Shown: in pieces, positions 1 to 64,000 of the stretch | Layout: each line of letters starts with the position of its first letter | Position numbering within the stretch: the stretch's first letter is position 1 | NCBI GenBank assembly: GCA_036172245.1 | Contig: JAYWIR010000001.1 | Span: forward strand, 8,060,001-8,124,000 | Origin: Raillietiella orientalis | Lineage: Eukaryota | Length of the DNA: 64,000 nucleotides | Direction: 5' to 3' | The notes under the pieces: generated by a model | What the model saw: the letters and a program-made list of their open reading frames with translations, nothing else | Told to the model about the DNA's origin: nothing | Database searches by the model: none | Translations under genes and position numbers: made by a program

Positions 1-346
1 GCAAGGGCTCCCTCCCCCACCCGACCATCCGACCCCCTGCCGGCGCACGCACCGGAATTCCGGCTGCGCACCAAGCTCCTTTCATGTTGGAGCTCTAGCC
101 AGGTGGAAGCGTGGAACAGGTTCGCCTCCATGCTTCGCCCGGAAACAGCATATGTCTGTTCCAGGCTGATGAAGATGTTGGCAACCCGTCCCAGACGCTC
201 TGCCCAAACCTTAGCCAGCAACTTGGCGTCCGCATTCACTATTGTGATGGGACGCCAGTTGTTCATGCTCCTCAGATCTCCTCCCTTAGGGAGGAGCCGC
301 ACCTTTGCCGAACGAAACGAGGCGGGAACGTCACCTGTTTCGCGTA
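1..346 (-). pseudogene. E1 ORF2, RT subdomains 1-2a (continuation after a frameshift near 350-365; runs off the window edge)
   Basis: Translation VPASFRSAKVRLLPKGGDLRSMNNWRPITIVNADAKLLAKVWAERL...EQTYAVSGRSMEANL gives typical L1-clade RT motifs. Confidence 0.9.
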
Positions 347-1675
347 TCAGCAAGGTGAGTTGCTGTACCAGGGGGAAAGCTCAGCCGCGAAAGTTTGAAA
401 AAACTCCGAGGGCAGGCCGTCCTCCACTGGAGCCTTTCGCCTCTTGAGCTTTCCGATGGCCGAGAGGATCTCGTCCATCGTGAAAGGCTCGTCGAGGGTC
501 TTGCTCTGCTCCTCCCCGATCGCTGGAGCGCCTTCCGGAAGTAGGATTCGTGAGACGTTCCTCTCCGGAGGTGCCCTAGCATACAGGGAGGAGTAGTATC
601 TCCGCAGCAGGCCGCGGATTTGGGCAGGTGCCGAGTGCTCCTGGCCCCGATCGTCCAGTAAGCCGGCTGATCCGGACTGCCAGGCTTGTCTCTCGGCTCC
701 CGCTTTGTATTCCGCCAGCCTGCGGATGTCGGGGGTCCTGGCGTAGCGACGGGCCTGCAGGTAGGCTCGTTCGTTACGGACCCCGGTCCCAAAACCCGTA
801 GGTAAGCGGTGCAGAGGGAACTGGTCGCAGAACTCCTGGACCGACCGCTTGAAGCGGTCCCAATCCTGGAGTGTCCGCAGCCTGAAGCTCCGTATGAACG
901 TGCGGAGATGTTCCGCCGCGTCCGGGAGCTTCAGCCAGTCCCCTGGGAGACGCCACGCTGACGAGGGGGGGCCCCTGTCGCGCGGATGGATCTCGAGGAC
1001 TAGCGGGCGATGGTCGGACAGCTCGCACGGTAACTTGCCGCGCCTGCCCACGCGAGGGCACAGGTGCTCGTCAAGAAACACGTGGTCAATGCTGTCTTCC
1101 ATCCCCAGTGCACTGGCCAACAAATTACAGGTGTGCACCGCCATGCACACCTCGTTGACCAGGTCACGCCCGGGATTCTGCCCATCTGGTTTCAGGCGAA
1201 CGTTGAAATCGCCTGCAACCAGATGGGCATTCCGCACGCCTGCTTCGGTCAGCCAGTCTCGCCGGAGGGCAAGGAAAAACTCTTTCCTCGCCCTCCTGGA
1301 CATCAGGTCCTTGCCGCTCGGTGCGTACACGTTCGTGACGATCAGATCGATCGAGTCGGACCACCTGAGAGTCAGCTGGCCGACACGACCGTGATCGTCG
1401 AACCGCACGCCTCGAGCCACGGCCTCGACGGCTGGCCGAAGCAGGTAGGCGACACCGCAACTTTTCGCTCTCCCACACCTGTACCATAGCCGCCCTCCGG
1501 AGATCCGTTCGATCTCTTCCGCTTGTTCTGCAGAGATCACATGGATCTCCTGCAGCAGCGCAAGGTCGTAGGACTCCAGATGGGCGGATATGTCTCGTCT
1601 CCTGCCGGCGTCTGTCATGCCGTTCACGTTCCAAACGGCGATGCGCAGACGACGGCGGGAGGAGATTCCCGGCAT
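347..1675 (-). CDS. E1 ORF2 N-terminal part: APE-type endonuclease, linker and RT domain 0
   Basis: Motifs WNVNG, LQEIH, NVYAP, AGDFN, IDHVF, SDH, followed by PFTMDEILSAIGKLKRRKAPVEDGLPSEFF. Confidence 0.93.
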   Translation of the reverse strand: MPGISSRRRLRIAVWNVNGMTDAGRRRDISAHLESYDLALLQEIHVISAEQAEEIERISGGRLWYRCGRAKSCGVAYLLRPAVEAVARGVRFDDHGRVGQLTLRWSDSIDLIVTNVYAPSGKDLMSRRARKEFFLALRRDWLTEAGVRNAHLVAGDFNVRLKPDGQNPGRDLVNEVCMAVHTCNLLASALGMEDSIDHVFLDEHLCPRVGRRGKLPCELSDHRPLVLEIHPRDRGPPSSAWRLPGDWLKLPDAAEHLRTFIRSFRLRTLQDWDRFKRSVQEFCDQFPLHRLPTGFGTGVRNERAYLQARRYARTPDIRRLAEYKAGAERQAWQSGSAGLLDDRGQEHSAPAQIRGLLRRYYSSLYARAPPERNVSRILLPEGAPAIGEEQSKTLDEPFTMDEILSAIGKLKRRKAPVEDGLPSEFFQTFAAELSPWYSNSPC

Positions 1676-1689
1676 TACTGCTGGGAAGA

Positions 1690-3294
1690 TTAAGGTGTGG
1701 GGGAGCCCTCCTCTTGCGAGGCGGGCGGGATGTCCATGGGGGTTTCGGCCTTCTCAGGCACCTGAGGCACCTGTTCGGCCTCTACCCCCTCCATCCCCTC
1801 CGTGTCCGCGCGTGGGAGTCTCTCGGGCGACGTGTCCCGAGAGTTTCCCACGCTCATGGCACCCTCGCTTGCGGAAGCCATCTCTTCCCCTTCGACATGG
1901 GAGACGAGCTGCCTTGGCTTTGTGGACTTACGTCCAGCCTTCTTGCGCGGTGCCGTGGAAACGGAGGCTGCGCTTCCGGCCTCCACCTCGGGGTCGGAAG
2001 TGGGGGACTCCTGAGGGGAGGCCGGACGCCTTACGGCCTTCTTGCCAGCCTTGGAGGGTTCTGGCTGCAACAAGGCTGCCAGCTCCTCCGCGGCTCGCGC
2101 GAAGGCTACGTCATCGATGGTGGTGTCGATGACGGACGCCGCCGCCGGCTCGCTCCCCTCGCTGTTGACAGAGTCAACAGAGGGGTTGTCGTCGGTAGCG
2201 GCGAGTTCTTTTTCGCAGCGGTCGGGAATACGCTCGACGACAACGCTGCATTCTTTAATTTGCTCGCTTGCCTGCTGTTTTTTCTGGGGGTACGCGAGCT
2301 TTTTCTCCATCCTCCTCTCCTTCTTTGATTTTTTGGCCGTAACCACCTGCCACCCAGTCTCCTGACCGGCTCCCTCAACTTTTTCGGCGTTGGTCGCCGG
2401 GGTCTCGGTTGCGGCCTGGGTCTTGGGCGCGGGTGGCACAGCCTTCGCAGCAGCTTTTGCCGCCAGCGTTTTCTGCAGAAGCTGGGCGCGTTGTTTAAGG
2501 TTTCTCTTGGAAACCACCCGCACTGCTGCTTTTGGGCACACCTCCCTCGTGTGGCCCATTGTGCCGCATACTTGGCACTGCACTTTCGGACACCGCTTTT
2601 TGAGGTGGCCCGACGTATTGCAGAAGCCACAGTGTTTCCGCTTCCCCACATACCAGAGGTCGACGGTTTCGCCTTCGACCACCAGTTTGTGGGGAAGAGT
2701 GCAGCCGTCCCGAACGGTCACGCGCGCAGCAGTGAGGCCGTGTTGCAGCCCCGTGTAGTTCTCGAAAGGACTTACTTTCGTCCACTGCGCGTGGACCGTT
2801 CCGAACTGTTCCAAAGCGGCGCGAACCTGTTCTTTGCGCATTCGCGCGGTGACGCCTAACAGGTGGACCACCATGCTGCGGTCCGCCGTAGTGGGGAGGA
2901 GCCTGCGCGTCCCCATCACAACGGGGGTTTTAAGCAGTCGTTGGGCCAGCTCTGCATGTTTGCAGATGACCTCAACGTACTGACCCCCGCTGCGGATGGT
3001 CATAGCGCTGAGCTCCTCTTTCACATCGAGAGCGCGCATGCCCTTCGAGAAGGCGCGCGCGCTCTCTAAAGAAAATAAATTGCCTATTTTGTAGAACAAT
3101 GAGGGGTGGTACCCCTCCTCTACATAGGCCGACAATTCCGCCGCGGCTGCAGGCGATGGCGCCGACACAACGGCGCTCCACGCCCGCGCTGCAGCGGGGA
3201 CCGATTCTGTGGGGGCGGATGCCCCCACCTCCATCGCCTCTGGGGGCGAGGTTGCCGCCGCCCCCTGGCCATCCCTGGTGGTCGCGTCAGGCAT
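1690..3294 (-). CDS. E1 ORF1p, nucleic-acid chaperone with two CCHC zinc knuckles (likely start MPDAT at 3294, 534 aa)
   Basis: CGFCNTSGHLKKRC and CQVCGTMGHTREVC knuckles with a low-complexity C-terminus. The start aligns with the MPED starts of paralogs at 9148 and 15526. Confidence 0.9.
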   Translation of the reverse strand: MPDATTRDGQGAAATSPPEAMEVGASAPTESVPAAARAWSAVVSAPSPAAAAELSAYVEEGYHPSLFYKIGNLFSLESARAFSKGMRALDVKEELSAMTIRSGGQYVEVICKHAELAQRLLKTPVVMGTRRLLPTTADRSMVVHLLGVTARMRKEQVRAALEQFGTVHAQWTKVSPFENYTGLQHGLTAARVTVRDGCTLPHKLVVEGETVDLWYVGKRKHCGFCNTSGHLKKRCPKVQCQVCGTMGHTREVCPKAAVRVVSKRNLKQRAQLLQKTLAAKAAAKAVPPAPKTQAATETPATNAEKVEGAGQETGWQVVTAKKSKKERRMEKKLAYPQKKQQASEQIKECSVVVERIPDRCEKELAATDDNPSVDSVNSEGSEPAAASVIDTTIDDVAFARAAEELAALLQPEPSKAGKKAVRRPASPQESPTSDPEVEAGSAASVSTAPRKKAGRKSTKPRQLVSHVEGEEMASASEGAMSVGNSRDTSPERLPRADTEGMEGVEAEQVPQVPEKAETPMDIPPASQEEGSPTP

Positions 3295-3388
3295 CGCTGC
3301 CTGATCGACCACCGAACCACACGACGCTTGCACTGGGGGAGACTTCCTGGCACGAGGAGCACCGAGAAAACACGTCCGCCCTAGAGCG

Positions 3389-5248
3389 CACAAAGCATTC
3401 GATTGCGTAGACCAGGAATTCCTCTTGGAGCTCCTGGAGCGTCTTGGGCTTCCAAATAATGTCCTGTACTTGCGCTCCTGCTGGCGCCACGCGATTATCA
3501 ACTTCTATTTCAGTGGCTCCCGTGTGTACGGAGTGGCCGTGCGCAGAGGCATCAGACAGGGCGACAGCTTAAGGCCGTTGCTCTTCAGCATCTACTTTGA
3601 GTTGGTGCTAAAAGCGTACAGGCTGACGCTGGCCGTCTTGCCCAGCGCCTCTCCGTGCACTCCGTCCGTGGCAGCATACGCCGACGACCTTCTGCTTCTG
3701 TTGCCCATGTCTACTCCGCCGGACTCGGTCCAAGAGTTCTTCGAGGTGATCCGTCGTGGAGCGGGCATGAGCGTTAACAGGGTGAAGTGCTCCGTCGTGC
3801 CAGTGGGTGCGTCGTGGGAGGGACAGGCCGACTGGATCCGCCTGGGGATCCCCACGGTCAGGTACTTCAAGTACCTTGGCGTACCGTTGGGCGACTTCTG
3901 CTCGTCTGAATCGTGGTCGGCCTGTCTTCAAAAGGCAGAGATGGCTATAGGCCCGTTCCTGGAAGGCAAGTTCGTCTTGCCGGAAAGGGCATGCATATGG
4001 AACACTTGCCTTGCCCCCCTCCTCCGCCCCTTATTTTTTGTTTGCCCGCCTCCCTATGTGGTTAAACTCCGGGCGCAGCGTCTCCTACGTAAGGTCTTGT
4101 GGGGCGCTGCGCGATCCAGGGTTCGCCTCAAAGATTTGGTGGCGCCATGCCATGACGCAGGCCTGGGCATCCTGACCATCCAGAAGATTGGACTGCAAGT
4201 GCAGTTCCGGCTTCTATCCCTATGTGGGAAATTGTGGTCTAGTCACTGGTGTGCTCCGGCTCGCGATATTCTCCAGCGATGTGTCGGCAGTGCAGGATTG
4301 CTTTCGTTGCTGCCGCGCAACCTTCTCCGGAGAACTGGATTTGGCTACCCACTGAGGCACTTGTCCTCGTTGCTGTTAGCCCATTCCTGGATTTCCTGCC
4401 GCCCCTCCAATTGGAATGCTTGGCAGCAGGAAGCTCTGGAGCACTGGACGTCCACTTTGGATGTGCGCCCAGAGCAACTGCGACCCTTACAGGGCCTCTT
4501 ACGCCAACCGCTAGGAGTGATCCTACAGGACTGGTCGCTTTGGTCCCGGATAGTCGTCTCACCCATCGCCGCAGCGCTGTCTGCTCTCAGGGCAAACAAC
4601 GACAGTAGCCAACCGGCAAGGTGGGAGTTCTTCTGCAGCATTGCAGGAGTGAGAAGACTGCTGAGCGGCTGCAGAACGAGCGTGTTGGTAGACGCTGCCA
4701 CTCCTCGTTACCTGGCAAAGGGACTTCTTCGTTGGAGTGAGGTTCTTGGATTACTCCCCGAAGATCTCGTGGTCCCTTCCTTGTGTGTGGACAGCTCCGT
4801 GTTCCCGCTTCGATGGAAACAGGATGTTCTTCTTTTTCTGCACTGGGGATTCCAGTGCAATAAGCGCAGAAACTTGGTTACAGGGGGAGTCGTCTCCCCG
4901 AACTGCCTCAGGTGCGGGGCGATAGAATCGCTTACGCACCTGCTCCTAGAGTGTAGTGACTTGCGGGAGTTATGGCGGAGACTTGCTTCGGCACTTTGTC
5001 GTCCTGAGGACACTGCCACAGACCTGCTTCGACGCTTATTCAGCAAAGACGGACTGGATAAAGGCGCTCTTATCGCAACAATCTCTTGCATCCGCGCCAT
5101 CGTGATCGCCCGCCGTAGACTAGAAGGAAGCTCGCAGCGAACGGACGCCGCCAGAATCGCTGCGAACCTTATGAAAGCAGCTGTCAGGTGGCCTCATCTG
5201 CCCAGAAAAGTCTCCAGGGAAGTCGCGATTGTCAAACAGCGCTTCTAG
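3389..5248 (+). CDS. E1 ORF2 C-terminal part: RT subdomains 3-7, thumb and C-terminal zinc finger
   Basis: KAFD, GIRQGDSL, YADD, KYLG, AGLGI and CLRCGAIESLTHLLLEC in one uninterrupted frame. Confidence 0.95.
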   Translation, partial: HKAFDCVDQEFLLELLERLGLPNNVLYLRSCWRHAIINFYFSGSRVYGVAVRRGIRQGDSLRPLLFSIYFELVLKAYRLTLAVLPSASPCTPSVAAYADDLLLLLPMSTPPDSVQEFFEVIRRGAGMSVNRVKCSVVPVGASWEGQADWIRLGIPTVRYFKYLGVPLGDFCSSESWSACLQKAEMAIGPFLEGKFVLPERACIWNTCLAPLLRPLFFVCPPPYVVKLRAQRLLRKVLWGAARSRVRLKDLVAPCHDAGLGILTIQKIGLQVQFRLLSLCGKLWSSHWCAPARDILQRCVGSAGLLSLLPRNLLRRTGFGYPLRHLSSLLLAHSWISCRPSNWNAWQQEALEHWTSTLDVRPEQLRPLQGLLRQPLGVILQDWSLWSRIVVSPIAAALSALRANNDSSQPARWEFFCSIAGVRRLLSGCRTSVLVDAATPRYLAKGLLRWSEVLGLLPEDLVVPSLCVDSSVFPLRWKQDVLLFLHWGFQCNKRRNLVTGGVVSPNCLRCGAIESLTHLLLECSDLRELWRRLASALCRPEDTATDLLRRLFSKDGLDKGALIATISCIRAIVIARRRLEGSSQRTDAARIAANLMKAAVRWPHLPRKVSREVAIVKQRF

Positions 5249-5473
5249 AAAGATTAGGAATGTTTACTACCAAAGATCCCTGACCCCACCCTCCACTGTT
5301 TTTTTTTGTTTGTTCCCTTATGTTTTGTTTATTCTGCAGACCTCTCCCTCCGTTCCTTTCTTTTGGAAGGCACCCTGCGTGCCGGTGATCTTTCGGAACT
5401 GAACTTACTGTATGGGCGTTTCTTGTGTCTCGAAAGGATGAATTTGCCTTGAAAATTGTGGTTCGTTTTTACA

Positions 5474-5497
5474 AATAAACGTCCCGGCGCAACCGGG
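5474..5497 (+). terminator. Family 3'-terminal signal: AATAAA followed by hairpin CCCGG-CGCAA-CCGGG
   Basis: The same stem with a different loop occurs at 15402-15416 and 52392-52406, each after a T-rich 3'UTR. Confidence 0.7.
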
Positions 5498-5502
5498 TTC
5501 AA

Positions 5503-6829
5503 AACGCATCAGCGAGGAAAGGCTTAGAACGAGCTCCGCCGCGAAGCACTGAAAGAACTCCGCGGGCAGGCCATCCTCCCCAGGAGCCTTACGCCTCTTC
5601 AGGCCCGCTATGGCGGAAGATACTTCTTCCGCCGTGAAGGGCCAATCCAATCTGGCGCGTTCCTCCTCGTCAATAGCAGGGTTGCCCGTCGGAAGAAGCA
5701 GCTCGGAGAGACTGCGTTCCGTGGGCTCCTCCGCGTACAAAGAGGAGTAGTAGCGCTTGACTACGCGGTATGGCTTCGGCTGCATCCGAGCATTCCTGGC
5801 CAGCGTCATCGAGCAGACAAGCCGCTCCAGACTGCCAAACCTGGCGCTCGGCCCTGGCCTTGTACTCCGCCAGACGCCGGACGTCCGGGCATCGGGAGAA
5901 GGTACGCGCCTGCAGATAGGATCTGCTGTTCGCGACACCCTCCCCGAAGCCGCGGGGAAGCAGGTGCAAGGGGAACCGGCAGCAGAACTCGCGGACCGAT
6001 CTTTTCAGATCGTCCCAGTCCTCGAGTTCAGGATGGCGAAGCCCCGGATGTGTTGGCGAAGATGCTCCGCCGCCTCCGAATTGCTAAGCCAGTCGGCCGG
6101 CAACCTCCAGACATTCATCGGAGGCCCTTTGCCAGGCGGGAGGAGCTCGAACTCCAGTCTCGGATGATTCGAAATCGCGGACAGCAGGCGCCCTCTCCGA
6201 CCTACTCGTGAGAGCAGGTGTTCATCGAGGAACGCATGGTCCGGCGATCTCTCCATCCCGGGCTCACCAGCAAGCAAGTTTTGCACGCGCACGGACGCGC
6301 ATACCTCGCTCACCAGTTGCTTCTCCCTCAAGCGGCATTTCTCCTCAGTTAGCAGGTGGACGTTGAAGTCTCCTGCAAGGAGGTGCGCCACGTTAGGGCC
6401 GGAGTCAGCGAGCCAGCGGCTGCGCAGGCCACCCAGGAATGCAAGTCGCTGGGCGTAATGCCGGCCGCCGCTCGGCGCGTAGATGTTCGTAACGACCAGG
6501 TCGATCGATTCGGACCACTTGAGGACAAGTTGGCTCACACGACCTTCCTCGTCGAAACAAACGTCCCGCACCGCCTCCGCCACGCTGCCTCGGACGAGGA
6601 ACGCGATTCCGCACGTGTGCGCGGAGCCTTGCCGCCAGTGTAGCGTCCCGCCCGCGCGCTCTTCCAGATCCGATGCCTGCCGTTCTGAGATGCTATGTAT
6701 CTCCTGCAGCAGAACCAGATCGAACGCGCGCAAAGCCTTGGCTACCGTCCGCCTTTTGTCAGCACCACGTAGCCCGTTCACATTCCAACAGGCCACGCAG
6801 ACGCGACGAGCGGACGCGAGTCCACGCAT
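5503..6829 (-). pseudogene. E2 ORF2 endonuclease to RT domain 0, frameshifted and truncated
   Basis: WNVNGL, LQEIH, NIYAP, AGDFN, PDHAF, SNH, then WPFTAEEVSSAIAGLKRRKAPGEDGLPAEFF, spread over three frames. Confidence 0.88.
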
Positions 6830-8764
6830 CACTGCTGCGGACATGACGGCGTGCTCCTCGCCCCGTCCGGCGAGAAGTCAGCTGGTAGGAGAGCGGATTG
6901 GGAAGCGGAATCGCTCCCGTTCGCCGCCACATCGCGCCCAGCTGAGTCTTGGGAGCCGAGGATCATCGCCTCGGTCTCCGTGCAGGAACCGGAATCGCCA
7001 ACGGCAACAGGCTCGTGCTTTCGCACTTTAGCACGGCGCGCTACCTGCTTAACCCGGGATGCGCGCTCCATTTGTTTGCACTCGGACTCCACCTCGGAGT
7101 TCGAGTGCCTAGCGCGAGACTGGCGTTTTGCCAGTCTCTTTTTGTTTCGGCAGGTGGAGGCTTGCCCTGCCCGCGCGGGGGTCGTCACAGCCGCCAACGC
7201 AGCTTCCGGAGCTTTGGCTTCCGCAGCCTCCCTCTCGCGCGAAGCGACAGAGACAGAGCACGCAGCCGAAGTACGTTCCTGGGTGCGCACCTTCTTCGGC
7301 GTGCTTCTCTTTTGCCTCCCGCCCACCTTAAGGATGGGGAATATTGAAGGGTCAACCTTCTTCCCCTTTGTGGGCGTCCTGGAGACGCGAGTCCAGCCCG
7401 CGTCGGGGACGCTTTCCTGGGAGGCCGACGCCTCCCTCAATTGTTTGGCCGGAGATGCCGGCTCACGTTTCGCGCTCGCGACGGGAGACGGCTCCGTCCC
7501 CGTTACGCACTGCACCTGCTCCTTAGCCGATGCGGGCGAAACGGCGGTCATTGCCGTCGTCCCACGAGGCGCTATTGCAGCCTTCGCTGCTCGTGCCTTC
7601 GGCGTGGAAGACGTGATCTCCACCGCCGTAGGAGGAGACTGCCGTTCAGAGGCAGCACCGAGGGTACCCGCGCATGGTTTCCCGTGTGCTCCGCTGGACG
7701 CGCAAGCGGACGCGGACGGTTCAGCAGCCTTGATTGAGTGCGGGCCCGCACTCTTAGGCTGCTTCGAAGGGGGCGATTTGCCCCCAGGGCGACGTGGCAT
7801 GTTTCCCGTCTGCGCGGCTGTCTAGGATGGTGGCTTCCCTGAAGCAACCGCGCCCTTTTTCGCGGGACCGCCACTCGAATTTGCCCCGCCCTTCGCGCCC
7901 GATTTCTCCCGTGGCACAACGGGGGATCTTTTCGGCGCGGACGGGGTAGATTGTTGGCGGATTTTCGCCTGCCGCTTTCTCTTCAGCTCATCGCACTCTT
8001 TGATGGAGTGGCCGAGCTGTTTACAATAGCGGCAGTTGCGTAAAGGGAACGTCCACAGACGGTGGCTCTCTGCACCGCAAATGCCGCAAGCTGGTCGCTG
8101 ACCGGCAAATTTAAGGTGGACGATCGCATCGCCCACCTGCAAGTGCGGAGGCATTTGCCTCCTATCCGCCATGGTGACACGCGCCATGGCAAGTCCGCTG
8201 TGGAGAGATGCAATCCTTTTGATCGGATTGTCTCCTCTCCACAGCGCGTGCACCGTGGCGAATGCACTAAGTGCAGCGACGAGCATGCGGTCGGGCGTGT
8301 CCACATGGACGGCGGACAATCGACCACGAACGACTGGTCCATGGCCGACGGGACGACTTCCCGCGGATATTTAGCGGGCTTTGGAGAAGGCGCTGGACTA
8401 GGGATGCCTCTTTGCAGTGCACCTCCCAGTGTCCGAGCGCGTTAACCGGCATGACGGCCAGGAGGTCGTCCTGTCGGACCCCGACGCGCAAAAGCTCATC
8501 CCATAGATTTTCTCCGACCCCGTCGGAGATCGCAGCACTCACCGGATAGCAGAGCGCAGGCTTGTAGCCATGGGCTGCATATTCCTGCAGCTCCGCTTCG
8601 TCGGGCGGTGCTCCGTTGGCTGCCGCCGCCTTGACGACGGCGGCGAAGCTTCTCGCCGGTGGCGAGACACAAGAATCAGAGGCGGACCGGACATCTGGAG
8701 TAGAGTCTCCACTGCCAGCAGCAGCCTCCACATCCATCTTTTGCTGCAGGGGCTCCGTGGACAT
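6829..8764 (-). pseudogene. E2 ORF1 (divergent subfamily), disrupted
   Basis: RSFAAVV...GYKPALCY N-terminal block; knuckles CGICGAESH and CRYCKQLGHSIKEC; frameshift near 8340 and stop at 7822. Confidence 0.85.
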
Positions 8765-8845
8765 CCCAGTGGACGCACTCGGGCACACCTCACACAAGAA
8801 GACGGAAAGAAATCACGCTCGAGGAGCAACACAGAATACGTCCGT

Positions 8846-9045
8846 GCGGGCGTCGTCGTCGAGCGGATTCCCGCCATCGTCGAATGCAGCGCTAAAAAAC
8901 TCGCTGCTCCCGCTTCTCAACCCTCGGTTGACAAAGTCAACAAGGGAAGCGAGGCGGCGGCGTCCGTCATCGAGCCCACGATCGATGACTTCGCCTTCGA
9001 GCGCGCCACGGAGATGGCTGCCTCGTTGCATCCGGCCAGCCCAAG
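8846..9045 (+). pseudogene. Short ORF1 C-terminal fragment of an E1-type element
   Basis: VVVERIP...PSVDKVNKGSEAAASVIEPTIDDFAFERA matches E1 ORF1 VVVERIP...PSVDSVNSEGSEPAAASVIDTTIDDVAFARA. Confidence 0.85.
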
Positions 9046-9138
9046 GCCAGTTAGAGAACGTGTTTTTCCTTCACTCCTCAAAGAGTAGTAGGAAAGCGTT
9101 TTTCTTGTGTGGTGTTTTGTGTACATCGTCGGTGTCCA

Positions 9139-10879
9139 ATGGCCACGATGCCTGAGGACACCGCAATGGAGGTAGGCGCGGGGAAGGCTAGTTCGCCCCC
9201 ACAGCCTACTGGAGCAGGATCAGCCGCCCCGGAATCATCCCCGGCCACGCCGAGGACATGGAGTGCCATGGTGGCCGCGCCCAGCGCGGAAGCCATGGCG
9301 GAGATGGCCGCATACAAGGCCTCCGGGTACAAGCCATCGCTTGTCTACCAGGTAGGCAACTTGTTCGACGGTCGGAAAGCGCGCGCCTTTAGTAAAGCGC
9401 TGAAAGACGCGAACGTAATGGAGAAGGATCTAGACGGCCTCTCCGTCCTCAGCGGCGGGCAGAGGGTCGACGTGGTCTGCAAAGACGTCACCTTGGATCA
9501 CCGCCTAATCCATGCGCCGCTGAACGTAGACTGCCGGAAGATCCTGCCAGTGTCAATGGACCGCTCCGTGGTGGTCCACATGACTGGCATTACCAGCCGC
9601 ATGACGCGGTCAGCGGTTGGTGAAGAACTGCGCAAGTACGGTGAGGTGCACGCACTGTGCCCGAAACCCACCACTTTCGACGGCTCCGATAGCCTTTTTG
9701 GTGGTCAGGCTGCAGCGCGGGTCACCGTAAAGGAGAATTGTGGGCTTCCCCACAAACTGACGGTCGCGCAAGAAAGCGTGGACCTTTGGTACGTGGGGAA
9801 ACCACGATACTGCGGATACTGCGATCCCGTGGGACGCCTTCGTAAGAGGTGCTAACATCCAGTGCCACCTGTGCGGGGAGAAGGGCCACGTTCGGCGTGT
9901 GTGCCCGAAGCGCCCCACTCCGGTTCCCCCTGCCGCCAAACAAGCGCAGGGGAAACGTGTCTTGAAGGTCGCAAGACCTAAGGCGGAAAGTGTCCGGCAG
10001 AAGCTGCCAGAACCTCAACTTCCGGCGCAAAAGCCGGAAGATAAACCTTCCGAAGTAATGGAAGGAGAAGAGGGCTGGCAGCTTGTTGCCGCCAGAAAAG
10101 CCAAGGCCCATCCGCGAAGAATAAAGAGCGTAAGCTGGCGGGCAAATCAAAAAAACCCGGTCCGCGCTCAAAAACTCTGCGCGAGTGCACGGTGGCACTG
10201 GAACGAATCGTCGTTACCGAGGCTGCCACCCGGGGCGACGAGCCTCCCCTCGCCGTTTCCGCCGCGTCCGAGGTTCGCGACGGGAAACCCTCTGTTTACA
10301 CAGAGGGTGAGCCGCGCGACATAGCGGCGGTCGAAGCCGCGGATGCCCCGTTCGCGCAGGCAGCGGAGGAGCTCGCGGTCACGCTGGCCGACCGTGAGAA
10401 CCCCTCGCGCAAGGCCGTGCGAAGGACGGCTCCGACGAAGAAGGCCCCCACAGGTGAGTTAGACTTGGGGGCCGGAAGTACGTCCTCCTCCTCGGAGGCA
10501 CCCCCCAGGAAGTCGGGACGCATGTCCCAGAAGCCCAGGAGGCGCCTCCCCTCCACCAGCGAGGAGGAGAAGCAGGAAGGTAGCGGAAGCGTGGGAATCC
10601 CGGAGGGGGAACTCCCACACAAGCCGTCGAGCCGGCCACCCCATGGATGAGGGTGAACAGGGGGGTGAAGTCCCCCCTGCATGCGCCGACCCTGAACAGC
10701 CCGCCCCCATGGAGGAGGGCGAACAGGTAGGCGCGACCCCACCTGTGGGTGACCCGCTCGACGCGCCGTTACCTATGGAGGAGGGGGACCAGCTGCCTTC
10801 AGCACCTGACCCTCCTCCTCCACCTAGCGTCCCGCCCCAACAGGTGGCGGACGCCGCATCGCCATCTTCCCAGGAGTAA
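9139..10879 (+). pseudogene. E3 ORF1, frameshifted (element 5'UTR starts near 9050)
   Basis: RTWSAMV, GYKPSLVYQVG, LPHKL..VDLWYVG and knuckle remnants spread over several frames. Confidence 0.88.
10641..10810 (+). repeat. Imperfect 66-bp coding tandem repeat (PM[DE]EG[ED]Q, about 2.5 units) in the E3 ORF1 tail
   Basis: Unit ATGs at 10643, 10709 and 10775 give an exact 66-nt period. Confidence 0.8.
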
Positions 10880-11770
10880 CACCTGGGCTCGCCAGTCGCC
10901 GTTGTATTCGCGCGGCCTGTTGGAATGTCAACGGGCTGCGCGACGACGGTAACAGGAGAGATACAGCCGACACCCTGCGGGAGTTCGACCTGACCCTGTT
11001 GCAGGAGATCCACGTGATCACCGCGGCAGACGTCCAGGAGATCGAAACGATCGCGGGGGGTCGGCTGTACTGGCAATGCGGCATCCGCAACACCTGCGGG
11101 GTCGCGTTCTTCGTGAAGCCGGCCATCGACGCTGCCGTGAAGGGCGTGCGCTTTGATGACGACGGTCGGGTCGGTCAGCTGATTCTCGGCTGGTCCGACT
11201 CGATCGATCTGATCGTCACGAATGTGTACGCCCCCAGCGGAAAACAGAGATACAGCAACCGTACCAGGTTGCTTGAATCCCTGCAGCGCGACTGGCTGGC
11301 GAACACGAGCGTGCGGAAGGCTCACCTGATAGCGGGGATTTCAATCTCCGCCTGCTAACAGGTGAGCCGGAAACACAAGAGAACGCGATGAACGAGTTGT
11401 GCGCCGGCATGCGTGCGCGCAACTTGTTCGCGGGTGAGAGGGGAATGTACCGCAGGATCGACCACGTCTTTCTCGACGCTGAACTGTGTTCACGGGTCGG
11501 CACACGGGGGAGGATTGCGTCGACGCTGTCGGACCATTCCCGGTTAATTTTTGAGATGCGGCCTCGCGACAAGGGACCGCCATCCAGGGATTGGCGTCTG
11601 CCGGGGGACTGGAAGCGACTCTCAGGTGCGAAGGAACACCTTCGCGAATTCCTAATGGGCGTCACGCTGCAGAGTCTCTCGGATTGGGACCTTCTCAAGG
11701 CCTCGGTCGGGGAGTTCTGCGAGCAGTTCCCCCTGGACCGCCTGCCCCCCGGATTCGAGAAACCTCCTTG
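10880..11770 (+). pseudogene. E3 ORF2 endonuclease, start codon lost, frameshifted, truncated after PLDRLPPGF
   Basis: CWNVNGL, LQEIH, NVYAPSG, AG(D)FN (frameshifted), IDHVF, SDH. Confidence 0.88.
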
Positions 11771-11771
11771 C

Positions 11772-12770
11772 AACATCGCCGTCCGCGCCGACTCCATTCG
11801 CCCCGTCGTTGGGGAAGAAATCCGGCTCGAACGAGGTTCCGCAGCGGACAAGCACAAAGTCCGATTGCGCGGGCGTGTCTGGGAGCAATGCTCCTCAAAA
11901 GCCCGCGCAAAAGGACAAAAAGCTTCTCCAAGGTGCTAAAAACAAGCCCCGAGCAAAGCAGTCTGGAAAAAACCTCGGGCAGACTGCAAAACTTCCGCTT
12001 CCGTCCGCTCTCGCTCCGGAGCGAAATAGCGGTGGCACGCCCGGGAAGTCCACCGGAGCGTTGAAAAAGGGGTCGCGCGCCCCTTTGCCAGCGACAGGCA
12101 AGCCGGCCACGGCGGGCCGAACGCCAGCAAAGGCTGAAAAGCCTCGCGCGACCCGCGAGAATCCCGCCACTCTGCCCGCACCTTCCGGTAAGGAGGTGCA
12201 GAAGGCCGACGTGGCGAAGGAGACACTGGCCTCCATCGCCGTATCCGAGGCCTTGTAAAGGATGCCAAGGACCTTGGAAGCCCTCGCGCCCAACCGAGGC
12301 AAACAGGAAGGCGGCGAGGATGGCTGGACCTTCGTCGGGGGAAAGGAGCGCAAACCGCGCGATCCTTCCCACTTCACGATCAAAAAGGTAGGCGGGGTGA
12401 AGAGGCAGCCCCGCGCGCCAAGTAAGGCGCAAGGAAAAGCCCCTGCTGCCGCCGCGCGCGCCGTCGCAAACACCCGCGGCGAGAGGGGAGCTGCCGAAGC
12501 CGTGACCCCGAAAGGGGGATCGGCGACGAAGGCACCCTCTAAAAGTGCTGGACCAGATCCGGGCTGCCAGCAAAAAAAGAGGCAGGCGAAACGCCCGCCG
12601 CGCGCGCGGAATTCGGACTCCGAGGTGGAGTCCGAGGGCAGCACTAAGGCTCGCCAAGCCTCGGTCAAAGCCAGGGCTGCGCGCAAGCCAAAACTTGCCA
12701 GGAAGAGCCTGATGCCGGGAACGGTTCCCGATGCTCCTTGGAGCCCGAGGCAATGGTCCTCGATTCCACC
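11772..12770 (+). pseudogene. E2-type ORF1 C-terminal fragment inserted between the E3 endonuclease and the RT
   Basis: KKRQAKRPPRARNSDSEVESE and EPEAMVLDS match E2 KKRLAKRQSRARHSNSEVESE and ETEAMILGS. Confidence 0.8.
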
Positions 12771-15167
12771 GAGCCGGATCGTTTCAGGTTGGCGGAACCG
12801 TTCACGATGGTGGAGATCACTTCCGCCATCGCAAAGTTAAAGAAAAGGAAGACACCAGGGGAGGACGGCCTGCCCGCGGAGTTTTACCATCGCTTCGCGC
12901 CAGAGCTGGCCCCCCTGGTGCTCAGGTTAAGTACGATGATCCGCGAACACGGCGAAGTTCCCGCCTCGTTCCGGTCAGCAAAAGTACGTCTCCTGCCGAA
13001 ATCAGGAGACTTACGCAACATTGGCAACTGGCGTCCCATCACAGTAGTGAATGCGGACGCAAAGTTGTATGTCAAGTTGTGGGCTGAGCGTTTGGGGCGG
13101 GTGGCCGCTTCCGTGGTGAGTCCCGAGCAGACCTACGCTGTTCCCGGACGAACCATGGAGGCCAACCTGCTCCTCGCCAGCTCATGGTGGCAGTTGCGAC
13201 AACGCGTTGCTCAGGATGGTCAAGGGAGCCTTGCGCTTCCCTCTGACCAAGAGGATCATGCAGAGGATAGGATGGACTCGGCGGGAGCCTTTGCCGTCGC
13301 GATCGATTTGCACAAAGCATTCGACTGCGTCGACCAGGATCTCCTTCTAGAGCTCCTGGAACGCATGGGTTTCCCGTCCGTGCTCCGGTCTTAACTGCGC
13401 TCCTGCTGGCGCAACGCGTATATAAATATTGGTTTCAGCGGCCGGCACGTGTACGGCGTGCCAGTACGCCGTGGCATCCGGCAGGGTGACAGCCTGAGCC
13501 CCTTGCTCTTCAGCATCTACTTCGAGTTGGTGCTGAGGGCATACAGGGTAACTCTGGCAACTCTGCCGAGCTCCTGTGCCGGCACGCCTGCCGTGTCGGC
13601 CTATGCAAACGATCTTCTGCTGCTGCTTCCCGGGTCCACCCCGGCAAGTGCGCTCGAGGAATTCTTAGAGTTGCTGCGCCGCGGGACGGGCCTTGAGGTG
13701 AACAGGGCGAAGTCATCGATGGCTTGTGTTGGCTCGGCGTGGGCTGGACGGTCGGACTGGATCCGCTTGGGGATCCCCACGGGCAGGTGCTTCAAGTTCC
13801 TTGGCGTTCCGTTGGGGGACTTCTGCGCAGCAGAAGCCTGGTCCGACCGTCTCCAAAAGGCAGCGTTGGCGACCGTTCCGTTCCAAGAAAGCAAGTTCTA
13901 CGTGCAGGAAGGGGCCGCGGTGTGGAACGCGTTTGCGGTCCCCCTCCTTCGCCCCCTACTTTTTGTATGCCCCGCCCCTTATTTTATTCGGAAACGAGCA
14001 GCGGGCCTCCTGAGGACAGTCCTTTAGGGCAAAGGGAGGTCCCGTGTGAGGCTCAAAGACTTGTGCGCTCCACGTAAGGACGGTGGACTTGGCGTACTTA
14101 CGCTGGAGCGCATGGAACTGCAACTCCAATTCAGGACTCTCGCCCTCGCGGCCGAATTGTGGGACACGCCTTGGAGCGTTCCAGCACGCTCCCAACGAGC
14201 CTGCGGATCCGGCGGACTTTTGTCGTTTCTGTCTGCGCGCGTCTGCAGAAGAGCACACTGTGGCTCTATGCTGCGACGCATCTTCGTTGCGGTTCGGGAG
14301 AACGCCTGGATCTCCTGCCTCCCAGGGAACTACTCTGCCTGGTTGCACGAGTCAGTCTCCACCTGGGAAAAGATCTACGTACCGGCGGGCACAAGGAACA
14401 CTTGCCTGAAAAGGCACGCCCGCTGGACGCTGCAGGAGATCGTGCAGTCCCACGACAAGCTTCTGTGGGCCTTGATAACCCCCCTCGCCCCAGTGCTGCG
14501 CTTCCATGTGAATGCCAGGGACAGTAGCGAGCAGGGGAAATGGACCGTGTCCTGCACCATAGTCGGCAGGACACAATCGATAAAGGCGTGGACATCTCAG
14601 CAGCTAGCTGACGCTGCGACGCCGAGTGTCCCGCGCAACGGAATTCGACGCTGGGGCGAGCTACTCGGACTATCTCCGGAGGAGATGAAGTGGCCCCCAG
14701 CGTCCTGGAACAGTGCATCCCTCCCCCTGAAATGGTAGGATGTGGCGTTGCTTGTGGTACTCTGGGGATTACCATTCAAAGCACGCCTGCACCACACCAC
14801 CCGGGGGGCTGTGGATCCTAATTGTGACCGGTGTGGGGAAAAAGAAACATTCCCCCACCTTCTCCTTGAGTACAGCGCCCTCCGCCCTTTGTGGGATCGT
14901 CTCGCGGCGATCCTGGACTTGCACGGATGCGGCGCAAAGGACGTTTTAAGGCGCCTCTTCTGTAGTGACGCCTTGTCCCCGCCCGCTAGGGTAGCAGTCC
15001 TCTGCTGCATCAGAGGAATAGTGGCGGCTTGGAACGGCACCAGAAGAAGGCGTCAGCCAACCGGCAACGCCTTACACCGGATTCAGCTTTTCGCGCGCAG
15101 TGTCTGCAAGTGGCGCCACTTAGGCGCTGAAAGGACTCAGCTTGTGCGGATCCTGAATAGGATCTAG
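12770..15167 (+). pseudogene. L1/Tx1-like ORF2 RT to C-terminus with in-frame stops and YADD changed to YAND
   Basis: PGEDGLPAEFY, NWRPIT, IDLHKAFD, GIRQGDSLSP, YAND, DGGLG, CDRCGEKETFPHLL; stops at 13394, 14027 and 14738. Confidence 0.93.
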
Positions 15168-15392
15168 AGGACCTGTCCACGCGCACCGTGATCCCTTCCC
15201 CGTCCTCCCACCCCTACAACATTTGTTCCCCCCCACATTTGAACTTTTTGTTTCTTTTTGTTTTTCTTTATTTCCCATCCCCGCGCATCGGAAGGACCTC
15301 TCCAGCATGGAGCCGCTAACCAGCAAGCTGTTTTGGAGTGGTGAACCTTCGGGTTCGCCATGCGACATTTCGATGTAATTTTATTTCAATGA

Positions 15393-15416
15393 AATAAATG
15401 CCCCGGCACATCCGGG
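15393..15416 (+). terminator. Family 3'-terminal signal AATAAA + CCCGG-CACAT-CCGGG
   Basis: Homologous to 5474-5497 and preceded by a GAACC-TTCG-GGTTC hairpin at about 15343-15356. Confidence 0.7.
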
Positions 15417-15429
15417 TGTGAATCGCCAC

Positions 15430-16444
15430 GGCGCGCGCGAGGACGGACGTGCTTTTGTGGTGCTCCGCGTTTTTCTCGCGAGTGGTCTCTGTGTTTTAGG
15501 TTTGAGCGGTTGTTCCTGGGCAGAGATGCCCGAGGACGCCGCCAAGACGGCGGAGGGGGGCGAGCGAGCCTCGTCCCCCCAGCCCATGTATGGGGGGCAT
15601 CTCCCCCACGGAATCGTCCCCCGCCCCGGAGAGAGCTTGGAGCGCGGTGGTGGCGGCGCCTGCGCCGCCCCCCGCAGAGGGACAGAGGGCGTATATGGCC
15701 GACGGGTACAACCCGGCCCTGCTTTATAAGGTAGGTGGCCTATACTCCCCCGCGGTCTTGCGGTCCTTCGCCGCGGAATTCAAAAAGTTAAAAGTCCCGG
15801 AGGAAGAAGTCTTTGGGCTTTCGGTAAGAAGTGGCGGGCAGCTTGTTGAGCTAAACTGCAAGTCTGCAGGGATGGCTAAACAGCTGCTCCGCCTGCCGGT
15901 GAGCGTGAACGGGAGAAGAATTTTCCCGTTCACGGCGGACAATTCCATCGTTGTCCACCTCACCGGTATAACCATGCGAATGGCAAAGACCGCCGTTCGC
16001 AAAAGTCATGAAAAGTTCGGGACGGTCCACGTGTTGTGGGCAAAACCCAATCTCCTGGGTTACACCAGGGCTTTTAGTGGTTACGCCGCTGCCCGCGTGA
16101 CCGTCCGAACCGAGGGTGTGCTACCCCACAGACTACAGGTCGGAGAAGAGCATATCGACCTGTGGTATGTGGGGATACCCGTGTACTGCGGCTTCTGCCA
16201 GGTGTCGGGGCTCCTGAAAAGAAAATGCCCCAACATCGTGTGCCTATGCTGCGGTGAGAAGGGACACATCAGGCGGATGTGCCCCCAACGCAAGAGGCCC
16301 GTTCGAGTAGGCGAAAACAAGGAAGTGCCGAAGGAACAGGGCAACAGCCAGCAAATGGTAGAGTCCCGCCCTGCCCCCCAACCTGCTCCTCAGTCATCCT
16401 CCAGCACCGAACCAGCTGGAGAAAAAGACGAGCGTTACCCGTAA
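15430..16444 (+). pseudogene. E4 5'UTR and ORF1 (ATG 15526, frameshift near 15590), truncated at the viral cluster
   Basis: GGACGTGCTTTTGTGGTGCTCC 5'UTR motif; RAWSAVV, GYNPALLYKVG, CGFCQVSG..C, CLCCGEKGHIRRMC. Confidence 0.88.
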
Positions 16445-16625
16445 AGATAAGGAAAATAATGAGCACATGCAATACGGCTTCATCGAAAGTTCGAAAAATG
16501 TAATCACTTCTGATTCCATATACCAGGGAAGTCTCAAATACTTTCAGCCTCTTCACATTATCTGCTTTGCTAATTGGCAGCCTGACTTCGCAAAACTTTC
16601 CACTGACAGATGGATCATTCATAAC
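16445..16625 (+). pseudogene. rep: Endogenous CRESS-DNA virus Rep 1, C-terminal SF3 helicase fragment
   Basis: QYGFIESSKN...YQGSLKYFQPLHIICFANWQPDFAKLSTDRW contains motif C and the arginine finger; homologous to the three other Reps. Confidence 0.85.
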
Positions 16626-16976
16626 AACTCCTCTACAAGCATCAGCAAAAGGGTTCCTTGGCAAATTGGACAAGGAAGCATTCTCCCATGGCCTGTTTCT
16701 TCAAGTTCTAATATAGAAACAGCCCCTGACTCGCCTGCTACCTCATCAATATCCACACCTTGCGGAGCGTCACCCGCATGCGCCACAGAAAACGAGTTTG
16801 CCTAACCTTTGAGGTAACTCGCCTCAATGTTGGAAGCCAATTCGTGGATTTCCTGCCGCCCATTAAACTATAATGATTGGCAGCTAGAATCTATTGAGTT
16901 TTCGGCTGCATTTTAGGGAATCAGTCCCGAAGATCTTCTCCCCCTGCGTCAATTTCAACCTTGGTCACTCCAAGAT

Positions 16977-17471
16977 GTGATGCAGGACGAGATGAATAGA
17001 GGGTCAGATAACTGCGCAATCTGGGTAATACTGACCAGATTGCGCAGTTATCAGTCTAACTACGCAGTTAAATTTGTTGATATGAAGTACAGTGATCGCA
17101 TGAAGAATTTAGCTTGGCATCAGAGGAAGAGGACTTCCTTTTTTTATAAATTTAAAGAAAGAGATGTGTCTGTGTACTGTAGAAGTTGTGTTGAAAAGCA
17201 GTCTGTAGTGACATCTAAGGGTGATTCTGTGATATATTATCGATCTAAATGTCCTTGGCTTAGTACTGAAAAGCAAACTGAAATGAGCTCTTATGTGTTG
17301 ACTGGTCATTCTATAATAGCGAAGCATGTAGTGGGATTCAAGGTTCCAGCTGAATGGACTCAACAGAAAGCTATCCAGGAAAATAATGTTATTCAAAAAA
17401 ATGCTCCAATGTTTAGAATTTGGAGAAAATTTTATTCGCAATTCAAAGGGCTTAGGGATATAAGATATTAA
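16977..17471 (+). CDS. Putative CRESS/circovirus-like capsid protein (C-terminal part)
   Basis: Lies between Reps. KCPWLST and terminal FYSQFKGLR resemble C-terminal motifs of circovirus-like capsids (recognised from memory, not searched). Confidence 0.45.
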   Translation: MMQDEMNRGSDNCAIWVILTRLRSYQSNYAVKFVDMKYSDRMKNLAWHQRKRTSFFYKFKERDVSVYCRSCVEKQSVVTSKGDSVIYYRSKCPWLSTEKQTEMSSYVLTGHSIIAKHVVGFKVPAEWTQQKAIQENNVIQKNAPMFRIWRKFYSQFKGLRDIRY

Positions 17472-17640
17472 CGTCCTGAAGAACACATACTACTTATTGG
17501 ATATTTGGTTGTTCTATTTGATTCATTAATGAAATGCACAATCCATCTGTCTGAAAACATCTTTTCATAATTTGGATCTGTGTTAGTATATAAGCCACCA
17601 AACATCCGATCCACAGTCACACCATTAGTGAATTACCAAC

Positions 17641-18560
17641 ATGCCTTATGAATTTTTTTTTCAATTGATGCCTTACATTGTATAACTACTCCGAAAACTT
17701 CAGAGCTATCAAACAATGGTGCAGATGCAACTGCCACTTTGCCTGTATTGGCAGAGAAACGGCAGATACCGGTACACCGCACTACAGGGCTACTTGTTAT
17801 TGAAGGAACCGAGGAGAATGCCTGGTTTGCACCGAAAGCCTTTTCACAAGTGTCACCTGGAAAAGGCAAAAGGTTCACCTCAGAGCAACCTGAAGTACTG
17901 CACCAAGCAGGACAAAGAAGCATGGGTTTACGGAGCACTGAACGAAGACGCAGAAGCAAAAGCTTATGAAGAACAAGCAAACTGCGTAGTTGACTATTTC
18001 AAGGTCATTTTCTTTTCAGATCCTACAACTCATCGAAAATGGCGCAGGCGAACAGTTCATTCTCAAGCACCATACGAAGTTTTACGCAAAGAACATCAAC
18101 TTTACAAAAGAATGTTTCCGATTATCCCGCAGCAGAACACATCCCGACCCACTCGCTCATCTTCAGCTCAAAGAATGGCAACTTAAAATCTTAGACATTA
18201 TACGACATCAACCTCACGAGAGTAAAATATATTGGTTCTACGACCCAGCTGGTAACGCCGAGAAGAGAAGGATGGCCAAATTTCTCTTCCTTAAAAAAAA
18301 GGCCATCTACATGCATTCCTGCAGGAAGGCCGATGCGGTATATCTACAACGGAGAATTATCTCACTGACTTCACCCGGGACAACCAGGAACATGTGCAGT
18401 ATGGATTCATAGAAAGCCTAAAAAACGGTATCATCTTCGACGGCAAGTATCAAGGCTCCATTAAATACTTTGAGCCACCACACATACTGGTTTTCGATAA
18501 TTGGGAACCAGACTACAACAAAATGTCAACGGACAAAGACGGATTATCAATAACATCTCC
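17641..18560 (+). pseudogene. rep: Endogenous CRESS-DNA virus Rep 2, full length and frameshifted
   Basis: Motif I CLTLYNY, II TP(H)LQGY, III YCTK; WFYDPAGNAEK (decayed Walker A), DFTRD, YGFIESLKNG, GKYQG, PHILVFDN. TATATAA at 17587. Confidence 0.92.
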
Positions 18561-19055
18561 AGTAAATCTCTTTCCAAGAACTGACTGCTGCAAAATGAAC
18601 CTTAATGTAGGCCCAATCAAGGGGAGCAGACAAAGTCTTAACTTATATTCGTTTCTATACTTAGCTGCTCCTGGGGAAAGTATCATGGCTAGGTATCAAT
18701 CTCGAACAAATCTGGCCCAGCTTGTATCGACTGTCAACGCTACAGCCCCTAATGTCACAGCAGAGGGTTTACCTACTGCCCTGACATTAGGGGCCTGACA
18801 TCCATACCTTGTCCGACTGAAGACTGTGTTCCCATCCACTGCTACTGAACTACGAAACAGAGACGAATCTGACAGGTCGCCTAGCAAGCATTCCTGGGGC
18901 AGTCACTTATGAAATCATCTACTTCTGTGAAACGTACGGAATTTAGAACCCGATACAAGATAACCGGCAGCCCGAAAACATGCACTTGTTATCATTGGCA
19001 TGCATAGCAAACTCCAACTTCTAACTACATTTCCGAAAATGCTTGCGGCGCAGAA

Positions 19056-19084
19056 AATTCCTGCTAGCGTCGCAAGCAGGAATT
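19056..19084. repeat. Imperfect hairpin AATTCCTGCT-agcgtcgca-AGCAGGAATT upstream of Rep 3
   Basis: 10-bp perfect arms read directly from the sequence. Confidence 0.7.
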
Positions 19085-19279
19085 GGCTGCATCCTTGCAT
19101 AAGCGTGAGCATCAGAATGTGCAGATACAGCGCCTTCGTGCTGCGCGAAAGCTCCTGGTGTGCTTGCTAAATTGAAAAACGTCTAACACAAGACGTAAGT
19201 AGTGTTCCCCATTTCTGCATCACCCTATAATACCACCTTTCCCTCTCTGGTTCATCGAAACATCCAACAAATAGCAGAA

Positions 19280-19830
19280 CAACCCGTAAGACTCAACACC
19301 TACAGGATATAGTGTACAAAACCTATACTTGACCTAACAAGAATACTGCAGAAAACATAGCTAGCCCATTCCAGTTCGATGAGAGGTTAGTGGTTCAATT
19401 GTTCGTCGAAATGGGTATCATCACGATGGAGCACCATCAGAATCAACGTCTCCTTGTGATCATATCGATGCAAAGAACCAAACCAACGTGATATGCACTG
19501 GTACGCTGACTACCAGGAAAACAGCGGAAAAACCATTATTGCAAAACACATCTACATAAACTACCATGCGATCTACCTAACTGCAAGAAAGCAGACTCAT
19601 CCTTCATGAACAACGTAGAAAAAGGTAGAAACGTCATCATGGACTTGACTAAAGGCCACGCAAGAAACAGTAAACTATGGACTTATTGGAACCATAAAAA
19701 ATGGTATATGCTCTATGAAATACCAAGGGCACGTAAAGCTTTATAATCCACCTCATGTCATGGTATTCGCAAATACAGACCCGAACTACAAGATGTCGTC
19801 TGACATTTGGATTGTTCACTTCATTACTGA
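19280..19830 (+). pseudogene. rep: Endogenous CRESS-DNA virus Rep 3, internally deleted
   Basis: HLQD and YCRK remnants; WYADYQENSGKT (Walker A), VIMDL, VNYGLIGTIKNG, KYQG, PPHVMVFAN. Confidence 0.85.
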
Positions 19831-20000
19831 ACACAATAAGAACAAATTATTTTATAAATCTGGAATCAAAAGTACAAGCCGCTGATATCGTACATTAAAG
19901 AGATGTAGTTCTACATCCCGTAAAAGCAAAATAAAATCCTGTAAATAATCCAAACAAAGTTTACTTTTTTTAATTTCCAGTATGGGAAACTATTCCAGTT

Positions 20001-20056
20001 TTTTGTCGGTTCTCACGAACACTGACTAGATTCAGTGTTCGTGAGAACCGACAAAA
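20001..20056. repeat. Perfect 25-bp inverted repeat with 6-nt spacer CTAGAT
   Basis: Arms TTTTGTCGGTTCTCACGAACACTGA (20001-20025) and TCAGTGTTCGTGAGAACCGACAAAA (20032-20056). Confidence 0.97.
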
Positions 20057-20566
20057 TGTTCATGCCTTGCTATCTATGAACAGCTATTGCTTATCTAAAA
20101 ACCCATTGAGTAGTACCTGAAGCGACATATAAGTGTTGATGCCAGTCCAGCTACATAAGCAACGTTTACCCAGTACCATTTAGATGAAATGGAACTACTG
20201 TGCCTCCATGGACTGTACAGTCTGTTTCTGTATGGTGTTATGCACACTCGTAATGCTGATGGAGAAAATGTTGATGTTGATTGCAATCTCACAGCTGAGT
20301 CAACGGCATTTACTCATAATCAAGTTTCACGTTTGACTACTAGTACCAAGCAGTGGACTAAATAGGTGTTCATATTGCTCCTATCCACCAAAACATTATT
20401 TCAACAAAACATTATTTGCAGTATCCATCTAGCGGGTTCCTATCATCTATCCTAAAACCAGTCATAAGAGGGGAAACCAATTGGGGTTCATAACAATCTT
20501 CATACTAATGCCTTTTAGTCTGACAGGTGTTTAATTGAAAGTGACTTGAGGCAGTAATTGCTCGAT

Positions 20567-21305
20567 ATGGCTGACCAGTTTGAGCAAGAAGCTGAAACCA
20601 ATTACGACCGATTCTCGGCAGCTTTGCCAGAGCTATCGAGCTCGGTCAGACAACTGACACGGACATTGCGTTGCCAGAAGACAAAAAACTCACCCGTATA
20701 CCTGCCTACCAACCAAAGTGCGTTCATAAAAAACGTTGCAGCTTCCGCTATTGGCTGGTTATACCAGTCCAAGTATTGGAAAGATGCAGCACTCACTCTT
20801 ATGATAAACGGTATATATGCGCTATTCACATATGACATGATAAGATACCGAAAAATTAACCAGCACTTGGTGCCCGATGGAGATTGGCGCCCAACTGGGA
20901 ATAGACGAGATGACAAACGCACAAAGTACAGGAGGCTTGGCACAAATCAATAAACAAACAGCAGTGAACTGTATGGTTCTAGTGATTGCGACAAAAGTCT
21001 CATGGTGGTTGACGAATCACCATGTGGACGTGCGTAAAGATCAAACCAAAGGAGCTGGTTTTCCGCTCAAAGTGTGAAAAGCTCTGTTCGACAAAGTCAC
21101 TATGTCGGATGAGCGAGGTATGGAGATAGCCTACACCTTAGGGCATTATTGTAGCACCCTCCGAATTTTGGAACTAGCAGAGATGCAAGGCATATTGGAA
21201 TCCTTCGGGATAGGAACAGTTGGTGCACCCCCTAAACCTGTCACAATCTCGCAGGATGCCTTGATGAGATTTCAGTCTCCTGCTGGGACTCATCGCCCAC
21301 ATTAG
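20567..21305 (+). pseudogene. Probable endogenous qinvirus-like (-)ssRNA virus nucleoprotein, disrupted (the frame may extend back to about 20100)
   Basis: Ordered blocks IATKVSWWLTNHHV, GFPLKV, TLGHYCSTLRIL and DALMRFQSPAGTH match my recollection of the qin-like N signature ATKxxWWxTNHH...GHWxST...DAxLR..PAGTH. No introns. Confidence 0.5.
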
Positions 21306-21408
21306 AAAACAAACAAGAAAACCAAAGGAAGACTTCCCGACGACAAACTAGACCTACCATCCCAATGATCATAAACAGTTTTATTGCCAATTAAAATTTC
21401 TAGTTACT

Positions 21409-23250
21409 TTAAACAAAAAATTTCATCATACACTTTCGATGAACCCTCCATCGTCGAGCCTTTTTTGTTTTCAGAAGCCCTTTAGCCATTGATTCATCAA
21501 CTCTCCACGACTTCGGGTCGGTAAAGCCGGCAACATGCCTCACCAAATAACGTAAACTCCTAGTATTCACTTTCACCTCCATGCCACTATCAGTGTCAAA
21601 TCGAGGACACTTTAGACGAACAGCCTGAGAACCACCTTCCATCGTTCGAACCACTACCACCCGAGGAGTTGCATACATACTCCTACCACCCGACCGAACA
21701 CTGTTACAAAAACAATGAGCCTATACTTTTAACAGATATAAGAATAGTGTGATATCATTAGCACACCAACTCAACACATCGTGGCTGCGGTTTCACCATA
21801 CAAGCTTCTCAAGATTCTATACCCAATTCTGCACTCGTTAGAAAAATACTTCTCCACTGCGCGCCCTACATCCGGAAGCAGCGCAGATCTACAATCCAAA
21901 ATATGTTTATTGGCTATCTTCGCGGCTAACACCTCTGCCACTTCTCTACACATTAGAATCACGTCTGCATCCATAGAAGTCACTCAGCGTCTGAACAACC
22001 TTGCTTAGGCTCCACTCGATCTATCACCTTCGTTACAATAAGTTGTTCTTTTTCTCACTTGCCATTCGAACTGCCACGTGGGAAACCTAACCATGAATCA
22101 TACATTGCTTAGCTCTACACCTTGTCACCATGTCTTTTTACGCAGCCACGATTTCACTCCTTTTTCAGACTCGAAATATTTTTTCGCAAATTGTATTCTA
22201 TCCAAATATTCCAACTGCGGCAATGAGCGACCCAGGTTTCTGGAATGACGACACGAAAATCCTTAAACCTAGCACAGCTTGGTCGATGCTCTATACCACG
22301 ACACAAAGCTCCTTCTCACCAACATTCTAAATAGCACAGTATCGTTTAGGATTCTTTGGAAACTCCACAAAAATAGTTATGAAATTTTCATCAACAGTCC
22401 TCTGCGTGCGCACATCCTGGTCCACCGCTTTCCAAGGTATTATAGACAACCTCATTTCATTAGAACAGAAAACGAGAAATCTACGTGGGGCGGTGAAAGC
22501 AGCTAGGGAAATATGCAAACATTATAACAGCACACAAAGCACCAGGCTTCACAATAGTTGTCGATGTGCTGTTCTAGTACCTATTCCCCTCAAAAGGACG
22601 CAGCCCAAAACTGAATCGAGCTGATCACATGAACAATGAAAGAACTTTGCTCCTAGATATACTCCTGATTTCTTCAAGCAGTACATAACACCTTCTTTAC
22701 CCACCTTTGCGTATTTTCCGTATTTAATCACTCCGCTCTAGCTTGCAGATTCCAACACAGCATTCTGTAACAAACGAAACACATATTTTATGCTACGGAA
22801 CGCTTCCCCATCGGGCAACATTCCTTCCAGCCAGATCCCAACCGGCGAACGAAAAGCACTCATTCTACCTCCTATTGTCAAAGCAGACTGGAATTGTTCG
22901 ACCAAACATAACGCTTTTCTTCCGCCTTCATCGTGTTACGACCAGATATTTCCAGGAACCTCAAGTGCTGCATTCGACCACCATACAACGCAGGTTTGTT
23001 GCCGAGATATTTCCAAAGCCGCCATCGATTCCTTTACCTCTACAAATTCATTTCGGTGACTAACAACGCATGTGCACTTCTCACCGTCTAAGACCGACAC
23101 TTCACGTTAGCAAAGGCTACGAATTTCAATCAGCGCCCAAGGCAATCAATCACCTCCACTTTTCTAGCAAAGCATCGCAACGCTCAAAATAGCAAAATGT
23201 GGATTCTGCACCTACACATTCAACACAGGAGCTAGGAATCAAGGGATCCA
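21409..23250 (-). pseudogene. Long intronless decayed ORF (about 600 codons) of unknown, possibly viral, origin
   Basis: One frame reads from about 23100 to about 22050 with scattered stops, then continues via frameshifts to the stop at 21409. A minus-strand AATAAA lies at 21380-21385. Confidence 0.45.
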
Positions 23251-23507
23251 TTAACAACCTACGTATTTGGGTGTCGACAAGCTCAGATTCGAGCTACGAT
23301 GCGCACAACTGAACTCCACTTTCAGCAGCCCTCGAAATTTCCCACAACCTACACATTGCGCAACATTGCTGCTTCAACTGAGGAGTTGCTATGGTATGAT
23401 CTCATGATGCATAGTTGCCCAACGTTCAGCAGCATGCAAGTCACGAAAACCCCAGGCCCATGGCCATCTACAAGTAAATAACTCGATGCGCAACCTGCTA
23501 AACCAAA

Positions 23508-23533
23508 TTCCTTACAGGCTAGCCTGTAAGGAA
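23508..23533. repeat. Perfect 26-bp palindrome centred on CTAG
   Basis: TTCCTTACAGGCT|AGCCTGTAAGGAA. Confidence 0.95.
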
Positions 23534-23788
23534 AACAGCATCAAAGCATCAACAGCATATTCTTTTGCCAATGAAAGCTTCCTGGACTTGAAGTGAACCA
23601 CCATAACACCACACACCAATGACCTTATATGGGGACTGCAATTCGAGTGCAAGAGGAGTGAATTCTACTCCAATCAACTTGCCACATGTACTAAGCTGTG
23701 GATAACAATACTGATAACCACCTGGCCACCGAAAATTTGTATAAATACTCACTATGCACACCATGCTTTTCAGAAGTACGCAAAAAGC

Positions 23789-24690
23789 ATGCTTTACGCA
23801 CGTTACCCAAACTGGTGCTTCACCATAAACAACTGGACAGAAGATGAACTCACTCGCGTCAAGCAGTGGTGCAAACACGCAACCTTCGCAATCATCGCGA
23901 AGAAAGCAACCACTATCGATACGCATCACCAGCAAGGATGCATGCAATTGCATGAACCTCTCATGCTGCCGCAAGTGCGAAGACCGCAGCTCAAGCGCTC
24001 TCACTTGGAGCACGCAAGAGGTTTAGCCAACGCTAACCTTCAATATTGTGAAAAAGATATGCATTCATGCAACACTCGACCAAAACCCTAACGACAATTA
24101 CGAACGCCGGGTAAGAAAGCAATACACTCGCATTAGTAACATCTCTTTAGTCCAGATACTTCGCCTCATACAATCCGACAAATCAGAAAATTTTATCTTG
24201 GAAAATTATACAAAATTTTATTCAAGGGACATTCAGTTCATCAAGGAGTGCTTTGGCCTCTACAGAGCGAAGCACTTCCCGAACCCAATGGCGATTCTAC
24301 AGTTACGGCAGTGGCAACACAAAGTTCTGAATATACTCTCCAAACCACCACATCACCGAGAAATATACTGGATCCTGAACGAACGAGGAAACGGGGCAAG
24401 CCTACGTTGACAAAATATCTCTTTCTCAGACGTAACGCAATTTATCTAGAAAGTTGCAACAAGAGCAACGCAGCCCATAATGGAGAGCCCATAATAGTCA
24501 TTGACTTTACAAGAGACAACCACAAAACCATTCAATACGGCTTCATTGAGTGCTTGAAAAACGAAATCATCTTTGATCCTAAATATCAATAAGATACTTC
24601 GACACTCCACACGTCCTAGTTACGGCCAACTGGGAACCAGACTACATCAAACTAAGCACTGATCGATCGAAGATCATCAATATAACTAGC
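23789..24690 (+). pseudogene. rep: Endogenous CRESS-DNA virus Rep 4, full length and frameshifted
   Basis: WCFTINN (I), HQQG (II), YCEK (III), RGN/GK (frameshifted Walker A), IVIDFTRD (Walker B), YGFIECLKN, PHVLVTAN, LSTDR. TATAAATA at 23740 and AATAAA at 24765. Confidence 0.93.
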
Positions 24691-24784
24691 TCCAGCAGAA
24701 AGAAACCTCCTTCATTATGGAGAATGATGGCAACATTATCCTATATGTCAAACCAATAGAAAGTAATAAAGACAACTAAATTAA

Positions 24785-25800
24785 TCAACTTCTTTTTATT
24801 AGCACAGCACCTGCAGCTCTCCAAGTCGCATTAGCCTGCCTAGCTGCATCTCTGCTTCCTCTAAACAAAAAATATTTCTTTTTCACATGGTACACCAACA
24901 TTCCTGCTTTCAGAACTCCTGTGTCTGGACATACTGCAGACTGACAATGTGCCTCAAAATCATCAGGTATATCCTGACCAGATATATACTTCATCAATGT
25001 TACATTTTCATAGCTGGCACTGACAGTTAACTCACCACTCAAATTATTTATTATATTATTGTGGAATTTGGAGCAAAGTACTCGAAGCCAACACTTGCAC
25101 ATCCCCTCATCCATGCTCGAAACCATTCAATACGTAATTCACCTTTCCCATCAGTTCTTGGATGCAATTCCTACTACACTACACCCCAATCATTATCCAC
25201 GTCACCTTCCACTTGACACCCTCAGCCACCAGACATCATCTAAGGCAATGAAGTAAGACACTTCCTTATCTCTTCTCAAGGAACTGATTATGAACTGATT
25301 ACCCTGACCCATTCCGATTTGGAACTGCAACTTTAAAAGACAGCAAACACAGATAACCTTTAGGTGAACTTCCAAGTGAACAGTGCACAACCACAGCACT
25401 CACCATTTCCCTAACTGTTGCCAACTTTGCACTTTGCGGGGCTTGTTCTAAATGCGTACTCTTTTCAAGAGCGTTTTCCATGAAAAAGGAAATAGAAGCG
25501 CACCCGACATTTCCGTATCATGTCCAAGCAGCCCTCACATCAAACAGGATGTCATCTCACATGAATCTTTCCTGGAGACACTGCAACACCAGATGTCGCT
25601 TTCACCAAGCAACATGCATGGTTACCCAACCCTGTGTCTGGATAAGTGTGCATTACAAAGCAGTTCGGCCAAATGCACATCCCTGTACTGCACATCTCAT
25701 AAACACAGCGAACCCTGCTGTCACAAAGCATGGGATGAGCAAAAACCCTGCAATTCTCAATACTTTCACAGTGCTGCAAAAACAATTCTAGCATTTCCAC
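24785..25800 (-). pseudogene. Decayed unknown ORF convergent on Rep 4
   Basis: Series of minus-strand ORF pieces ending at 24785, with minus-strand AATAAA at 24795-24800 facing the Rep 4 AATAAA. Confidence 0.35.
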
Positions 25801-28800
25801 AACCTCTCCTACTGAAATCTATTACCTGCCCAAGTCTTACTGAACCATCTAATCAAAAGAATCAAAACCTCAAGACTCACCTCTTCTTTTTCCATCCAAG
25901 GACTCTTCTTTCAAGAATCAGCCAGCAAAACGAACAGCAGGACGTGTTAAGAGCACAGCAAACGTGCTAGGAGAAACCAACGCAAAACGCACTTCACAAA
26001 TTCGGTAATTCCCAATTTTTTGCGTTTCCATGGCTGCGAAACAGCGACATTCCATGTGACTGCTCGCTTTAACCCCTTCCTTTATTCCATATTACTTTAA
26101 GGGAAACCACAAGAATTCCGGCACTCCCTTCTTTCCAGATTCACACAGAAACTTACAAAAGAAAAAAAAAACTACTTACTTTGCCATCTACTGAGCACTG
26201 CTAACCGCGCCTTTCTTCAGACATCGAACATCACCCTATTAACAATTCGAATGATTCCATGCTTTGCCACGTTACGACTCCAGCATCCACACAACCTTCA
26301 GCCACAACTTTTGTCCGCAGCCACATTTCTTCACGGTTTCCAAATCGAAAGTTGCAGGAGCTTACACTCTGCAGCTTACGCTCGCACTTCACCTTTCCAT
26401 CATCCACTTCACATCGAATTCAGTTCTGGAATGATAACGGAAGAGCTCCCATGCACATCCGTTCCGCAACGACTTCCACCGGCAAGCGCATGAGCCAACC
26501 TTCGCTCTTCCGATTCTTCCGGTGCGCTTCAAGATGTGCATTTCTACGCAAGACCGCTAACCCAATGTCCAGTCACAAAAAGTTTAATTTCACAGCAACT
26601 TTTCATTGCACACAAACATTTAAAGCATGAGCTGGAATAACGGACGTCACAAGCTATGCAAGCTGATTATGTATATTCAATTCAGCTCAAAATACGGGTG
26701 GAATTAGAGCAGCAATGGATGAATTCGGCACGAATATCTTGTTAATTCTGATAAAAGCAACACCGGAATAAGTTTAAAACAAGGTTTCTGTATCCAAATT
26801 AGGCGTAACACGCACAGATATGGAAATCAATTAAGGAATCTTCACAGAGGTAATTGACTGCCTATGTTGTCTACAGGACATTTCCCTTCCTGCCTTCCCC
26901 TGATTGCACACTTCCTAAATGCCCCAATCTTTTGTGCCTCAAGTTCAATAAGCTTCGCGTGACGATAACATTTCAGAGAATTCAATGCAACCAAATTGAT
27001 GCTGCGTTCTAAATCTGCGCAAGCAAGTTTCCGATAAAAGTAACTCAGGCAGTGGATTCGAATTCGCTTATTGGTTCGCTCTTCCCAATGTCCGCTGTTA
27101 CCTCTCCTTGTCTTTTGCTTTAAGTTCTGCCTCCTCTGAACGGCATGTGCTGAGCTCTTGCTGGAGTGTGAGAACGCTTACTCACACGGGGCTTGTGAAG
27201 TGCTTCGAAACCATATGAGCTCTCCAGCTGCTCTCTGGCTCAACCATCACGCGATATGCGTTGGCATGTGTCGAAGGGTCAGAAGCACCAACAACAAAAT
27301 TAAGAGATCGCCATCTCCTTCTTCGGACCAATTCCATGTTGATCCATGGGATGCGCATGCTTGCCCCACTACTCAAAGATGGACGCCACGTACCAGCAAT
27401 GCGTTCCCGCATACCGTCTCGACTGCGTTCCCGAAAGAGGAATCGCTTCGGATAGCGCAATGGGTGCTGGCAGGGAATGAAGACTGCATCGGAGGATTCA
27501 GCGCGCACGCGTGCTAGTGCACGCAAGCAGTGGTGCTGCTGCAGACGCTTCCGCTTCCATCGCACCCCCCGCATTGCTCAGCTGCGCATGCGCCTCTTCG
27601 CTCCGCACTAGCACGGATGCACTGCAGAGTGTGTGCGGCGATGAGATGGAGGCAGACATGCGAACGACAGGGAAAGTTCCGCTTCCTCAGACGGGCTCTC
27701 CGATTTTCATCTTCCTCTCAAACCATGCTGCCTGCTCGTCTTTCGTGGCCGCTATTGCCACTTGGTGGACCCGTGCGAGCGTGGCACTTTCGACGGACGC
27801 TCCAGAAGCCAGATGTTGCCCTTGCAGTGCGATAAACAAAAGGTACATCTGATTCATCCCATGCAATGGAACATTTCCTGTGCCTCTAGCATTCTGGTCG
27901 CATTTTGCTAACTATATCTGGATCCTTGTAGCGAAAACAACCCTATGCAATCGCGACCAAAGACCAAAGCCGTACACACAGCTTTCATTTTCAGCCTCTC
28001 CCGAGCGCTGAAATGGCGAGGTCATTTTCACCGCCGTCATCAACAAGGCGGAACTCTATGGAATCGTTTCAGTCGCAAAAAAGGAATGATAGCAGAGCGT
28101 GACAAAAAAAATTCGTTTTCTTCTCTACCACCGCGACGCCATGGAGACGAGTAAGAAATCCTTCTTTTAGAAGGAGTACACTTCATAATGGCAAGAGAGT
28201 TCGAGTTTCTTATGCTTTCCGTTGAAAGGCTCCCAAAGAATGTCCACTCACCTCGCAAATCTGTACACCGCGCATTGGATCGCGAAGAGTAGTCTCCATG
28301 CGAGATTGAAGACATCGGATCAATGCAATGGATTTTTACCACTCTTTGAGAATGAAAGTTTTGTTCACAAATTCATTCTTCAGAAGAGCACTGGCATTGC
28401 AAATATCAATATACATGCAAGGATATCACTATACACATGCTCACATCAATACAAATACAGTACATACATGTGGACAATGAGCAACACATATCGGCATCAG
28501 CGTACAATATGCCTGTGAAATACCCAAAGTGTACTTTTCTGTTTCAGGTTTTTGAAACTCCACAGTTTTTCTTTGCTCAACTTCTCATCGGTCATGTGAC
28601 TAGGTCCATGACTCTCATCGAAGACAGTTTTCACATGCCAAGTGCTATCGCCGCTTTTGAGATAGCCTTCATGTCATTGAAGGTATCTCCATCCGTGCTT
28701 CCATTCTATCGTCACACCGGTAAACTGACTTCTTTCTCCTTTACTCCCTGATGTCTGCAATGAAATGGTACTTGTGGCGATGCACGAGCCGCTGTTTCGA

Positions 28801-31800
28801 ATGTTTTTTATGGATTCTGTATTCTTTTTGCCACTTTGTTTCTCACTTTCTGGGGAGCTTTGCAAAGGTACGCAATCCAATCGATCCTGTCTGTTCAAGT
28901 CGCAAATCCATTCCTCTTTCTACATTCATGAAATGTTGAACTAATAAAAAACCTACTGGCGATGATCCCGCTTCCTGAGGAGATTCCGATTTGGAACATA
29001 CAAACAAGCTTTCAATCCTATATTACAAGTCCCACCAGTTTGCTTTTTGAAACATTTCATGGAAGAAGCCTTTTCAACCATTCCGTAAATCCACTCGGTG
29101 TGAAGGTGCTGATTAGCAACGCAGAAGGTGTCAGCATGTGTTTGCTAAAGCAAAGCTTCTGCTATGTACAGATTGCACGTGTACATTTCGAAGAATGTGC
29201 AGTCCACCTCAAAATTGAAAGGTGCATATGATATGCCGATGAATATTATTTCAAGCACATGCTTGCGTATCAAAAGATTGTCAATTGGACGCCAACACGG
29301 CAGAAGGCTTCTGCTGCCTTCTGCCGCTGCTGGAAAGTTCTGACGTGCAGCTCGCCTTTCGTGTTCCAGTGGCACAGTTTGCAGCACGAGGGGTTTTCTG
29401 CCACTCTTTGACAAGGAAATACATGAGAAACATGCCACCCCAACTGATGCTCGGATGCAGCCGTGGTCATAAGATTGGCCACACGTCGGACCGATTCCAA
29501 TGCACCAACCGACTATAATGGCGGTGCTCGGACTCCACACTTCTGGTTTTCTGGACTTTCCGCTTGGAAACGCCACTGCACCTTTTAAGGTGATCTTCGC
29601 AGCACAGTTCGATCAAGTGCGTTTTTAGAAGAACAAATGCGTAGAGAATGGGAGCGGTGGAAATCGAGAATCCCGTAGAAGTGCCTCGGGAAAACAATAC
29701 AGTGATAGTGTAAGCGCAAAACCTAAAATGGAATGATTTTGAAACGCTGCAGTGCTGAAATTCGAAAAATTTTCGAATGATCAATTCTCAACCCATTCGC
29801 TTTCTTTTATATATCTCCTCCAAAGAACAGGAAGCAGCGAAAGTTTCTTTCGAGGAGTCACATGGTTGCATGGCTCCGGGCGTGCAACCAAACATCGTGT
29901 CTAATCTCCAGTCAATGCAAAGCTTCGAGATCATTTCTTATCGCATCTAAGGACCTTTGTGGGCTACAAACCACGCGGAACAAATCGCATGGTGTTGGAC
30001 CTGGCGCAGAATTTACTCGGTGCTTGTTTCCATCACCAGGACTTACTTATCCGGAAAAAGGAGCTCACCTCCGCACTGACTGCCAAAGAATAGTGGTCCA
30101 CAAACAGCACCGTTCTCCGAATGGACCGCACGTTCCTCTTCTGTCTGCAACTCCTATCGCAACGTACATTGTGTGCATCACTCTGTGGTGCAATGCCGCA
30201 GCAAACCGAAGATGCTTTTGAACTGGCCGTCAGAACATTTCACGAAATGGAATTCGCGCACCAATCCGCAGTCTGTATCCAGTTTTGTTGCTCATGTCCC
30301 AAATGAACACGTCGCGGTTCGCTTTTCTAGTATAAGCTGCACATGATTCGGAGGTCCGCATTCTGCTTTCTTGTGAACTTTTCCTATATTTTGGGGAAGG
30401 ATCAGTATTAGGATTCGCAGACACTGGAAATGCAAGCTGCTCTCGGATCCTCCATAACACCGTGGACGCCTCCGCAAGTTGCCACCCACAAACGATCGTG
30501 CGCATCCACCGTGCAGTCTCACGGAACTTCTCGCTTTCGACTCACTTTTGAAGGATCCAGTATCTCACAGTCTCAGAGGCACAAAGACCTGGGGGTCAGG
30601 TCGCCTCCAGCGATTTTCCTTTTCTAGTGATTCCTCCGTCTCGCCGTCTAGACTGCCCTCGTACCTCAGGGAGATTATTTTTCGCAATGGACCTCCTTTA
30701 GGGAATGGAATCTTTCCAAGGCTCCAGCAAATCTCCTTCCATTCCTCTGTGCGGTGCTTCTGGCGATATGCGCAGCTCTCCTGCCACCGACCAAGCTTCT
30801 CGACGTTTCGTGTCGCCTTTTCACTCGCCTCTGCCTATTTCCCTGAAGTAGTGACTTCACGCCTACCTCTTCCCCAAGTGATTGCGTGCTCCGCTGGCCA
30901 TGGGAACGCTTCCTTCCGTTCCGACGTCGTTTTCCGCCTCCTCATGGCACTGGTTGCGCAGCAAAACGCTTACTGTTCCATCTTGAACGGCTCTTTTCTT
31001 TCCGGGTGCGGCCTCGTTTTTTTTGGTCTTTGATTTGCTTTGTGCCACTCTTCGTGGGTTTCCAATCACTATATTGCAACGAGAACATTGTAGGGGAGGA
31101 ATGAAGCTTTCATCCTTGTTGCTTTTAGATTGGCCTCAATTTCCTGCTTTCTGGTCGTTCGGCGAATCGCTAGGTGTCCTTGTGACGGAAAGGGCTGCCT
31201 CTCGAAAGAGAGCAGGTCAGGTGTGCATGGGATCGTTCTGCGAACTCCGTGCATGACCCACGGGCCACGCCACGAATCGGGAAGGCGTCACCCGGATGAT
31301 GTGGATTCCCAGGGTGCACTTGAGGTTTCCTTGGATATCCTTCCTTCACGCAAAAAACAGAGGCAGACAAAGAATTTGCTTGCAGGATGCATCTCATCGC
31401 GCGTCTCTTGAGCCGCCTGAGGAAGGATGCCATCGCGGCGGGAGCTGTTTCTCTGCGGCGTAGCAGTAGAGGTTCCCGCGTGGATCTGGAGTAATGAGAT
31501 AGGTGGCAGCCGGCTTTGACCGGATTTCTCTCGGTTCGGGAGCGAACAAGCCAGAAAGGAGCGACCGGAAGGGCATGGGAAATGTATGAAAACCTTTTAA
31601 CGCACTTAAACGCACAACCAGAAGAAACGCGTGCAGAGGTACCTGCATCAGCCGTGTACTCAAGTAGAAGGAAGAAGGGTTTACCCTTCTTCCTTCTACT
31701 TTCTTTAACCCTTCTTCCTTTTCTCAACCACTACCATAGCAACCAGGATTTTGATCAATACTGTAGTAACTTCATTTCAAACACGGAAGGAAACGTGGCT

Positions 31801-31877
31801 TTCCCTATTCCCACTCGTTGCAAAATTACGTTGCAAAAAATTCAAGCACTCCATGAATAGGAAACATAAAAAATAGA

Positions 31878-32835
31878 GTCCCCGCGTCGGAGGTTTTGTG
31901 ATTAAGGCTTCCGCGTGTGGCACCTATGCGTCGCGGGTTTGAATACTTCGGCAGAAACTCTGACGCTACTGCGTCGTCGAGTTCCGAGTTTCTCCTGCAA
32001 CGGCGCTGGTTGGCCTAATCATTCGGACGTGGCACCGGTGGTGGATTAAGCCGGAGGCCCCCGACAAAGTCCGGAACAATGGGAAATTGACCTTCGGGTC
32101 TTCCAAGGAATAAAGGAGTGGGGAGTTCCCCCTCCGGTCGTACAACGGAGAGCGGAGCCCCCACTGGGGGACCCCTCCGGTTTCAAGATGGAGCAGAAGC
32201 CCTCACGGGCACCTCTCCAGTTGTTCAAAGGAGCAGACCCTCCCTGTTGCGGGGAGGACCCTCCGAGTCGTCACCCCTTCACAGAGTGCACAAGGAAGCA
32301 AGCGATAGCGATTCCCCTGTGGGAAGCTGCAGCGCCCCTTCAGGATTCTCTTCAGAGGAGTGAACAGGAGCGGTTCCCTTGCGGGTTCCCTCCGGAGAAG
32401 AAATTCCTACAAGTGGATCCTTTCCGGGTTCCCTCCGGAGAAGTTGAAATGGAGAGGACCAGCCCCATTACGGATGGTATCCTTCCGGAGAGAATGAGGA
32501 AGGAGATTCCCTTCCGGTTTCCCCTTCGGCGACAACCAGGGTGGGAGGTACAATCCCCCCGTCCGGGGAGAGTTCCTCTCCAAGCGTGAGAGGAACGGAC
32601 TCCGAGCCCTTCCTGGATTCATAGGGCGGACCCCCTCCAGGGGTGCCCCCTATCCTGAAGAATTACACGTCCCCCTGCAGGTTGCCGCGGGCGGAGAGGC
32701 ATGGAAACAAAACAGTGTATTTAATGTTTAAAAAGAGCCACGTGCACCGCGAGGCACGCGACCGGCTCTGAGGTACTTAGCGAACCAAAAAAAAGAAAAC
32801 TCTTAAAAAAAAAAAAAAAGCTGAAAAAAAAAAAG
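31878..32835 (+). mobile_element. SINE-like element with tRNA-like (possibly dimeric) head, CCCTCCGGAG-rich body and A-rich tail
   Basis: B-box-like GGGTTTGAATAC near 31935; ends GTACTTAGCGAACC+A-run; collinear with the minus-strand copy at 52900-53665. Confidence 0.6.
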
Positions 32836-33019
32836 CATACAGAAGAAGAAAAAGAACCCAAGGAATTCCATCGTCCTAGGCCAATAGTAACAATCTCCTC
32901 GTTGGGGTCGCTACTGGCCAGTGCCTTTATATGGAACCCCACCCTTCACTATATGCTTCTCTTATAATCATCAGCGTTACGCCAAAACCAATCCAGAAAG
33001 CATTGCAGGGTTTGCAAAG

Positions 33020-33340
33020 GAGCGAATCCCTATTCCGGGGGAACCCCTCCGCGTCGGACTGATGGAGTGTGTCGCCACCACCTCTCCAGAGAGTGCGGAG
33101 ATGCTAGCCGATCCCTTCGGGGAAGCTGCGTCCTTCTGAATTTCGGAAGCATCCCTTCAATGTTCTCTTCAAAGAAGTAAAAGCAGGATCGCATCCTTAC
33201 CGGGTTTCCTTCAGAGAGAAAAAACTGTAGCGGACCTCTCCAATGGTCTCTTCGGAGAGAATAAGGAAAGAGATTCTCTTCTGGATTTCCCTTCGGAGAC
33301 AACCGTTCCTTGGGCATTCCCAGGAGGATCTTTCGATAAA
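33020..33340 (+). repeat. Partial body copy of the SINE-like family
   Basis: CTTCGGAGAGAATAAGGAAAGAGATTCTCTTCTGGATTTCCCTTCGGAGACAACC matches 32480-32540. Confidence 0.6.
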
Positions 33341-36300
33341 GGTCCCGGCGTGACCGGAGGTGACAACTAAGGCTCACATATCGGAGGCGATTTGAAGCTC
33401 TCCGCGATGCCAGGATCCTGCGCCTCACAAATGGAGTGGATCGTTCTTTCTGATACCGATGAGAAAGGAGTACAAGATCCGCCGCTCCCTGCTGCCGCAC
33501 TCTGCTCGCCAGGAAGTTTCCACCTCGAGCAGAATGCGGTCGAGCGTGGAGCTGCCGTCGTTGTGCTCCGAGTCGGGGGCGCACGCTACCGTGAACCACA
33601 AACGCACCGACCGAGCGAAACCTCGGAAAGCCGGCAGCAGGTCCCGCGCTCGCGCGGAAAGGACAGGCGGGAAGTCGTGGCGACGCCGCTTCGGCCCAGC
33701 TCCCCATCTCAGCGCGCGCCCAGGATCTCTCCTTTCCTCCTTCGCTCGATCGGACGGAGAAGAATCCGAGAGTGCTCGGCAAAACGCGCGCAACCTTGAA
33801 ATCCCGGAGGCAACCGACGCGGCAGGGAAGTCGTAAATCCGGAGTCGAGCGAGTCGGGAGCTGGAAGCCCGGATCTCTCCGCCAAGACCCGCTGGTAACG
33901 CTGCAGGGCGGAAGGACGTCGTGCACATGGCGAAGTGGTTCAGCTGCTCATCCGCTCCCACTCACGGGAGCACTGAGGCGCCATTGTTCTGGAAAGAAGC
34001 AGCCTTTGTCTCGGTGACGAAGGTCTCCTTCCTCATTTCCTTGCGTGCTGCAAAATCGTGACTAACAAGCTGTTTGCATTCTTTGCACTTGCGTCTCCGC
34101 CAAGCTCACAGAGCAAACAGGCATCCGGGAAAAAAGAAAGAAAGAAATCGAACGGGGGAAATCTTTCGATTTCACAAAGCTCTGCTCGGCGGCGAAGCAA
34201 TGGAACCGCGAGCTGCTCCTGTTCCTCATACAGTCAGAGGCGCATCTCTTCTGCTTTTCGAATTTTGCTCTCCTGGTGGAAGTTTGCAAAACGGAAAAAC
34301 AGCGGACAAAACGATGATATCACTGTTTCGTCGGAATTCCGCCTCCTCTGGGAGATGTTGGAGCGCTGCGATATGAGGCATTTCTTTTTTTTTCTTTTCA
34401 AAGCAGCATCAATCAGCTGATGATGGCGAATTGTTTTTCTTGTGAGACAAACGAAGGAGGAGGATTGTTTTTCTGGATTGTGGAAATGGTTTGGAAATCT
34501 ACGCAGCTGTGCTTCGGAAATGAAGTTCTTAGAGCGCGTTCCCGTCGGCGGGACAGTTTTCCAAGCAGGCGCGAGGAACGCATCGGTTGTTTCATTGCGC
34601 GTTTCATTGTTGGCAACCGTGAAGGCGGAGGCGACGCCATTTTCCCTTCCATTGAAGGGGGAAGGAAAATGGCGCCTGCTCATCCGAAACGAAGAGTTTG
34701 CAGCAAACTTTTCTCGCGCATGCGGCGAAGATACGCTCAAAGAGTGTGGTCCCCAGTAAAGGGGCAAATCCTTGCTTTCAGTTGCCCCGACAGTTTTCTT
34801 TTGCAGCACCAGCGTAGGAGGTTCTTGATTTCCATGGATCATTCCTCGAGTGTTTTGGATCTCCGTGAACTTTAGCAGTCTGCTTTTTTTCTTTTTTGAA
34901 GCTTCGCAGGTGAGAAGTTTCACCGCCACCGGAGGGTGGCGTTTCGCGTCACTGCCACTTCTCGGGAACACGGCGAAGAAGCGGTGGAAAGCGAAGCGGT
35001 GCGAACGGATGAGCAGAACGATGAAAGCGAGCCGAGGTGCTGGAGTCGAAGGGTGAGTCTCTCACTCGCTCTTCTCCCTGGATCGGTGCGTCGGGATCAA
35101 CCGCGAGTATGAAAAGGGCTCTCGGTCCTTCCGATGTCTGTTTGAAGACCGGATGCCTCGGGCAAACTCTCTGCTCTTCATTTCCATCTTTGGGGAAAAC
35201 CGGGACGCGAAGGCATCGGCAGCGCCCAAGTCCGACAGCTGCGACTGTCGGAAGACGCCGATAACCAACTTCTGTGCAGCCTCCGCGCTTAACTCCCCGC
35301 CTGACATCCCGAAACGAGTGAGGAAACCAAGGAAGAACGGAAGCAGAGAGGATGAAGAGTCGGTTCCCGGTGCTACCACGGAAGGGGAGAGTGGCATTAT
35401 GGGGGGGGGCATGCAAGAGGTAAGAAGGGTGGTCAGGCGCTCCGGAAGGCGAGTGACTGCTGCTGGCAACCGCAAGGAGCAAGTCGTCGGGGACGGTGCG
35501 TAAACGACAGAAGGTCGTGTTTAGAGGCTCTGGACACTGCCCTCTTTGCCTCTCGGCCCCCTTCCCTCTTCCTGTTCCTTCGTGAGAGAAGACACTCCCT
35601 ACCTGATCTCCTGACCCAGGGAACAATGGACGTGGGGCAGTCGGGAGAGCCAGGGTCTGTACGAACGTTCCCCTCCCCCTACCCCTCGGGCAGCTGCAGA
35701 AGCATCCCTGGAGTCGCAGGCGCGTCCTGGGGGTCCGGAGGGGGGAACCGCTCAGAAGTGGCATCGGTGACACCCCAGGCGCCGGCATCCCATACGAGCT
35801 CTCTGCAGCAGCAGGCGGACTATCGGCGGGGAACGCGGAAGGTTCCCGTCCTCGCCACCGGCGGCGCTGTTCGTAGTGATGGGCCCTGTCCTACGGGGAA
35901 AGTGGAAGCATGCGGTCAGGCTTGGTGCCCAAGAGAGCTCGGTCCGCCGAAGAGGCGACGTTTTTCCGGTGAGCGCGCTGCTGCCCACCGTCCTAGGACG
36001 CTCGAAGAATGGCGGCTGTCAGGTCTGTGGGTCGGATTCCGGAAACCCGGATGTTCGGATGCCCTCGGGGAAGCACCCCTTCCGAACGGACGCAGCCAAA
36101 ATCTCACAGACGGGAAACTTCCGCTACATGCAGGCGGCCTTCTTCCTCGAAGTCCCGCGCTCAGCGTGGCGCCTCTCTCCAGCCCCCCCGCGCTTCCCGG
36201 TTTGTCTCCCACTCTCAACCCTTCCCCGGGATGGATGCATGCCGCATCCTTCCCCTCCTTTGCGCCTCACCGCCTTCCCAGAGGTTTCTGCGGCAGTCCT

Positions 36301-39300
36301 GGAGGTTCCGCCTCCTGAGGAGACCTGGTAATGCAAAGTTCTTTCCTTACGCTTCCGCTGTCGCCCTCCGCAGCTTCTCCTTCCCGAAACCACAACCCGC
36401 GAGTCCTCCGCCCTGCTGTTCCTTCTTGATCGGGGTCAAAGTACGAGCCTCCCCCTGTCTTCCTCGTACACAGCTGGGTGCGACGATGCTGTTGCAAAGG
36501 AGATAAAAGGCGCTGCAGCCAAGGCTGGAAATACGCAAGGTGCTTTTCCTTAGAAAGCCGGAGATTCAATGAATTTTTAAGCTCCTCGATTTTAGAGAAA
36601 TCCTTCCCTCCCGTAAGCAACTGACGATAATCGTTTGCGAGACCTTGAAATAATGTCAACTTCTAAAAAGAATGAGAAAATTCGAGGCGGGATTTGCACC
36701 CAGGGATACTTTTTGTCAATCAACCTATTCTGTTCACTGCTTTTCTTCTTTTTTTTTCTCGTAGTGAACCATACAAAGTCACACTTGAAACGCACCTCAG
36801 TTGAAATGTGGACTCATCGAGCGCTCCTTCGCTTTTGATTTAGAAAAGGCTTTGAAAATATTCCCATGAATATGACTGGAATATCTAATCTTGGTGTGAA
36901 TGATAAACAAACCCTATTTATGCATACTATTGCCGAAATTGGGGAAAGTTTTCGGATGAGTATCCTGTTCCTTAAGCCGTAACCTTAGGCTCTTTAAAGC
37001 ATTCTTTAAGAATTTCGAGGAAGCCAATTACAATTCTCGCTGATGCAAGTTGTCAACAAACACACCGGCTACCCATCATCTCAAGCAACTCCTGATCCGT
37101 ACACGCCGAGATTAGCAATGCGTCCACACGGCACAGAAACCTCTTTGATAAATTGGTGCCGCCGCGGTGGTTGGTGTGGTCTGCATGGCTGCTTCGCGCT
37201 TTGGTCGGCGTTTCGGCTACGACCAAAGTACACGAAAGGCAGCTTGCACTTGGTGGTGGATGCGTCCATCGATTCCGAGGCGCCAGCGGAAGCGCCTGGG
37301 CGTCCACCCATCCACGCGAGCGCGTCCGCAGCCTTGGTCACCTGCGCCGTGTCAGGGGATTCGGCCAGTGCCAAGGTTAGCTACGTTTTGCCAATGGCTA
37401 TGTGCTGGCGTAGTAAGGCAAAGTGGCATCAACGTGACTTCAGAGGCGTCTCGAGAAGCGACACCACAATTTAGGAAATGAAAATTTTCGTTTCAGCCAA
37501 TACTTGACTGGAATTCCAAGATTATCCCCGGGATGCTTCGTCTGAATGATGGAAGGTGCCATTCATATCCGGAGGCAGTGGTGTTTTTCTGTGATCGTTG
37601 TTCACGAAAGACAGCTCACAGCGTTCTTGTTTAGGCAAGGAAAGGAAGTAAATTTTAATGTTTGCAGCCTGCCTGTATGAGCGGAAGTAACTGCAGACGC
37701 GGATTGTTGCATTAATTTTTTTTAAAAAAAAAAAAAAAAAAAACGAAAACGAAACAAAACAAAGAGAGACACGAGAGAGAGAGAGAAAGGGCAGCATACA
37801 GGTAACGACACTGCAAGGAAGATGGGAACACCAGGCATCATTTTTGATAAGAATTTGCAAAGGTTTTCGCAGATTGATTGCACTTATTCGATGGTGGAAT
37901 TTTTGGGGGTGCGACAGACTAAACTGCACGGTGTGTAATAAATATTCTGCATATGTTGGAAAGTACCTTTCAATGTGAACTTCGCATCTCTTCTGAATTC
38001 TTGATTTGTGACGTGCCAAGTCAGTGGAAAAAGTTTGTTTGGCCTCATTCGTCGGGGAGGATTCCGACGGCTGACGTTGAAAAACTATCCTTGGTAGCAA
38101 ATTCTTACAGCACTGCTCCTCCATTTTTTCTCTCAGCAGTTTCAAGCAAGCTCGGTGTGGGGATCATGAAAACCGGAAGCACAAATGGTGCCATAGCACA
38201 GAGAATTACTTGCTGGGGGCAAAATTTGGTTACAGTGATTGGAAAGTTTTTCAGTTGACACCTAATTGGGATTTTTGTGATACCTCCCCGTTTGAGGATT
38301 TGTTAATGAACACAGCTAAATCATAATTTGGATTGTATTTCAGTGCCATGTGCCCCTTTTCCTGGCATACGTTAGCTTATACATGAAATGCACAGATGGG
38401 TCTCAACCTAATGCTTTTGCAGTACATAGGGTAATCAAACATACCTATGGTACTATGGCATGGCAGTTATGTTGTCAGCTTTGATCCTAAAGGTAATGTT
38501 GAATATCAATAAGCTTAGAAAACTTGGCAATTTGTACAGGAAAGTGTGCACAGAGAGATCTCCAATGAGTAGGTGTTGTATGGATTGAGTATATCAAGAT
38601 GTACTTGATGCTGGGTCTTCCTGGCTTCCTGAATGATGTAGGAGATGCAACTTCTAACATTGACTTGATGTTCACAGCATTTAGTCATGCTCCTGTGAAC
38701 ATCTTGTAGGTAGCATTGGAAAACAAAATTTGACTTCAGCATCCTTAGTCCCAGTGTCTATGTGCTCCCAGGGTGTGCCATGTTTCAACTTGCGGAAATT
38801 TCAAAGCATCTAGATGAAAGGCAGGGTTGCTTCATTCTAGAGACATCCACAGCTAGCAACCATTCTCTTGAGACCTATGAAGAGCCTCTAAAATCTTCAA
38901 CATTTTACTGTAGGATTTTGTATGAACAGTAATTGGATTGAAGGTGTGATACTTCTCTTCTTGGAGATCCAGGCTAAATTTTTCAGAGCAGAGTTCTTGT
39001 TTTGCATGAAGGTTTTGGTACTAGTTTTACCGAGGTTGGAATTTGCTTTGAGGCAAGATCAGGAAAAGTGAAAATATATTATAGAACTTGAAAAGTTGTC
39101 AGCTGATGAGAAAAGTACTTTCAGACCAAGTTTTTGACCAGAAAATTGTGCATTAAAGGTTAAGATATTTTTCTTATTACATACGAAGAAATATATTATT
39201 CAAGGAATACTGAAACTCTTCCTCACCACACAACTGTGTTTGCTGTCATTAAGTGATTTCAATTTTGCAATCTAGTTGCAGGAAACCGTTCTCTCAAGCA

Positions 39301-41029
39301 ATAGCTGTTCCTATGCAAAGTAAATAATTTGTCCCTTGGGCCCTTCTGTTTTTCATTTTTCACCTGCACTCTGTTCACCATTTTATTTTGTAAATCATGA
39401 TAATTATGAAAGTAGAAAGTAAATCATTTTGTTGAGTTTGTCAATAACACTAAAAGTCAACTGCATTGTAAATTTTTCAGATCTCTCATGCATGTCTGCA
39501 ATGAAAGAAACTGTTTTGATACTTTAAGAATGTACTCGTATTTCTGGGAAAGCAGCATAGAGGTTGTAAACATTTCTTTTCATGTAACTGGTATCTTGGA
39601 ACTGGGGCATGGATGTAATCTGGAATAAGTTTGTAATTTGCTCTGATTTATTATTTTCTATAAAAGCTGCAATGTGTAAAACTACAAGATCTGTTTTTTG
39701 TAAATACATTTCTCACCACAAAGAGTGAATTCCACTGATTGCAAGCCTCTTTGTGAGACAGATTTTCTCCCTTCTATTTTTCATGATGTATACCACTTTC
39801 TCATCAATGGCATTAGTTGGTGAGGTGATTCTTTTGTGTTCAAACCCTTCTTTAGAGTAAGAACTGGATGCATCGAACAGAAATTCATCATTTAAAAATG
39901 GAACTTGTAGATTTTTAAATTAATTGCCCGAACTTCCTCTACTGAAAACTTGAAATTGGATGTTTTCATACATCCAACTGTGATTTAATGCTCTGTCTCG
40001 TAAGCTTGCATGATGAGTTAAAATTAATACCAAGGAATGTTATCCTGAAGGTGTGGAATGTCAAAGTATGACATTCAAACAAGTTACATGAACAGCCACA
40101 CATTTCACATGAGTTACTTTGCAGTAACGAAGCAGATCAGCATTGGTTCATAGCACTGGATATGTGGAATCATGGATTTCAAGGAGCGCGTTTCAAGAAC
40201 GCCTCATGCAGAAAGCACTGACACTTGCATTTGTTTGATGTCCATCAGATAGAGCCAAAGAAATACCAATTGTCTCCCATGTGATTTCAAGGAATGTATA
40301 CTTCCCTTTCAAAGGAAATTCAGATGATCTTGGAAAATTTTACATAAATAGGTTGCAGCCTTTTTCTATGTGTAGAACCCTTTCTCGAATATTGTAAACA
40401 GGGAAAGAACTCCAAATTCTTTCATAAGAACACAAGACAGCCTCCACGACAAGAAATTCCTTTTACAGTATGTTCTGTTGGAATTGATAACTCGGATTTG
40501 CTATCTGCATTCGTGGCGAGTTCTTGCACGATTTGCCTGAGGATTTTCAGATTATTCTGGTCAGCTGCTCTTTTGGTCAAACAGGTGACCACATTACTTA
40601 TCAAAGGCAACAACCACGCTTTCTTGTCTCGCTTGCTTGGAGCCATGGCCATATTCGATTCGTTGATCAAGGCAGCTCGCATCTTTGCCAGACTGGATAA
40701 CAACAACGTGTGGTCCATTGTGCAGATACCACAGCACATCGAGTCACCTAACTTTGTCGGTCACCAGACTTTGGTGGTGTCGTTACGTAGTGCGCAATTT
40801 TCAGACAAATTCAAAAAACAGCTCTTTGCAGGATACCTTGCACGAAGAGCGTCGATGTCGGAAATGAGGGCTTCTGTTTCTCTGCTCTCCTTCCAGCTTT
40901 TTTCTTTTGTTTCGTTTTTTTTTTCGTTTGCCACGCAGTCAAAGAACCGTTGGCCTTGCAGCTCACGAAGCTCTTCAGCACCGCCCACGCCACCCGGGGT
41001 TGCCTCTTGGCACTTCAAGTGAGACGTTG

Positions 41030-41400
41030 ACCCCGGAGGGGGCACCCCATGAATCCAAAAAGCCTCTGAAGGAAGGAGTCGCTCTCCCCTACGCTTGGAA
41101 GGCAACCCTCGCCCTGGCTGTCTCCGGAAGAATTCCCAGAAGGGGTCGCTCCTCTTTTTTCTTCTCCGGATGGCGTCCTCAAGGGAACCTCTCCCTGTTT
41201 CCTCCTCTGAAGAGAATCTCGAATGGACGCTCCTCGAGGAAAGCAGCGCTCTTCATGCACTCTGGAGAGACAAGCCCACCAGGGGGGTATCAACCAGCTT
41301 CGTCTTCACCCTTGAAGCGGAGTCCCAAAGAACCCCTTGATTCCTAAAAGGATCCCGGAGGGTCGACTTTTAATTTTGAGCAGTCAGCGGGGGCATCCGG
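41030..41400 (-). repeat. Partial body copy of the SINE-like family
   Basis: CCCCGGAGGGGG..CCCCATGAATCCA...GGAGTC..ACGCTTGGA is the reverse complement of 32570-32650. Confidence 0.6.
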
Positions 41401-41664
41401 TTTCCGGCTGCTCCCACCGGTGCCGCATCCGAAAGGTCCAGCCAACGTCATCTTGCAGGCGAAACTCGAAACTGACGACGCAGCCCCGCTCTCGGCGTCG
41501 CTGTTTACCCGAGCGGGATTCCAGCCCGCGACTCTTGGTAGTGTCACGAGAGGTGGACGCAGCCTCTCAGACGCGAACGAGGACCACGCGGTGCAAATTT
41601 CAGAGGAAGCACTTTATTGCGAAAGGTTTTCCAGGAGGCTGCAAAACTTCTCCCACAGAGGTTC

Positions 41665-43463
41665 TCAGGTGGAGAAAGTCAGGGTCTTCTCTTTGTCGTT
41701 CGAGTGGTCAACTTTCACTTTGACCTGCCTCATCAGGTCAACTCCAAAGCCCCAGTTCGACTGTATCTCCTTTCTGAGTCCATGGGTGAAGAGCAGATAG
41801 CACCTGTCGCTTCCCGGGAAAGCCTGGAATGCCTCGGACGTAGGTCCTCCCTGCGCGTCGATTCGGGAACCGCTTCAAGAAGTGAAGAGAAGGAGGAAGT
41901 TCCCTCGGTCAGCCCTCAAAGAACAGAATTTGCGGTCAGAGGGAAAGAGAGAGAGAGGTAACCGCTCCGGCGAATACGGAATGTACAGAAACCTGGATCG
42001 TGTAGCTGTAGACGTCGAAAAAGGCCTTCACGCCGCCGCCAACTTTGTACGTCACCTTCTTGTGTTTTTTCGGATCCCGAGATTTGCAGGACATCTGAGG
42101 GAAGCGGGCATTGGTCTCCGCGATCGTGAGAAGGGGGTCGCCTACCTCGTAAAGGCGGTTGAATGGAGGCACGGGTTTAGCGGGGATGTGCTGCAGCAGC
42201 CAATCCAGGAACGTCTTGGGAACTTCCAGGAACGGTAGTCCGGCATCGATGAAGGTTGCCTTTTGTTCACCCATCTCGAATTCCGCGTCCCCGTAAGAAA
42301 TTCTGAAAATGCAATCGCAAGGACCTCGAGAGACGTCCACCGCCTCTTTCAGCTTTCAGCTGGAAGCGAAAGCGCTCCGTTTCGCAGTTCGACGAACTTC
42401 TTGCGTTAGACGAGATGCGCGCAAGGAAGAAAAAGAAATCCGCTGAGTTTCTCGCATACGGCGACTTGGGGATCCGGCAACTGGCAGGGCACTGCGATGT
42501 TCCCCAACGTGACGCTCGCATCAGGTCGGGTGGATGGCGACTGTTTCTTACCCTCCCAATTCGAACTCGAGGAGGTGCGGGTGACTCTTGCCCTCTCTGC
42601 TCAGCATCGGCTTCACCACGGTTTCCTCGTGTGACATCAAAGTGATCCTGTCGTTGGAGTCGCCGAACGTGATCTTCTCCTCGCCTCTGATTCGAAGAGA
42701 ATGCTGCGGGTCTTCGGTTCCTGCCTCCCAACCCTTACCTTCTGAGGTCTAATATGAACTGGCTGCGGGCGTTCGCGCTTTCGAAGCGGTACGCGTCCAT
42801 TCCCAGTAGTCCGTCGCCTGCCATGAACTGATGGAGGTACGAAGAGTTGGTTTCCAACGTAAACAGCTCCACCTTCTCGTTCACCGTGAAGGAAACCGAT
42901 TCGTCCAAGTTCTTCACCTGTGGAAGAATGCGCTCTCCAACTCGCGTCCCTCCCCGTCCTCTTTACGCTGTAAGTGTCTTCGCCTTCCCTTATGCTGACC
43001 GACTTTCCTAAGTATACGGCGTTGCTCTGCTTCCCGTTGGAGTGCCAGGACGAAGAGTCCTCGGGCTTGAACTTCTGGTGGTCCTCTGCAGGGCTGCTCT
43101 TAGACCACGAGGAGCGCTGACCCCGCAGTCCACTTACTGCACCATTCGCTCTTGCATTGTTGATCAGGGATCCACAGAGAAGACATCGTGGTGTCCAGGA
43201 TGACCTTGAATTGCTGACCCGGGGTCCCAACGCTGACAAAGCAATAGAACTGGCGCTAAGGAAGCAGCGAGTAGCCAAAGAGCGCCTCCAGGATGGTGGG
43301 CATCTTACGCGTTGCTGGTCGTATCCTAGGCGAAGGTCCTGCTGCGAGCTGGAAGTCTTGACCCGGGCGATCCTGAAGTAGAAACGAACCTGCAGCCGAG
43401 AGCTGAAACTCAAGGGAAGTCTTACCCGGAGAAGACCAGGAAGAATAGAAGCGCTCCGAACAT
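41665..43463 (-). CDS. Spliced pepsin-family (A1) aspartic protease-like gene with atypical catalytic motifs DTT/DAG
   Basis: Signal-like MFGALLFFLVFS; FYCFVSVGTPGQQFKVILDTTMSSLWIP; KFKPEDSSSW; DGLLGM; KITFGD; FIDAGLPFLEVP; NWGFGVDLMRQ. GT-AG introns at e.g. 43086-43137 and 42918-42966. TATATAAA about 65 bp upstream. Confidence 0.85.
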
Positions 43464-43879
43464 CTTGAGGAGATCCCAGCACGTTGGCTCTACAGCAGTA
43501 GTTGCTTCGGGTGTGGCTCGTTCCTTTATATAACGGCGGCACCAGAAGCGGAGCTTGGGGAAGGTTCGCCTTTGAAGGGTTCAATGCGGTCACACGGCAA
43601 GGTCGGCAGGCGCGTTCGCTGCATCTGTGCTGCTGCTGCTACCGCTCGCTTTGAGGTATCACGACGTTCGCTCCGTTCCGGGGTGCTCCCCTCCAAGGCG
43701 CGCGCGCGAGTCTGGGAGAATCTCACCGGCCTCCCGCGCCTGTGCCGTCTCCCCGGCAACGTTGCCTCCGACCGGGAAACGACCGTCCGCTTCCTCGTCG
43801 CAGAGCTCTTTACCAAAGTCGCCGCTGCGCGCGGACGGCTGCCGCCCGGGTGCCCCGAAAATGCCTGCCTCCCGATGCT

Positions 43880-44220
43880 TCGGCAGATGCCCGTCAATCC
43901 GCATCCGCCGATGGTCCCCTAAACCGTCCTCGTGTTCGACCCCCGAATCCGCATCCATATCTTCACGGCGTGAACGGCATAGTTTCCGGAAGACGACCGC
44001 AGGGAGTGTGGAGTTCCCTCCTGCTCCCCACCACCCGATCCCTACACTTACGGAGTGGCCGCAGGGACCGCAGTGCTTGGAGGACAGCAACGCCAGGCGA
44101 CGAACCTTCGCTCCTTGCAAGCGACGTCCGAGCAACAGCCTCGTAGCTGAGGAGGCAGGTGAACTCTGACCCGTCCCTATTCTTCCGAGGTGCACCTGGC
44201 AGGTCCTCCTGGCCTCGGCA
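43880..44220 (+). repeat. Unclassified dispersed repeat, inverted relative to the copy at 46810-47080
   Basis: GCATCCGCCGATGGTCCCCTAAACCGTCCTCGTGTTCGA...CCGGAAGACGACC..GGAGTTCCCTCCT aligns with the reverse complement of 46900-47070. Confidence 0.7.
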
Positions 44221-44789
44221 TCACGCGAGCAAACATCCGGGAAGGAACATCACGATAAGTTCCGGGATGCAAGGTGCCATGGACGTTCGCCCTCCCAGGC
44301 CAGTCGTGCAGCCCGCGTGCTGCACGCGCATCCTGGACGAAGAGGACATTCTCAGTGGAGGCACTCGGAGGGAGGGGAGGGACGTCATAACAATCAGTGG
44401 GGAGGCGACATCACGTCGTCGGTTTGATGTCATCGAATCTCCTCTCGCTGGAGAGGGCAGGAAAACTCGCCGTTGGGAGTCTTAGCAACTCAGCGCGTGC
44501 TCTTTGAGTTGCGCCTCGTCGAGCACGGGAGCACACAACCCCGGATTGTGGGGATGCCGCACCGACCCCTACAATCCAAGGCCAGAGGCTTGGAATTCCA
44601 GTTGGAGAGAAGGGACAGTGAAAGGATACGGCACACGTGTCCTGCGCATGAACCCTGGAAATGGAAATTCACCACTGGAAGTTTTCGAGGGGAGTCCCTT
44701 CCCCCCCCCCCCGCAGCCTGCGCAACTCAGGCGACGTCCACTCGTGGCACACAGGAGACCACTGGCATGGCCAGAAGCACTCGTCGCGT

Positions 44790-45708
44790 CAGTGGTGCCC
44801 ACACAAATCCCGAGATGATAAAAAATAAATACACATGCTTGTAATAATATATGTTAATCTGATCAATAATATGTTTTGTTATATATACATCAGTGTATAT
44901 ATTTATACATAGATTAGTATATAGAGTAATATATATTGTAAGGATTGTAAACATAAATATACATGTTTACTGTATATATGTTGATGAAATTAGTAATGTG
45001 TCTATTATATTCTAGCCTATTTCTTATACATGTCCATGTAATTAGAAATGTGTTTGTCATACAGACTGATATAATTGGCACTGTGTCTATTATGTTGTAA
45101 TCTGCTTATTATGTACATATATCCATATAATTAGCAACGTGTCGATTATATGTATTGATATAATTTGTAATGTGTTTGTTTTAAATATTGATATAGTTAA
45201 TAATGCGTTTGTTCAATATATCCATGTAATCAGCAATCTGTTTACTATGTATATCCATGTAATTAGTAGTAATGGGTTTGTAATATATATTGATGTAGTT
45301 AATAATGTGTTTGTTGTACACATTTACACAATCATTAATGTGTCCATCACATGTAATCATATAATTATTAACCTCTTTATTATATATTCATGCAATTAGT
45401 AATGTTTATTATATGTATTCATATAAATAGTAATCTGTATATGTATTCATATATAGATGAGTATATACATTTGTATATGTTACAAATATTATAATGTACA
45501 TGTATTAAAATAATTTGATTATTAATAACATGCATGCTAGAAATATTAATACATATGCACGTTAAGGCAAATTTGTATATTAATCTATCTATGTATACAT
45601 GAATATACATGAATATGAATTATGAACATATTATTAATCATATGAGTGTATATAATAAACATATATTTATCTTTATGATCTTTCGGGGTTTTGGTGTTCG
45701 AGCTACTG
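44790..45708. mobile_element. AT-rich foldback/MITE-like element with degenerate terminal inverted repeats (CAGT...ACTG)
   Basis: Left CAGTGGTGCCCACACAAATCCCGAGATGATAAAAAATAAATA versus reverse complement of right CAGTAGCTCGAACACCAAAACCCCGAAAGATCATAAAGATAAATA. The interior consists of decayed AT-rich short tandem units. Confidence 0.65.
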
Positions 45709-46809
45709 AATCCATGTGACCCCGGACTTGTGATCTTTCTTCATTTTAGCAGCTTCCGTCTCCCGCAGCTGCATTCTATGGATCCAATTCGATGAGCCAC
45801 GTCGTGGTTTTCCAGCAGATGGATCAGGCACCAGCGGTGACAAAGAGCGACTGTGCCGGGGTGGCAGGTGCAAGTGACCTCATGGGTTGGGCATGGCGGT
45901 TTTTGACCGGCAGAGACTGCAGCAGGGATGAACCGAGGGCTGCATCCCGGCGAGGAATCCGGCAGGCGGCCAGGGCACAACGAGCCAGGAGCTCGACCAC
46001 GAAAGAGGAAGCAACAAACGCGGAGCAGCAGCGAGCCGGTTGCTGCGGCAAGAGCGGAGGAGGGAGCAATTATATTTTCAGCGCGACGACCTCAGCGTGA
46101 AGCGTCCCTTGCCGATGCGGCTTCCTCGGATGGGGGAAGGGGTCGAGAAGAGGAGAGGAGAGGCATCCGTTCGTCTACTGCGCGGCAAAACAGGTGATCG
46201 CAGGACGGGAGAGCGCGCACGCCGGGACTCTGCGTATCGAGAGAGACAGGAGCACCGGCGGGCGTTTGCACGGAAGACGGCACATGCGTCGATGGCAAGC
46301 CTGGAGCACTACGTGACCGGCTCGCCTCGTCCTGTCGGTGGTCGCAGCCTTTGCCTCGGGGTTTCGAATGGGACGCTCGCTTTTCCAGAGCGAATGTCCA
46401 AGGGCAGGCAAGACACCCAGTAACAGGGGCACCGGAAACCAGTGTTGCGAGGAATGTAGGTCACGGGAGCCCTTGAGGCACCGGCTTCTCCCCAGGTGAC
46501 GCTCTCCCGAAATCAGGAAGGGCCCCACTCGACCGCACGCAGCTGTGCGAACGCCCGCTGATTGCGAAGGCTCGTAGCTGCGAATCACGCAGGAGCGCTT
46601 CCGGGAATCCACGTCACTGCGGGTGGGGAGTGCGCGAGCAGCCCGAGGGCATTCTTGAACCCGCGGCGCCGTGTGCTGCCAAGCTAGCGGAAGGCAGTCC
46701 CAAGGGGTCCCAGCGCCTTCCGGGTTGCGGGGCTCAGAAGACCCCCCATCTCCCGTGGGAACGCTGAGGGAGGTTATCCAGCGGTCTCCACGCGAACGGA
46801 GCTCCGCAT

Positions 46810-47080
46810 TACATGGCCGGTCCGCTAGGAGGGAAGCGTGAAAGATGGGAAAGGGATGACTCCGGGTCACTCTGTGTGCGCGTGCGCCCTCTTTGAAGAT
46901 GGATCATTCAGGAAGCGAGGGAATCGAGAGGTGGGGTTAAGGAGGGAACTCCGTTCTTCACGTGGTCGTCTTCCGGTACCTGCTCCGCTCACGCGGCAAC
47001 GGTGTGGATGCAGATCCGGAGGATCGAACACGAGGGCGGTTTGGAGGACCGTCGGCAGATGCGGGATTCCGTATTGCGCT
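46810..47080 (-). repeat. Unclassified dispersed repeat (partner of 43880-44220)
   Basis: Direct visual alignment with 43880-44220. Confidence 0.7.
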
Positions 47081-47329
47081 GCCCATTGGCGCCAGATCCC
47101 GGGCGCAGGCGGACACTGCACTGCACACCGGGTGTCCGCGGTTCGTCCGCTGATAGAGGAAAACGAGCGCTGGCCTCAACTGTGGACAAATTCCGGAAGA
47201 ACCTGATCTCCCGGAGCGACCTCGGTCGCTTTCCTGTTTTCTTTTTTTTTCTTTTTGGTTTTCAATGAGGACTGAAGAACCTCCCGCCATGCTAGGGTGG
47301 ACCTACGAAGCTCATCCGCGCCGCGCACA

Positions 47330-47635
47330 TTCCTTGAGGGGGTGTGCGTAACCCTTCCAGTTTGGGGGCAATCTCGTGGGGGCAACCCAATGAATCCAGG
47401 AGAGGTCCCGGAGGAAGGAGTCCACTCCTCTCTTTCTCCTGGGAGAAAACCCCGAAAAAAAGACTCATCATGATCGTCTCGGGAGATGCTTCTCCGAGGA
47501 CGTGGACACTCCTCGTTTCCTACCCGGGAAGAACTCACAGCACGCTCGGGTTGTGGGAACTGGCCTTTGTAGGCCCCAGCTTCAGGGCCGCTGCTGATGG
47601 GACAGAGGCCGCAGCGCCCCATCCTTCGCTGACTA
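47330..47635 (-). repeat. SINE-like body fragment (47330-47530) joined to an about 100-bp L1 ORF1 N-terminal fragment (47535-47635)
   Basis: CCAATGAATCCAGGA..GGAGTCC matches the SINE body; 47535-47631 is closely similar to 55297-55393. Confidence 0.6.
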
Positions 47636-50600
47636 ATGCCTCTAACTCAGTTCAGTCGAATCATTGCATTTTGCACATCATCCAAAGCACATCATCGGGA
47701 GAGGCATCTCCCGGTTTGCTCTCAACCGTTTCTGCTGCTTACGGTGGTTTCTTGAATGGTTCCACCTTCCTGCAAGCGGCAAAGAAGCAAACGAATGACA
47801 GTGACCTAAGCTTTTTCGCAGCGATCTTTTAAGATTTTCATCCGTTAGAGAATTCGAAAGCTCACATGGCTGCAACACCTGCGCCCCATGGGAGCCTGCA
47901 GTGCTATCGCAATCATGAAGCCATCTGAATAAATTTCAAGGATGGCACCCTATCGTTTTCTGGAAACACGCATACGAAAGCACAGTGTCAATGCAGTGCA
48001 CAGTTCTGGTACCGCTTCTAGAGAATCCTAGTTCAAGAGTGAACATTCTAGAAGCACTTCCTAGTTATGAACCAAGACACTTCAGGATCACATGCCGCAA
48101 TGCCATATATCCTGCGAGCAGATAACTTTTTCATGCAACATGGGATTCCACTTGCAGAGCACTCAAAGATGGATGCTCAGAAAAAATATGACGCAAAAAA
48201 CTGCCACCCTTGGTGGTTTGCGCATCCCTTTCACTTGAAAGCGAGTGTGCTCTTTAGGCGGTTTTTTTAGTTGATATGTTGAAATTCGCGGTGATGTTTC
48301 CCATTTCAAAATTACCCGCTCCCATTGCTCTTGCGAGTTGGTCTCCAATGGCACCATACTCTCGGCTCATGTGAAGGACTTTGCCTGAAAGAAATTTCCA
48401 GCTACAGAATGAATACGATAAAGAGGAACCACAAGGCTCCATCGTGACGAAACTCATCTGCTAAACGGCCTCCCACCTTTGATGACAATTCCTTGCTCCG
48501 TTATGACGCTTCTTGAAGTAAAGCACCAGCATCATTCCACCTTCGTCATGACAATCAATTCATCAAAATCCACAGAATGATGAATTCATCGAATTTGAAA
48601 TTTCAAAGTGAGTGACTCTTCGCTTGAATCTTGGAAACCGATTAATTTTGAGCTAACAGAGCATGACAAAATTTGTTACCGGATTCATACCTTCAGTAAA
48701 ATGTTAAAGTCATAATGTAAGATGACACAACATTGATCACAGTCTAAGGTTGAGTCATCACATCTGCGACCACGAATGCCACATTTTTTCAGGCATTGAT
48801 TGCTCCTAATTGATGTCTCTCGACAAATGCAAACCCATCGCGAACTTCATTTGAGCAGATGCAGCAGCTGCTTCAGTTCTAAACTTAAGGTGCATCGTAG
48901 GCGAGTATGGCATATGAGTCAGGAGGGTCTCTCTTCCTGTAGGTGGTACCATCCACTGCATTACCTGCTCCAGGAAAGAAATGATGTGATTCGTAGGGAT
49001 CTATTTATCGAAGCTGCGTAATCACGGACCTGCAATGTGAACGCAGGTGGACACATTTTTCTGATGGAGAGATCATTTTCGGAAATGTGAAGATCCTTCA
49101 ACTAAATCGGTGGATTGACGTCACCAAACATGCATAAGATTCTCAAATCTCTGCTGAGGAGCATCCCGCTATTCAAAAGGCAGTCAGCTCTTCCTGGCTT
49201 TAAAGTTAGTTGCACTTGTTTGCTTGCCCAGATAAATTCATCTCGTACTTGGTGGCCATCCAGTTCATTGAATCCGGGACAGCTCCGGGATACTTTTTTC
49301 CATTATTTTGTCAGGTCTATTGGCAGGTGCCCCTTTCAGCGAAAGTTTGATCAGGAATTGCAAATTTGAACCAAAACTCCTTCTAAGCAAAAGTCATGGT
49401 TTGCCGATTGACTTTGGAATTAAAATTTATGTAGCCACACTGAATTCTTTTTTCAGAAATTCATTTAGGTTTCCTCGTTTTGGGCGACGATCTTCAACAG
49501 GGTGATCCTTGGTATTTCCTTGCAGTTTTTCCTGCATGCAAAATCTGTGGATCTATTCGTACATTCTACAAATATTCTCCTTTTAATTGAGAAACTGGGA
49601 GATTACATTAGCGTACACTCTTTAGCTATAAAATGTACGGATAAGGGAAAAACAAATTTAAGGATCAAGGGAAATCACATAAGGATATGGGAGATATATC
49701 CCTATCAAAAATTTGAGAGGGATACATCCCCTCCCTCGTCCTTATGTTATTTTACTCCTCGATTTCTTGCTTACCGCCTATTCCCTTCACCCTAAACTCT
49801 TTTCGATTTGAGCGATTGTCCACGGAAGCGGCTAATTCACGAACACCACTTACCCCTTTACGCACGGTCCAGCCTCGAAACGAGTACGGTGTCTCCAGGC
49901 AGCCCCGCAAAGAAACAGATCAGTGAGGATCTCCGAACTCAACTACAAGGTTGCCACACTAAAATTATGGTTACTCACTTCAGTATGCAAACCATCTCTA
50001 TAAAATTTCGCAGCTGCTGAACGACGTTCTGCAGTGCCCACTGCAGCTGCGATGCACGATAAGATATTATTTCTCTTTGATTGAAAAGCTCTATTCCTGC
50101 AACATAGTGGTTTTAGGAATGTCTTTCTGGATGGATGGAGGATTGTGCGAGGATGTGTGTGGCATGTGAGTTGCCCTTTCATACACGGAACGAGAGAATG
50201 CCCGAGTATATGCCGCATGTACACTCACGTGTATAGTCAGTAAAATGCAGACACTTGTTGTGCATGCTAGAAAAGTGTGCAAGTTGTCAGATGAGCAGCT
50301 TCCGAGAACTTTTTGCCGCCGCCGTTCTGCCAGTGGAAAGTCTCATCTTCCCTGGTATTCAATTTGTGAAAAGAAAGCGTTGCACTTTCCAGCATTTGTG
50401 CGATCGCTTACCCTTACAAGCCGGGAAGGGACTTTGCTAACTTCCGAAAACATTGCTTCCTCTCGGAGATAGGGATGGAGATCAGGATGATTCTGCTCTT
50501 CCGACGCATGCAGCTGCGCTTCTCCTAAGCTTCTAGTTTCTGCCACTGGTGACTTCCGCAAAAACCAGCGACCATCATCTCAATCTGCCCAGTAAAACCG

Positions 50601-51339
50601 GATTCGGATGCATGGGGCACGTTAAAGAGTCATCTGTCTACTTGCGTTACATCCAAGCAGCGGTCTCTGCCCTCAGGCTTTAATAAAACAGCGGCCCACG
50701 TTGCAGCATTTCACCGGAGATTCACAACACGAGCAAAGGGCCCTGCCTTCCAAGACGATCTTTCCTTCCATCTTATTCCCTATGACGCGCATTCAAGGAC
50801 ACCTTCTTGCTCTAGGTGGACTTCTGCCGAGTGGAGCTCTCGCTGGTCGCATCCTACGCGCCGAGCAAAACCTCCTGCCTCAGCGATCCCCAACCCGACT
50901 ACTACACGGAGAAAGAAAACTTGCATGAAAAAAAGGTGAAATGGGACACGATATCCTGAAAAGCGTTTCGTTAAGTTTCTTTTTCATGTTTTGCCAGCTG
51001 TTCCTTTTCTCCCCTCCTCACGCTTTCCGCTGTTCTTTTCAACCCTTCTACCTCCTGCTCTTTTTTTTTTTTCTTCTCTACCCTCGTATTCTCAGTTTCA
51101 AGCTCCGTTCCTTCTCTTCTTTCTTACCCTTTCTTCCCTTCATGCTCTGCTCTTTTTCACAATGGAGATTTTGCTGTTTTTCCTGATCTCTCTTTTCTTT
51201 TGTTTTTTGTCTCACAATCCCGGTTCTTTTCCGCAACAGGGAACCCCATTAACACCATTCCTGCATCATCCACCGAACGCAAGTCCTTCCGTAATACAAC
51301 GTGACCTCTCCTCAGGTGAAGGGAGACATTCGGCGGAGG

Positions 51340-52410
51340 CATGACCTTTTGGATGCTGGTGAGTCCATCTTGGAACGGAAATCCTCAGCGGTATGGAACT
51401 GACTACGCGTCGGGCAGGACGCCCCTTACTTCTTAGGATGGTCCTGGAGAGCCCCGGCAGGCGCATGTGAGCGGAGACGACCCCCCTTGCTGCAACGAAG
51501 TCCTTTCTGAGGGAAGCGCTTGGAAGCAGCCAAAGGACACTTTGGGAAGTCTCCTACAAATTCGGAGGCTGGTAGAAATTCATGAGTGGCTGCACCTGGC
51601 TGGCATGAAACAAATGGTAGACGCCGCGAACCCGAGTGCCCTTTCACTAGGATTAGAGAGCTGAGGAAAGCTCCTCGGAATTCGATCTGTAAACCTACAG
51701 TGCCCTCGGTGCTGAAGGATATGAGCACCCTCTCCTTGAAGTGGCAGAAGACGTCCTTTTTGCCGTTGCACTGGGTTCCCCTTGTTACGCACACGGACAC
51801 CACTGTACTCTGGAGAGGGCGAACCCAGACTGTCCCGGGTGAGGAGAACGGGAATCTCTTCCGCACCTGCCAGCGGATTTTGTTGCCCTCCGACCCCCAT
51901 GGAATATTTCCGAACGAAGTTCCGGACCCTAGTTGGCAACTTCCCAGGGACGTTTCATCACTCCTTTTCGTGCAGGACTCCCTGCAGCCCGTCCCCGCCT
52001 TAGCAGCGCTTTGATGCTTCCGCGGGATTGCGTGAGTCTGGAGTGAAGCCAACGTAGGAAGAATCGAGAGGGACGCCACTGCACTTCGCAGTTTGCTTTT
52101 TGAGGATAGCGGTCGGATGACCGCACCTTGGACACATTCGGACGGACACATCCTGAAACGAATGCCGACTCTCTCCAGCAGGCAGTGATCTCCTTCTTAC
52201 CCTCCAGATATGTGTTATTTATTCTTTATTTTTTGTTTTTATTTTTAATTTTTCTCCCATCGGCTCTTCCGCTGCAGAGGTGATTCTGCCGATGAGCGCA
52301 CCGGTGACCTGGCAGTTATTTTGTTGAATTGGCCACGGCAGGTTTCGTACCGCACCAGAAAAGTCGTAAAGTTATTTTCATCGAGAAAAGCCCCGGCGTG
52401 ACCGGGTGGC
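51340..52410 (+). mobile_element. Decayed 3' end of the same L1/Tx1-like family, ending in CCCGG-CGTGA-CCGGG
   Basis: VDAANPS and LSLKWQ..LHW remnants; T-rich 3'UTR at 52210-52260; terminal hairpin at 52392-52406. Confidence 0.7.
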
Positions 52411-52899
52411 AACTCCAAAGCCTGAGGGCAATTCGTCCTAGGTGAGGAGGCTGCAGAACTCTCGAACCGATCGTTTCAAGCGCTCCGAGTTCTCGAGTGT
52501 CTTCATGTTGATTCTGTAAGGGAACCCGTGAAGGTGTTCCGCAGCTAATGGTGCGCTGAACCAGTCCCTTGAATAATGCCACGCATGGGGGCGAGGATCT
52601 GTGCCGCATGGCCAAATCTTCAACTCGATCGGGATGTAGTTGGACAACGTGGACTCCGAGTTACCTCTCCTAGATACGCGTCAGCATAGGTGTTGGTCGA
52701 GGAAGGCGTGTTTGATGCCGCCCACGGACCCGGGGTCCTCGTTCAACAGTTTGAGCTCATGCATCGATGCGTACACCTCGTTGGCGAGGTTTCACCCCCC
52801 CATTCAGCAAACCTAGCAACAGGAGGACGTTCAGGACCCCGGTTGTCTGCTGCGCTTGCCATATTCCTCCTTCAGACAGCCATTCTTTTCGAAATGGAA

Positions 52900-53665
52900 A
52901 TCATTTCGGGTTCTTCACCGTTATTCTCTTTCGCTTTTTTTGGTTCGCTGAGCACCTTATAAATTATCGCGCTCCTGGATGTCCACGCAGCTCTTTGACA
53001 CCATCTCACGCCACCCAAGGGTACGTGCAATTCTTCAAGATAGGCGTAACTCAGGAAAGGATCGCCCTATGATTCCAGAAAGGATGGATCCCCGAACCTC
53101 CACTCTGGTTGTCTTCGAAGGCAACCTCTAAGGGAATCTTCTTTCTCCCTCTCTGCGTAGGGACCCAGATGGGTCTGTTCCGATTTTCTTCTATGAAGAG
53201 TACCGGAAAGGATATTCAATCAGCGATTTAGTCTCCAAATGAGACCCGCATGGGAACCACTCCTGTTAAGTCCTCTGGAGAGAACCCCATTGAGACTCTT
53301 CCTTGACTCAGAAAGGCGCTCCCCGAAGGGAGAAGCACGTTTCTCTGCACTCTAGAGGGGAAGCGACACAGCTACTCCAAAGGAGGATCCTCCGCTCGAA
53401 GAGGGGGTTCGCTTTTTTTTACAACCGGAGGGTAACTCTCACTTTTTGATTTCTGGAAGGAACCGGATGTCAAATTTCATTGTTCCAGCACTCCTAGGGG
53501 GCATCCTGTTCGAGACGCTACCAGTGCCAACCAGCGTCATCTCGCAGGAGGAACTCGAACCCATGACGCGCACAAACTCTCAGCGTCGATTCTCTTTAAG
53601 TATTTGAACCTTCGACGCTCGGTGCAATGAGAGGGGACCGTGACCACCTCCGATGCGGGCTGATT
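52900..53665 (-). mobile_element. SINE-like family copy inserted in the L1 endonuclease relic
   Basis: Reverse-complement head CCCGCATCGGAGGT...GGTTCAAATAC...GGGTTCGAGTTCC and tail GGTGCTCAGCGAACCAAAAAA match 31878-32800. Confidence 0.65.
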
Positions 53666-53814
53666 CTGCCGGACTTGGGCTCCTGGAGGACGGTCCAAGG
53701 AAAATAAATCCTGAGTGCACCAGCGCTCCGAAGAGGCCCTCTCCTTTTGTGTCCAAGACCTATGCGAGCAGCACGTTTGCGCGGAAGCCGGAGCTGTATC
53801 CAGACAAAGTAATT

Positions 53815-54185
53815 TCTTCCACTGGCGAGAGAGGTCAGAGAGATGCCAAGATAGGTCTCCCACAAGGCGTTCAAGAACGCCACCAGCAGGTGGATGGCAA
53901 TGAGGACGACACCCATGGAGACCATCTTGAAGTGAATGCTGATTCGCATGTCGAGCATGCACACCTTTTTGATGAGGGACGGCAGAATGTTGGCGAGGAG
54001 GATGGTGCAGGTGAATGCCAGGTTGTAATGACGGGAGGGGTCCCCTCCTCCTGCCGAAGGAAACGTGTTCGTGGGGGTGATCGAACCGTCATGCGAGTAC
54101 CAGGTGATGTGGAGCAGTCATAGCATGATGACGTAGGGAAGGTTATTGCAAACTCTCAGGAAGCAGAAGGCCACTGGGGTTCTTC
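53815..54185 (-). pseudogene. cln3: CLN3/battenin (BTN1)-like N-terminal gene fragment
   Basis: AFCFLRVCNNLPYVIML, ILLANILPSLIKK and LLVAF...LGISLTSLASG follow the order of battenin motifs FWLLGLCNNFxYVxML, VLLADILPTLxIK and LVAF...GVxFASxSSG. Confidence 0.7.
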
Positions 54186-56049
54186 TCGACGCCCTTTTCT
54201 CGGACTGGGACGGAGCTTTTCGCAAGTCGCCGACCTGCTTCATCTCAGAACCGTCTCGCAGATCGGCTACGTTTGACACAAAGGAGTTTGGCAGTTCAAG
54301 CACGATGCTTGAAGTTCTGCAACATCACACCGAAGCAGCATCTCCAGTTCCTTCGTTACGTGGTCAAAAATTCCGTCATCGCAGATCTCAACCTCACCGT
54401 TGCCTTCGCTGACTGTTTCCACAGTCGAGTAGTCATCGGTACACTTCCACATGACAACGCTCGTTGTGGGAGTCTCCTCGATGGCAGGGATCCGTTCGAT
54501 CTTCACCTCACATTCCTTGATCGCTCTGCGGCGCGAGGTTTTCTCCTCACGCTCTGCGAATTTACTCGGTTGTTTCCTATTCATTTTGTTCATACGGCCG
54601 ACCGTTTTCCAAGCGACATCATCCCCTTTCATCTCGACTTGCTGTTGTGCAGCCTTTCTTGCTAGCCGCGGGTTAGCCGTGGCTTTTGGATTCTTCCTGG
54701 TCTTTCCAGGTTTCTCAGTATGCACCTTCTTTTGCCGCTTCTTGCAACCGCGTTGCGTTTGGCCCTTTGGAGACACAGTTTATCTGTGTTCTCCCTCTAG
54801 CTACAGTTGCTGCAAGTCATCTTCGGCGATCTTCTCCTCAAGTGCCTTGTCGCTTCACGAAAACCACAGTACTGGGATTTGTCCAAGTACAAAAGATCGA
54901 CTTGCTCTTTGCTGATCTTTAGTTTGTGAAGCAGCAAGCCCCCTTACGCGCGCCGAGGCAAAGCTTCTCAACACGCCCTTGGAGGCTTGGAATCGATTGG
55001 GCTTTGCCCACTTCGCGTGCACAGTGGACAATTTTACGAGTTCTGCCCGCAAGGCATCCCAGTACATTTGGACGGTGATTCCTGCAAGGTAAACCACCAC
55101 CGAGCAGTCCATCGTCGTGAGACAGTGTTGACGACCCTCGATCTTGATGAGGGTTTTAAACAGAAGTTGAGCGAAATCTTTGCATGTGAGTTCAACGACC
55201 TGCCCCCGCTCCGAATGGAGAACTCTAAGGACTGCGCTTTTAGGCTGCCTGATCTCAAAAGCACGCAGTCACATGATGGAAAACCTTCTTTATCTCATAC
55301 AGCACGCTCGGTTTGTGGGATCTAGCCTTTGTAGGCCCCAGCTTCGTGGCCGCCGCTGACGGGACAGAGGCCGCAGCGCTCCATCCTTCGCTGCGCAGGG
55401 AGTGATCTTGTGGGAGCGAACTTCCCTTTTTATCGGCACAAGGGACGACGTCGCCAGCAGCCGCTTACTCTCCATTGCAGAGTAACCGGAGCTCTAGATA
55501 ACCCACAACAAAAAATAAGTCGCTTAGCAGATGACACACTTCGACGACGATGCTTGTGCAAAGGCGGCGTTCTCGCTGGCGTCAGACGCGTACCAAGGCA
55601 CATTCTTTACGGTCGTGTTTTGTAGTAGCTCTGTTTGCTCCGCTGTTTGTGTTTTTTTCGTTGTGCTTGCGTGTTTTTGGTCAGGATGGCCCGAAGAAGA
55701 CGAGGAAGGATGGGGAGGAGACCGTTTCCGCTCTCGCTGTAGCAACATTGCTTGCAGGAGAGGGACGAGTCGTCTCTTTGCCGGAGAGGTTTGCTCAAGT
55801 CGCTGGCGCTGCGGCAGCGCAAGAAGCATCGCTCGCAGCGCAAGTCTTGACCTGCAAGTGTATGCTGCAAATGTGTCCAAGCGTGCACTCAGGTATAGGG
55901 TGAGTCACCTTATGCCGGAGCAGGTTGGGCTCGAGTTCGGCCGCGATCCCCACCGAATCAAAGTTGCAAAGAGTGGCACTGTATAGATGATAAAATCCAA
56001 CGAAGAATCATCACTTTCCATCCTCAGTAGCTAGCAAATACGTCTACGG

Positions 56050-57125
56050 AGAGAGAAGCAAAGGCTGCCTAGGACTGATGAAGCTTGCTAACGAGTCTGA
56101 CATGTTTAATATGGATAGCTGCTTCCACTTACTTCGTCGGTAAAAAGGTTTGCGCAAAAAACTCCAGATGAATTGGTTCAGAAAAAAATCCGCAAAGCCC
56201 CGAAAGATGAAAATCTCGGAAAAATACTGACGAAGATTGCATGCAGGAGAACTACACCATCCAAAAGAGAGCGACATAGAGAGCTTCTGGTCAAAGGGAA
56301 GGAAGGCTTTTAGAAGAGCAAAAACCTGCTGGAATTTCCAAGATGGAGAACCGAGTACACCGGTCGACAAAGTCATCTCCATCACCAGCACGAGAAGAAA
56401 ACTTGCCTCTGGTGCTACGACACTGCCAAGGGAACACGCATGGCAATCCTTAATCTTGAATCACATTAGTCAAAGGAGAACCGTGCAGTGCGTGAACATG
56501 CATCACGCCTCAAGCTTTTTCTACAGTAATAAATTACCACTCATGATTAAAGGAATACAGGTTTATGCACCAGCAAGACTAAACCCTTTGCCAATCAACG
56601 CTGGACCAACGAAAAAGACAGAAGAACGCATATGTCGGCGTTGCGGACCAGAGGACGAAACGTTGTCTAACATGTTGAGTAGATGCAGGAACACGTTTTC
56701 TTGTCCATGGTATGCCGCGAGGGGATTCGAGAATGAATCCGGAAAGTCGCAGGTGGAGTCTTGTGCCAAGAAATCAGAGAGCGCCAGGGACAGCTGCCAC
56801 CCTAAAACCGGATGTCACCTCGCAAAAAGGGAACTGGAATTGTGTGCCAGACGTCTGCTTCCCATACGAAAGTGGAAAAAAGGAGTTCAACATAGCCAGG
56901 AGAACAAGGAAGGAAAATACAAGGACGTAGCAATGCAACTGAAAAAAGGGGAAAAGCAAACCAGGGTACACGCGTTCTTCGTTTGCTCCCAGAGAGCATG
57001 GGATTCCCGCGATGAAGAAGTATTGGAAGATATAGTAATATCAGAAAAAAGGCTGGTGGATCTAAGGCACCAGATGGTGGCTACGTGTATCCGGTACTCA
57101 AGTGATATGTATACGGAGCCAAGGT
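56050..57125 (+). pseudogene. RLE-type (NeSL/Utopia/R2-group) non-LTR retrotransposon 3' fragment
   Basis: ARLNPLP, CRRCGPEDETLSNMLSRC, LKPD..DVCFPYE (alternate frame), KEGKY and AW...IRYSSDMYTE give a zinc finger plus PD-(D/E)xK nuclease. Confidence 0.75.
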
Positions 57126-57759
57126 CGCAAGGAAAACCGACAGCCAGTCAGAGAATCCAGAAAATCCTCTTCCACCATAGGAAAGCAAGCAAGCAGAGGA
57201 AGCACCATAAAGATGAGGCGAGGAGTGCACAAGAGGAAGAGAATAGTAACTGAGAAAGAATGTACAGAGCTTTTTGCAACGAGTTATGTCATTGCGAACA
57301 TTAACAACGATAAAGTTGGAAACTCCGAAGCGCTCAACACCTTCAATTTTTCCACTGATTCGCTGAAGCGTTATTCCCATGATCCCTTCGAAGAACCTGT
57401 GATTGCATGCGGCAATGAAAAAGCTGCATTTGACCACCGGTCTTCCCAATATGGTAGCGACGCTTCAAGTGACATTTGGGGCTATCTCGGGAAGACAAGA
57501 GACCTAATGAGGCTCCTGCCTCACTTCCGGGAACAATAGCTTCCTTGAATGGAATCAAGAATATGACGCTTCAGCTAATGAGTGGAAAAAATCAAAGTGC
57601 TGACCACTTGAAAATTAAGAGTGCTAGAAGAAATTTTGATTCGAACTTTGGAGCGTCGGTTTTCACCATGGATCTTTATAGCATTTATTTGAATTAACTC
57701 TCCAATTCTCATTTTTCTCCTATGCACAGTTTGCCAGGAGTGCCGTGTGCAGACCAGAG

Positions 57760-59450
57760 AGAATGGCCTCGACATCAGAGGCGATGAGGAAAAGAAGAAC
57801 AAAGAAGTAAACAAAAACACATAAACATTAATAGACTCTGAGAAGGGATCCTGAGACGGAAAGGAATCCTGCCTGTTGGAGGTCGTCCTCTATCCTTTGC
57901 AGGGTGCTGGCAAGTTGGTCTCTTCTGTTAATCGGGTAAGCCCTTCTAGGATGTAGTGGATAGTGTCCCTGCCGCTTCCTGCTTCATTGCTCTACGCCGT
58001 TATGCTCTTGCGTCGGCAGCAAAGCGCTGCTAACGATGCGTCGTGCACGAAGAGAGTTCCAATTGCGTCCCTGGGGTTGCCAAATGCGCTCCCGGGTTTC
58101 GTCGCTGGAAAGCGTCTTCATAACGGTCGCACGGCAACACAAGCAGGTGCGGCAAGGTGCGTCCCGTTCCCCGTTCCTGCTGCAATGCGGATCCAGAACT
58201 CCCTGAGTATGGTGGTATCGACGCGGGTTGCATGGGAGGTCTTTGTGAAACATCAAGAACGCCGCCTGTTACCACTTGAGAGGGAGGATGCGGTGATTCA
58301 GGAGGGATGGGAGCCGCACGAGATCCTCACGGGGAATGATCAGCAGCTCACCCCAACACACAAGTCCCTGAGGCTGCAGACTTGGAATCGCAGCATTGAT
58401 TAGCAGGATCGTGGTCCAGTCCGCGAGCGTCCTTCTGCAGCATACTATCTCGCAGAAGACTTCCCATTTGGCCGTCAGCTTGCAGTTGCCAAGCTTCTCG
58501 CGCAGGGTTGGCAGCGCGGCTGTATGGGAACTTCGTCCTGCCCATTTCGTCCTTCCTCCTTTGCACTTGGTGGGTTGTATGATCATCCCTTGGAGTGAGC
58601 AGTTGTCGCACATGCATTGCTACATTGTACAGGTTCGGTCGTTGAGCTTCGCCTATGTGTTCACAATTCCCTAAAGCCAGGCACTACCTTTCGCGGAGTG
58701 GCAGGTGATCCATTGGTTTTCCCTAGTCAGCGCAGCTATGTGCTGCAGTTGCAGCCTGCAAGGGGTCGTTGGAGCTTCTCCGTGCAAGGAATGAAGAGAG
58801 TTCCTCGCAGCGGGCGCCTCTTCCGACCAGGTTGCGTGTAGGTTTGCACCAGTGGGTATTCGAGAGCTCTGAAACTAGCTCCAAGAATCAGCAACTCGCT
58901 CCAGAGCTGCAGCTCCTAGCGTTGGATCACTTCAGCTGCAGCTCTAAGTGATCTAGCTTAGGAGGGTGAAGTCACCGTCGAGTCGCAAAGCACACAAAAA
59001 CTTGAAAAGGACAGGGGACTTTCCTTTGCCCCACAGGGCGATGCGGAGGAGATCCTTCGCCCTTATCTTTACACTGCTGGGTGAGGGGCAAACAAAAAGC
59101 AGGGAACGGAAAAGGGGGACCACGAAGCTGTTCCACACAGCGGCTCGTTTCGTCAATAGAAACTTGCCATCCTGGAAGGGCCCTAGAGCCTGTTCTGTCT
59201 TCTGAAGACGACCGGACCATGCGCCCGCTATGCTGAAGTTAACCCGCGGAACACCAAGCTACGTCAAGCACCGTTCCTTGGTCATTCCCAGGAGGATTTA
59301 GTCCTGTCGTCCAGCCCACTCTGCACAATTCTGCACCATTCTCGACTTTGCTCCGTTCGCCTGCATGCCCGATCCTCGACTTTGCAGCTCGAAGAAGTTC
59401 CCGAGCGCTAAGGCAAGGGGGGACATGGGGAACAGCAGCAGAAGAAATCA
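57760..59450 (-). mobile_element. Decayed 3' half of the L1/Tx1-like family
   Basis: RAAVWNSFVVPLFRSLLFVCPSP..LWGKGKS, ILPLKW, LPCNPRRYHHTQGVLDPHC and LPHLLV match ORF2 at 13910-14870. Confidence 0.8.
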
Positions 59451-59699
59451 ACACAAAGAACTGACCAACAAGGATACATTCAAAAAAAAACTTCTACTAT
59501 ACAGTTCACTTTTTACTCTAACTTCTCGAACAAATGGTTATCGACAAAGGAGAATAATAGATGTAACTTGTTGGTTCACTATATAAAAAAGGCGATTGCA
59601 TCAATTCGATAAAAATATTCTTTAACATTAAGGAATGAGGATATTTTGATTGAGTCTCCATGGTGTGTAAATCTTTCCTTATTGATAGCCAAAAAGCAC

Positions 59700-61830
59700 A
59701 TCCGTGTCTTTCTCTCATGCATGAATTCGTGATATATGTATTTATGACCAAATGAGGCTTATTTATACCGATGATGTGATCATATTAGAAAACGATGTAA
59801 AATAACGACTGTCGCGTTATCAGACAGAATTGTCCTTTGTCCTGTCACCCAATACCGAATGAGGAATTGTCGAAGCGGCGTACAGGCAGAAAGAGCATGA
59901 AATAAGAACAAGTTGGTGTACATAGGTGAATAAACACATGTTTCAATATGTGTGTCTCTGAAACAGGATCTAGTTGGCTCCACTTTTATTAAAATCTCGC
60001 CTTCATAATATTCCCAACTCACCTATTATCAACTTTGAGGAACAAGCTATACATAAGGCGATACGGGAAGGCACATGGATTTAAAAGGAAACCGGCTATG
60101 TCTTGAAGAGATCAGTTGCATGCAAAGGACTGCGATGCTCTGGGTTTCACAGATTGGTATGCGCACCATCGTTCAGTAAGGTCGAGATTTTTTTGCTATT
60201 TGTATCTAAGAGGTGTGATGGAGGATCGGTCAAAGAGCCTTAACGAATAATTCCAGCTAGGATCGAATTGCAAAGGCAAAACGCACACTGGTTAACTAGC
60301 AAGTGGGATGTGAGGGACATGACGAAACTCGTGATTCACGTTTTCTGGAACTCTCCGATGTTCAACGGTAAACGCTGTAGGGCAATCTGTGGAGGAATGT
60401 TTGCGATGAAGAATAGGAATGTTGTTTGAAAGAATCGGGATGAATTCGATGTGTTGGCGCTTCCTACATGCTGCAGTGGTGTTCCTGATTGAAAAAGGAA
60501 ATCGTGCAGAGCATGTCAAATGGAAACGCGGAAGCTGTGCGATCGACTGTAGGCTTCTCAGCTTATGGTTTCATAATGAGTTTGAAAAATCTCTGCAGAT
60601 TTGCATAGAAAAGCTAAAAGTTTCTTAAGTATCCGCATGGTGCTGCTACTAATTTTTTGACAAAGGCGTTGTCAGCGTGAAATGGATATTTTCCTACATG
60701 GAGAACGAAATGGAGGTGATGTCCTTTCAAAAGGGTGTCCTTTCGTATCCAAACCTTTGGCAATCCTAGCCAGCACAGTTTCCCGGAAGGCGATGAAGTG
60801 CTAGTGAACAAAGAAATGGTGATGAGTTGTGTTACAATGACATCATCACTCAATTCACGATGCAAACGCAAATGACGGAAGTGTTGCAACGGTTCATTCC
60901 AAAGAAGCTGCTCGTGAAGATGCGGAAAGAGTTGTGTATTAACATGGCTGCGTTACAAGGAGCCACCACGGCTCGGTGTTCACGGCTCATTTCAGCATGA
61001 GTCAAGGATGGAGCTCATGAACGGAAATGATATGAAGCTTCTTGGAAGGGAGCGTGGAGAAAAGAGTGACAACGGAGTGAAAAGTAAGGAAAAGCATGGT
61101 GGCAGCAGGAAGAAAGCAAGGGGTAGAGAAAAGAGAGGGACAGTGTATTAGAGGAGGGAATCCATTTTACTCATGTCAAGGGATTGCATTTTTCTCGGAG
61201 AACTGCACATCCGTGAGCAACGCACTTCTCTCAAATTCTCGAAGGTGAGAGTGGCAGGTGAGTTTTCCCTTTACCTCGAGAAAGTGCTGGAAGTTGGCGC
61301 ACGTTACATACCGCCAAATCTCACCCTCTAGACAACTGGGTACTGCAATATTTTCTTTCTGTGCTCAAAAAGAATGACACCGGTGCCCTATCACAATAGA
61401 AACTCGGTTTCTTCGTCCACAATGTCTCTCTTCATCATGACCTGCCCTGAGGTCCAGATCTCGACTGCCCCTCGTGGGCAAGGTCTCCTGCTTAGACAGA
61501 GTAAAAGAACGATTGTAAGTACGATTGTAAGTTTTCTCCCTTTTAATGAAGCACTCGCATCTACTTGGTGTTTCTCCTCCTTCTTCTCCTCTGAAACCAT
61601 CTTCTGGTAGCCCGCTAACAATTCGCGAAAGAGGGATAGCTCTCACCGCGATTTCTTTGTTCCGAATTTCTCTGATCATTGGGGTTAGTTTAACCTCCAT
61701 TGACACCAATTCGACGAATTACGATTGCATCCAGGATATCTTGGATGCGAAAGGACTTCTGACACCCAGCCCGGTCGCGATACTGAATAGAAAATCCAGA
61801 GCTTCGTTTGGCTTCAGCTGGTGAGCTGCA
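59700..61830 (-). mobile_element. Possible very decayed LTR retrotransposon pol (BEL/Pao-like)
   Basis: THIE...FLFHAL...RTILSDNAT resembles BEL/Pao integrase. FLL(D)..APVS near 61390 resembles a protease motif only if frameshifts are allowed. Confidence 0.3.
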
Positions 61831-64000
61831 ACCTAATTGACTTGAAATTTTCGTGAGAAATTCTGCGCGCGCAATGTCATTTTGAAGAAACCAATACCAG
61901 CACGTTTCTTCCGTTTAAATTGGAAACTCTCCAGAGGGTGAGTTGCATGAGATGACATGGAGAAAATCTTTGTCAGAGCACCCATCATCACTGATGCCAC
62001 AACTGGAAAAATTCTTCAAGAAGCAGGTTTCTGAATGCGATCATCTAAATGGAAAACACGCGTTTCTTTTGTTGGGATCGCACGCTTGCTGAGCACAGGA
62101 AGAGTTCGTCAGCAAAACGGCCGAGCGGCAAAGGGTGCGTTGTTCGCCACTAGTCAAGTTCCAGTGGCCGAAAGATGCATGAGGAGAGACTTGGCGGCAA
62201 GTGCTGTGAGCAACCCAAAGGTTCGAAGCTCGATGTAGTGAATCATTCTCAAATGACCACTACGTGGGAATATCCGATTTAGCACAGGTGATGGAATCAT
62301 CTTACGCGCAGCCTGATCACAGAAAATCCATGTGAGAATGGCACGCAATCCAAGAAGGACAGCAGCGACTTGCCAGCATGCAACTGCATTATCCCGAGCA
62401 AAACTGTTGAAGAGATGCTGCTGAGATCGGCGGCATTGCTCCGCATCCCAGGTGGTAGACCACTGCCCAGCTTACATGACACTCATATTCAAAGACCGAA
62501 TGTACGCGCTCCCTTCTAGACGAATGTGCAGGCTTCTTACCTAACCCGCTTGCTCCTTGAGGAACTCAGTCGGTAATAAGAATGGCACCGACCGCTGACA
62601 GAGGCGACAACGGTGTGCGGGTGATGCAGGCTGCGAATTGATCTACATCACTTGGAGCCCGGACGCCTCAGCTCTCACGTCCTTTCGGAAACCCCTTCTC
62701 CTTTCTCATTTGTTTTACCCACGGGAGAGCCACATTCAGAAAAAGCAACAAGGCGACGAATATTTTTCTGCATTTTTCCAGAGGGAACTATTTCCTTTAG
62801 GAATCCCCGATCCCACCTGTTGGGACGGATTCTTCTCCTGGAATTGGGACCACTCGAAGGACTCCTGGAATGAGACGGAGATGAGTACTAGGAGTGCTCT
62901 GTTTTCACGGTTGCGTACTACCGTGAAGGACGTTGACTCTACAGAAACACTGAGTGCAGAAGGAAGCACGAGGACAAAGCTGCTAGAGAGCGCGCAGGAA
63001 GGCAGCAACTGTTCCTCTACAAATCTCGTCTGAGGAAGCAAGAGGAAGCCGCGACTGTCCTGTCGCCCTTGGCGACACTTGGGGGACCCGTTTCCTGAAC
63101 CTCTTTCCGCTCAAACAACCGGAATAACCTCGAGCATGATGCGATGAAGTCCTGGTTAGGAGCCCTAAAAGTGCGACCAGAGTGCCTCTGTCGGCGGCCT
63201 TTTCTCCTCTTTTATCATCTGGAAGAAGTGGCGCGCATGACCCATCCATGTGGCGCAACCTGGCCGCCACACCGTTTGTTACAGCTGAGGCTGCTACCGT
63301 TGACGACACTTGCCTACAGAAACAGTTGCCGATCGGTTGGTTCGCATTTACCCACATCATATTTACGCACATTGTCCTAACCCTGTGCAGCCTGCAAACG
63401 ACATCTGCTTTTCAATGACCCCTGGGCGCAGAGAAATTCGTTCCAATTTTTGAAAGTCTACGAACAGGCGTCCTGAGGTTCGAGTGATCCTGTTGTCTGA
63501 GGTTGTAGATATACCACTGGAAAACATCCTCTCCGGTTTGGAAGAGCTCTGTCCACATTTTCGTCAGCCACTTGGAGTCGGTGCTCGGGAGGGATTGGCT
63601 TTGCGGGTGGGATTGGCTTACCACATTCGGTTGGTCGATTATCGCTTCATCCACCCCGCAAGGCTAAAGTCCTACTAATAAGAGGGGCAGCAAGAAGATT
63701 ACCAGCCGACTGCATACGCCGAAGATGCAACTATCAGATGGGACATTACTGCACACACTGAATCACTGCGTAATGCTCTTCCCGATGTACATCTCTCGAC
63801 ACCATACACTCATGCTCAAGCTGCAAGATGTTGCCACGAAGGTAGGAGGATGAAAGCTATTATTAGTGGTCCAGAAGGTACCTGGAGTCGACTGCCTGTT
63901 GAGGACGGATCACATACTAGAAAAACATGGAAAGTGGATCATTGCCGACGTTAATTGCCCATTGCTGCATGGTAATTGACGTCTCGAAAAGTGCTCTCTT

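Follow-up and report, generated by a model that had tools for sequence, protein, structure and literature searches.

In several green algae, the centromeres consist of LINE clusters that grow by self-insertion, and the criterion for the elements Zepp and ZeppL is one cluster per chromosome, at the centromere. The Drosophila elements HeT-A, TART and TAHRE form arrays of LINE copies only, all head to tail, with the 3' end attached at the chromosome tips. Stringent-type LINEs (the eel UnaL2/L2 group of the L2 clade) carry a short conserved 3' stem-loop, which implies specific recognition by the reverse transcriptase (RT); to our knowledge, self-clustering has not been reported for this group. R2 initiates at a structured 3'UTR without poly(A). 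Zepp of Coccomyxa subellipsoidea C-169 has 61% GC in a 53% GC genome, occurs in nested clusters and targets existing copies (PMC3446292, PMC8226300). Zepp and the ZeppL elements of Chlamydomonas and its relatives are L1 LINEs whose copies are nearly confined to clusters, GC-richer than the genome and mixed with other TEs, in which they lie nested or in tandem; they are described as targeting existing copies (PMC8226300, PMC3446292, PMC9940879). R1 of Drosophila rDNA is described as forming tandem arrays when new copies insert again and again at a site that is restored next to the resident copy, and the R2 RT as jumping end to end between templates (PMC2718515).

In this study, one 64-kb stretch of the genome of Raillietiella orientalis (the window) was analysed, with the contigs of run X1 as a second data set. 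Family DNA accounted for 21.2 of the 64 kb (33%) and formed two islands, and positions 1-16433 were unbroken family DNA. Its GC content was 51-64%, compared with 47.5% for the remainder of the window. The copies (Table 1) were 66-74% identical in nucleotides and 34-70% identical in protein, so they belong to several old lineages and not to the single family proposed in the initial annotation. No telomere-type repeats, tRNA genes or Rfam families were found in the window, and a search for target-site duplications found none. The window resembles Zepp/ZeppL, as these are described, in its L1-type elements, a GC content above that of the surroundings and other TEs mixed in, and its two islands would fit a confinement of copies to clusters. 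Unlike Zepp/ZeppL, its termini consist of a stem-loop and a 7-nt tail without poly(A), copies lie in both orientations and some meet head to head by their 5' ends, and lineages of 34-70% identity lie in one island. The arrangement appears to resemble the self-nesting LINE clusters of green-algal centromeres most, rather than a new end-specific targeting.

Table 1. Positions of LINE copies, fragments and terminal structures in the 64-kb window.
Feature	Positions	Strand	Stem	Tail	Description
B-inv	1..3388	-			almost intact copy, from RT (cut by window edge) back to 5' end
B-dir	3389..5504	+	5483-5497	5498-5504	5'-truncated, from RT motif HKAFD to 3' end
C	5505..8849	-			inverted copy, from RT start back to 5' end; decayed; frames of 181, 182, 330, 290 and 199 aa
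H	8850..9040	+			sense piece resembling B ORF1; 73% nt identity to 2063-2246
A1	9041..11756	+			5'UTR, ORF1 and EN, to Gly-Phe of the EN-RT linker
K	11757..12770	+			basic insert like the ORF1 C-terminus; resembles C 7398-7024 (E 6.5e-15); in place of ~90 codons of the ORF2 linker in A
A2	12771..15423	+	15402-15416	15417-15423	ORF2 from just upstream of RT to 3' end; three in-frame stops
D	15424..16433	+			5' end and first ~300 ORF1 codons, head to tail after A2
Small ORF2 C-terminal fragment	16797..16988	+			matches B-dir aa 346-409
Candidate fourth terminus	33306..33366	+	33344, one mismatch		loop same as in the 52392 copy; similar flanks
E	51477..52413	+	52392-52406	52407-52413	decayed ORF2 C-terminal part and 3'UTR
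F1	52414..52800	-			EN fragment in inverted orientation, running from aa 326 back to 195
F2	54330..55580	-			inverted ORF1 and 5' region; 5' boundary approximate
M	55585..55740	+			D-like 5'UTR; head-to-head neighbour of F2; ATG at 55686
G	57650..59445	-	decayed		most distant of the lineages (B-dir: 34% aa identity)

The stem pattern CCCGGNNNNNCCGGG (CCCGG-N5-CCGGG) had exact matches in B-dir, A2 and E and nowhere else in the whole window. Three matches were observed against 0.06 expected, and none of 100 shuffles gave three, which confirmed the reading of the same stem at three 3' ends. The 3' ends that bear the three stems are those of L1-like LINEs with an APE endonuclease (EN) and RT, and each stem lies ~240-260 nt past the end of the ORF2 C-terminal region. 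The true end of the element is 7 nt past the stem: a 5-bp stem closes a 5-nt loop, and an A-rich tail of 7 nt follows. In the window, the tails are TTCAAAA, TGTGAAT and TGGCAAC; those of run X1 read T+AATAA and TG+GCAAA. None of the three ends in the window had a poly(A) or simple-repeat tail; the stem and 7 nt were followed by foreign sequence. The stem was invariant across three lineages whose 3'UTRs were otherwise barely alignable (49% mean column identity), and a variant of the A 3'UTR in X1 lacked 182 nt (joint 15210>15393), yet kept the final ~30 nt. In this the elements seem comparable to the UnaL2/L2 group, with a short conserved terminal stem-loop in otherwise unalignable 3'UTRs, and recognition by the RT may likewise be implied. 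In DNA the stem is palindromic and reads identically on either strand; no second stem was found adjoining any stem. No recognisable element body was found upstream of the candidate fourth terminus, and its flanks were not assignable. The three intact stems mark the true 3' termini of the elements, which form a deep and poorly sampled clade of L1-like LINEs.

The Exo_endo_phos domain scored 52.9 and 47.9 bits in B and C (cut-off 24.5; E 5.5e-14 in B-inv and 1.9e-12 in C), which indicates an APE-type endonuclease at the ORF2 N-terminus. RVT_1 scored 47.5 bits, above its cut-off (2.3e-12 in B-dir), and zf-RVT, the Cys-rich region after the RT, scored 21.7 bits in B-dir, below the cut-off of 27.5. 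In plant-type L1, the nucleic-acid-binding module of ORF1 is a CCHC knuckle; here, zf-CCHC scored 11.6, 15.6 and 17.6 bits in the ORF1 of three lineages, in each case short of the 20.8 cut-off. The best named protein matches were L1-like proteins of plants and an oomycete (25-27% identity), and no Zepp or ZeppL proteins were among the named matches. The only relative above 35% identity in searches of a 5.8-billion-protein collection and a 1.8-billion-representative library was P0019. The clade is almost absent from protein databases.

All three intact 3' ends meet family DNA directly after the tail. The partners start at 5505, ~15424-15432 and 52414, and since the element ends 7 nt beyond the stem, each begins without a spacer. 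The initial annotation had read the inverted partners as starting ~0-6 nt from the stem, which is corrected here. The partners are inverted C after B-dir, sense D after A2 and inverted F1 after E, in agreement with the inverted copies and the head-to-tail 5'UTR read earlier. The C stretch 6874-5531 matched B ORF2 aa 12-459 with 45% identity (E 7e-109), and the F1 stretch 52797-52387 matched B aa 195-331 (E 3e-27). The ORF of D at 15506-16441 was 47% identical to B ORF1 (E 5e-69), and a 5'UTR block of B-inv was alignable with D; the D-B and D-M 5'UTR alignments had z of 8.1 and 5.9, scores reached by 0 of 200 shuffles each. The inverted partners had been described as internally broken. C is collinear from the 5'UTR to the start of the RT, with no internal rearrangement, and the ORF1-like insert lies in A; F1, the 387-bp fragment that E adjoins, is separated by 1.5 kb of unrelated DNA from the nearest other family piece in the island, F2. 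At the E-F1 joint, the reading of ACCCGG as Thr-Arg against Val-Arg had suggested priming microhomology. This in-frame reading exists, but the F1 homology ends at Gly-Phe-Gly and the following 7 nt are the tail of E, so only one residue is in common and the microhomology is unneeded.

The claim that every visible 3' end is a landing site applies to the three intact stems but not to G, whose 3' end (~57650) carries AAATAAATGC and a decayed stem, with no family DNA in its flank (tblastn, E<=1). Two more 3'-end-to-family joints occurred in X1, each in a single contig at 90% likeness and without strand information, and they give weak support. By simple arithmetic from the family share of the window, three randomly placed ends would all be followed by family DNA with a chance of ~0.036. 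The positions joined in the partners are scattered: the RT start, the EN Gly-Phe-Gly site and a 5' end in the window, and an ORF1 site and an ORF2 linker site in X1. At two 3' ends, X1 contigs run into other family positions than in the window. All six recognisable 5' ends (four well defined, A1 and F2 approximate) also adjoin family DNA, three of them head to head, so the effect is not specific to 3' ends. The arrays are built of the family's own members, as had been proposed; the proposed specificity for the 3' terminus was not supported.

The joints were of several types. A 5' end is joined to an internal site at 3388/3389 with 2-3 nt of microhomology, a 3' end to a 5' end at 15423/15424, and head-to-head joints lie at 8849/8850 and ~55580/55585. 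Sense-to-sense switches inside A occur at 9040, 11756 and 12770, and the internal-to-internal joints include 11756, 12770 and 16433. The A1 and F1 breakpoints in the EN-RT linker are at most 3 nt apart. In X1 contigs, A-type sequence starts at 8850 and is preceded by different, AT-rich letters; H is either a lone fragment or the beginning of the A-type 5' region. None of the three plus-strand 3' ends had flanks that continue each other, and an insert inside one contiguous host copy was not provable in the window; the decisive left flank of B lies outside it.

Several known mechanisms resemble parts of this arrangement. In B-inv/B-dir, an inverted 5' part is joined directly, by microhomology, to a direct 3' part, as in L1 twin priming. 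A twin-primed unit would come from one RNA, have nearly coincident breakpoints and be flanked by target-site duplications; B-inv reaches to within ~30 nt of the B-dir start at the window edge, with the flank lying beyond. The sense-to-sense chimeras within A are like L1 chimeric insertions. Unlike L1 twin priming, the window joints lack poly(A) and target-site duplications, both cDNAs often reach full 5' ends, and the partners are of different lineages; C/A was ruled out as a twin-primed unit for this last reason. Head-to-tail copies are shared with R1/R2, from which the window differs in having no fixed host target and no constant spacer between copies, and from R2, with its restriction-like endonuclease, in the APE-type endonuclease. 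A site-specific LINE with a host target (Tx1, R1 or R2 type) was rejected, as the three 3' flanks are all different. Extension of ends as in HeT-A/TART had also been suggested. Arrays composed of LINE copies are common to HeT-A/TART/TAHRE and the window, but mixed orientations, the presence of EN and the lack of telomere-type repeats in the window speak against it.

From the termini, joints, divergence and unequal decay, we infer that the clade, much like Zepp/ZeppL, integrates preferentially where its own relatives already lie, in their DNA or chromatin, with RT starting at the RNA stem-loop and with twin priming or template switching, and we hold this reading with somewhat less than even confidence. 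The RT would bind the RNA stem-loop of the element, and first-strand synthesis would begin where a resident copy is nicked, at sites that vary, so that intact 3' ends would be directly followed by family DNA. The small size of the 387-bp target met by E and the low chance that three random ends would all meet family DNA speak for this reading. The 5' ends would be joined via microhomology, and second-strand priming (twin priming) with template switching among family RNAs could produce the head-to-head and chimeric joints. The frames of B are open (ORF1 of 534 codons from the ATG at 3294 and a 468-codon EN part of ORF2 in B-inv; 647 codons, then the 3'UTR, in B-dir), with one frameshift near 372-374, where X1 contigs have one extra base. 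Its neighbours C and A have at least four interruptions each, and this unequal decay points to insertions made one after another into resident copies rather than to one event. Against the preferred reading, the exact 5'-to-5' and 3'-to-5' end joints are not predicted by simple nesting, the G 3' end has a non-family flank, and no target-site duplication was found. The preference is drawn from one window and short single contigs at 90% likeness, and we consider it a tentative one, a little short of an even chance.

The same joints could come from composite insertions without target preference, in which the RT, at the end of one template, continues on a second family RNA from its stem-loop 3' end and synthesis is also primed on the other strand, so that one integration yields several family pieces in both orientations. 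This would cover all joint types together (3'-to-5', 5'-to-internal, head-to-head and sense-to-sense in A), and B-inv reaches ~30 nt from the start of B-dir, as twin priming predicts. Precedents are the end-to-end template jumping of the R2 RT (PMC2718515) and the twin priming of L1 (PMC2837659). We regard such single-event composites without target preference as unlikely here. The adjacent pieces B and C are strongly unequal in decay and so were not deposited together, classical twin priming draws on one RNA whereas inverted C and A belong to different lineages, and the order of direct E and then inverted F1 is opposite to that in a twin-primed unit. The A-type sequence of X1 starts at 8850 behind other letters, so at least that chimera was later copied as a unit. 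Alternatively, the islands may be a transposon graveyard, shaped by ectopic recombination, deletions, end joining or gene conversion among old copies, whose termini would meet family DNA only since the island is nearly all family. The continuous family DNA of 1-16433, the many internal-to-internal joints (11756, 12770, 16433) and the decay of most copies fit this view, and the close A1/F1 breaks could mark a fragile or recombinogenic site. It is nevertheless quite unlikely: random breaks would rarely hit natural termini, yet all three 3' ends and at least four 5' ends are joined with a loss of a few nt at most; 66-74% nucleotide identity is a poor substrate for homologous recombination; and the young B pair has such joints too.

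In the model closest to the initial annotation, the EN/RT complex would recognise its own palindromic terminal stem in DNA and nick it, placing new copies at old 3' ends. Family DNA exactly after the 7-nt tail at three of three intact stems and two X1 joints, and the head-to-tail joint A2>D, are compatible with it. Read as inverted plus direct parts, the unit C..A2 lies exactly between the B 3' end and the D 5' end, and a palindromic site permits both orientations. Landing in opposite orientation should leave tail-to-tail stems, but no stem has a second one beside it, and the actual inverted partners are 3'-truncated and start internally (RT start, EN Gly-Phe-Gly). In addition, 5' ends are joined to family DNA just as consistently, and the microhomology offered is one residue. 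We therefore find recognition of the terminal stem improbable, and the same doubt applies to the broader form in which the machinery recognises its own stem-plus-tail in resident DNA, or the RT obligatorily jumps to a stem-loop RNA end, and copies are added, in both orientations, to termini already present. That the joints are chimeras of the assembly or of reads at a palindrome is very improbable. The differing family positions reached by X1 contigs at two 3' ends would agree with such an artefact, but the partners have no long near-identical repeat able to mislead an assembler, a fold-back would join the element's own reverse complement and not a lineage 45% identical in protein, and the joints are clean, with the same 7-nt tail recurring.

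The initial annotation knew of no L1/Tx1 lineage with such specificity for its own terminus; clusters of L1 elements nested in one another have been described for Zepp/ZeppL, and the novelty lies in the stem-loop terminus and in a clade that is poorly sampled. With its sharp stem-loop end, its clean joints and one or more nearly intact members, the clade would permit a direct test of which feature is recognised, the candidates being the DNA of the element, the end of its RNA and the chromatin of the site. If its own stem-plus-tail were recognised, the family would assemble its arrays and keep them renewed, perhaps as a centromere-like domain, and would need no host target sequence.

L1-like LINE pieces occupied 21.2 kb (33%) of the window, with a GC content of 51-64% against 47.5% in the rest. 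The elements encode an APE endonuclease (EN) and an RT, and the Pfam models Exo_endo_phos and RVT_1 exceeded their cut-offs. The Cys-rich C-terminus scored 21.7 bits with zf-RVT, below the cut-off of 27.5, and the zinc knuckle of ORF1 had a sub-threshold score in three lineages.

LINE pieces in the window, with position and strand
Piece	Content	Position	Strand
B-inv	RT back to 5' end	1-3388	minus
B-dir	RT motif HKAFD to 3' end	3389-5504	plus
C	RT start back to 5' end	5505-8849	minus
H	ORF1-like piece	8850-9040	plus
A1	5'UTR to EN Gly-Phe	9041-11756	plus
K	ORF1-C-terminus-like insert	11757-12770	plus
A2	to 3' end	12771-15423	plus
D	5' end and ORF1	15424-16433	plus
E	3' part	51477-52413	plus
F1	EN aa 326 back to 195	52414-52800	minus
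F2	ORF1 and 5' region	54330-about 55580	minus
M	D-like 5'UTR (z 5.9)	about 55585-55740	plus
G		59445-57650	minus

The initial annotation reported three 3' ends with a common stem, CCCGG-N5-CCGGG. This was confirmed. The pattern matched exactly three times in 64 kb (5483, 15402 and 52392; 0.06 expected), and none of 100 shuffles reached three matches. All three are located at 3'UTR ends, downstream of an ORF2 C-terminal region. When the junctions were aligned with homologous copies, the element end fell 7 nt past the stem. Family DNA thus follows directly, as annotated, but from this end and not from 0-6 nt behind the stem. The homology of C reaches ...GCTGATGCG, followed by the reverse complement of TTCAAAA and the stem. 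The homology of F1 stops at Gly-Phe-Gly, and TGGCAAC stands between F1 and the stem. Similar tails (T+AATAA, TG+GCAAA) were found behind B-like and A-like stems in contigs of a separate sequencing run, X1. The window junctions and the X1 tails together indicate that the terminus of the clade is AAUAAA-N3, a 5-bp stem, a 5-nt loop and a 7-nt A-rich tail, without poly(A).

The stem fold was predicted in all three copies, with non-significant z-scores for these short sequences (-0.14, -1.09 and 0.09). There was no stem covariation among the three copies because the stem is invariant; the remaining 3'UTR aligns at 49% column identity. An X1 variant without 182 nt of the 3'UTR still has the end. 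This variant and the invariance argue that the stem may be recognised, most plausibly by the RT. The reading of the stem as a host target outside the element was rejected: loops and tails differ by lineage, and the flanks are unlike. Insertion at a host target sequence was rejected on the unlike flanks and the absence of tRNA genes and Rfam families from the window. A further predicted hairpin, rich in AU, immediately precedes the GC stem in B and A and includes the AAUAAA (5463-5481 and 15380-15398); E lacks it.

All three intact 3' ends continued directly into family DNA, as had been claimed. All six recognisable 5' ends likewise adjoined family DNA; four were well defined by 5'UTR similarity, and A1 and F2 were approximate. 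Joining to family DNA is therefore not a property of 3' ends alone. The 3'-end partners began at scattered sites (RT start, EN-RT linker and a 5' end), and the proposed 3'-terminus specificity was not upheld. In X1, partners began at positions matching 2237 (ORF1) and 5774 (ORF2 linker), but these joints were weighed lightly because they are single contigs with a depth of 4-6, 90% likeness and no strand given. The sequencing runs listed comprised one DNA run (share 0.15) and no RNA. The suggested Thr-Arg/Val-Arg microhomology came down to one identical residue, from the tail of E and the stem. Three joints are head-to-head (3388/3389, 8849/8850 and about 55580/55585), and that between B-inv and B-dir is direct, with an overlap of 2-3 nt. 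With regard to plain nesting, the flanks continued each other at none of the three plus-strand 3' ends, the informative flank of B lying beyond the window. No target-site duplications were found in the window. The 8-mer CGCCACGG occurs at 9004 and 15424, and was taken as chance since no boundary is adjacent. The breaks in A1 and F1, two unrelated copies, both fall at the Gly-Phe(-Gly) codons of the EN-RT linker (11751-11756 and 52414-52422), at positions that differ by less than 3 nt or so. Chance may explain this (an estimated 5% or so after multiple comparisons), or breaks or pauses may be favored at this site.

Not every visible 3' end continues into family DNA. The annotation held for the three intact stems, but not for G, whose 3' end is AAATAAATGC plus a decayed stem and whose flank is non-family at E<=1. 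This flank contains a 340-codon open frame (56231-57253, plus strand) with a CxxC...H...C motif like the LINE ORF2 C-terminus. The frame is AT-richer, lies tail to tail with the 3' end of G, showed no BLAST relationship to the stem-loop clade and has no Pfam match; it looks like the Cys-rich C-terminus of another LINE. At 33344, a stem with one mismatch has its loop and flanks in common with the 52392 copy, but no recognisable element body lies upstream.

The copies had been treated as one LINE family. Their nucleotide identity is 66-74%, and their protein identity is 45-59% in EN and 49-65% in RT, with 34% for G, the most distant. They are thus several old lineages with one common terminus. 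The named database relatives, L1-like proteins from plants and an oomycete, shared only 25-27% identity. An unnamed metagenome protein, P0019, was closer, with 57% identity across the RT part in the 5.8-billion-protein collection and 74% over 98 aa in the 1.8-billion-representative library, where it was the sole match with E<=1e-30 among 1036. Searching viral_contigs for the pattern gave no match, and none of 425 pattern matches in the metagenome protein scan was confirmed. The 3'-end pattern was found in 84 metagenome stretches, none related by tblastn or blastn; these are most likely chance matches or, as a guess, bacterial terminators.

Other features lie between the LINE pieces. S10 (16797-16988) and E were considered as halves of one split element, which was rejected because their ORF2 ranges overlap. 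Two ORFs (17686-18183 and 23597-24088, plus strand) have a CRESS-DNA-virus Rep domain (Viral_Rep, 36.9 bits, above the cut-off of 26, and 24.7 bits, below it). The repeated units that contain them are spaced by about 6.1 kb. Related stretches occur at 16434-16610, 18361-18537, 19652-19819 and 24512-24705, and one piece adjoins the truncated end of D. These units look like endogenous Rep-bearing elements. The region 18001-28000 is AT-richer (42-48% GC). Its GC skew is strongly negative (-0.12 to -0.27), and its AT skew is positive for the most part. Between F1 and F2, an isolated fragment (53599-54117, minus strand) resembles the CLN3 (battenin) N-terminus (31.5 bits, cut-off 31); no further CLN3 pieces nearby and no database homologues of it were found. 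The GC-rich blocks at 32-36, 40-48 and 53-55 kb are connected by three pairs of short repeats (47537-47631 and 55299-55393; 43899-44042 and 46920-47064; 32343-32549 and 53096-53287), with identities of 76-92% and 70%; one of these repeats duplicates the start of the F2 ORF1. The blocks contain long open frames on both strands without Pfam matches.

Self-clustering of L1 elements has been described. Zepp of Coccomyxa forms 'clusters of nested elements', one per chromosome, with 61% GC against 53% in the genome (PMC3446292), and ZeppL of Chlamydomonas is described from centromeric clusters only. The statement that no such L1 lineage is described is therefore not right in general. A stem-loop with a 7-nt tail and no poly(A), combined with terminus-exact joints in mixed orientation, was not found described; the original Zepp papers, consensus sequences and cluster maps may bear on this. 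A literature search on LINEs targeting their own copies found nothing relevant among the papers listed. R1 tandem arrays are reported to arise by re-insertion next to resident copies, the R2 RT to jump from template to template (PMC2718515), and inverted L1s to be made by twin priming (PMC2837659).

The feature is real and tidy, and comes from a nearly unsampled clade. We tentatively favor a Zepp-like self-clustering clade of L1 type with a stringent stem-loop terminus, in which twin priming and template switching would shape the joints between family pieces. Composites formed in single events are a less likely but credible source. B-inv reaches to about 30 nt from the start of B-dir, as in a twin-primed pair, but decay is unequal: the frames of B are open over 534, 468 and 647 codons, and its only frameshift lies near 372-374, where one extra base is present in X1 contigs, whereas its neighbors C and A are each interrupted at least four times. 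This difference in age between adjacent pieces favors serial insertion into an older island. Rearrangement after insertion is unlikely. Nicking at the element's own terminus is improbable, as 5' ends adjoin family DNA as well. An assembly chimera is very unlikely, since no near-identical repeat is common to the partners. End extension like that of HeT-A/TART, also proposed initially, was rejected given the mixed orientations, the presence of EN and the lack of a telomere-type repeat in the window.

In copy A, EN and RT are separated by K, a basic sequence of about 1 kb that replaces about 90 codons. It is similar to the ORF1 C-terminus of C (7398-7024) and has the appearance of a product of recombination or template switching. 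In the N-terminal part of B ORF1 (3229-3269), X1 contigs have a 41-nt go-back and a 37-letter replacement, which suggests length variation among related copies. X1 contigs also begin at 8850 with other, AT-rich letters in front; the H+A arrangement, at least, was therefore copied later as a unit. We infer that template-switch chimeras can become heritable lineages.

Follow-up and report, generated by a model that had tools for sequence, protein, structure and literature searches.

Five broken Rep fragments and one replication origin in a CRESS-DNA-virus fossil bed beside a LINE array

A fossil bed of CRESS-DNA viruses, about 10 kb long, lies beside a LINE array in the stretch of 64,000 nucleotides analysed here (the window; Raillietiella orientalis, contig JAYWIR010000001.1). 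LINE open reading frames for reverse transcriptase (PF00078) and endonuclease (PF03372) are found within 350-14024. The viral block contains one replication origin and five Rep-derived pieces packed into 8.3 kb. None of the five retains an intact frame, owing to frameshifts, stops or truncation. The features are listed below in the order of their start positions.

15506-16444, plus strand: LINE ORF1-like frame with CCHC knuckles and a weak zf-CCHC match, resembling the LINE copies at 9634-9926 and 2534-2811
16431-16700, plus strand: Rep1, 3' part comprising the last ~70 codons of a CRESS Rep (HMM 234-302), no internal stop or frameshift, E 3.4e-14 at 16449-16655
16797-16898, plus strand: LINE ORF2 piece of 102 nt, 72.5% identical to 4340-4441, E 2e-12
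16980-17471, plus strand: unassigned 163-aa open frame (129 aa counted from its ATG at 17083), located between origin hairpin and Rep5 3' end
17007-17052, minus strand: CRESS-type origin hairpin with a perfect stem of 18 bp and, on the minus strand, the 10-nt loop TCAGTATTAC
17465-17597, minus strand: Rep5, last ~40 Rep codons, closest to the 3' end of Rep3 (74% nucleotide identity to 19772-19845; tblastx E 1.5e-5)
17669-18600, plus strand: Rep2, near full-length pseudogene (HMM 13-286), frame changes near 17782, 17991 and 18355
18745-18794, no strand: imperfect hairpin with 24-nt arms, 83% complementary, ~150 nt downstream of the Rep2 homology, without the nonanucleotide
19472-19885, plus strand: Rep3, C-terminal (P-loop) half (HMM 175-302), three in-frame stops at 19600-19649, GKT of Walker A kept
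20001-20056, no strand: perfect 25-bp hairpin with loop CTAGAT, ~115 nt past the Rep3 stop, unique in the window
20558-21302, plus strand: unassigned run of open frames, first 131 aa, then a second frame divided by one stop into 77 and 75 aa, no family detected
21500-26630, plus strand: block poor in G and rich in C and A, GC skew -0.16 to -0.36, with Rep4 inside and otherwise without recognisable content
23789-24705, plus strand: Rep4, full-length pseudogene (HMM 7-300), ATG at 23789, frame changes near 24090, 24395 and 24590

LINE sequence ahead of the viral block ends with the ORF1-like frame, which in an alignment of four copies is truncated within ORF1 relative to the others. Rep homology starts within about 15 nt of its end at 16444, and at the level of the assembly the block does abut the LINE array directly, as the first-pass annotation of this DNA had claimed. 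The ORF2 piece is embedded in the viral block and reads in the same direction as the ORF1 piece. GC content falls from about 60% to 42-45% at the LINE/Rep junction, and the compositional block continues to about 26630, beyond the end at 25950 originally proposed. The drop in GC, at a junction known from the assembly alone, would be expected if a viral or foreign contig had been mis-joined to host DNA. Such an artefact is extremely unlikely, since a live contaminant would not carry Reps disrupted by frameshifts and stops, a LINE piece lies within the block, the low GC is that of the window outside the LINEs, and host exons (pepsin-like at ~43.2 kb, CLN3-like at ~53.8 kb) are present further along the same contig. 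Within the assembly, disrupted viral sequence and host flanks are carried on one molecule, with LINE sequence to the left and inside and exons to the right, which marks the host as an intron-bearing eukaryote with LINEs. The one DNA run found, which may be the source sample, contained 6% of the sampled words and covered the block patchily.

Plus-strand Rep homology was detected by tblastn with 95 full-length Rep relatives only at 16461-16619, 17669-18537, 19475-19849 and 23798-24699. An HMM built from 70 reference Reps, run against all 2199 six-frame segments (15 aa or longer) from the whole 64 kb, matched only these four places and 17504-17587 on the minus strand, the latter (Rep5) marginally with an E-value of 0.078. 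The E-values reached 8e-29 for Rep4 and 8e-11 to 9e-15 for the pieces of Rep2, and all Rep fragments are colinear on the HMM. Pfam Viral_Rep (PF02407) recognised Rep4 at 23597-24088 (36.9 bits against a cut-off of 26, E 4.5e-9) and scored Rep2 at 17686-18183 under that cut-off (24.7 bits, E 2.8e-5). Rep nuclease domains in the PDB were also matched (7kii, 6.9e-7; 2hw0, 1.7e-4). Motifs I, II (HUH/HUQ) and III (YxxK), as defined in the available text of PMC10288648, appear in order in Rep4 as CFTINNW, a degenerate HHQQG and YCEK, and in Rep2 as CLTLYNY, PH-LQG split by a frameshift, and YCTK. Ahead of motif I, Rep2 has a stop in place of a Trp conserved in its relatives. All four plus-strand copies align to the C-terminal half of the HMM, with the Walker A motif degenerate or split in Rep2 and Rep4. 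This P-loop half would correspond to the superfamily 3 helicase of CRESS Reps; the helicase family was unmatched even for reference Reps, both in Pfam and with a 20-sequence profile against the PDB.

The first-pass annotation had described four Rep genes, all on the plus strand. Four plus-strand homologies do exist, and a fifth piece is found on the minus strand at 17465-17597. The copies are pseudogenes and not genes: Rep2 and Rep4 carry three frame changes each, Rep3 has three stops and lacks the N-terminal half, and Rep1 is a fragment. The larger copies have decayed to a similar degree, with about three disabling lesions each and no age gradient. The locus encodes no working protein.

The sole AGTATTAC of the 64 kb is contained in the origin hairpin, a stem-loop at 17007-17052 with the nonanucleotide NAGTATTAC in its loop, as is characteristic of CRESS origins. 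Its folding z-score is -8.23, and none of 200 shuffles folded equally well. The word CGCAGTTA is present in the 3' arm (17043-17050) and is repeated at 17063-17070. A comparable TATTAC hairpin was found in 67 of 80 related viral contigs, and the loop TCAGTATTAC, the commonest among the 80, in eight of them. The neighbouring 163-aa frame occupies the position expected for a capsid gene and is too short for one; it has no Pfam match, no homologue and no Atlas match (recognition 1910), and its AlphaFold2 model, with a pLDDT of 32, shows no confident fold. Among the ORFs of 50 aa or more in 16300-32000, none matched a capsid family of Pfam, and 285 ORFs from the 80 related contigs gave no significant non-Rep match to the window. 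A capsid candidate and an RNA-virus-like gene had initially been reported, and neither kind of gene was detected by any search. Because no capsid gene was found, it is not possible to claim that whole genomes are present.

Pfam searches of stop-to-stop ORFs of at least 50 aa (20 over 16300-18650 and 145 over 18600-32000) returned only Viral_Rep and, below the cut-offs, chance-level matches. The earlier view that the block has no host-like gene agrees with this result over 16300-32000. Within the block, about 6 kb (18.6-19.4, 19.9-23.8 and 24.7-26.6 kb) is of no recognisable provenance and may be non-viral. The frames at 20558-21302 gave one weak tblastn match, to a putative capsid ORF of one related contig (L004), which with an E-value of 0.002 among 285 queries is at chance level. 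Target-site duplications, nested insertions and other classes of transposable elements were not seen in the block, and none of the Reps is followed by a poly(A) tract.

The Rep copies are mutually divergent, as had been noted from the outset, with 58-66% nucleotide and 42-61% amino-acid identity, and no similarity was found between them outside the Rep parts. A tandem concatemer of one viral genome was considered and rejected on this level of identity, the spacing of 1.3-4.9 kb and the lack of tandem arrays. Between Rep2 and Rep4, over 259 codons, the differences at the three codon positions are 0.41/0.30/0.62 (pN 0.33, pS 0.90), and pS between the Rep copies ranges from 0.78 to 1.03, which means that synonymous sites are saturated. 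The third-position excess ratio of this pair is 1.75, compared with a mean of 1.05 and a maximum of 1.36 in 200 neutral simulations at the same divergence. Because the differences pile up at third codon positions, the copies diverged as working genes and not through decay of one duplicated insert, which supports the original argument against a recent tandem duplication series. Most of the divergence dates from a time of purifying selection and fits several distinct viral sources.

A Rep phylogeny, which had been recommended as a check, grouped the four plus-strand copies in one clade among the 70 reference Reps (SH-aLRT 93, stem length 0.71); the tree comes from a quick search in which the support of 93 is not starred, with Rep1 covering only 21% and Rep3 only 34% of the columns. 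The single clade implies that the sources would be related viruses of one unsampled lineage. Rep1, Rep2 and Rep4 share 45-63% identity among themselves, against 40% or less to any reference, and Rep3 is 40-41% identical to some references, about the same as to Rep2 (41%). Among 1.84 billion representative proteins, 896 were retrieved at an E-value of 1e-3 or below, the best with only 39-43% identity, and the nearest database Reps are 33-43% identical to the window copies. Judged from these comparisons, the source lineage appears not to be closely sampled in the databases searched. The proposed multi-virus nature of the block is retained as far as several distinct viral sources are concerned, and is narrowed to one Rep clade (SH-aLRT 93) with no RNA-virus or capsid gene.

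The same clade, with its copies side by side on one strand, could also be read as a family of host paralogues, in which one captured Rep served the host, was duplicated in place and diverged under selection, and all copies later died. Purifying selection is equally expected of a working host gene. This history is nevertheless very unlikely: two of the copies consist of a 3' fragment only, one sits immediately next to Rep2 on the opposite strand, and a viral origin hairpin is present. Saturated synonymous sites (pS 0.78-1.03) would require that the copies worked for a very long time and then all died at nearly the same time.

The locus is probably an endogenous-element cluster in a eukaryotic nuclear genome, composed of fragments of at least four distinct related Cressdnaviricota viruses joined to each other and to LINE pieces, all of them dead. 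The pieces would derive from different viral genomes, either of co-infecting relatives or as parts of one multi-component virus. The viral DNA may have entered at a break within or next to a LINE through illegitimate end-joining, in a single event or a few, and the pieces would thereafter have decayed to a similar degree. Entry at the DNA level is suggested because the origin hairpin is present and no Rep is followed by poly(A).

A different route would be a LINE-mediated chimeric retro-insertion, with template switching over viral transcripts and LINE RNA and deamination of the first-strand cDNA before synthesis of the second strand. Circovirus elements fused to LINE-1 and co-amplified with it are reported in carnivores (PMC6372831). 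In the window, the recognisable pieces (LINE ORF1, Rep1, the LINE ORF2 piece, the 163-aa frame and Rep2-4) are all in mRNA sense on the plus strand, the 163-aa frame carries an antisense Rep tail as in a convergent capsid-side transcript, the transition from LINE to Rep is sharp and the block includes a LINE piece. Conserved Rep columns show 18 G>A replacements and 0 C>T on the sense strand, as such deamination would leave. Still, we consider this route improbable, as the G depletion has no GA or GG context, neither a poly(A) tail nor a target-site duplication was found, 10 kb is long for a composite, and the LINE piece is a 5' part while LINE copies are usually 5'-truncated. The inclusion of the origin hairpin and its flanking repeats also speaks against it. 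CRESS origin hairpins are normally untranscribed or located upstream of transcript starts.

The block is marked by a strand-asymmetric G-to-A bias, its minus strand being G+T-rich. Under transcription-associated mutation asymmetry, the non-template strand tends to G+T richness. If upheld, the bias records either deamination of ssDNA at entry or later transcription of one strand. It bears on the idea of a serial-capture locus, a piRNA-like cluster rich in transposable elements that repeatedly took in viral DNA and was transcribed antisense to give antiviral small RNAs. The G+T-rich minus strand has the polarity that would be expected from transcription antisense to the Reps, several divergent viral sources are interleaved with LINE pieces in one 10-kb stretch, and the large Rep pieces and LINE pieces are all sense on the plus strand. 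Serial capture remains unlikely in our assessment. The plus strand carries four of the five Rep pieces and both LINE pieces, a number too small for significance, and four of five is at chance level (two-sided probability 0.375); the larger copies, with three lesions each, are similarly decayed and give no age gradient; and only LINE and Rep are recognisable in a block without target-site duplications, nested insertions or other transposable element classes. The precedent comes from Aedes, where piRNA clusters hold EVEs alongside retrotransposons (PMC5497376), and viral fragments of multiple origins adjoin retroelements in repeat-rich DNA as they do here (PMC5497376; bioRxiv 10.1101/127498). 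In the available text of these sources, the Aedes clusters comprise RNA-virus fragments, LTR retrotransposons and measured piRNAs, whereas the window has DNA-virus Reps and LINEs, known from sequence alone.

A related proposal is a one-strand archive, formed by repeated uptake of one ssDNA-virus lineage, whose transcript, present or past, would run antisense to the Reps and serve as a precursor of small RNAs. The shared sense orientation of all large pieces, the strong minus-strand G+T excess and the G>A-only changes at conserved Rep sites would then be footprints of long-term germline transcription. We give this proposal a low probability; if true, heritable immunity based on EVEs would reach beyond RNA viruses to CRESS-DNA viruses. 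Any present role of the locus, e.g., as a source of small RNAs, is hypothetical.

The dead cluster of viral fragments proposed above is a further case of a known class, the endogenous CRESS-DNA viral elements. According to the available text of PMC6372831 and PMC10193959, endogenous circoviral and cressdnaviral elements are frameshifted or stop-ridden Rep insertions in eukaryotic nuclear genomes and are mostly rep-only, and some were integrated with a capsid gene or, in cyprinid fish, as tandem genomes. The window Reps are likewise disrupted Rep-derived insertions in a nuclear genome. Unlike those elements, they comprise five pieces from at least four divergent sources, irregularly spaced within 8.3 kb. 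Rep is physically fused to LINE DNA, as in the LINE-1-associated circoviral elements of carnivores described in PMC6372831; there, one insertion was amplified to 10-20 copies, whereas the pieces in the window differ from one another. The exogenous CRESS viruses from metagenomes used for comparison (IMG/VR contigs L001-L080 of ~2-2.5 kb; P0064 relatives) have the same Rep architecture, and eight of these loci share the loop. They carry an intact Rep and a second, arginine-rich ORF, whereas in the window the Reps are broken and a capsid gene is not detectable. In the Rep sense, the GC skew of these contigs lies at about 0 to +0.08 and drops no lower than -0.21, whereas that of the block reaches -0.36. 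Replitrons also place a Rep-class HUH endonuclease, weakly linked to CRESS Reps, in eukaryotic genomes. A Replitron was rejected as the source, as these elements are described in the available part of PMC10288648 as transposases without a fused helicase domain, and the window Reps have a viral-type C-terminal P-loop half (HMM 175-302). Unlike Replitrons, the window also has an origin hairpin with a nonanucleotide.

Fossils of CRESS-DNA viruses link metagenomic viruses without a host to a host lineage. The locus would tie an unsampled Rep clade, with at most 43% identity to any of 1.84 billion representative proteins, to this eukaryote, and would show that several members of the clade reached the host germline. 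The dense patchwork of LINE and Rep pieces is a useful case for distinguishing end-joining from LINE reverse transcription in the entry of ssDNA viruses.

Rep-derived sequence of CRESS-DNA viruses is found at four places on the plus strand and nowhere else in the 64 kb when 95 full-length Rep relatives are used as tblastn queries. An HMM built from 70 reference Reps and run over 2199 six-frame segments recovers the same four places, together with a marginal minus-strand match at 17504-17587. The minus-strand piece, Rep5, has independent support: it matches the Rep3 3' end at 74% of nucleotides and gives a tblastx match (E 1.5e-5). The state of the copies was established by reading three frames and then placing each open stretch on the Rep HMM.

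16431-16700, plus strand: Rep1, the last ~70 codons
17669-18600, plus strand: Rep2, four stretches spanning HMM positions 13-286, three frame changes
19472-19885, plus strand: Rep3, C-terminal half only, with three in-frame stops
23789-24705, plus strand: Rep4, four stretches spanning HMM positions 7-300, three frame changes
minus strand: Rep5, the last ~40 codons

In Rep2, a stop also replaces a tryptophan conserved in relatives, ahead of motif I. The first-pass annotation had described four Rep genes, all on the plus strand. The Rep homology is indeed present, but with frame changes, stops and missing parts the five copies are pseudogenes and fragments, not genes, and the four plus-strand pieces are accompanied by a fifth on the opposite strand. 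A word-indexed search of longer proteins returned no homologue of the Rep4 N-terminal piece, and an IMG/VR pattern search no relatives of the Rep2 C-terminal piece.

DNA identity between the Rep copies is 58-66%. In protein-guided codon alignments, Rep2 and Rep4 differ over 259 codons by 0.41, 0.30 and 0.62 at the three codon positions (pN 0.33, pS 0.90), and the remaining five pairs show a similar pattern. As a neutral control, the Rep2 pieces were randomly mutated to equal divergence 200 times and passed through the same pipeline, giving differences of 0.39, 0.39 and 0.41. The observed third-position ratio of 1.75 exceeds both the control mean (1.05) and its maximum (1.36), which indicates that most of the divergence arose while the protein was under selection and thus argues against the decay of one duplicated insert. 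The earlier proposal that the Reps come from several viral sources, and not from tandem duplication, is therefore upheld. A 74-row tree groups the four plus-strand Reps in one clade (SH-aLRT 93, stem 0.71, Rep3 basal); it comes from a quick search that did not star the clade branch and in which Rep1 fills 21% and Rep3 34% of the columns. Rep1, Rep2 and Rep4 share 45-63% identity with one another versus at most 40% with any reference, and Rep3 is equally far, at ~41%, from Rep2 and from its nearest references. The clade and these identities point to several related viruses of one lineage as the sources, and do not support a multi-virus origin in the broad sense. Among 896 matches from 1.84 billion representatives, the closest are 39-43% identical, in the nuclease domain, and the ten best Rep matches come mostly from contigs of 0.5-3 kb. 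Judged by these matches, the source lineage is one without close sampling. One of the nearest Rep relatives, P0005/P0153, lies on a 140-kb contig, not on a 2-kb circle, and reads HHLQS where the HLQG motif is usual; it probably represents a further endogenous Rep, from a cellular genome.

A replication origin has been preserved along with the Reps. Read on the minus strand, the loop TCAGTATTAC sits on a perfect 18-bp stem (17007-17024/17035-17052), and within the 64 kb AGTATTAC is found at this hairpin only. Its fold has a z-score of -8.23, equalled by none of 200 shuffles, and the word CGCAGTTA in the 3' arm is repeated 13 nt beyond. A TATTAC loop on a stem of 7 bp or more occurs in 67 of 80 related IMG/VR viral contigs, where the commonest loop, at 8 loci, is identical to that of the window. 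The origin can be paired with Rep5 on the same strand, in the circovirus-type order of Rep 3' end, 413 nt, origin; this interval is too short to hold a capsid gene. Alternatively, its partner may be Rep2, which lies on the opposite strand, an arrangement seen in L002, L003 and L006 among the nearest contigs; the two would then be separated by 545 nt of other sequence.

Other viral genes had been proposed for the block, namely a capsid candidate and an RNA-virus-like gene. A prior Pfam scan had taken in 34 of 53 ORFs of at least 70 aa; the present one, at E-values up to 0.1, covered every ORF of 50 aa or more that overlaps 16300-18650 (20/20) or 18600-32000 (145/145). Viral_Rep is the sole meaningful family in ORFs overlapping 16300-32000, and neither a capsid family nor an RNA-virus family was found among them. 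In addition, 285 ORFs of the 80 related contigs, arginine-rich capsid-like ones included, gave no significant match outside Rep. Neither proposal is borne out by these searches. With 285 queries, the E of 0.002 for a capsid-like ORF of contig L004 matching 20636-20776 is what chance would give. The 163-aa open frame adjoining the hairpin (16980..17471, plus strand) has no homologue by word-indexed search and no usable Atlas neighbour, and its AlphaFold2 fold is predicted with a pLDDT of 32. About 6 kb of the block has no recognisable origin. Protein-level self-comparison revealed no repeats within the block other than Rep parts, and no LTRs, terminal inverted repeats or tandem arrays surround it. 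A short motif shared by 21396-21421 and 24848-24873 was dismissed as chance, being A-rich, in two copies and 81% identical. Across the 64 kb, no Rfam family reached its gathering threshold and ARAGORN predicted no tRNAs.

The block has old LINE DNA on its left and lies in a contig with eukaryotic features.

350-14024 (within): LINE ORFs, reverse transcriptase (PF00078) and endonuclease (PF03372)
16797-16898: LINE ORF2 piece, 102 nt, 72.5% match to 4340-4441
43103-43255, minus strand: pepsin-like exon, start of pepsin-type aspartic proteases (PF00026, E 1.2e-9)
51.6-59.4 kb: LINE pieces
53599-54117, minus strand: CLN3 (battenin)-like exon (PF02487, narrowly clearing the cut-off with E 1.3e-7)

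Composition splits at ~16.44 kb, from ~60% GC over 1-16444, where several divergent LINE copies occupy both strands, to 36-47% per 500 nt from 16445, the level of the window outside the LINE pieces further right. The LINE copies of the window (1-16444 and 51620-59445), on both strands, are only ~56-64% identical to one another, so the "array" is a pile of old divergent families, not a recent tandem array. The LINE/Rep1 junction is sharp to ~15 nt and the gap between Rep5 and Rep2 is ~70 nt. The ORF2 piece at 16797-16898 shows that LINE and viral pieces are interleaved, which argues against a simple mis-join at 16444. In X1, the one DNA sequencing run compared, which may be the source sample, LINE parts are covered at depth 13-42 and the block patchily at 0-1.3; sharing 0.06 of the sampled words and giving no piece across the junction, it is uninformative on expression or absence. 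On its right, the G-poor block borders DNA of repeat-like character: 26917-26939 matches the LINE ORF1 knuckle region (16223-16245) over 23 nt at 83%, and 27047-27564 has an X1 contig depth of 3.5-4.7, exceeding that of the block.

Taken together, the CLN3-like exon, the pepsin-like exon and the right-hand LINE pieces assign the block to a eukaryotic nuclear contig. For the LINE reverse transcriptase, Atlas neighbours are eukaryotic and mixed (Chordata, Basidiomycota, Arthropoda). Minus-strand frames of 45 aa or more from 36.6 to 53.6 kb contained no additional CLN3 exon, and a word-indexed search of longer proteins gave no homologue of the CLN3-like exon. The pepsin-like exon, which resembles fungal and animal enzymes equally, reads DTTM against the active-site motif DTGS of yeast proteinase A and may therefore be an inactive paralogue or pseudogene. 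A weak Cation_efflux match at 28356-28748 on the plus strand (PF01545, E 3.8e-4 over residues 71-113, below the cut-off) could reflect either a host exon or chance. The AT-rich stretch 38000-40000 has a CpG observed/expected ratio of 0.26, against 0.74-0.80 in the viral block (17600-26500) and 0.73-0.93 in other sampled stretches, which suggests uneven CpG loss along the window, possibly through methylation.

The plus strand of 21500-26630 is G-poor (GC skew -0.16 to -0.36), with G down to 0.145-0.163 in non-Rep parts. At Rep columns conserved in the references, the copies carry 45 replacements attributable to one unambiguous base change, of which 18 are G>A and 0 are C>T (binomial p ~9e-4 after correction for opportunity, 75 versus 36 sites). 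An APOBEC-like context was rejected (observed/expected GA 1.00, GG 0.97). Rep-sense skew across 74 related exogenous contigs lies on average at 0 to +0.08 and is never under -0.21, and the bias was thus acquired at or after loss of function. Candidate sources are deamination of the minus strand as virion single-stranded DNA, as first-strand cDNA, or as the non-template strand in antisense transcription.

Most likely, a break within a LINE or next to one would have captured pieces of several related viral genomes at the DNA level, in one event or a few, and neutral decay would have followed. Capture as DNA is favoured because the block includes the origin hairpin, none of the Reps is followed by a poly(A) tract and the pieces adjoin with little or nothing between; similar lesion numbers in the larger copies favour such capture at a LINE break with subsequent decay. 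Template switching by a LINE reverse transcriptase is a live rival, in keeping with the mRNA sense of all recognisable pieces on the plus strand, the G>A bias of that same strand, and the Circovirus-LINE-1 fusions reported in PMC6372831. The serial trapping of viral sequence at a piRNA-type locus, as first suggested, appears improbable and gains no support from the measurements, the count of Rep orientations being not significant and no age gradient being visible among the pieces.

Replitrons, other Rep-bearing elements of eukaryotes, have no fused helicase according to the abstract of PMC10288648; unlike these, the window Reps possess the C-terminal half common to viral Reps and are thus not Replitrons. 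Rep fossils of CRESS-DNA viruses are widespread; according to passages of PMC10193959 and PMC6372831, most consist of rep alone, and others form tandem genomes or are joined to LINE DNA. Compared with the fossils in those passages, the block has five pieces from at least four divergent sources and has kept an origin hairpin. It is denser than the CRESS fossils described there and is the same kind of object.

What the first reader, a model, noticed from the sequence alone, without database searches (positions are those of the whole stretch)
20060..21305. Qinvirus-like nucleoprotein gene sitting among ssDNA virus Reps
The motif order ATKVSWWLTNHH / LGHYCST / DALMRF.SPAGTH recalls qin-like (-)ssRNA virus N (recalled, not searched). 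An RNA virus gene needs reverse transcription, and the adjacent LINEs could supply it. Alternatively it is cargo of a chimeric Rep replicon, analogous to cruciviruses but with a negative-strand N, since it follows Rep 3 and a perfect hairpin in the same orientation.
Basis: inference. Interest (0 to 1): 0.7.

Follow-up and report, generated by a model that had tools for sequence, protein, structure and literature searches.

The report
Decayed qinvirus nucleoprotein fossil beside Rep fossils
A broken, half-length copy of the nucleoprotein gene of a qin-like negative-strand RNA virus lies in a eukaryotic chromosome among broken ssDNA-virus Rep genes; it is an ordinary viral fossil, with no sign of a hybrid virus.

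Summary
Window 20567-21302 (+) encodes, across four reading-frame stretches with one in-frame TGA, the N-terminal ~55% of the Qinviridae segment-2 protein (putative nucleoprotein). A local profile of 82 family members matches it at E 1e-34. 104 library proteins match at E<=1e-3, and named members include Wuhan insect virus 15 and Linepithema humile qinvirus-like virus 1. The window keeps 16 of 17 near-invariant family columns within the covered part. The C-terminal 45% is absent. Homology stops at 21299, where an A-rich tract begins and strand composition changes sharply. Five CRESS-type Rep fragments surround it, 41-71% identical in their aligned pieces, with one canonical origin hairpin at 17007-17052. 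The hairpin beside the N fragment has no origin nonamer. The best reading is a pseudogenised non-retroviral endogenous viral element, made from viral mRNA by a host reverse transcriptase in a transposon- and fossil-rich region. This is a new member of a known kind.

The parts
20567..20631 (+). Probable start codon and first residues of the N-like reading frame (frame of 20558). The frame breaks somewhere near 20610-20635.
   Evidence: Read directly from the translation. The printed family members that are whole at the N-terminus also begin M-A. This stretch has no statistical support on its own.
20632..20703 (+). N-terminal family motif, in the frame of 20596. It includes a 7-residue stretch identical to one in P0010.
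   Evidence: Profile positions 15-48, 4.7 bits, weak alone but collinear. The near-invariant columns G19, D25 and L34 are kept.
20705..20908 (+). N-like fragment, profile positions 35-100, back in the frame of 20558.
   Evidence: 27.0 bits, E 9.6e-11 at Z=1; i-E 5.5e-07 in the six-frame search.
20907..21074 (+). N-like fragment, profile positions 101-152, in a third frame. It holds the ATK..WW.TNHH motif.
   Evidence: 43.8 bits. Columns K137, N144, H145 and H146 are kept; G148 is not.
21075..21077 (+). In-frame TGA stop inside the N-like frame.
   Evidence: X67 = TGA.
21087..21299 (+). N-like fragment, profile positions 157-225, with the GH..ST and DA..RF..PAGTH motifs. This is the last homologous stretch.
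   Evidence: 59.6 bits, E 1.3e-20 at Z=1. Columns G180, T185, D215, R219 and P224-T227 are kept.
21303..21330 (+). A-rich tract (19 A in 28 nt) directly after the end of homology. It may be a decayed poly(A) tail.
   Evidence: for window sizes of 16-32 nt, only 5-7 places in 64 kb are as A-rich. The threshold was chosen after seeing the tract.
20159..20362 (+). Possible second, more decayed N-like fragment (profile positions 56-109). Unproven.
   Evidence: 6.5 bits; E 0.23 among 1338 pieces, ranked fourth after the three true pieces; i-E 0.1 in the six-frame search.
20001..20056 (.). Perfect 25-bp inverted repeat with a 6-nt loop (CTAGAT) between the Rep fragment and the N fragment. Origin unexplained.
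   Evidence: I1; -29.8 kcal/mol, z -11.3; no CRESS nonamer.
19475..19885 (+). CRESS Rep fragment, C-terminal part only, just upstream.
   Evidence: tblastn with the window's other Rep pieces. It is 51% identical to Rep1's C-terminus and no N-terminal endonuclease part was found.
17686..18560 (+). CRESS Rep pseudogene (Rep1), spread over three frames. Context, not part of the N element.
   Evidence: Pfam Viral_Rep 2.8e-05.
23790..24705 (+). CRESS Rep pseudogene (Rep4), spread over three or more frames, inside the G-poor block. Context.
   Evidence: Pfam Viral_Rep 4.5e-09, 5.4e-09.
16434..16622 (+). Rep C-terminal fragment (R0). Context.
   Evidence: 58% identical to Rep1's C-terminus.
17471..17620 (-). 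Rep C-terminal fragment on the opposite strand. Context.
   Evidence: 51% identical to the 19649-19882 piece, E 1.6e-08.
17007..17052 (-). Origin-like stem-loop: perfect 18-bp stem, with a 10-nt loop holding CAGTATTAC on the minus strand. Context.
   Evidence: -21.3 kcal/mol, z -9.8. It is the only NANTATTAC match in 15-27 kb.

Best explanation
Window 20567-21302 is a non-retroviral endogenous viral element. It is a DNA copy of the 5' part of the nucleoprotein (segment-2) mRNA of an unknown qin-like negative-strand RNA virus (Qinviridae and relatives), fixed in the chromosome of an intron-bearing eukaryote and since decayed. Shown: it is homologous to the qinvirus protein family. It covers only the N-terminal ~55% of that protein. 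It is broken by frame changes and one stop. It lies in host DNA between LINEs and host exons. It sits among five separate CRESS-Rep fragments. Inferred: viral mRNA was reverse-transcribed by a host retroelement enzyme and inserted. The A-rich tract at the 3' junction suggests priming on a poly(A) or A-rich end, as in LINE-type retroposition. The Rep fragments arrived by separate events, so the neighbourhood is a region that accumulates transposons and viral fossils. It may be a small-RNA (piRNA) source locus. The fragment no longer encodes a protein, and any present activity would be at the RNA level.
For: Family membership: 104 proteins matched at E<=1e-3, best 2.7e-12. Named members are 'Putative capsid, Linepithema humile qinvirus-like virus 1' and 'hypothetical protein, Wuhan insect virus 15'. 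The local profile matched at i-E 1.1e-34 and 5.5e-07, and 16 of 17 near-invariant columns in the covered part are kept. Family fold: a model of the Wuhan insect virus 15 protein (pLDDT 92.8) matches seven qinvirus-like BFVD entries at E 2.6e-21 to 4.5e-13. Three of these are named nucleoprotein or nucleocapsid. Mononegaviral N proteins follow weakly. Decay: four frame stretches, a TGA at 21075-77, and nothing for profile positions 227-408. Host context: LINE RVT_1 and Exo_endo_phos ORFs at 1-14 kb, a CLN3 exon near 53.6-54.1 kb, and a Cation_efflux piece near 28.4-28.7 kb. Separate origin from neighbours: cumulative G-C is flat over 19.7-21.3 kb, then falls steadily from 21.3 to 26.6 kb. The break coincides with the end of homology. 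Rep fragments are only 41-71% identical in their aligned pieces. Retroposition hint: a 19/28 A tract at 21303-21330, a density reached at only 5-7 places in 64 kb. Precedent: genome-encoded family members exist in ants and Bemisia tabaci on megabase contigs. A qinvirus RdRp fossil is reported in Camponotus floridanus (PMC6540820, passages read). piRNAs map to qin-like sequences in sea lice (PMC10287012, passages read).
Against: No target-site duplication was found: no shared k-mer of 8 nt or more between 19800-20600 and 21300-21450. LINE-type retroposition usually truncates the 5' end, whereas here the 5' end is kept and the 3' half is missing. The A-rich threshold was chosen after seeing the tract, and the downstream block is itself A- and C-rich. 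No small-RNA or expression data could be consulted, so the piRNA idea is inference only. Same-strand orientation of 5 of 6 virus-derived fragments is not significant (about p 0.2 by my own two-sided count). The host organism was not identified. The window's fragment sits on a long branch (1.62) with no supported sister and at most 37% identity, so its donor lineage within the family is unknown.
Confidence: 0.85

Rival explanations
1. Chimeric replicon. A CRESS-type Rep replicon captured a negative-strand RNA virus nucleoprotein gene, as cruciviruses did with a tombus-like capsid. Rep fragment, hairpin and N would then be one integrated unit.
For: A Rep C-terminal fragment (19475-19885), a perfect hairpin (20001-20056) and the N fragment (20567-21302) follow each other on the same strand within 1.9 kb. 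Cumulative G-C is roughly flat over 19.7-21.3 kb. A genuine CRESS origin hairpin elsewhere in the cluster (17007-17052) shows that more than bare rep genes were integrated here.
Against: The hairpin loop is CTAGAT and lacks any NANTATTAC-type nonamer. The Rep piece lacks its endonuclease half and the N piece lacks its C-terminal half, so no functional unit is preserved. Most family members lie on 1.2-3 kb contigs and the named ones are RNA viruses. Pfam found no family at E<=0.01 in 102 of the 104 homologues, and only two stray sub-threshold hits (neither to a Rep family) in the other two. A literature search for 'cruciviruses' plus 'nucleoprotein' returned 2 papers whose listed titles and abstract starts do not concern such a chimera (listing only). 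Five Rep fragments, 41-71% identical in their aligned pieces and in both orientations, point to repeated independent insertions.
Confidence: 0.03
2. The N-derived DNA arose by template switching of an LTR-retrotransposon reverse transcriptase, the episomal viral-DNA route described in mosquitoes and flies, rather than by LINE target-primed reverse transcription.
For: The fragment keeps its 5' end and is cut at the 3' end, with a possible second partial fragment just upstream (20159-20362). That patchwork structure fits template switching better than LINE retroposition does. Papers on Aedes fossils associate them with LTR retrotransposons and piRNA clusters (listing and abstract starts only: PMC5497376, 10.1101/127498, PMC7161354).
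Against: No LTR-retrotransposon domains (integrase, gag, protease) were found, either in ORFs of 125 aa or more across the window or in the six-frame scan of 16-30 kb. The A-rich tract at the junction fits poly(A) priming better. The second fragment is not significant.
Confidence: 0.1
3. A co-opted, still functional host gene derived from a viral nucleoprotein.
For: 16 of 17 near-invariant columns are kept. Intact-looking genome-encoded relatives are annotated in ants.
Against: There are frame changes, an in-frame TGA, loss of the C-terminal 45% and no continuous ORF longer than 131 aa.
Confidence: 0.02

Closest known systems
Qinviridae segment-2 protein (putative nucleoprotein/capsid), e.g. 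of Wuhan insect virus 15 and Linepithema humile qinvirus-like virus 1
   Same: Significant sequence homology over profile positions ~15-226. The same motif order is present, and 16 of 17 near-invariant columns are kept.
   Different: It is DNA in a chromosome, not an RNA segment. Only the N-terminal ~55% is present, and the frame is broken. Identity to any member found is at most 37%, on a long unsupported branch.
Genome-encoded qin-like N copies in ants (Formica fusca, Temnothorax americanus, Wasmannia auropunctata, Lasius niger) and Bemisia tabaci; qinvirus RdRp fossil in Camponotus floridanus (PMC6540820)
   Same: The same virus family is integrated in a eukaryotic genome (PMC6540820, passages read).
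   Different: Several of those are annotated as continuous proteins of 336-373 aa, whereas this one is fragmentary. The host here is unidentified, and this copy is not close to them (35% identity to P0010 and P0120).
Non-retroviral RNA-virus nucleoprotein fossils in general (bornavirus-, rhabdovirus- and chuvirus-like N elements), from established knowledge
   Same: An N mRNA from a negative-strand virus was copied into DNA, sits in repeat-rich DNA and is pseudogenised.
   Different: The donor family is Qinviridae. A poly(A) tail and target-site duplication are not clearly preserved here.
Cruciviruses (CRESS Rep plus RNA-virus capsid chimeras)
   Same: An RNA-virus structural gene sits next to a CRESS Rep on one DNA strand.
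   Different: Here both genes are fragments. There is no nonamer origin between them, no circular molecule and no recurrence. The structural gene is a helical nucleoprotein rather than the jelly-roll capsid that I recall for cruciviruses.

Membership tests
Qinviridae segment-2 (nucleoprotein) protein family | Significant sequence similarity to proteins of named qinviruses | tested here: met
   (104 hits, best 2.7e-12). One search gives named members P0055 and P0117 in the same family. Searches give profile i-E 1.1e-34.
Qinviridae segment-2 (nucleoprotein) protein family | Conserved motif columns of the family alignment | tested here: met
   16 of the 17 invariant or near-invariant columns within residues 1-227 of the reference are kept; G148 is changed. 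Four further columns (H273, A276, L279, P316) lie in the missing part.
Qinviridae segment-2 (nucleoprotein) protein family | Full-length protein with both halves (about 370-450 aa) | tested here: not met
   Profile positions 227-408 have no match in any frame of the window. It is a derived fragment, not a member gene.
Qinviridae segment-2 (nucleoprotein) protein family | Nucleoprotein fold like that of mononegaviral N (a property of the family, tested on a full-length member) | tested here: inconclusive
   The model is confident (pLDDT 92.8) and matches qinvirus-like BFVD entries strongly. Against solved structures, 0 hits reach E<=1e-3; the top hits are rabies, HMPV and Nipah N at E 0.097-0.4 and TM 0.30-0.37. 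PMC10888975 (passages read) places Qinviridae NP models in the Haploviricotina structural cluster.
Non-retroviral endogenous viral element | Virus-derived sequence contiguous with host DNA | tested here: met
   LINE ORFs, a CLN3 exon and a Cation_efflux exon piece lie on the same 64-kb stretch.
Non-retroviral endogenous viral element | Retroposition marks: poly(A) tail and target-site duplication | tested here: inconclusive
   An A-rich tract lies at the 3' junction. No flank repeat of 8 nt or more was found.
Non-retroviral endogenous viral element | Presence at the orthologous site in related hosts, or an empty site in others | not testable with these tools
   No eukaryotic genome collection was on hand.
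Crucivirus-like chimeric CRESS replicon | Rep with endonuclease motifs and helicase in the same unit | tested here: not met
   The adjoining Rep piece matches only the C-terminal part of the other Reps. There is no Viral_Rep Pfam hit at 19.4-20 kb.
Crucivirus-like chimeric CRESS replicon | Origin stem-loop with a nonanucleotide in the loop | tested here: not met
   The loop of the 20001-20056 hairpin is CTAGAT. The only NANTATTAC match in 15-27 kb is at 17033 on the minus strand.
Crucivirus-like chimeric CRESS replicon | Recurrence of Rep+N on circular DNA contigs | not testable with these tools
The prokaryotic genome-contig scan found no relatives.
piRNA cluster / fossil-accumulating locus | Small RNAs of 24-30 nt mapping to the locus, mostly antisense to the viral genes | not testable with these tools
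   No small-RNA data. The only indirect support is the co-location of six virus-derived fragments, five on one strand.

The most novel reading that the evidence does not exclude
The Rep fragment, hairpin and N fragment are the wreck of a single integrated DNA replicon that had captured a negative-strand RNA virus nucleoprotein. That would be a second, independent kind of RNA-DNA chimeric virus besides cruciviruses. A milder version is that this locus is a dedicated trap (piRNA cluster) archiving both ssDNA and negative-strand RNA viruses. It would also give direct germline-infection evidence of a host for Qinviridae, a family whose hosts are largely unconfirmed (PMC11108086, passages read).
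Probability: 0.03. Interest if true: 0.85.

Novelty: new member of a known kind. Interest (0 to 1): 0.3.

Why it matters
Qinviridae are known almost only from metatranscriptomes. One paper I read in passages (PMC11108086) says that only trypanosomatids were confirmed hosts. A chromosomal fossil of their nucleoprotein shows that a qin-like virus once replicated in the germ line of this host lineage, and it adds a deep, lone branch to the family. The neighbourhood holds five CRESS Rep fragments, a preserved origin hairpin and an RNA-virus fragment within 9 kb. That makes it a candidate small-RNA source locus for anyone who has small-RNA data for this organism. Otherwise the element is an ordinary pseudogenised viral fossil.

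Tried and rejected
- Pfam on the three window pieces gave no family, apart from a stray sub-threshold PspAA hit at E 0.026.
- Pfam on all 104 homologues gave no real family, only two stray sub-threshold hits.
- A sequence search of the PDB gave nothing meaningful, either with the window piece or with the family profile.
- The listing of cluster members on ten homologues did not complete. Names therefore came only from the search for homologous proteins.
- The search for homologous proteins with the window piece and lengths 'longer' found no hit at E<=1e-3 among 108 candidates. This is a limit of word-based search, because phmmer did find relatives.
- The missing C-terminal half was sought downstream of the G-poor block and everywhere else in the window, and was not found.
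- No DNA-level repeat links the N region to any other part of the window.
- No target-site duplication was found.
- Rfam found no RNA families and no tRNA genes were found, so there is no help with host identity.
- The ESM Atlas search on a 172-aa ORF of the G-poor block (25452-25967) gave no usable hit.
- The genome-contig scan (prokaryotes) with the family alignment gave 25 pattern matches, none of them a relative.
- The tree (quick method, 107 rows kept of those with at least 250 aa and at least 70% of the 210 columns filled) gave no supported sister for the window.
- The 20001-20056 hairpin was considered as a CRESS origin and rejected, because its loop has no nonamer.

Full report
**What is there**

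Pfam had no family for this piece or its two upstream neighbours.

phmmer of the 143-residue piece against 1.84 billion representative proteins returned 104 proteins at E<=1e-3 and 4 at E<=1e-10, best 2.7e-12. These are mostly 370-480 aa long and match at their residues ~115-235. Pfam found nothing real in any of the 104; two carry stray sub-threshold hits.

A word-based search starting from one full-length hit (P0010) supplied names:
- 'Putative capsid, Linepithema humile qinvirus-like virus 1'
- 'hypothetical protein, Wuhan insect virus 15'
- genome-encoded copies in Formica fusca, Temnothorax americanus, Wasmannia auropunctata, Lasius niger and Bemisia tabaci
- many unnamed members on 1.2-3 kb contigs

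**Extent and state of the fragment**

I built a profile (408 positions) from 82 full-length members and searched the six-frame translation of the whole window, stops read as X. The matches are:

| Profile positions | Window coordinates | Frame | Support |
|---|---|---|---|
| 15-48 | 20632-20730 | frame of 20596 | 4.7 bits, weak |
| 35-100 | 20705-20908 | frame of 20558 | 27.0 bits |
| 101-152 | 20907-21074 | third frame | 43.8 bits |
| 157-225 | 21087-21299 | same third frame, after the TGA at 21075-77 | 59.6 bits |

- The combined domain covering positions 101-226 scores i-E 1.1e-34.
- A probable start codon lies at 20567. The printed family members that are whole at the N-terminus begin M-A, as this frame does.
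- Nothing in any frame of the window matches positions 227-408. The C-terminal 45% of the protein is absent.
- Of the 17 invariant or near-invariant family columns that fall in the covered part, 16 are kept.
- The element is thus a 736-bp, 3'-truncated fragment with frame changes and one internal stop.
It ranks just below the true pieces. It may be a second, older fragment, but this is unproven.

**What the family is**

An AlphaFold2 model of the Wuhan insect virus 15 protein, built with an 86-sequence alignment, is confident (pLDDT 92.8, pTM 0.90).

Foldseek against BFVD finds seven qinvirus-like proteins at E 2.6e-21 to 4.5e-13. Three are named nucleoprotein, nucleocapsid or putative nucleocapsid. 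A yue-like protein follows at 5.9e-4, then a long series of mononegaviral nucleoproteins at E 0.015-0.3.

Against solved structures no hit reaches E<=1e-3. The top hits are nearly all N proteins of rabies virus, HMPV, Nipah and relatives, at E 0.097-0.7 and TM about 0.30-0.38.

A preprint read in passages (PMC10888975) places Qinviridae NP models in the structural cluster of Haploviricotina nucleoproteins. 'Nucleoprotein' is therefore a reasonable functional name for the family, though it rests on prediction.

**Placement**

In a quick maximum-likelihood tree (107 rows, 210 columns) the window's fragment falls inside the large group that holds Wuhan insect virus 15, the ant-associated clade and the Bemisia copies. 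It sits on a long end branch (1.62), with no supported sister and at most 37% identity to any member. The donor virus is an unsampled lineage, or the copy is old, or both.

**Surroundings**

- Bases 1-16.4 kb are GC-rich (about 61%) LINE copies with RVT_1, Exo_endo_phos and zf-RVT hits, some on ORFs of 468-647 aa.
- Host exon pieces (CLN3, Cation_efflux) lie further downstream.
- Between 16.4 and 24.7 kb there are five CRESS-type Rep fragments: 16434-16622 (+), 17471-17620 (-), 17686-18560 (+), 19475-19885 (+, C-terminal part only) and 23790-24705 (+). Their aligned pieces are 41-71% identical to one another.
- A perfect 18-bp stem at 17007-17052 carries CAGTATTAC in its loop on the minus strand. 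By my recall this is the canonical CRESS origin nonamer, and it is the only such match in 15-27 kb.
- The perfect 25-bp hairpin next to the N fragment (20001-20056) has the loop CTAGAT and no nonamer. I cannot explain it.
- No Mononeg_RNA_pol, integrase or gag domains were found.
- No RNA families or tRNAs were found.

**Junctions**

Homology ends at 21299. From 21303 runs an A-rich tract (19 A of 28). For window sizes of 16-32 nt, only 5-7 places in the 64 kb are as A-rich. I chose the threshold after seeing the tract.

At the same point the strand composition changes. Cumulative G-C is flat from about 19.7 to 21.3 kb, then falls steadily to 26.6 kb. That G-poor block (G 16-18%, C 26-28%) contains Rep4.

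No repeat of 8 nt or more links the two flanks.

**Mechanism**

The best-supported account is the usual one for non-retroviral fossils. Viral N mRNA was copied into DNA by a host retroelement reverse transcriptase and inserted into repeat-rich DNA, followed by decay.

The A-rich tract is compatible with priming on an A-rich or poly(A) end, and LINE enzymes are encoded nearby. However, the kept 5' end, the missing 3' half and the lack of a target-site duplication do not fit a textbook LINE event. Template switching by another retroelement, or later rearrangement, remains possible.

The Rep fragments differ too much from one another, and one is inverted, so they are not one unit. I read them as separate insertions. 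The concentration of six virus-derived fragments in 9 kb, five on one strand, resembles fossil-rich piRNA clusters described in mosquitoes (listings and abstract starts only). piRNAs from qin-like sequences were reported in sea lice (PMC10287012, passages). No small-RNA data were available here, and the orientation bias is not significant.

**The chimeric-replicon idea**

Adjacency and shared orientation are its only support. The points against it are:
- The Rep piece lacks its endonuclease half.
- The N piece lacks its C-terminal half.
- The hairpin lacks a nonamer.
- Family members are otherwise on short contigs, or named as RNA viruses.
- Pfam matched none of the 104 homologues to a Rep family.
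- A search for 'cruciviruses' plus 'nucleoprotein' listed only 2 papers, whose titles and abstract starts do not concern such a chimera.

The prokaryotic genome collection held no relatives. I put this reading at about 3%.

**Novelty**

- Qin-like N copies in insect genomes already sit in public databases.
- A qinvirus RdRp fossil is in print (PMC6540820, passages).
- My searches listed no paper whose title or abstract start describes a qinvirus nucleoprotein fossil. I did not read every listed paper, and supplements were not consulted.

This is a new member of a known kind. It is of modest interest, mainly as host evidence for an obscure virus family and as a marker of a fossil-accumulating locus.

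**What stayed unchecked**

- Host identity.
- Names of most homologues (one search did not complete).
- Neighbours of homologues on their contigs.
- Small RNAs.
- Orthologous loci.

Noticed in passing
window 17007-17052 (-): A perfect 18-bp stem with a 10-nt loop containing CAGTATTAC, the canonical CRESS-DNA virus origin nonamer. It lies between Rep fragments, so non-coding origin sequence of a circular ssDNA virus was integrated and is still perfectly paired.
   Followed up: partly
window 21300-26600 (+): A 5.3-kb block with strong strand asymmetry (G 16-18%, C 26-28%, GC skew about -0.2 to -0.36). It begins exactly where N homology ends and contains the Rep4 pseudogene. No repeats, Pfam hits or Atlas hit explain it. 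It may be a single foreign element or a strand-biased mutation footprint.
   Followed up: partly
window 20001-20056: A perfect 25-bp inverted repeat with a 6-nt loop, no nonamer, no flanking duplication and no other copy in the window. Its perfection contrasts with the decay of the genes around it.
   Followed up: partly
window 16434-16622 (+), 17471-17620 (-), 17686-18560 (+), 19475-19885 (+), 23790-24705 (+): Five CRESS Rep-derived fragments, 41-71% identical to each other in their aligned pieces, within 8.3 kb. Three are C-terminal pieces only and one is inverted. This suggests repeated or rearranged ssDNA-virus integrations.
   Followed up: partly
window 1-16400: GC-rich (about 61%) LINE copies in both orientations with long open frames (468-647 aa). 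CpG observed/expected is about 1.0, so these are possibly young elements in a genome without CpG depletion. A CCHC zinc-knuckle ORF (15506-16441) ends where the first Rep fragment begins.
   Followed up: no
window 20159-20362 (+): A weak, collinear match to profile positions 56-109 of the same nucleoprotein family, upstream of the main fragment. It could be a second, older partial copy.
   Followed up: partly
window 53599-54117 (-) and 28356-28748 (+): Host exon-like pieces: CLN3 (Pfam 1.3e-07) and Cation_efflux (3.8e-04). They show the window is chromosomal DNA of an intron-bearing eukaryote.
   Followed up: no
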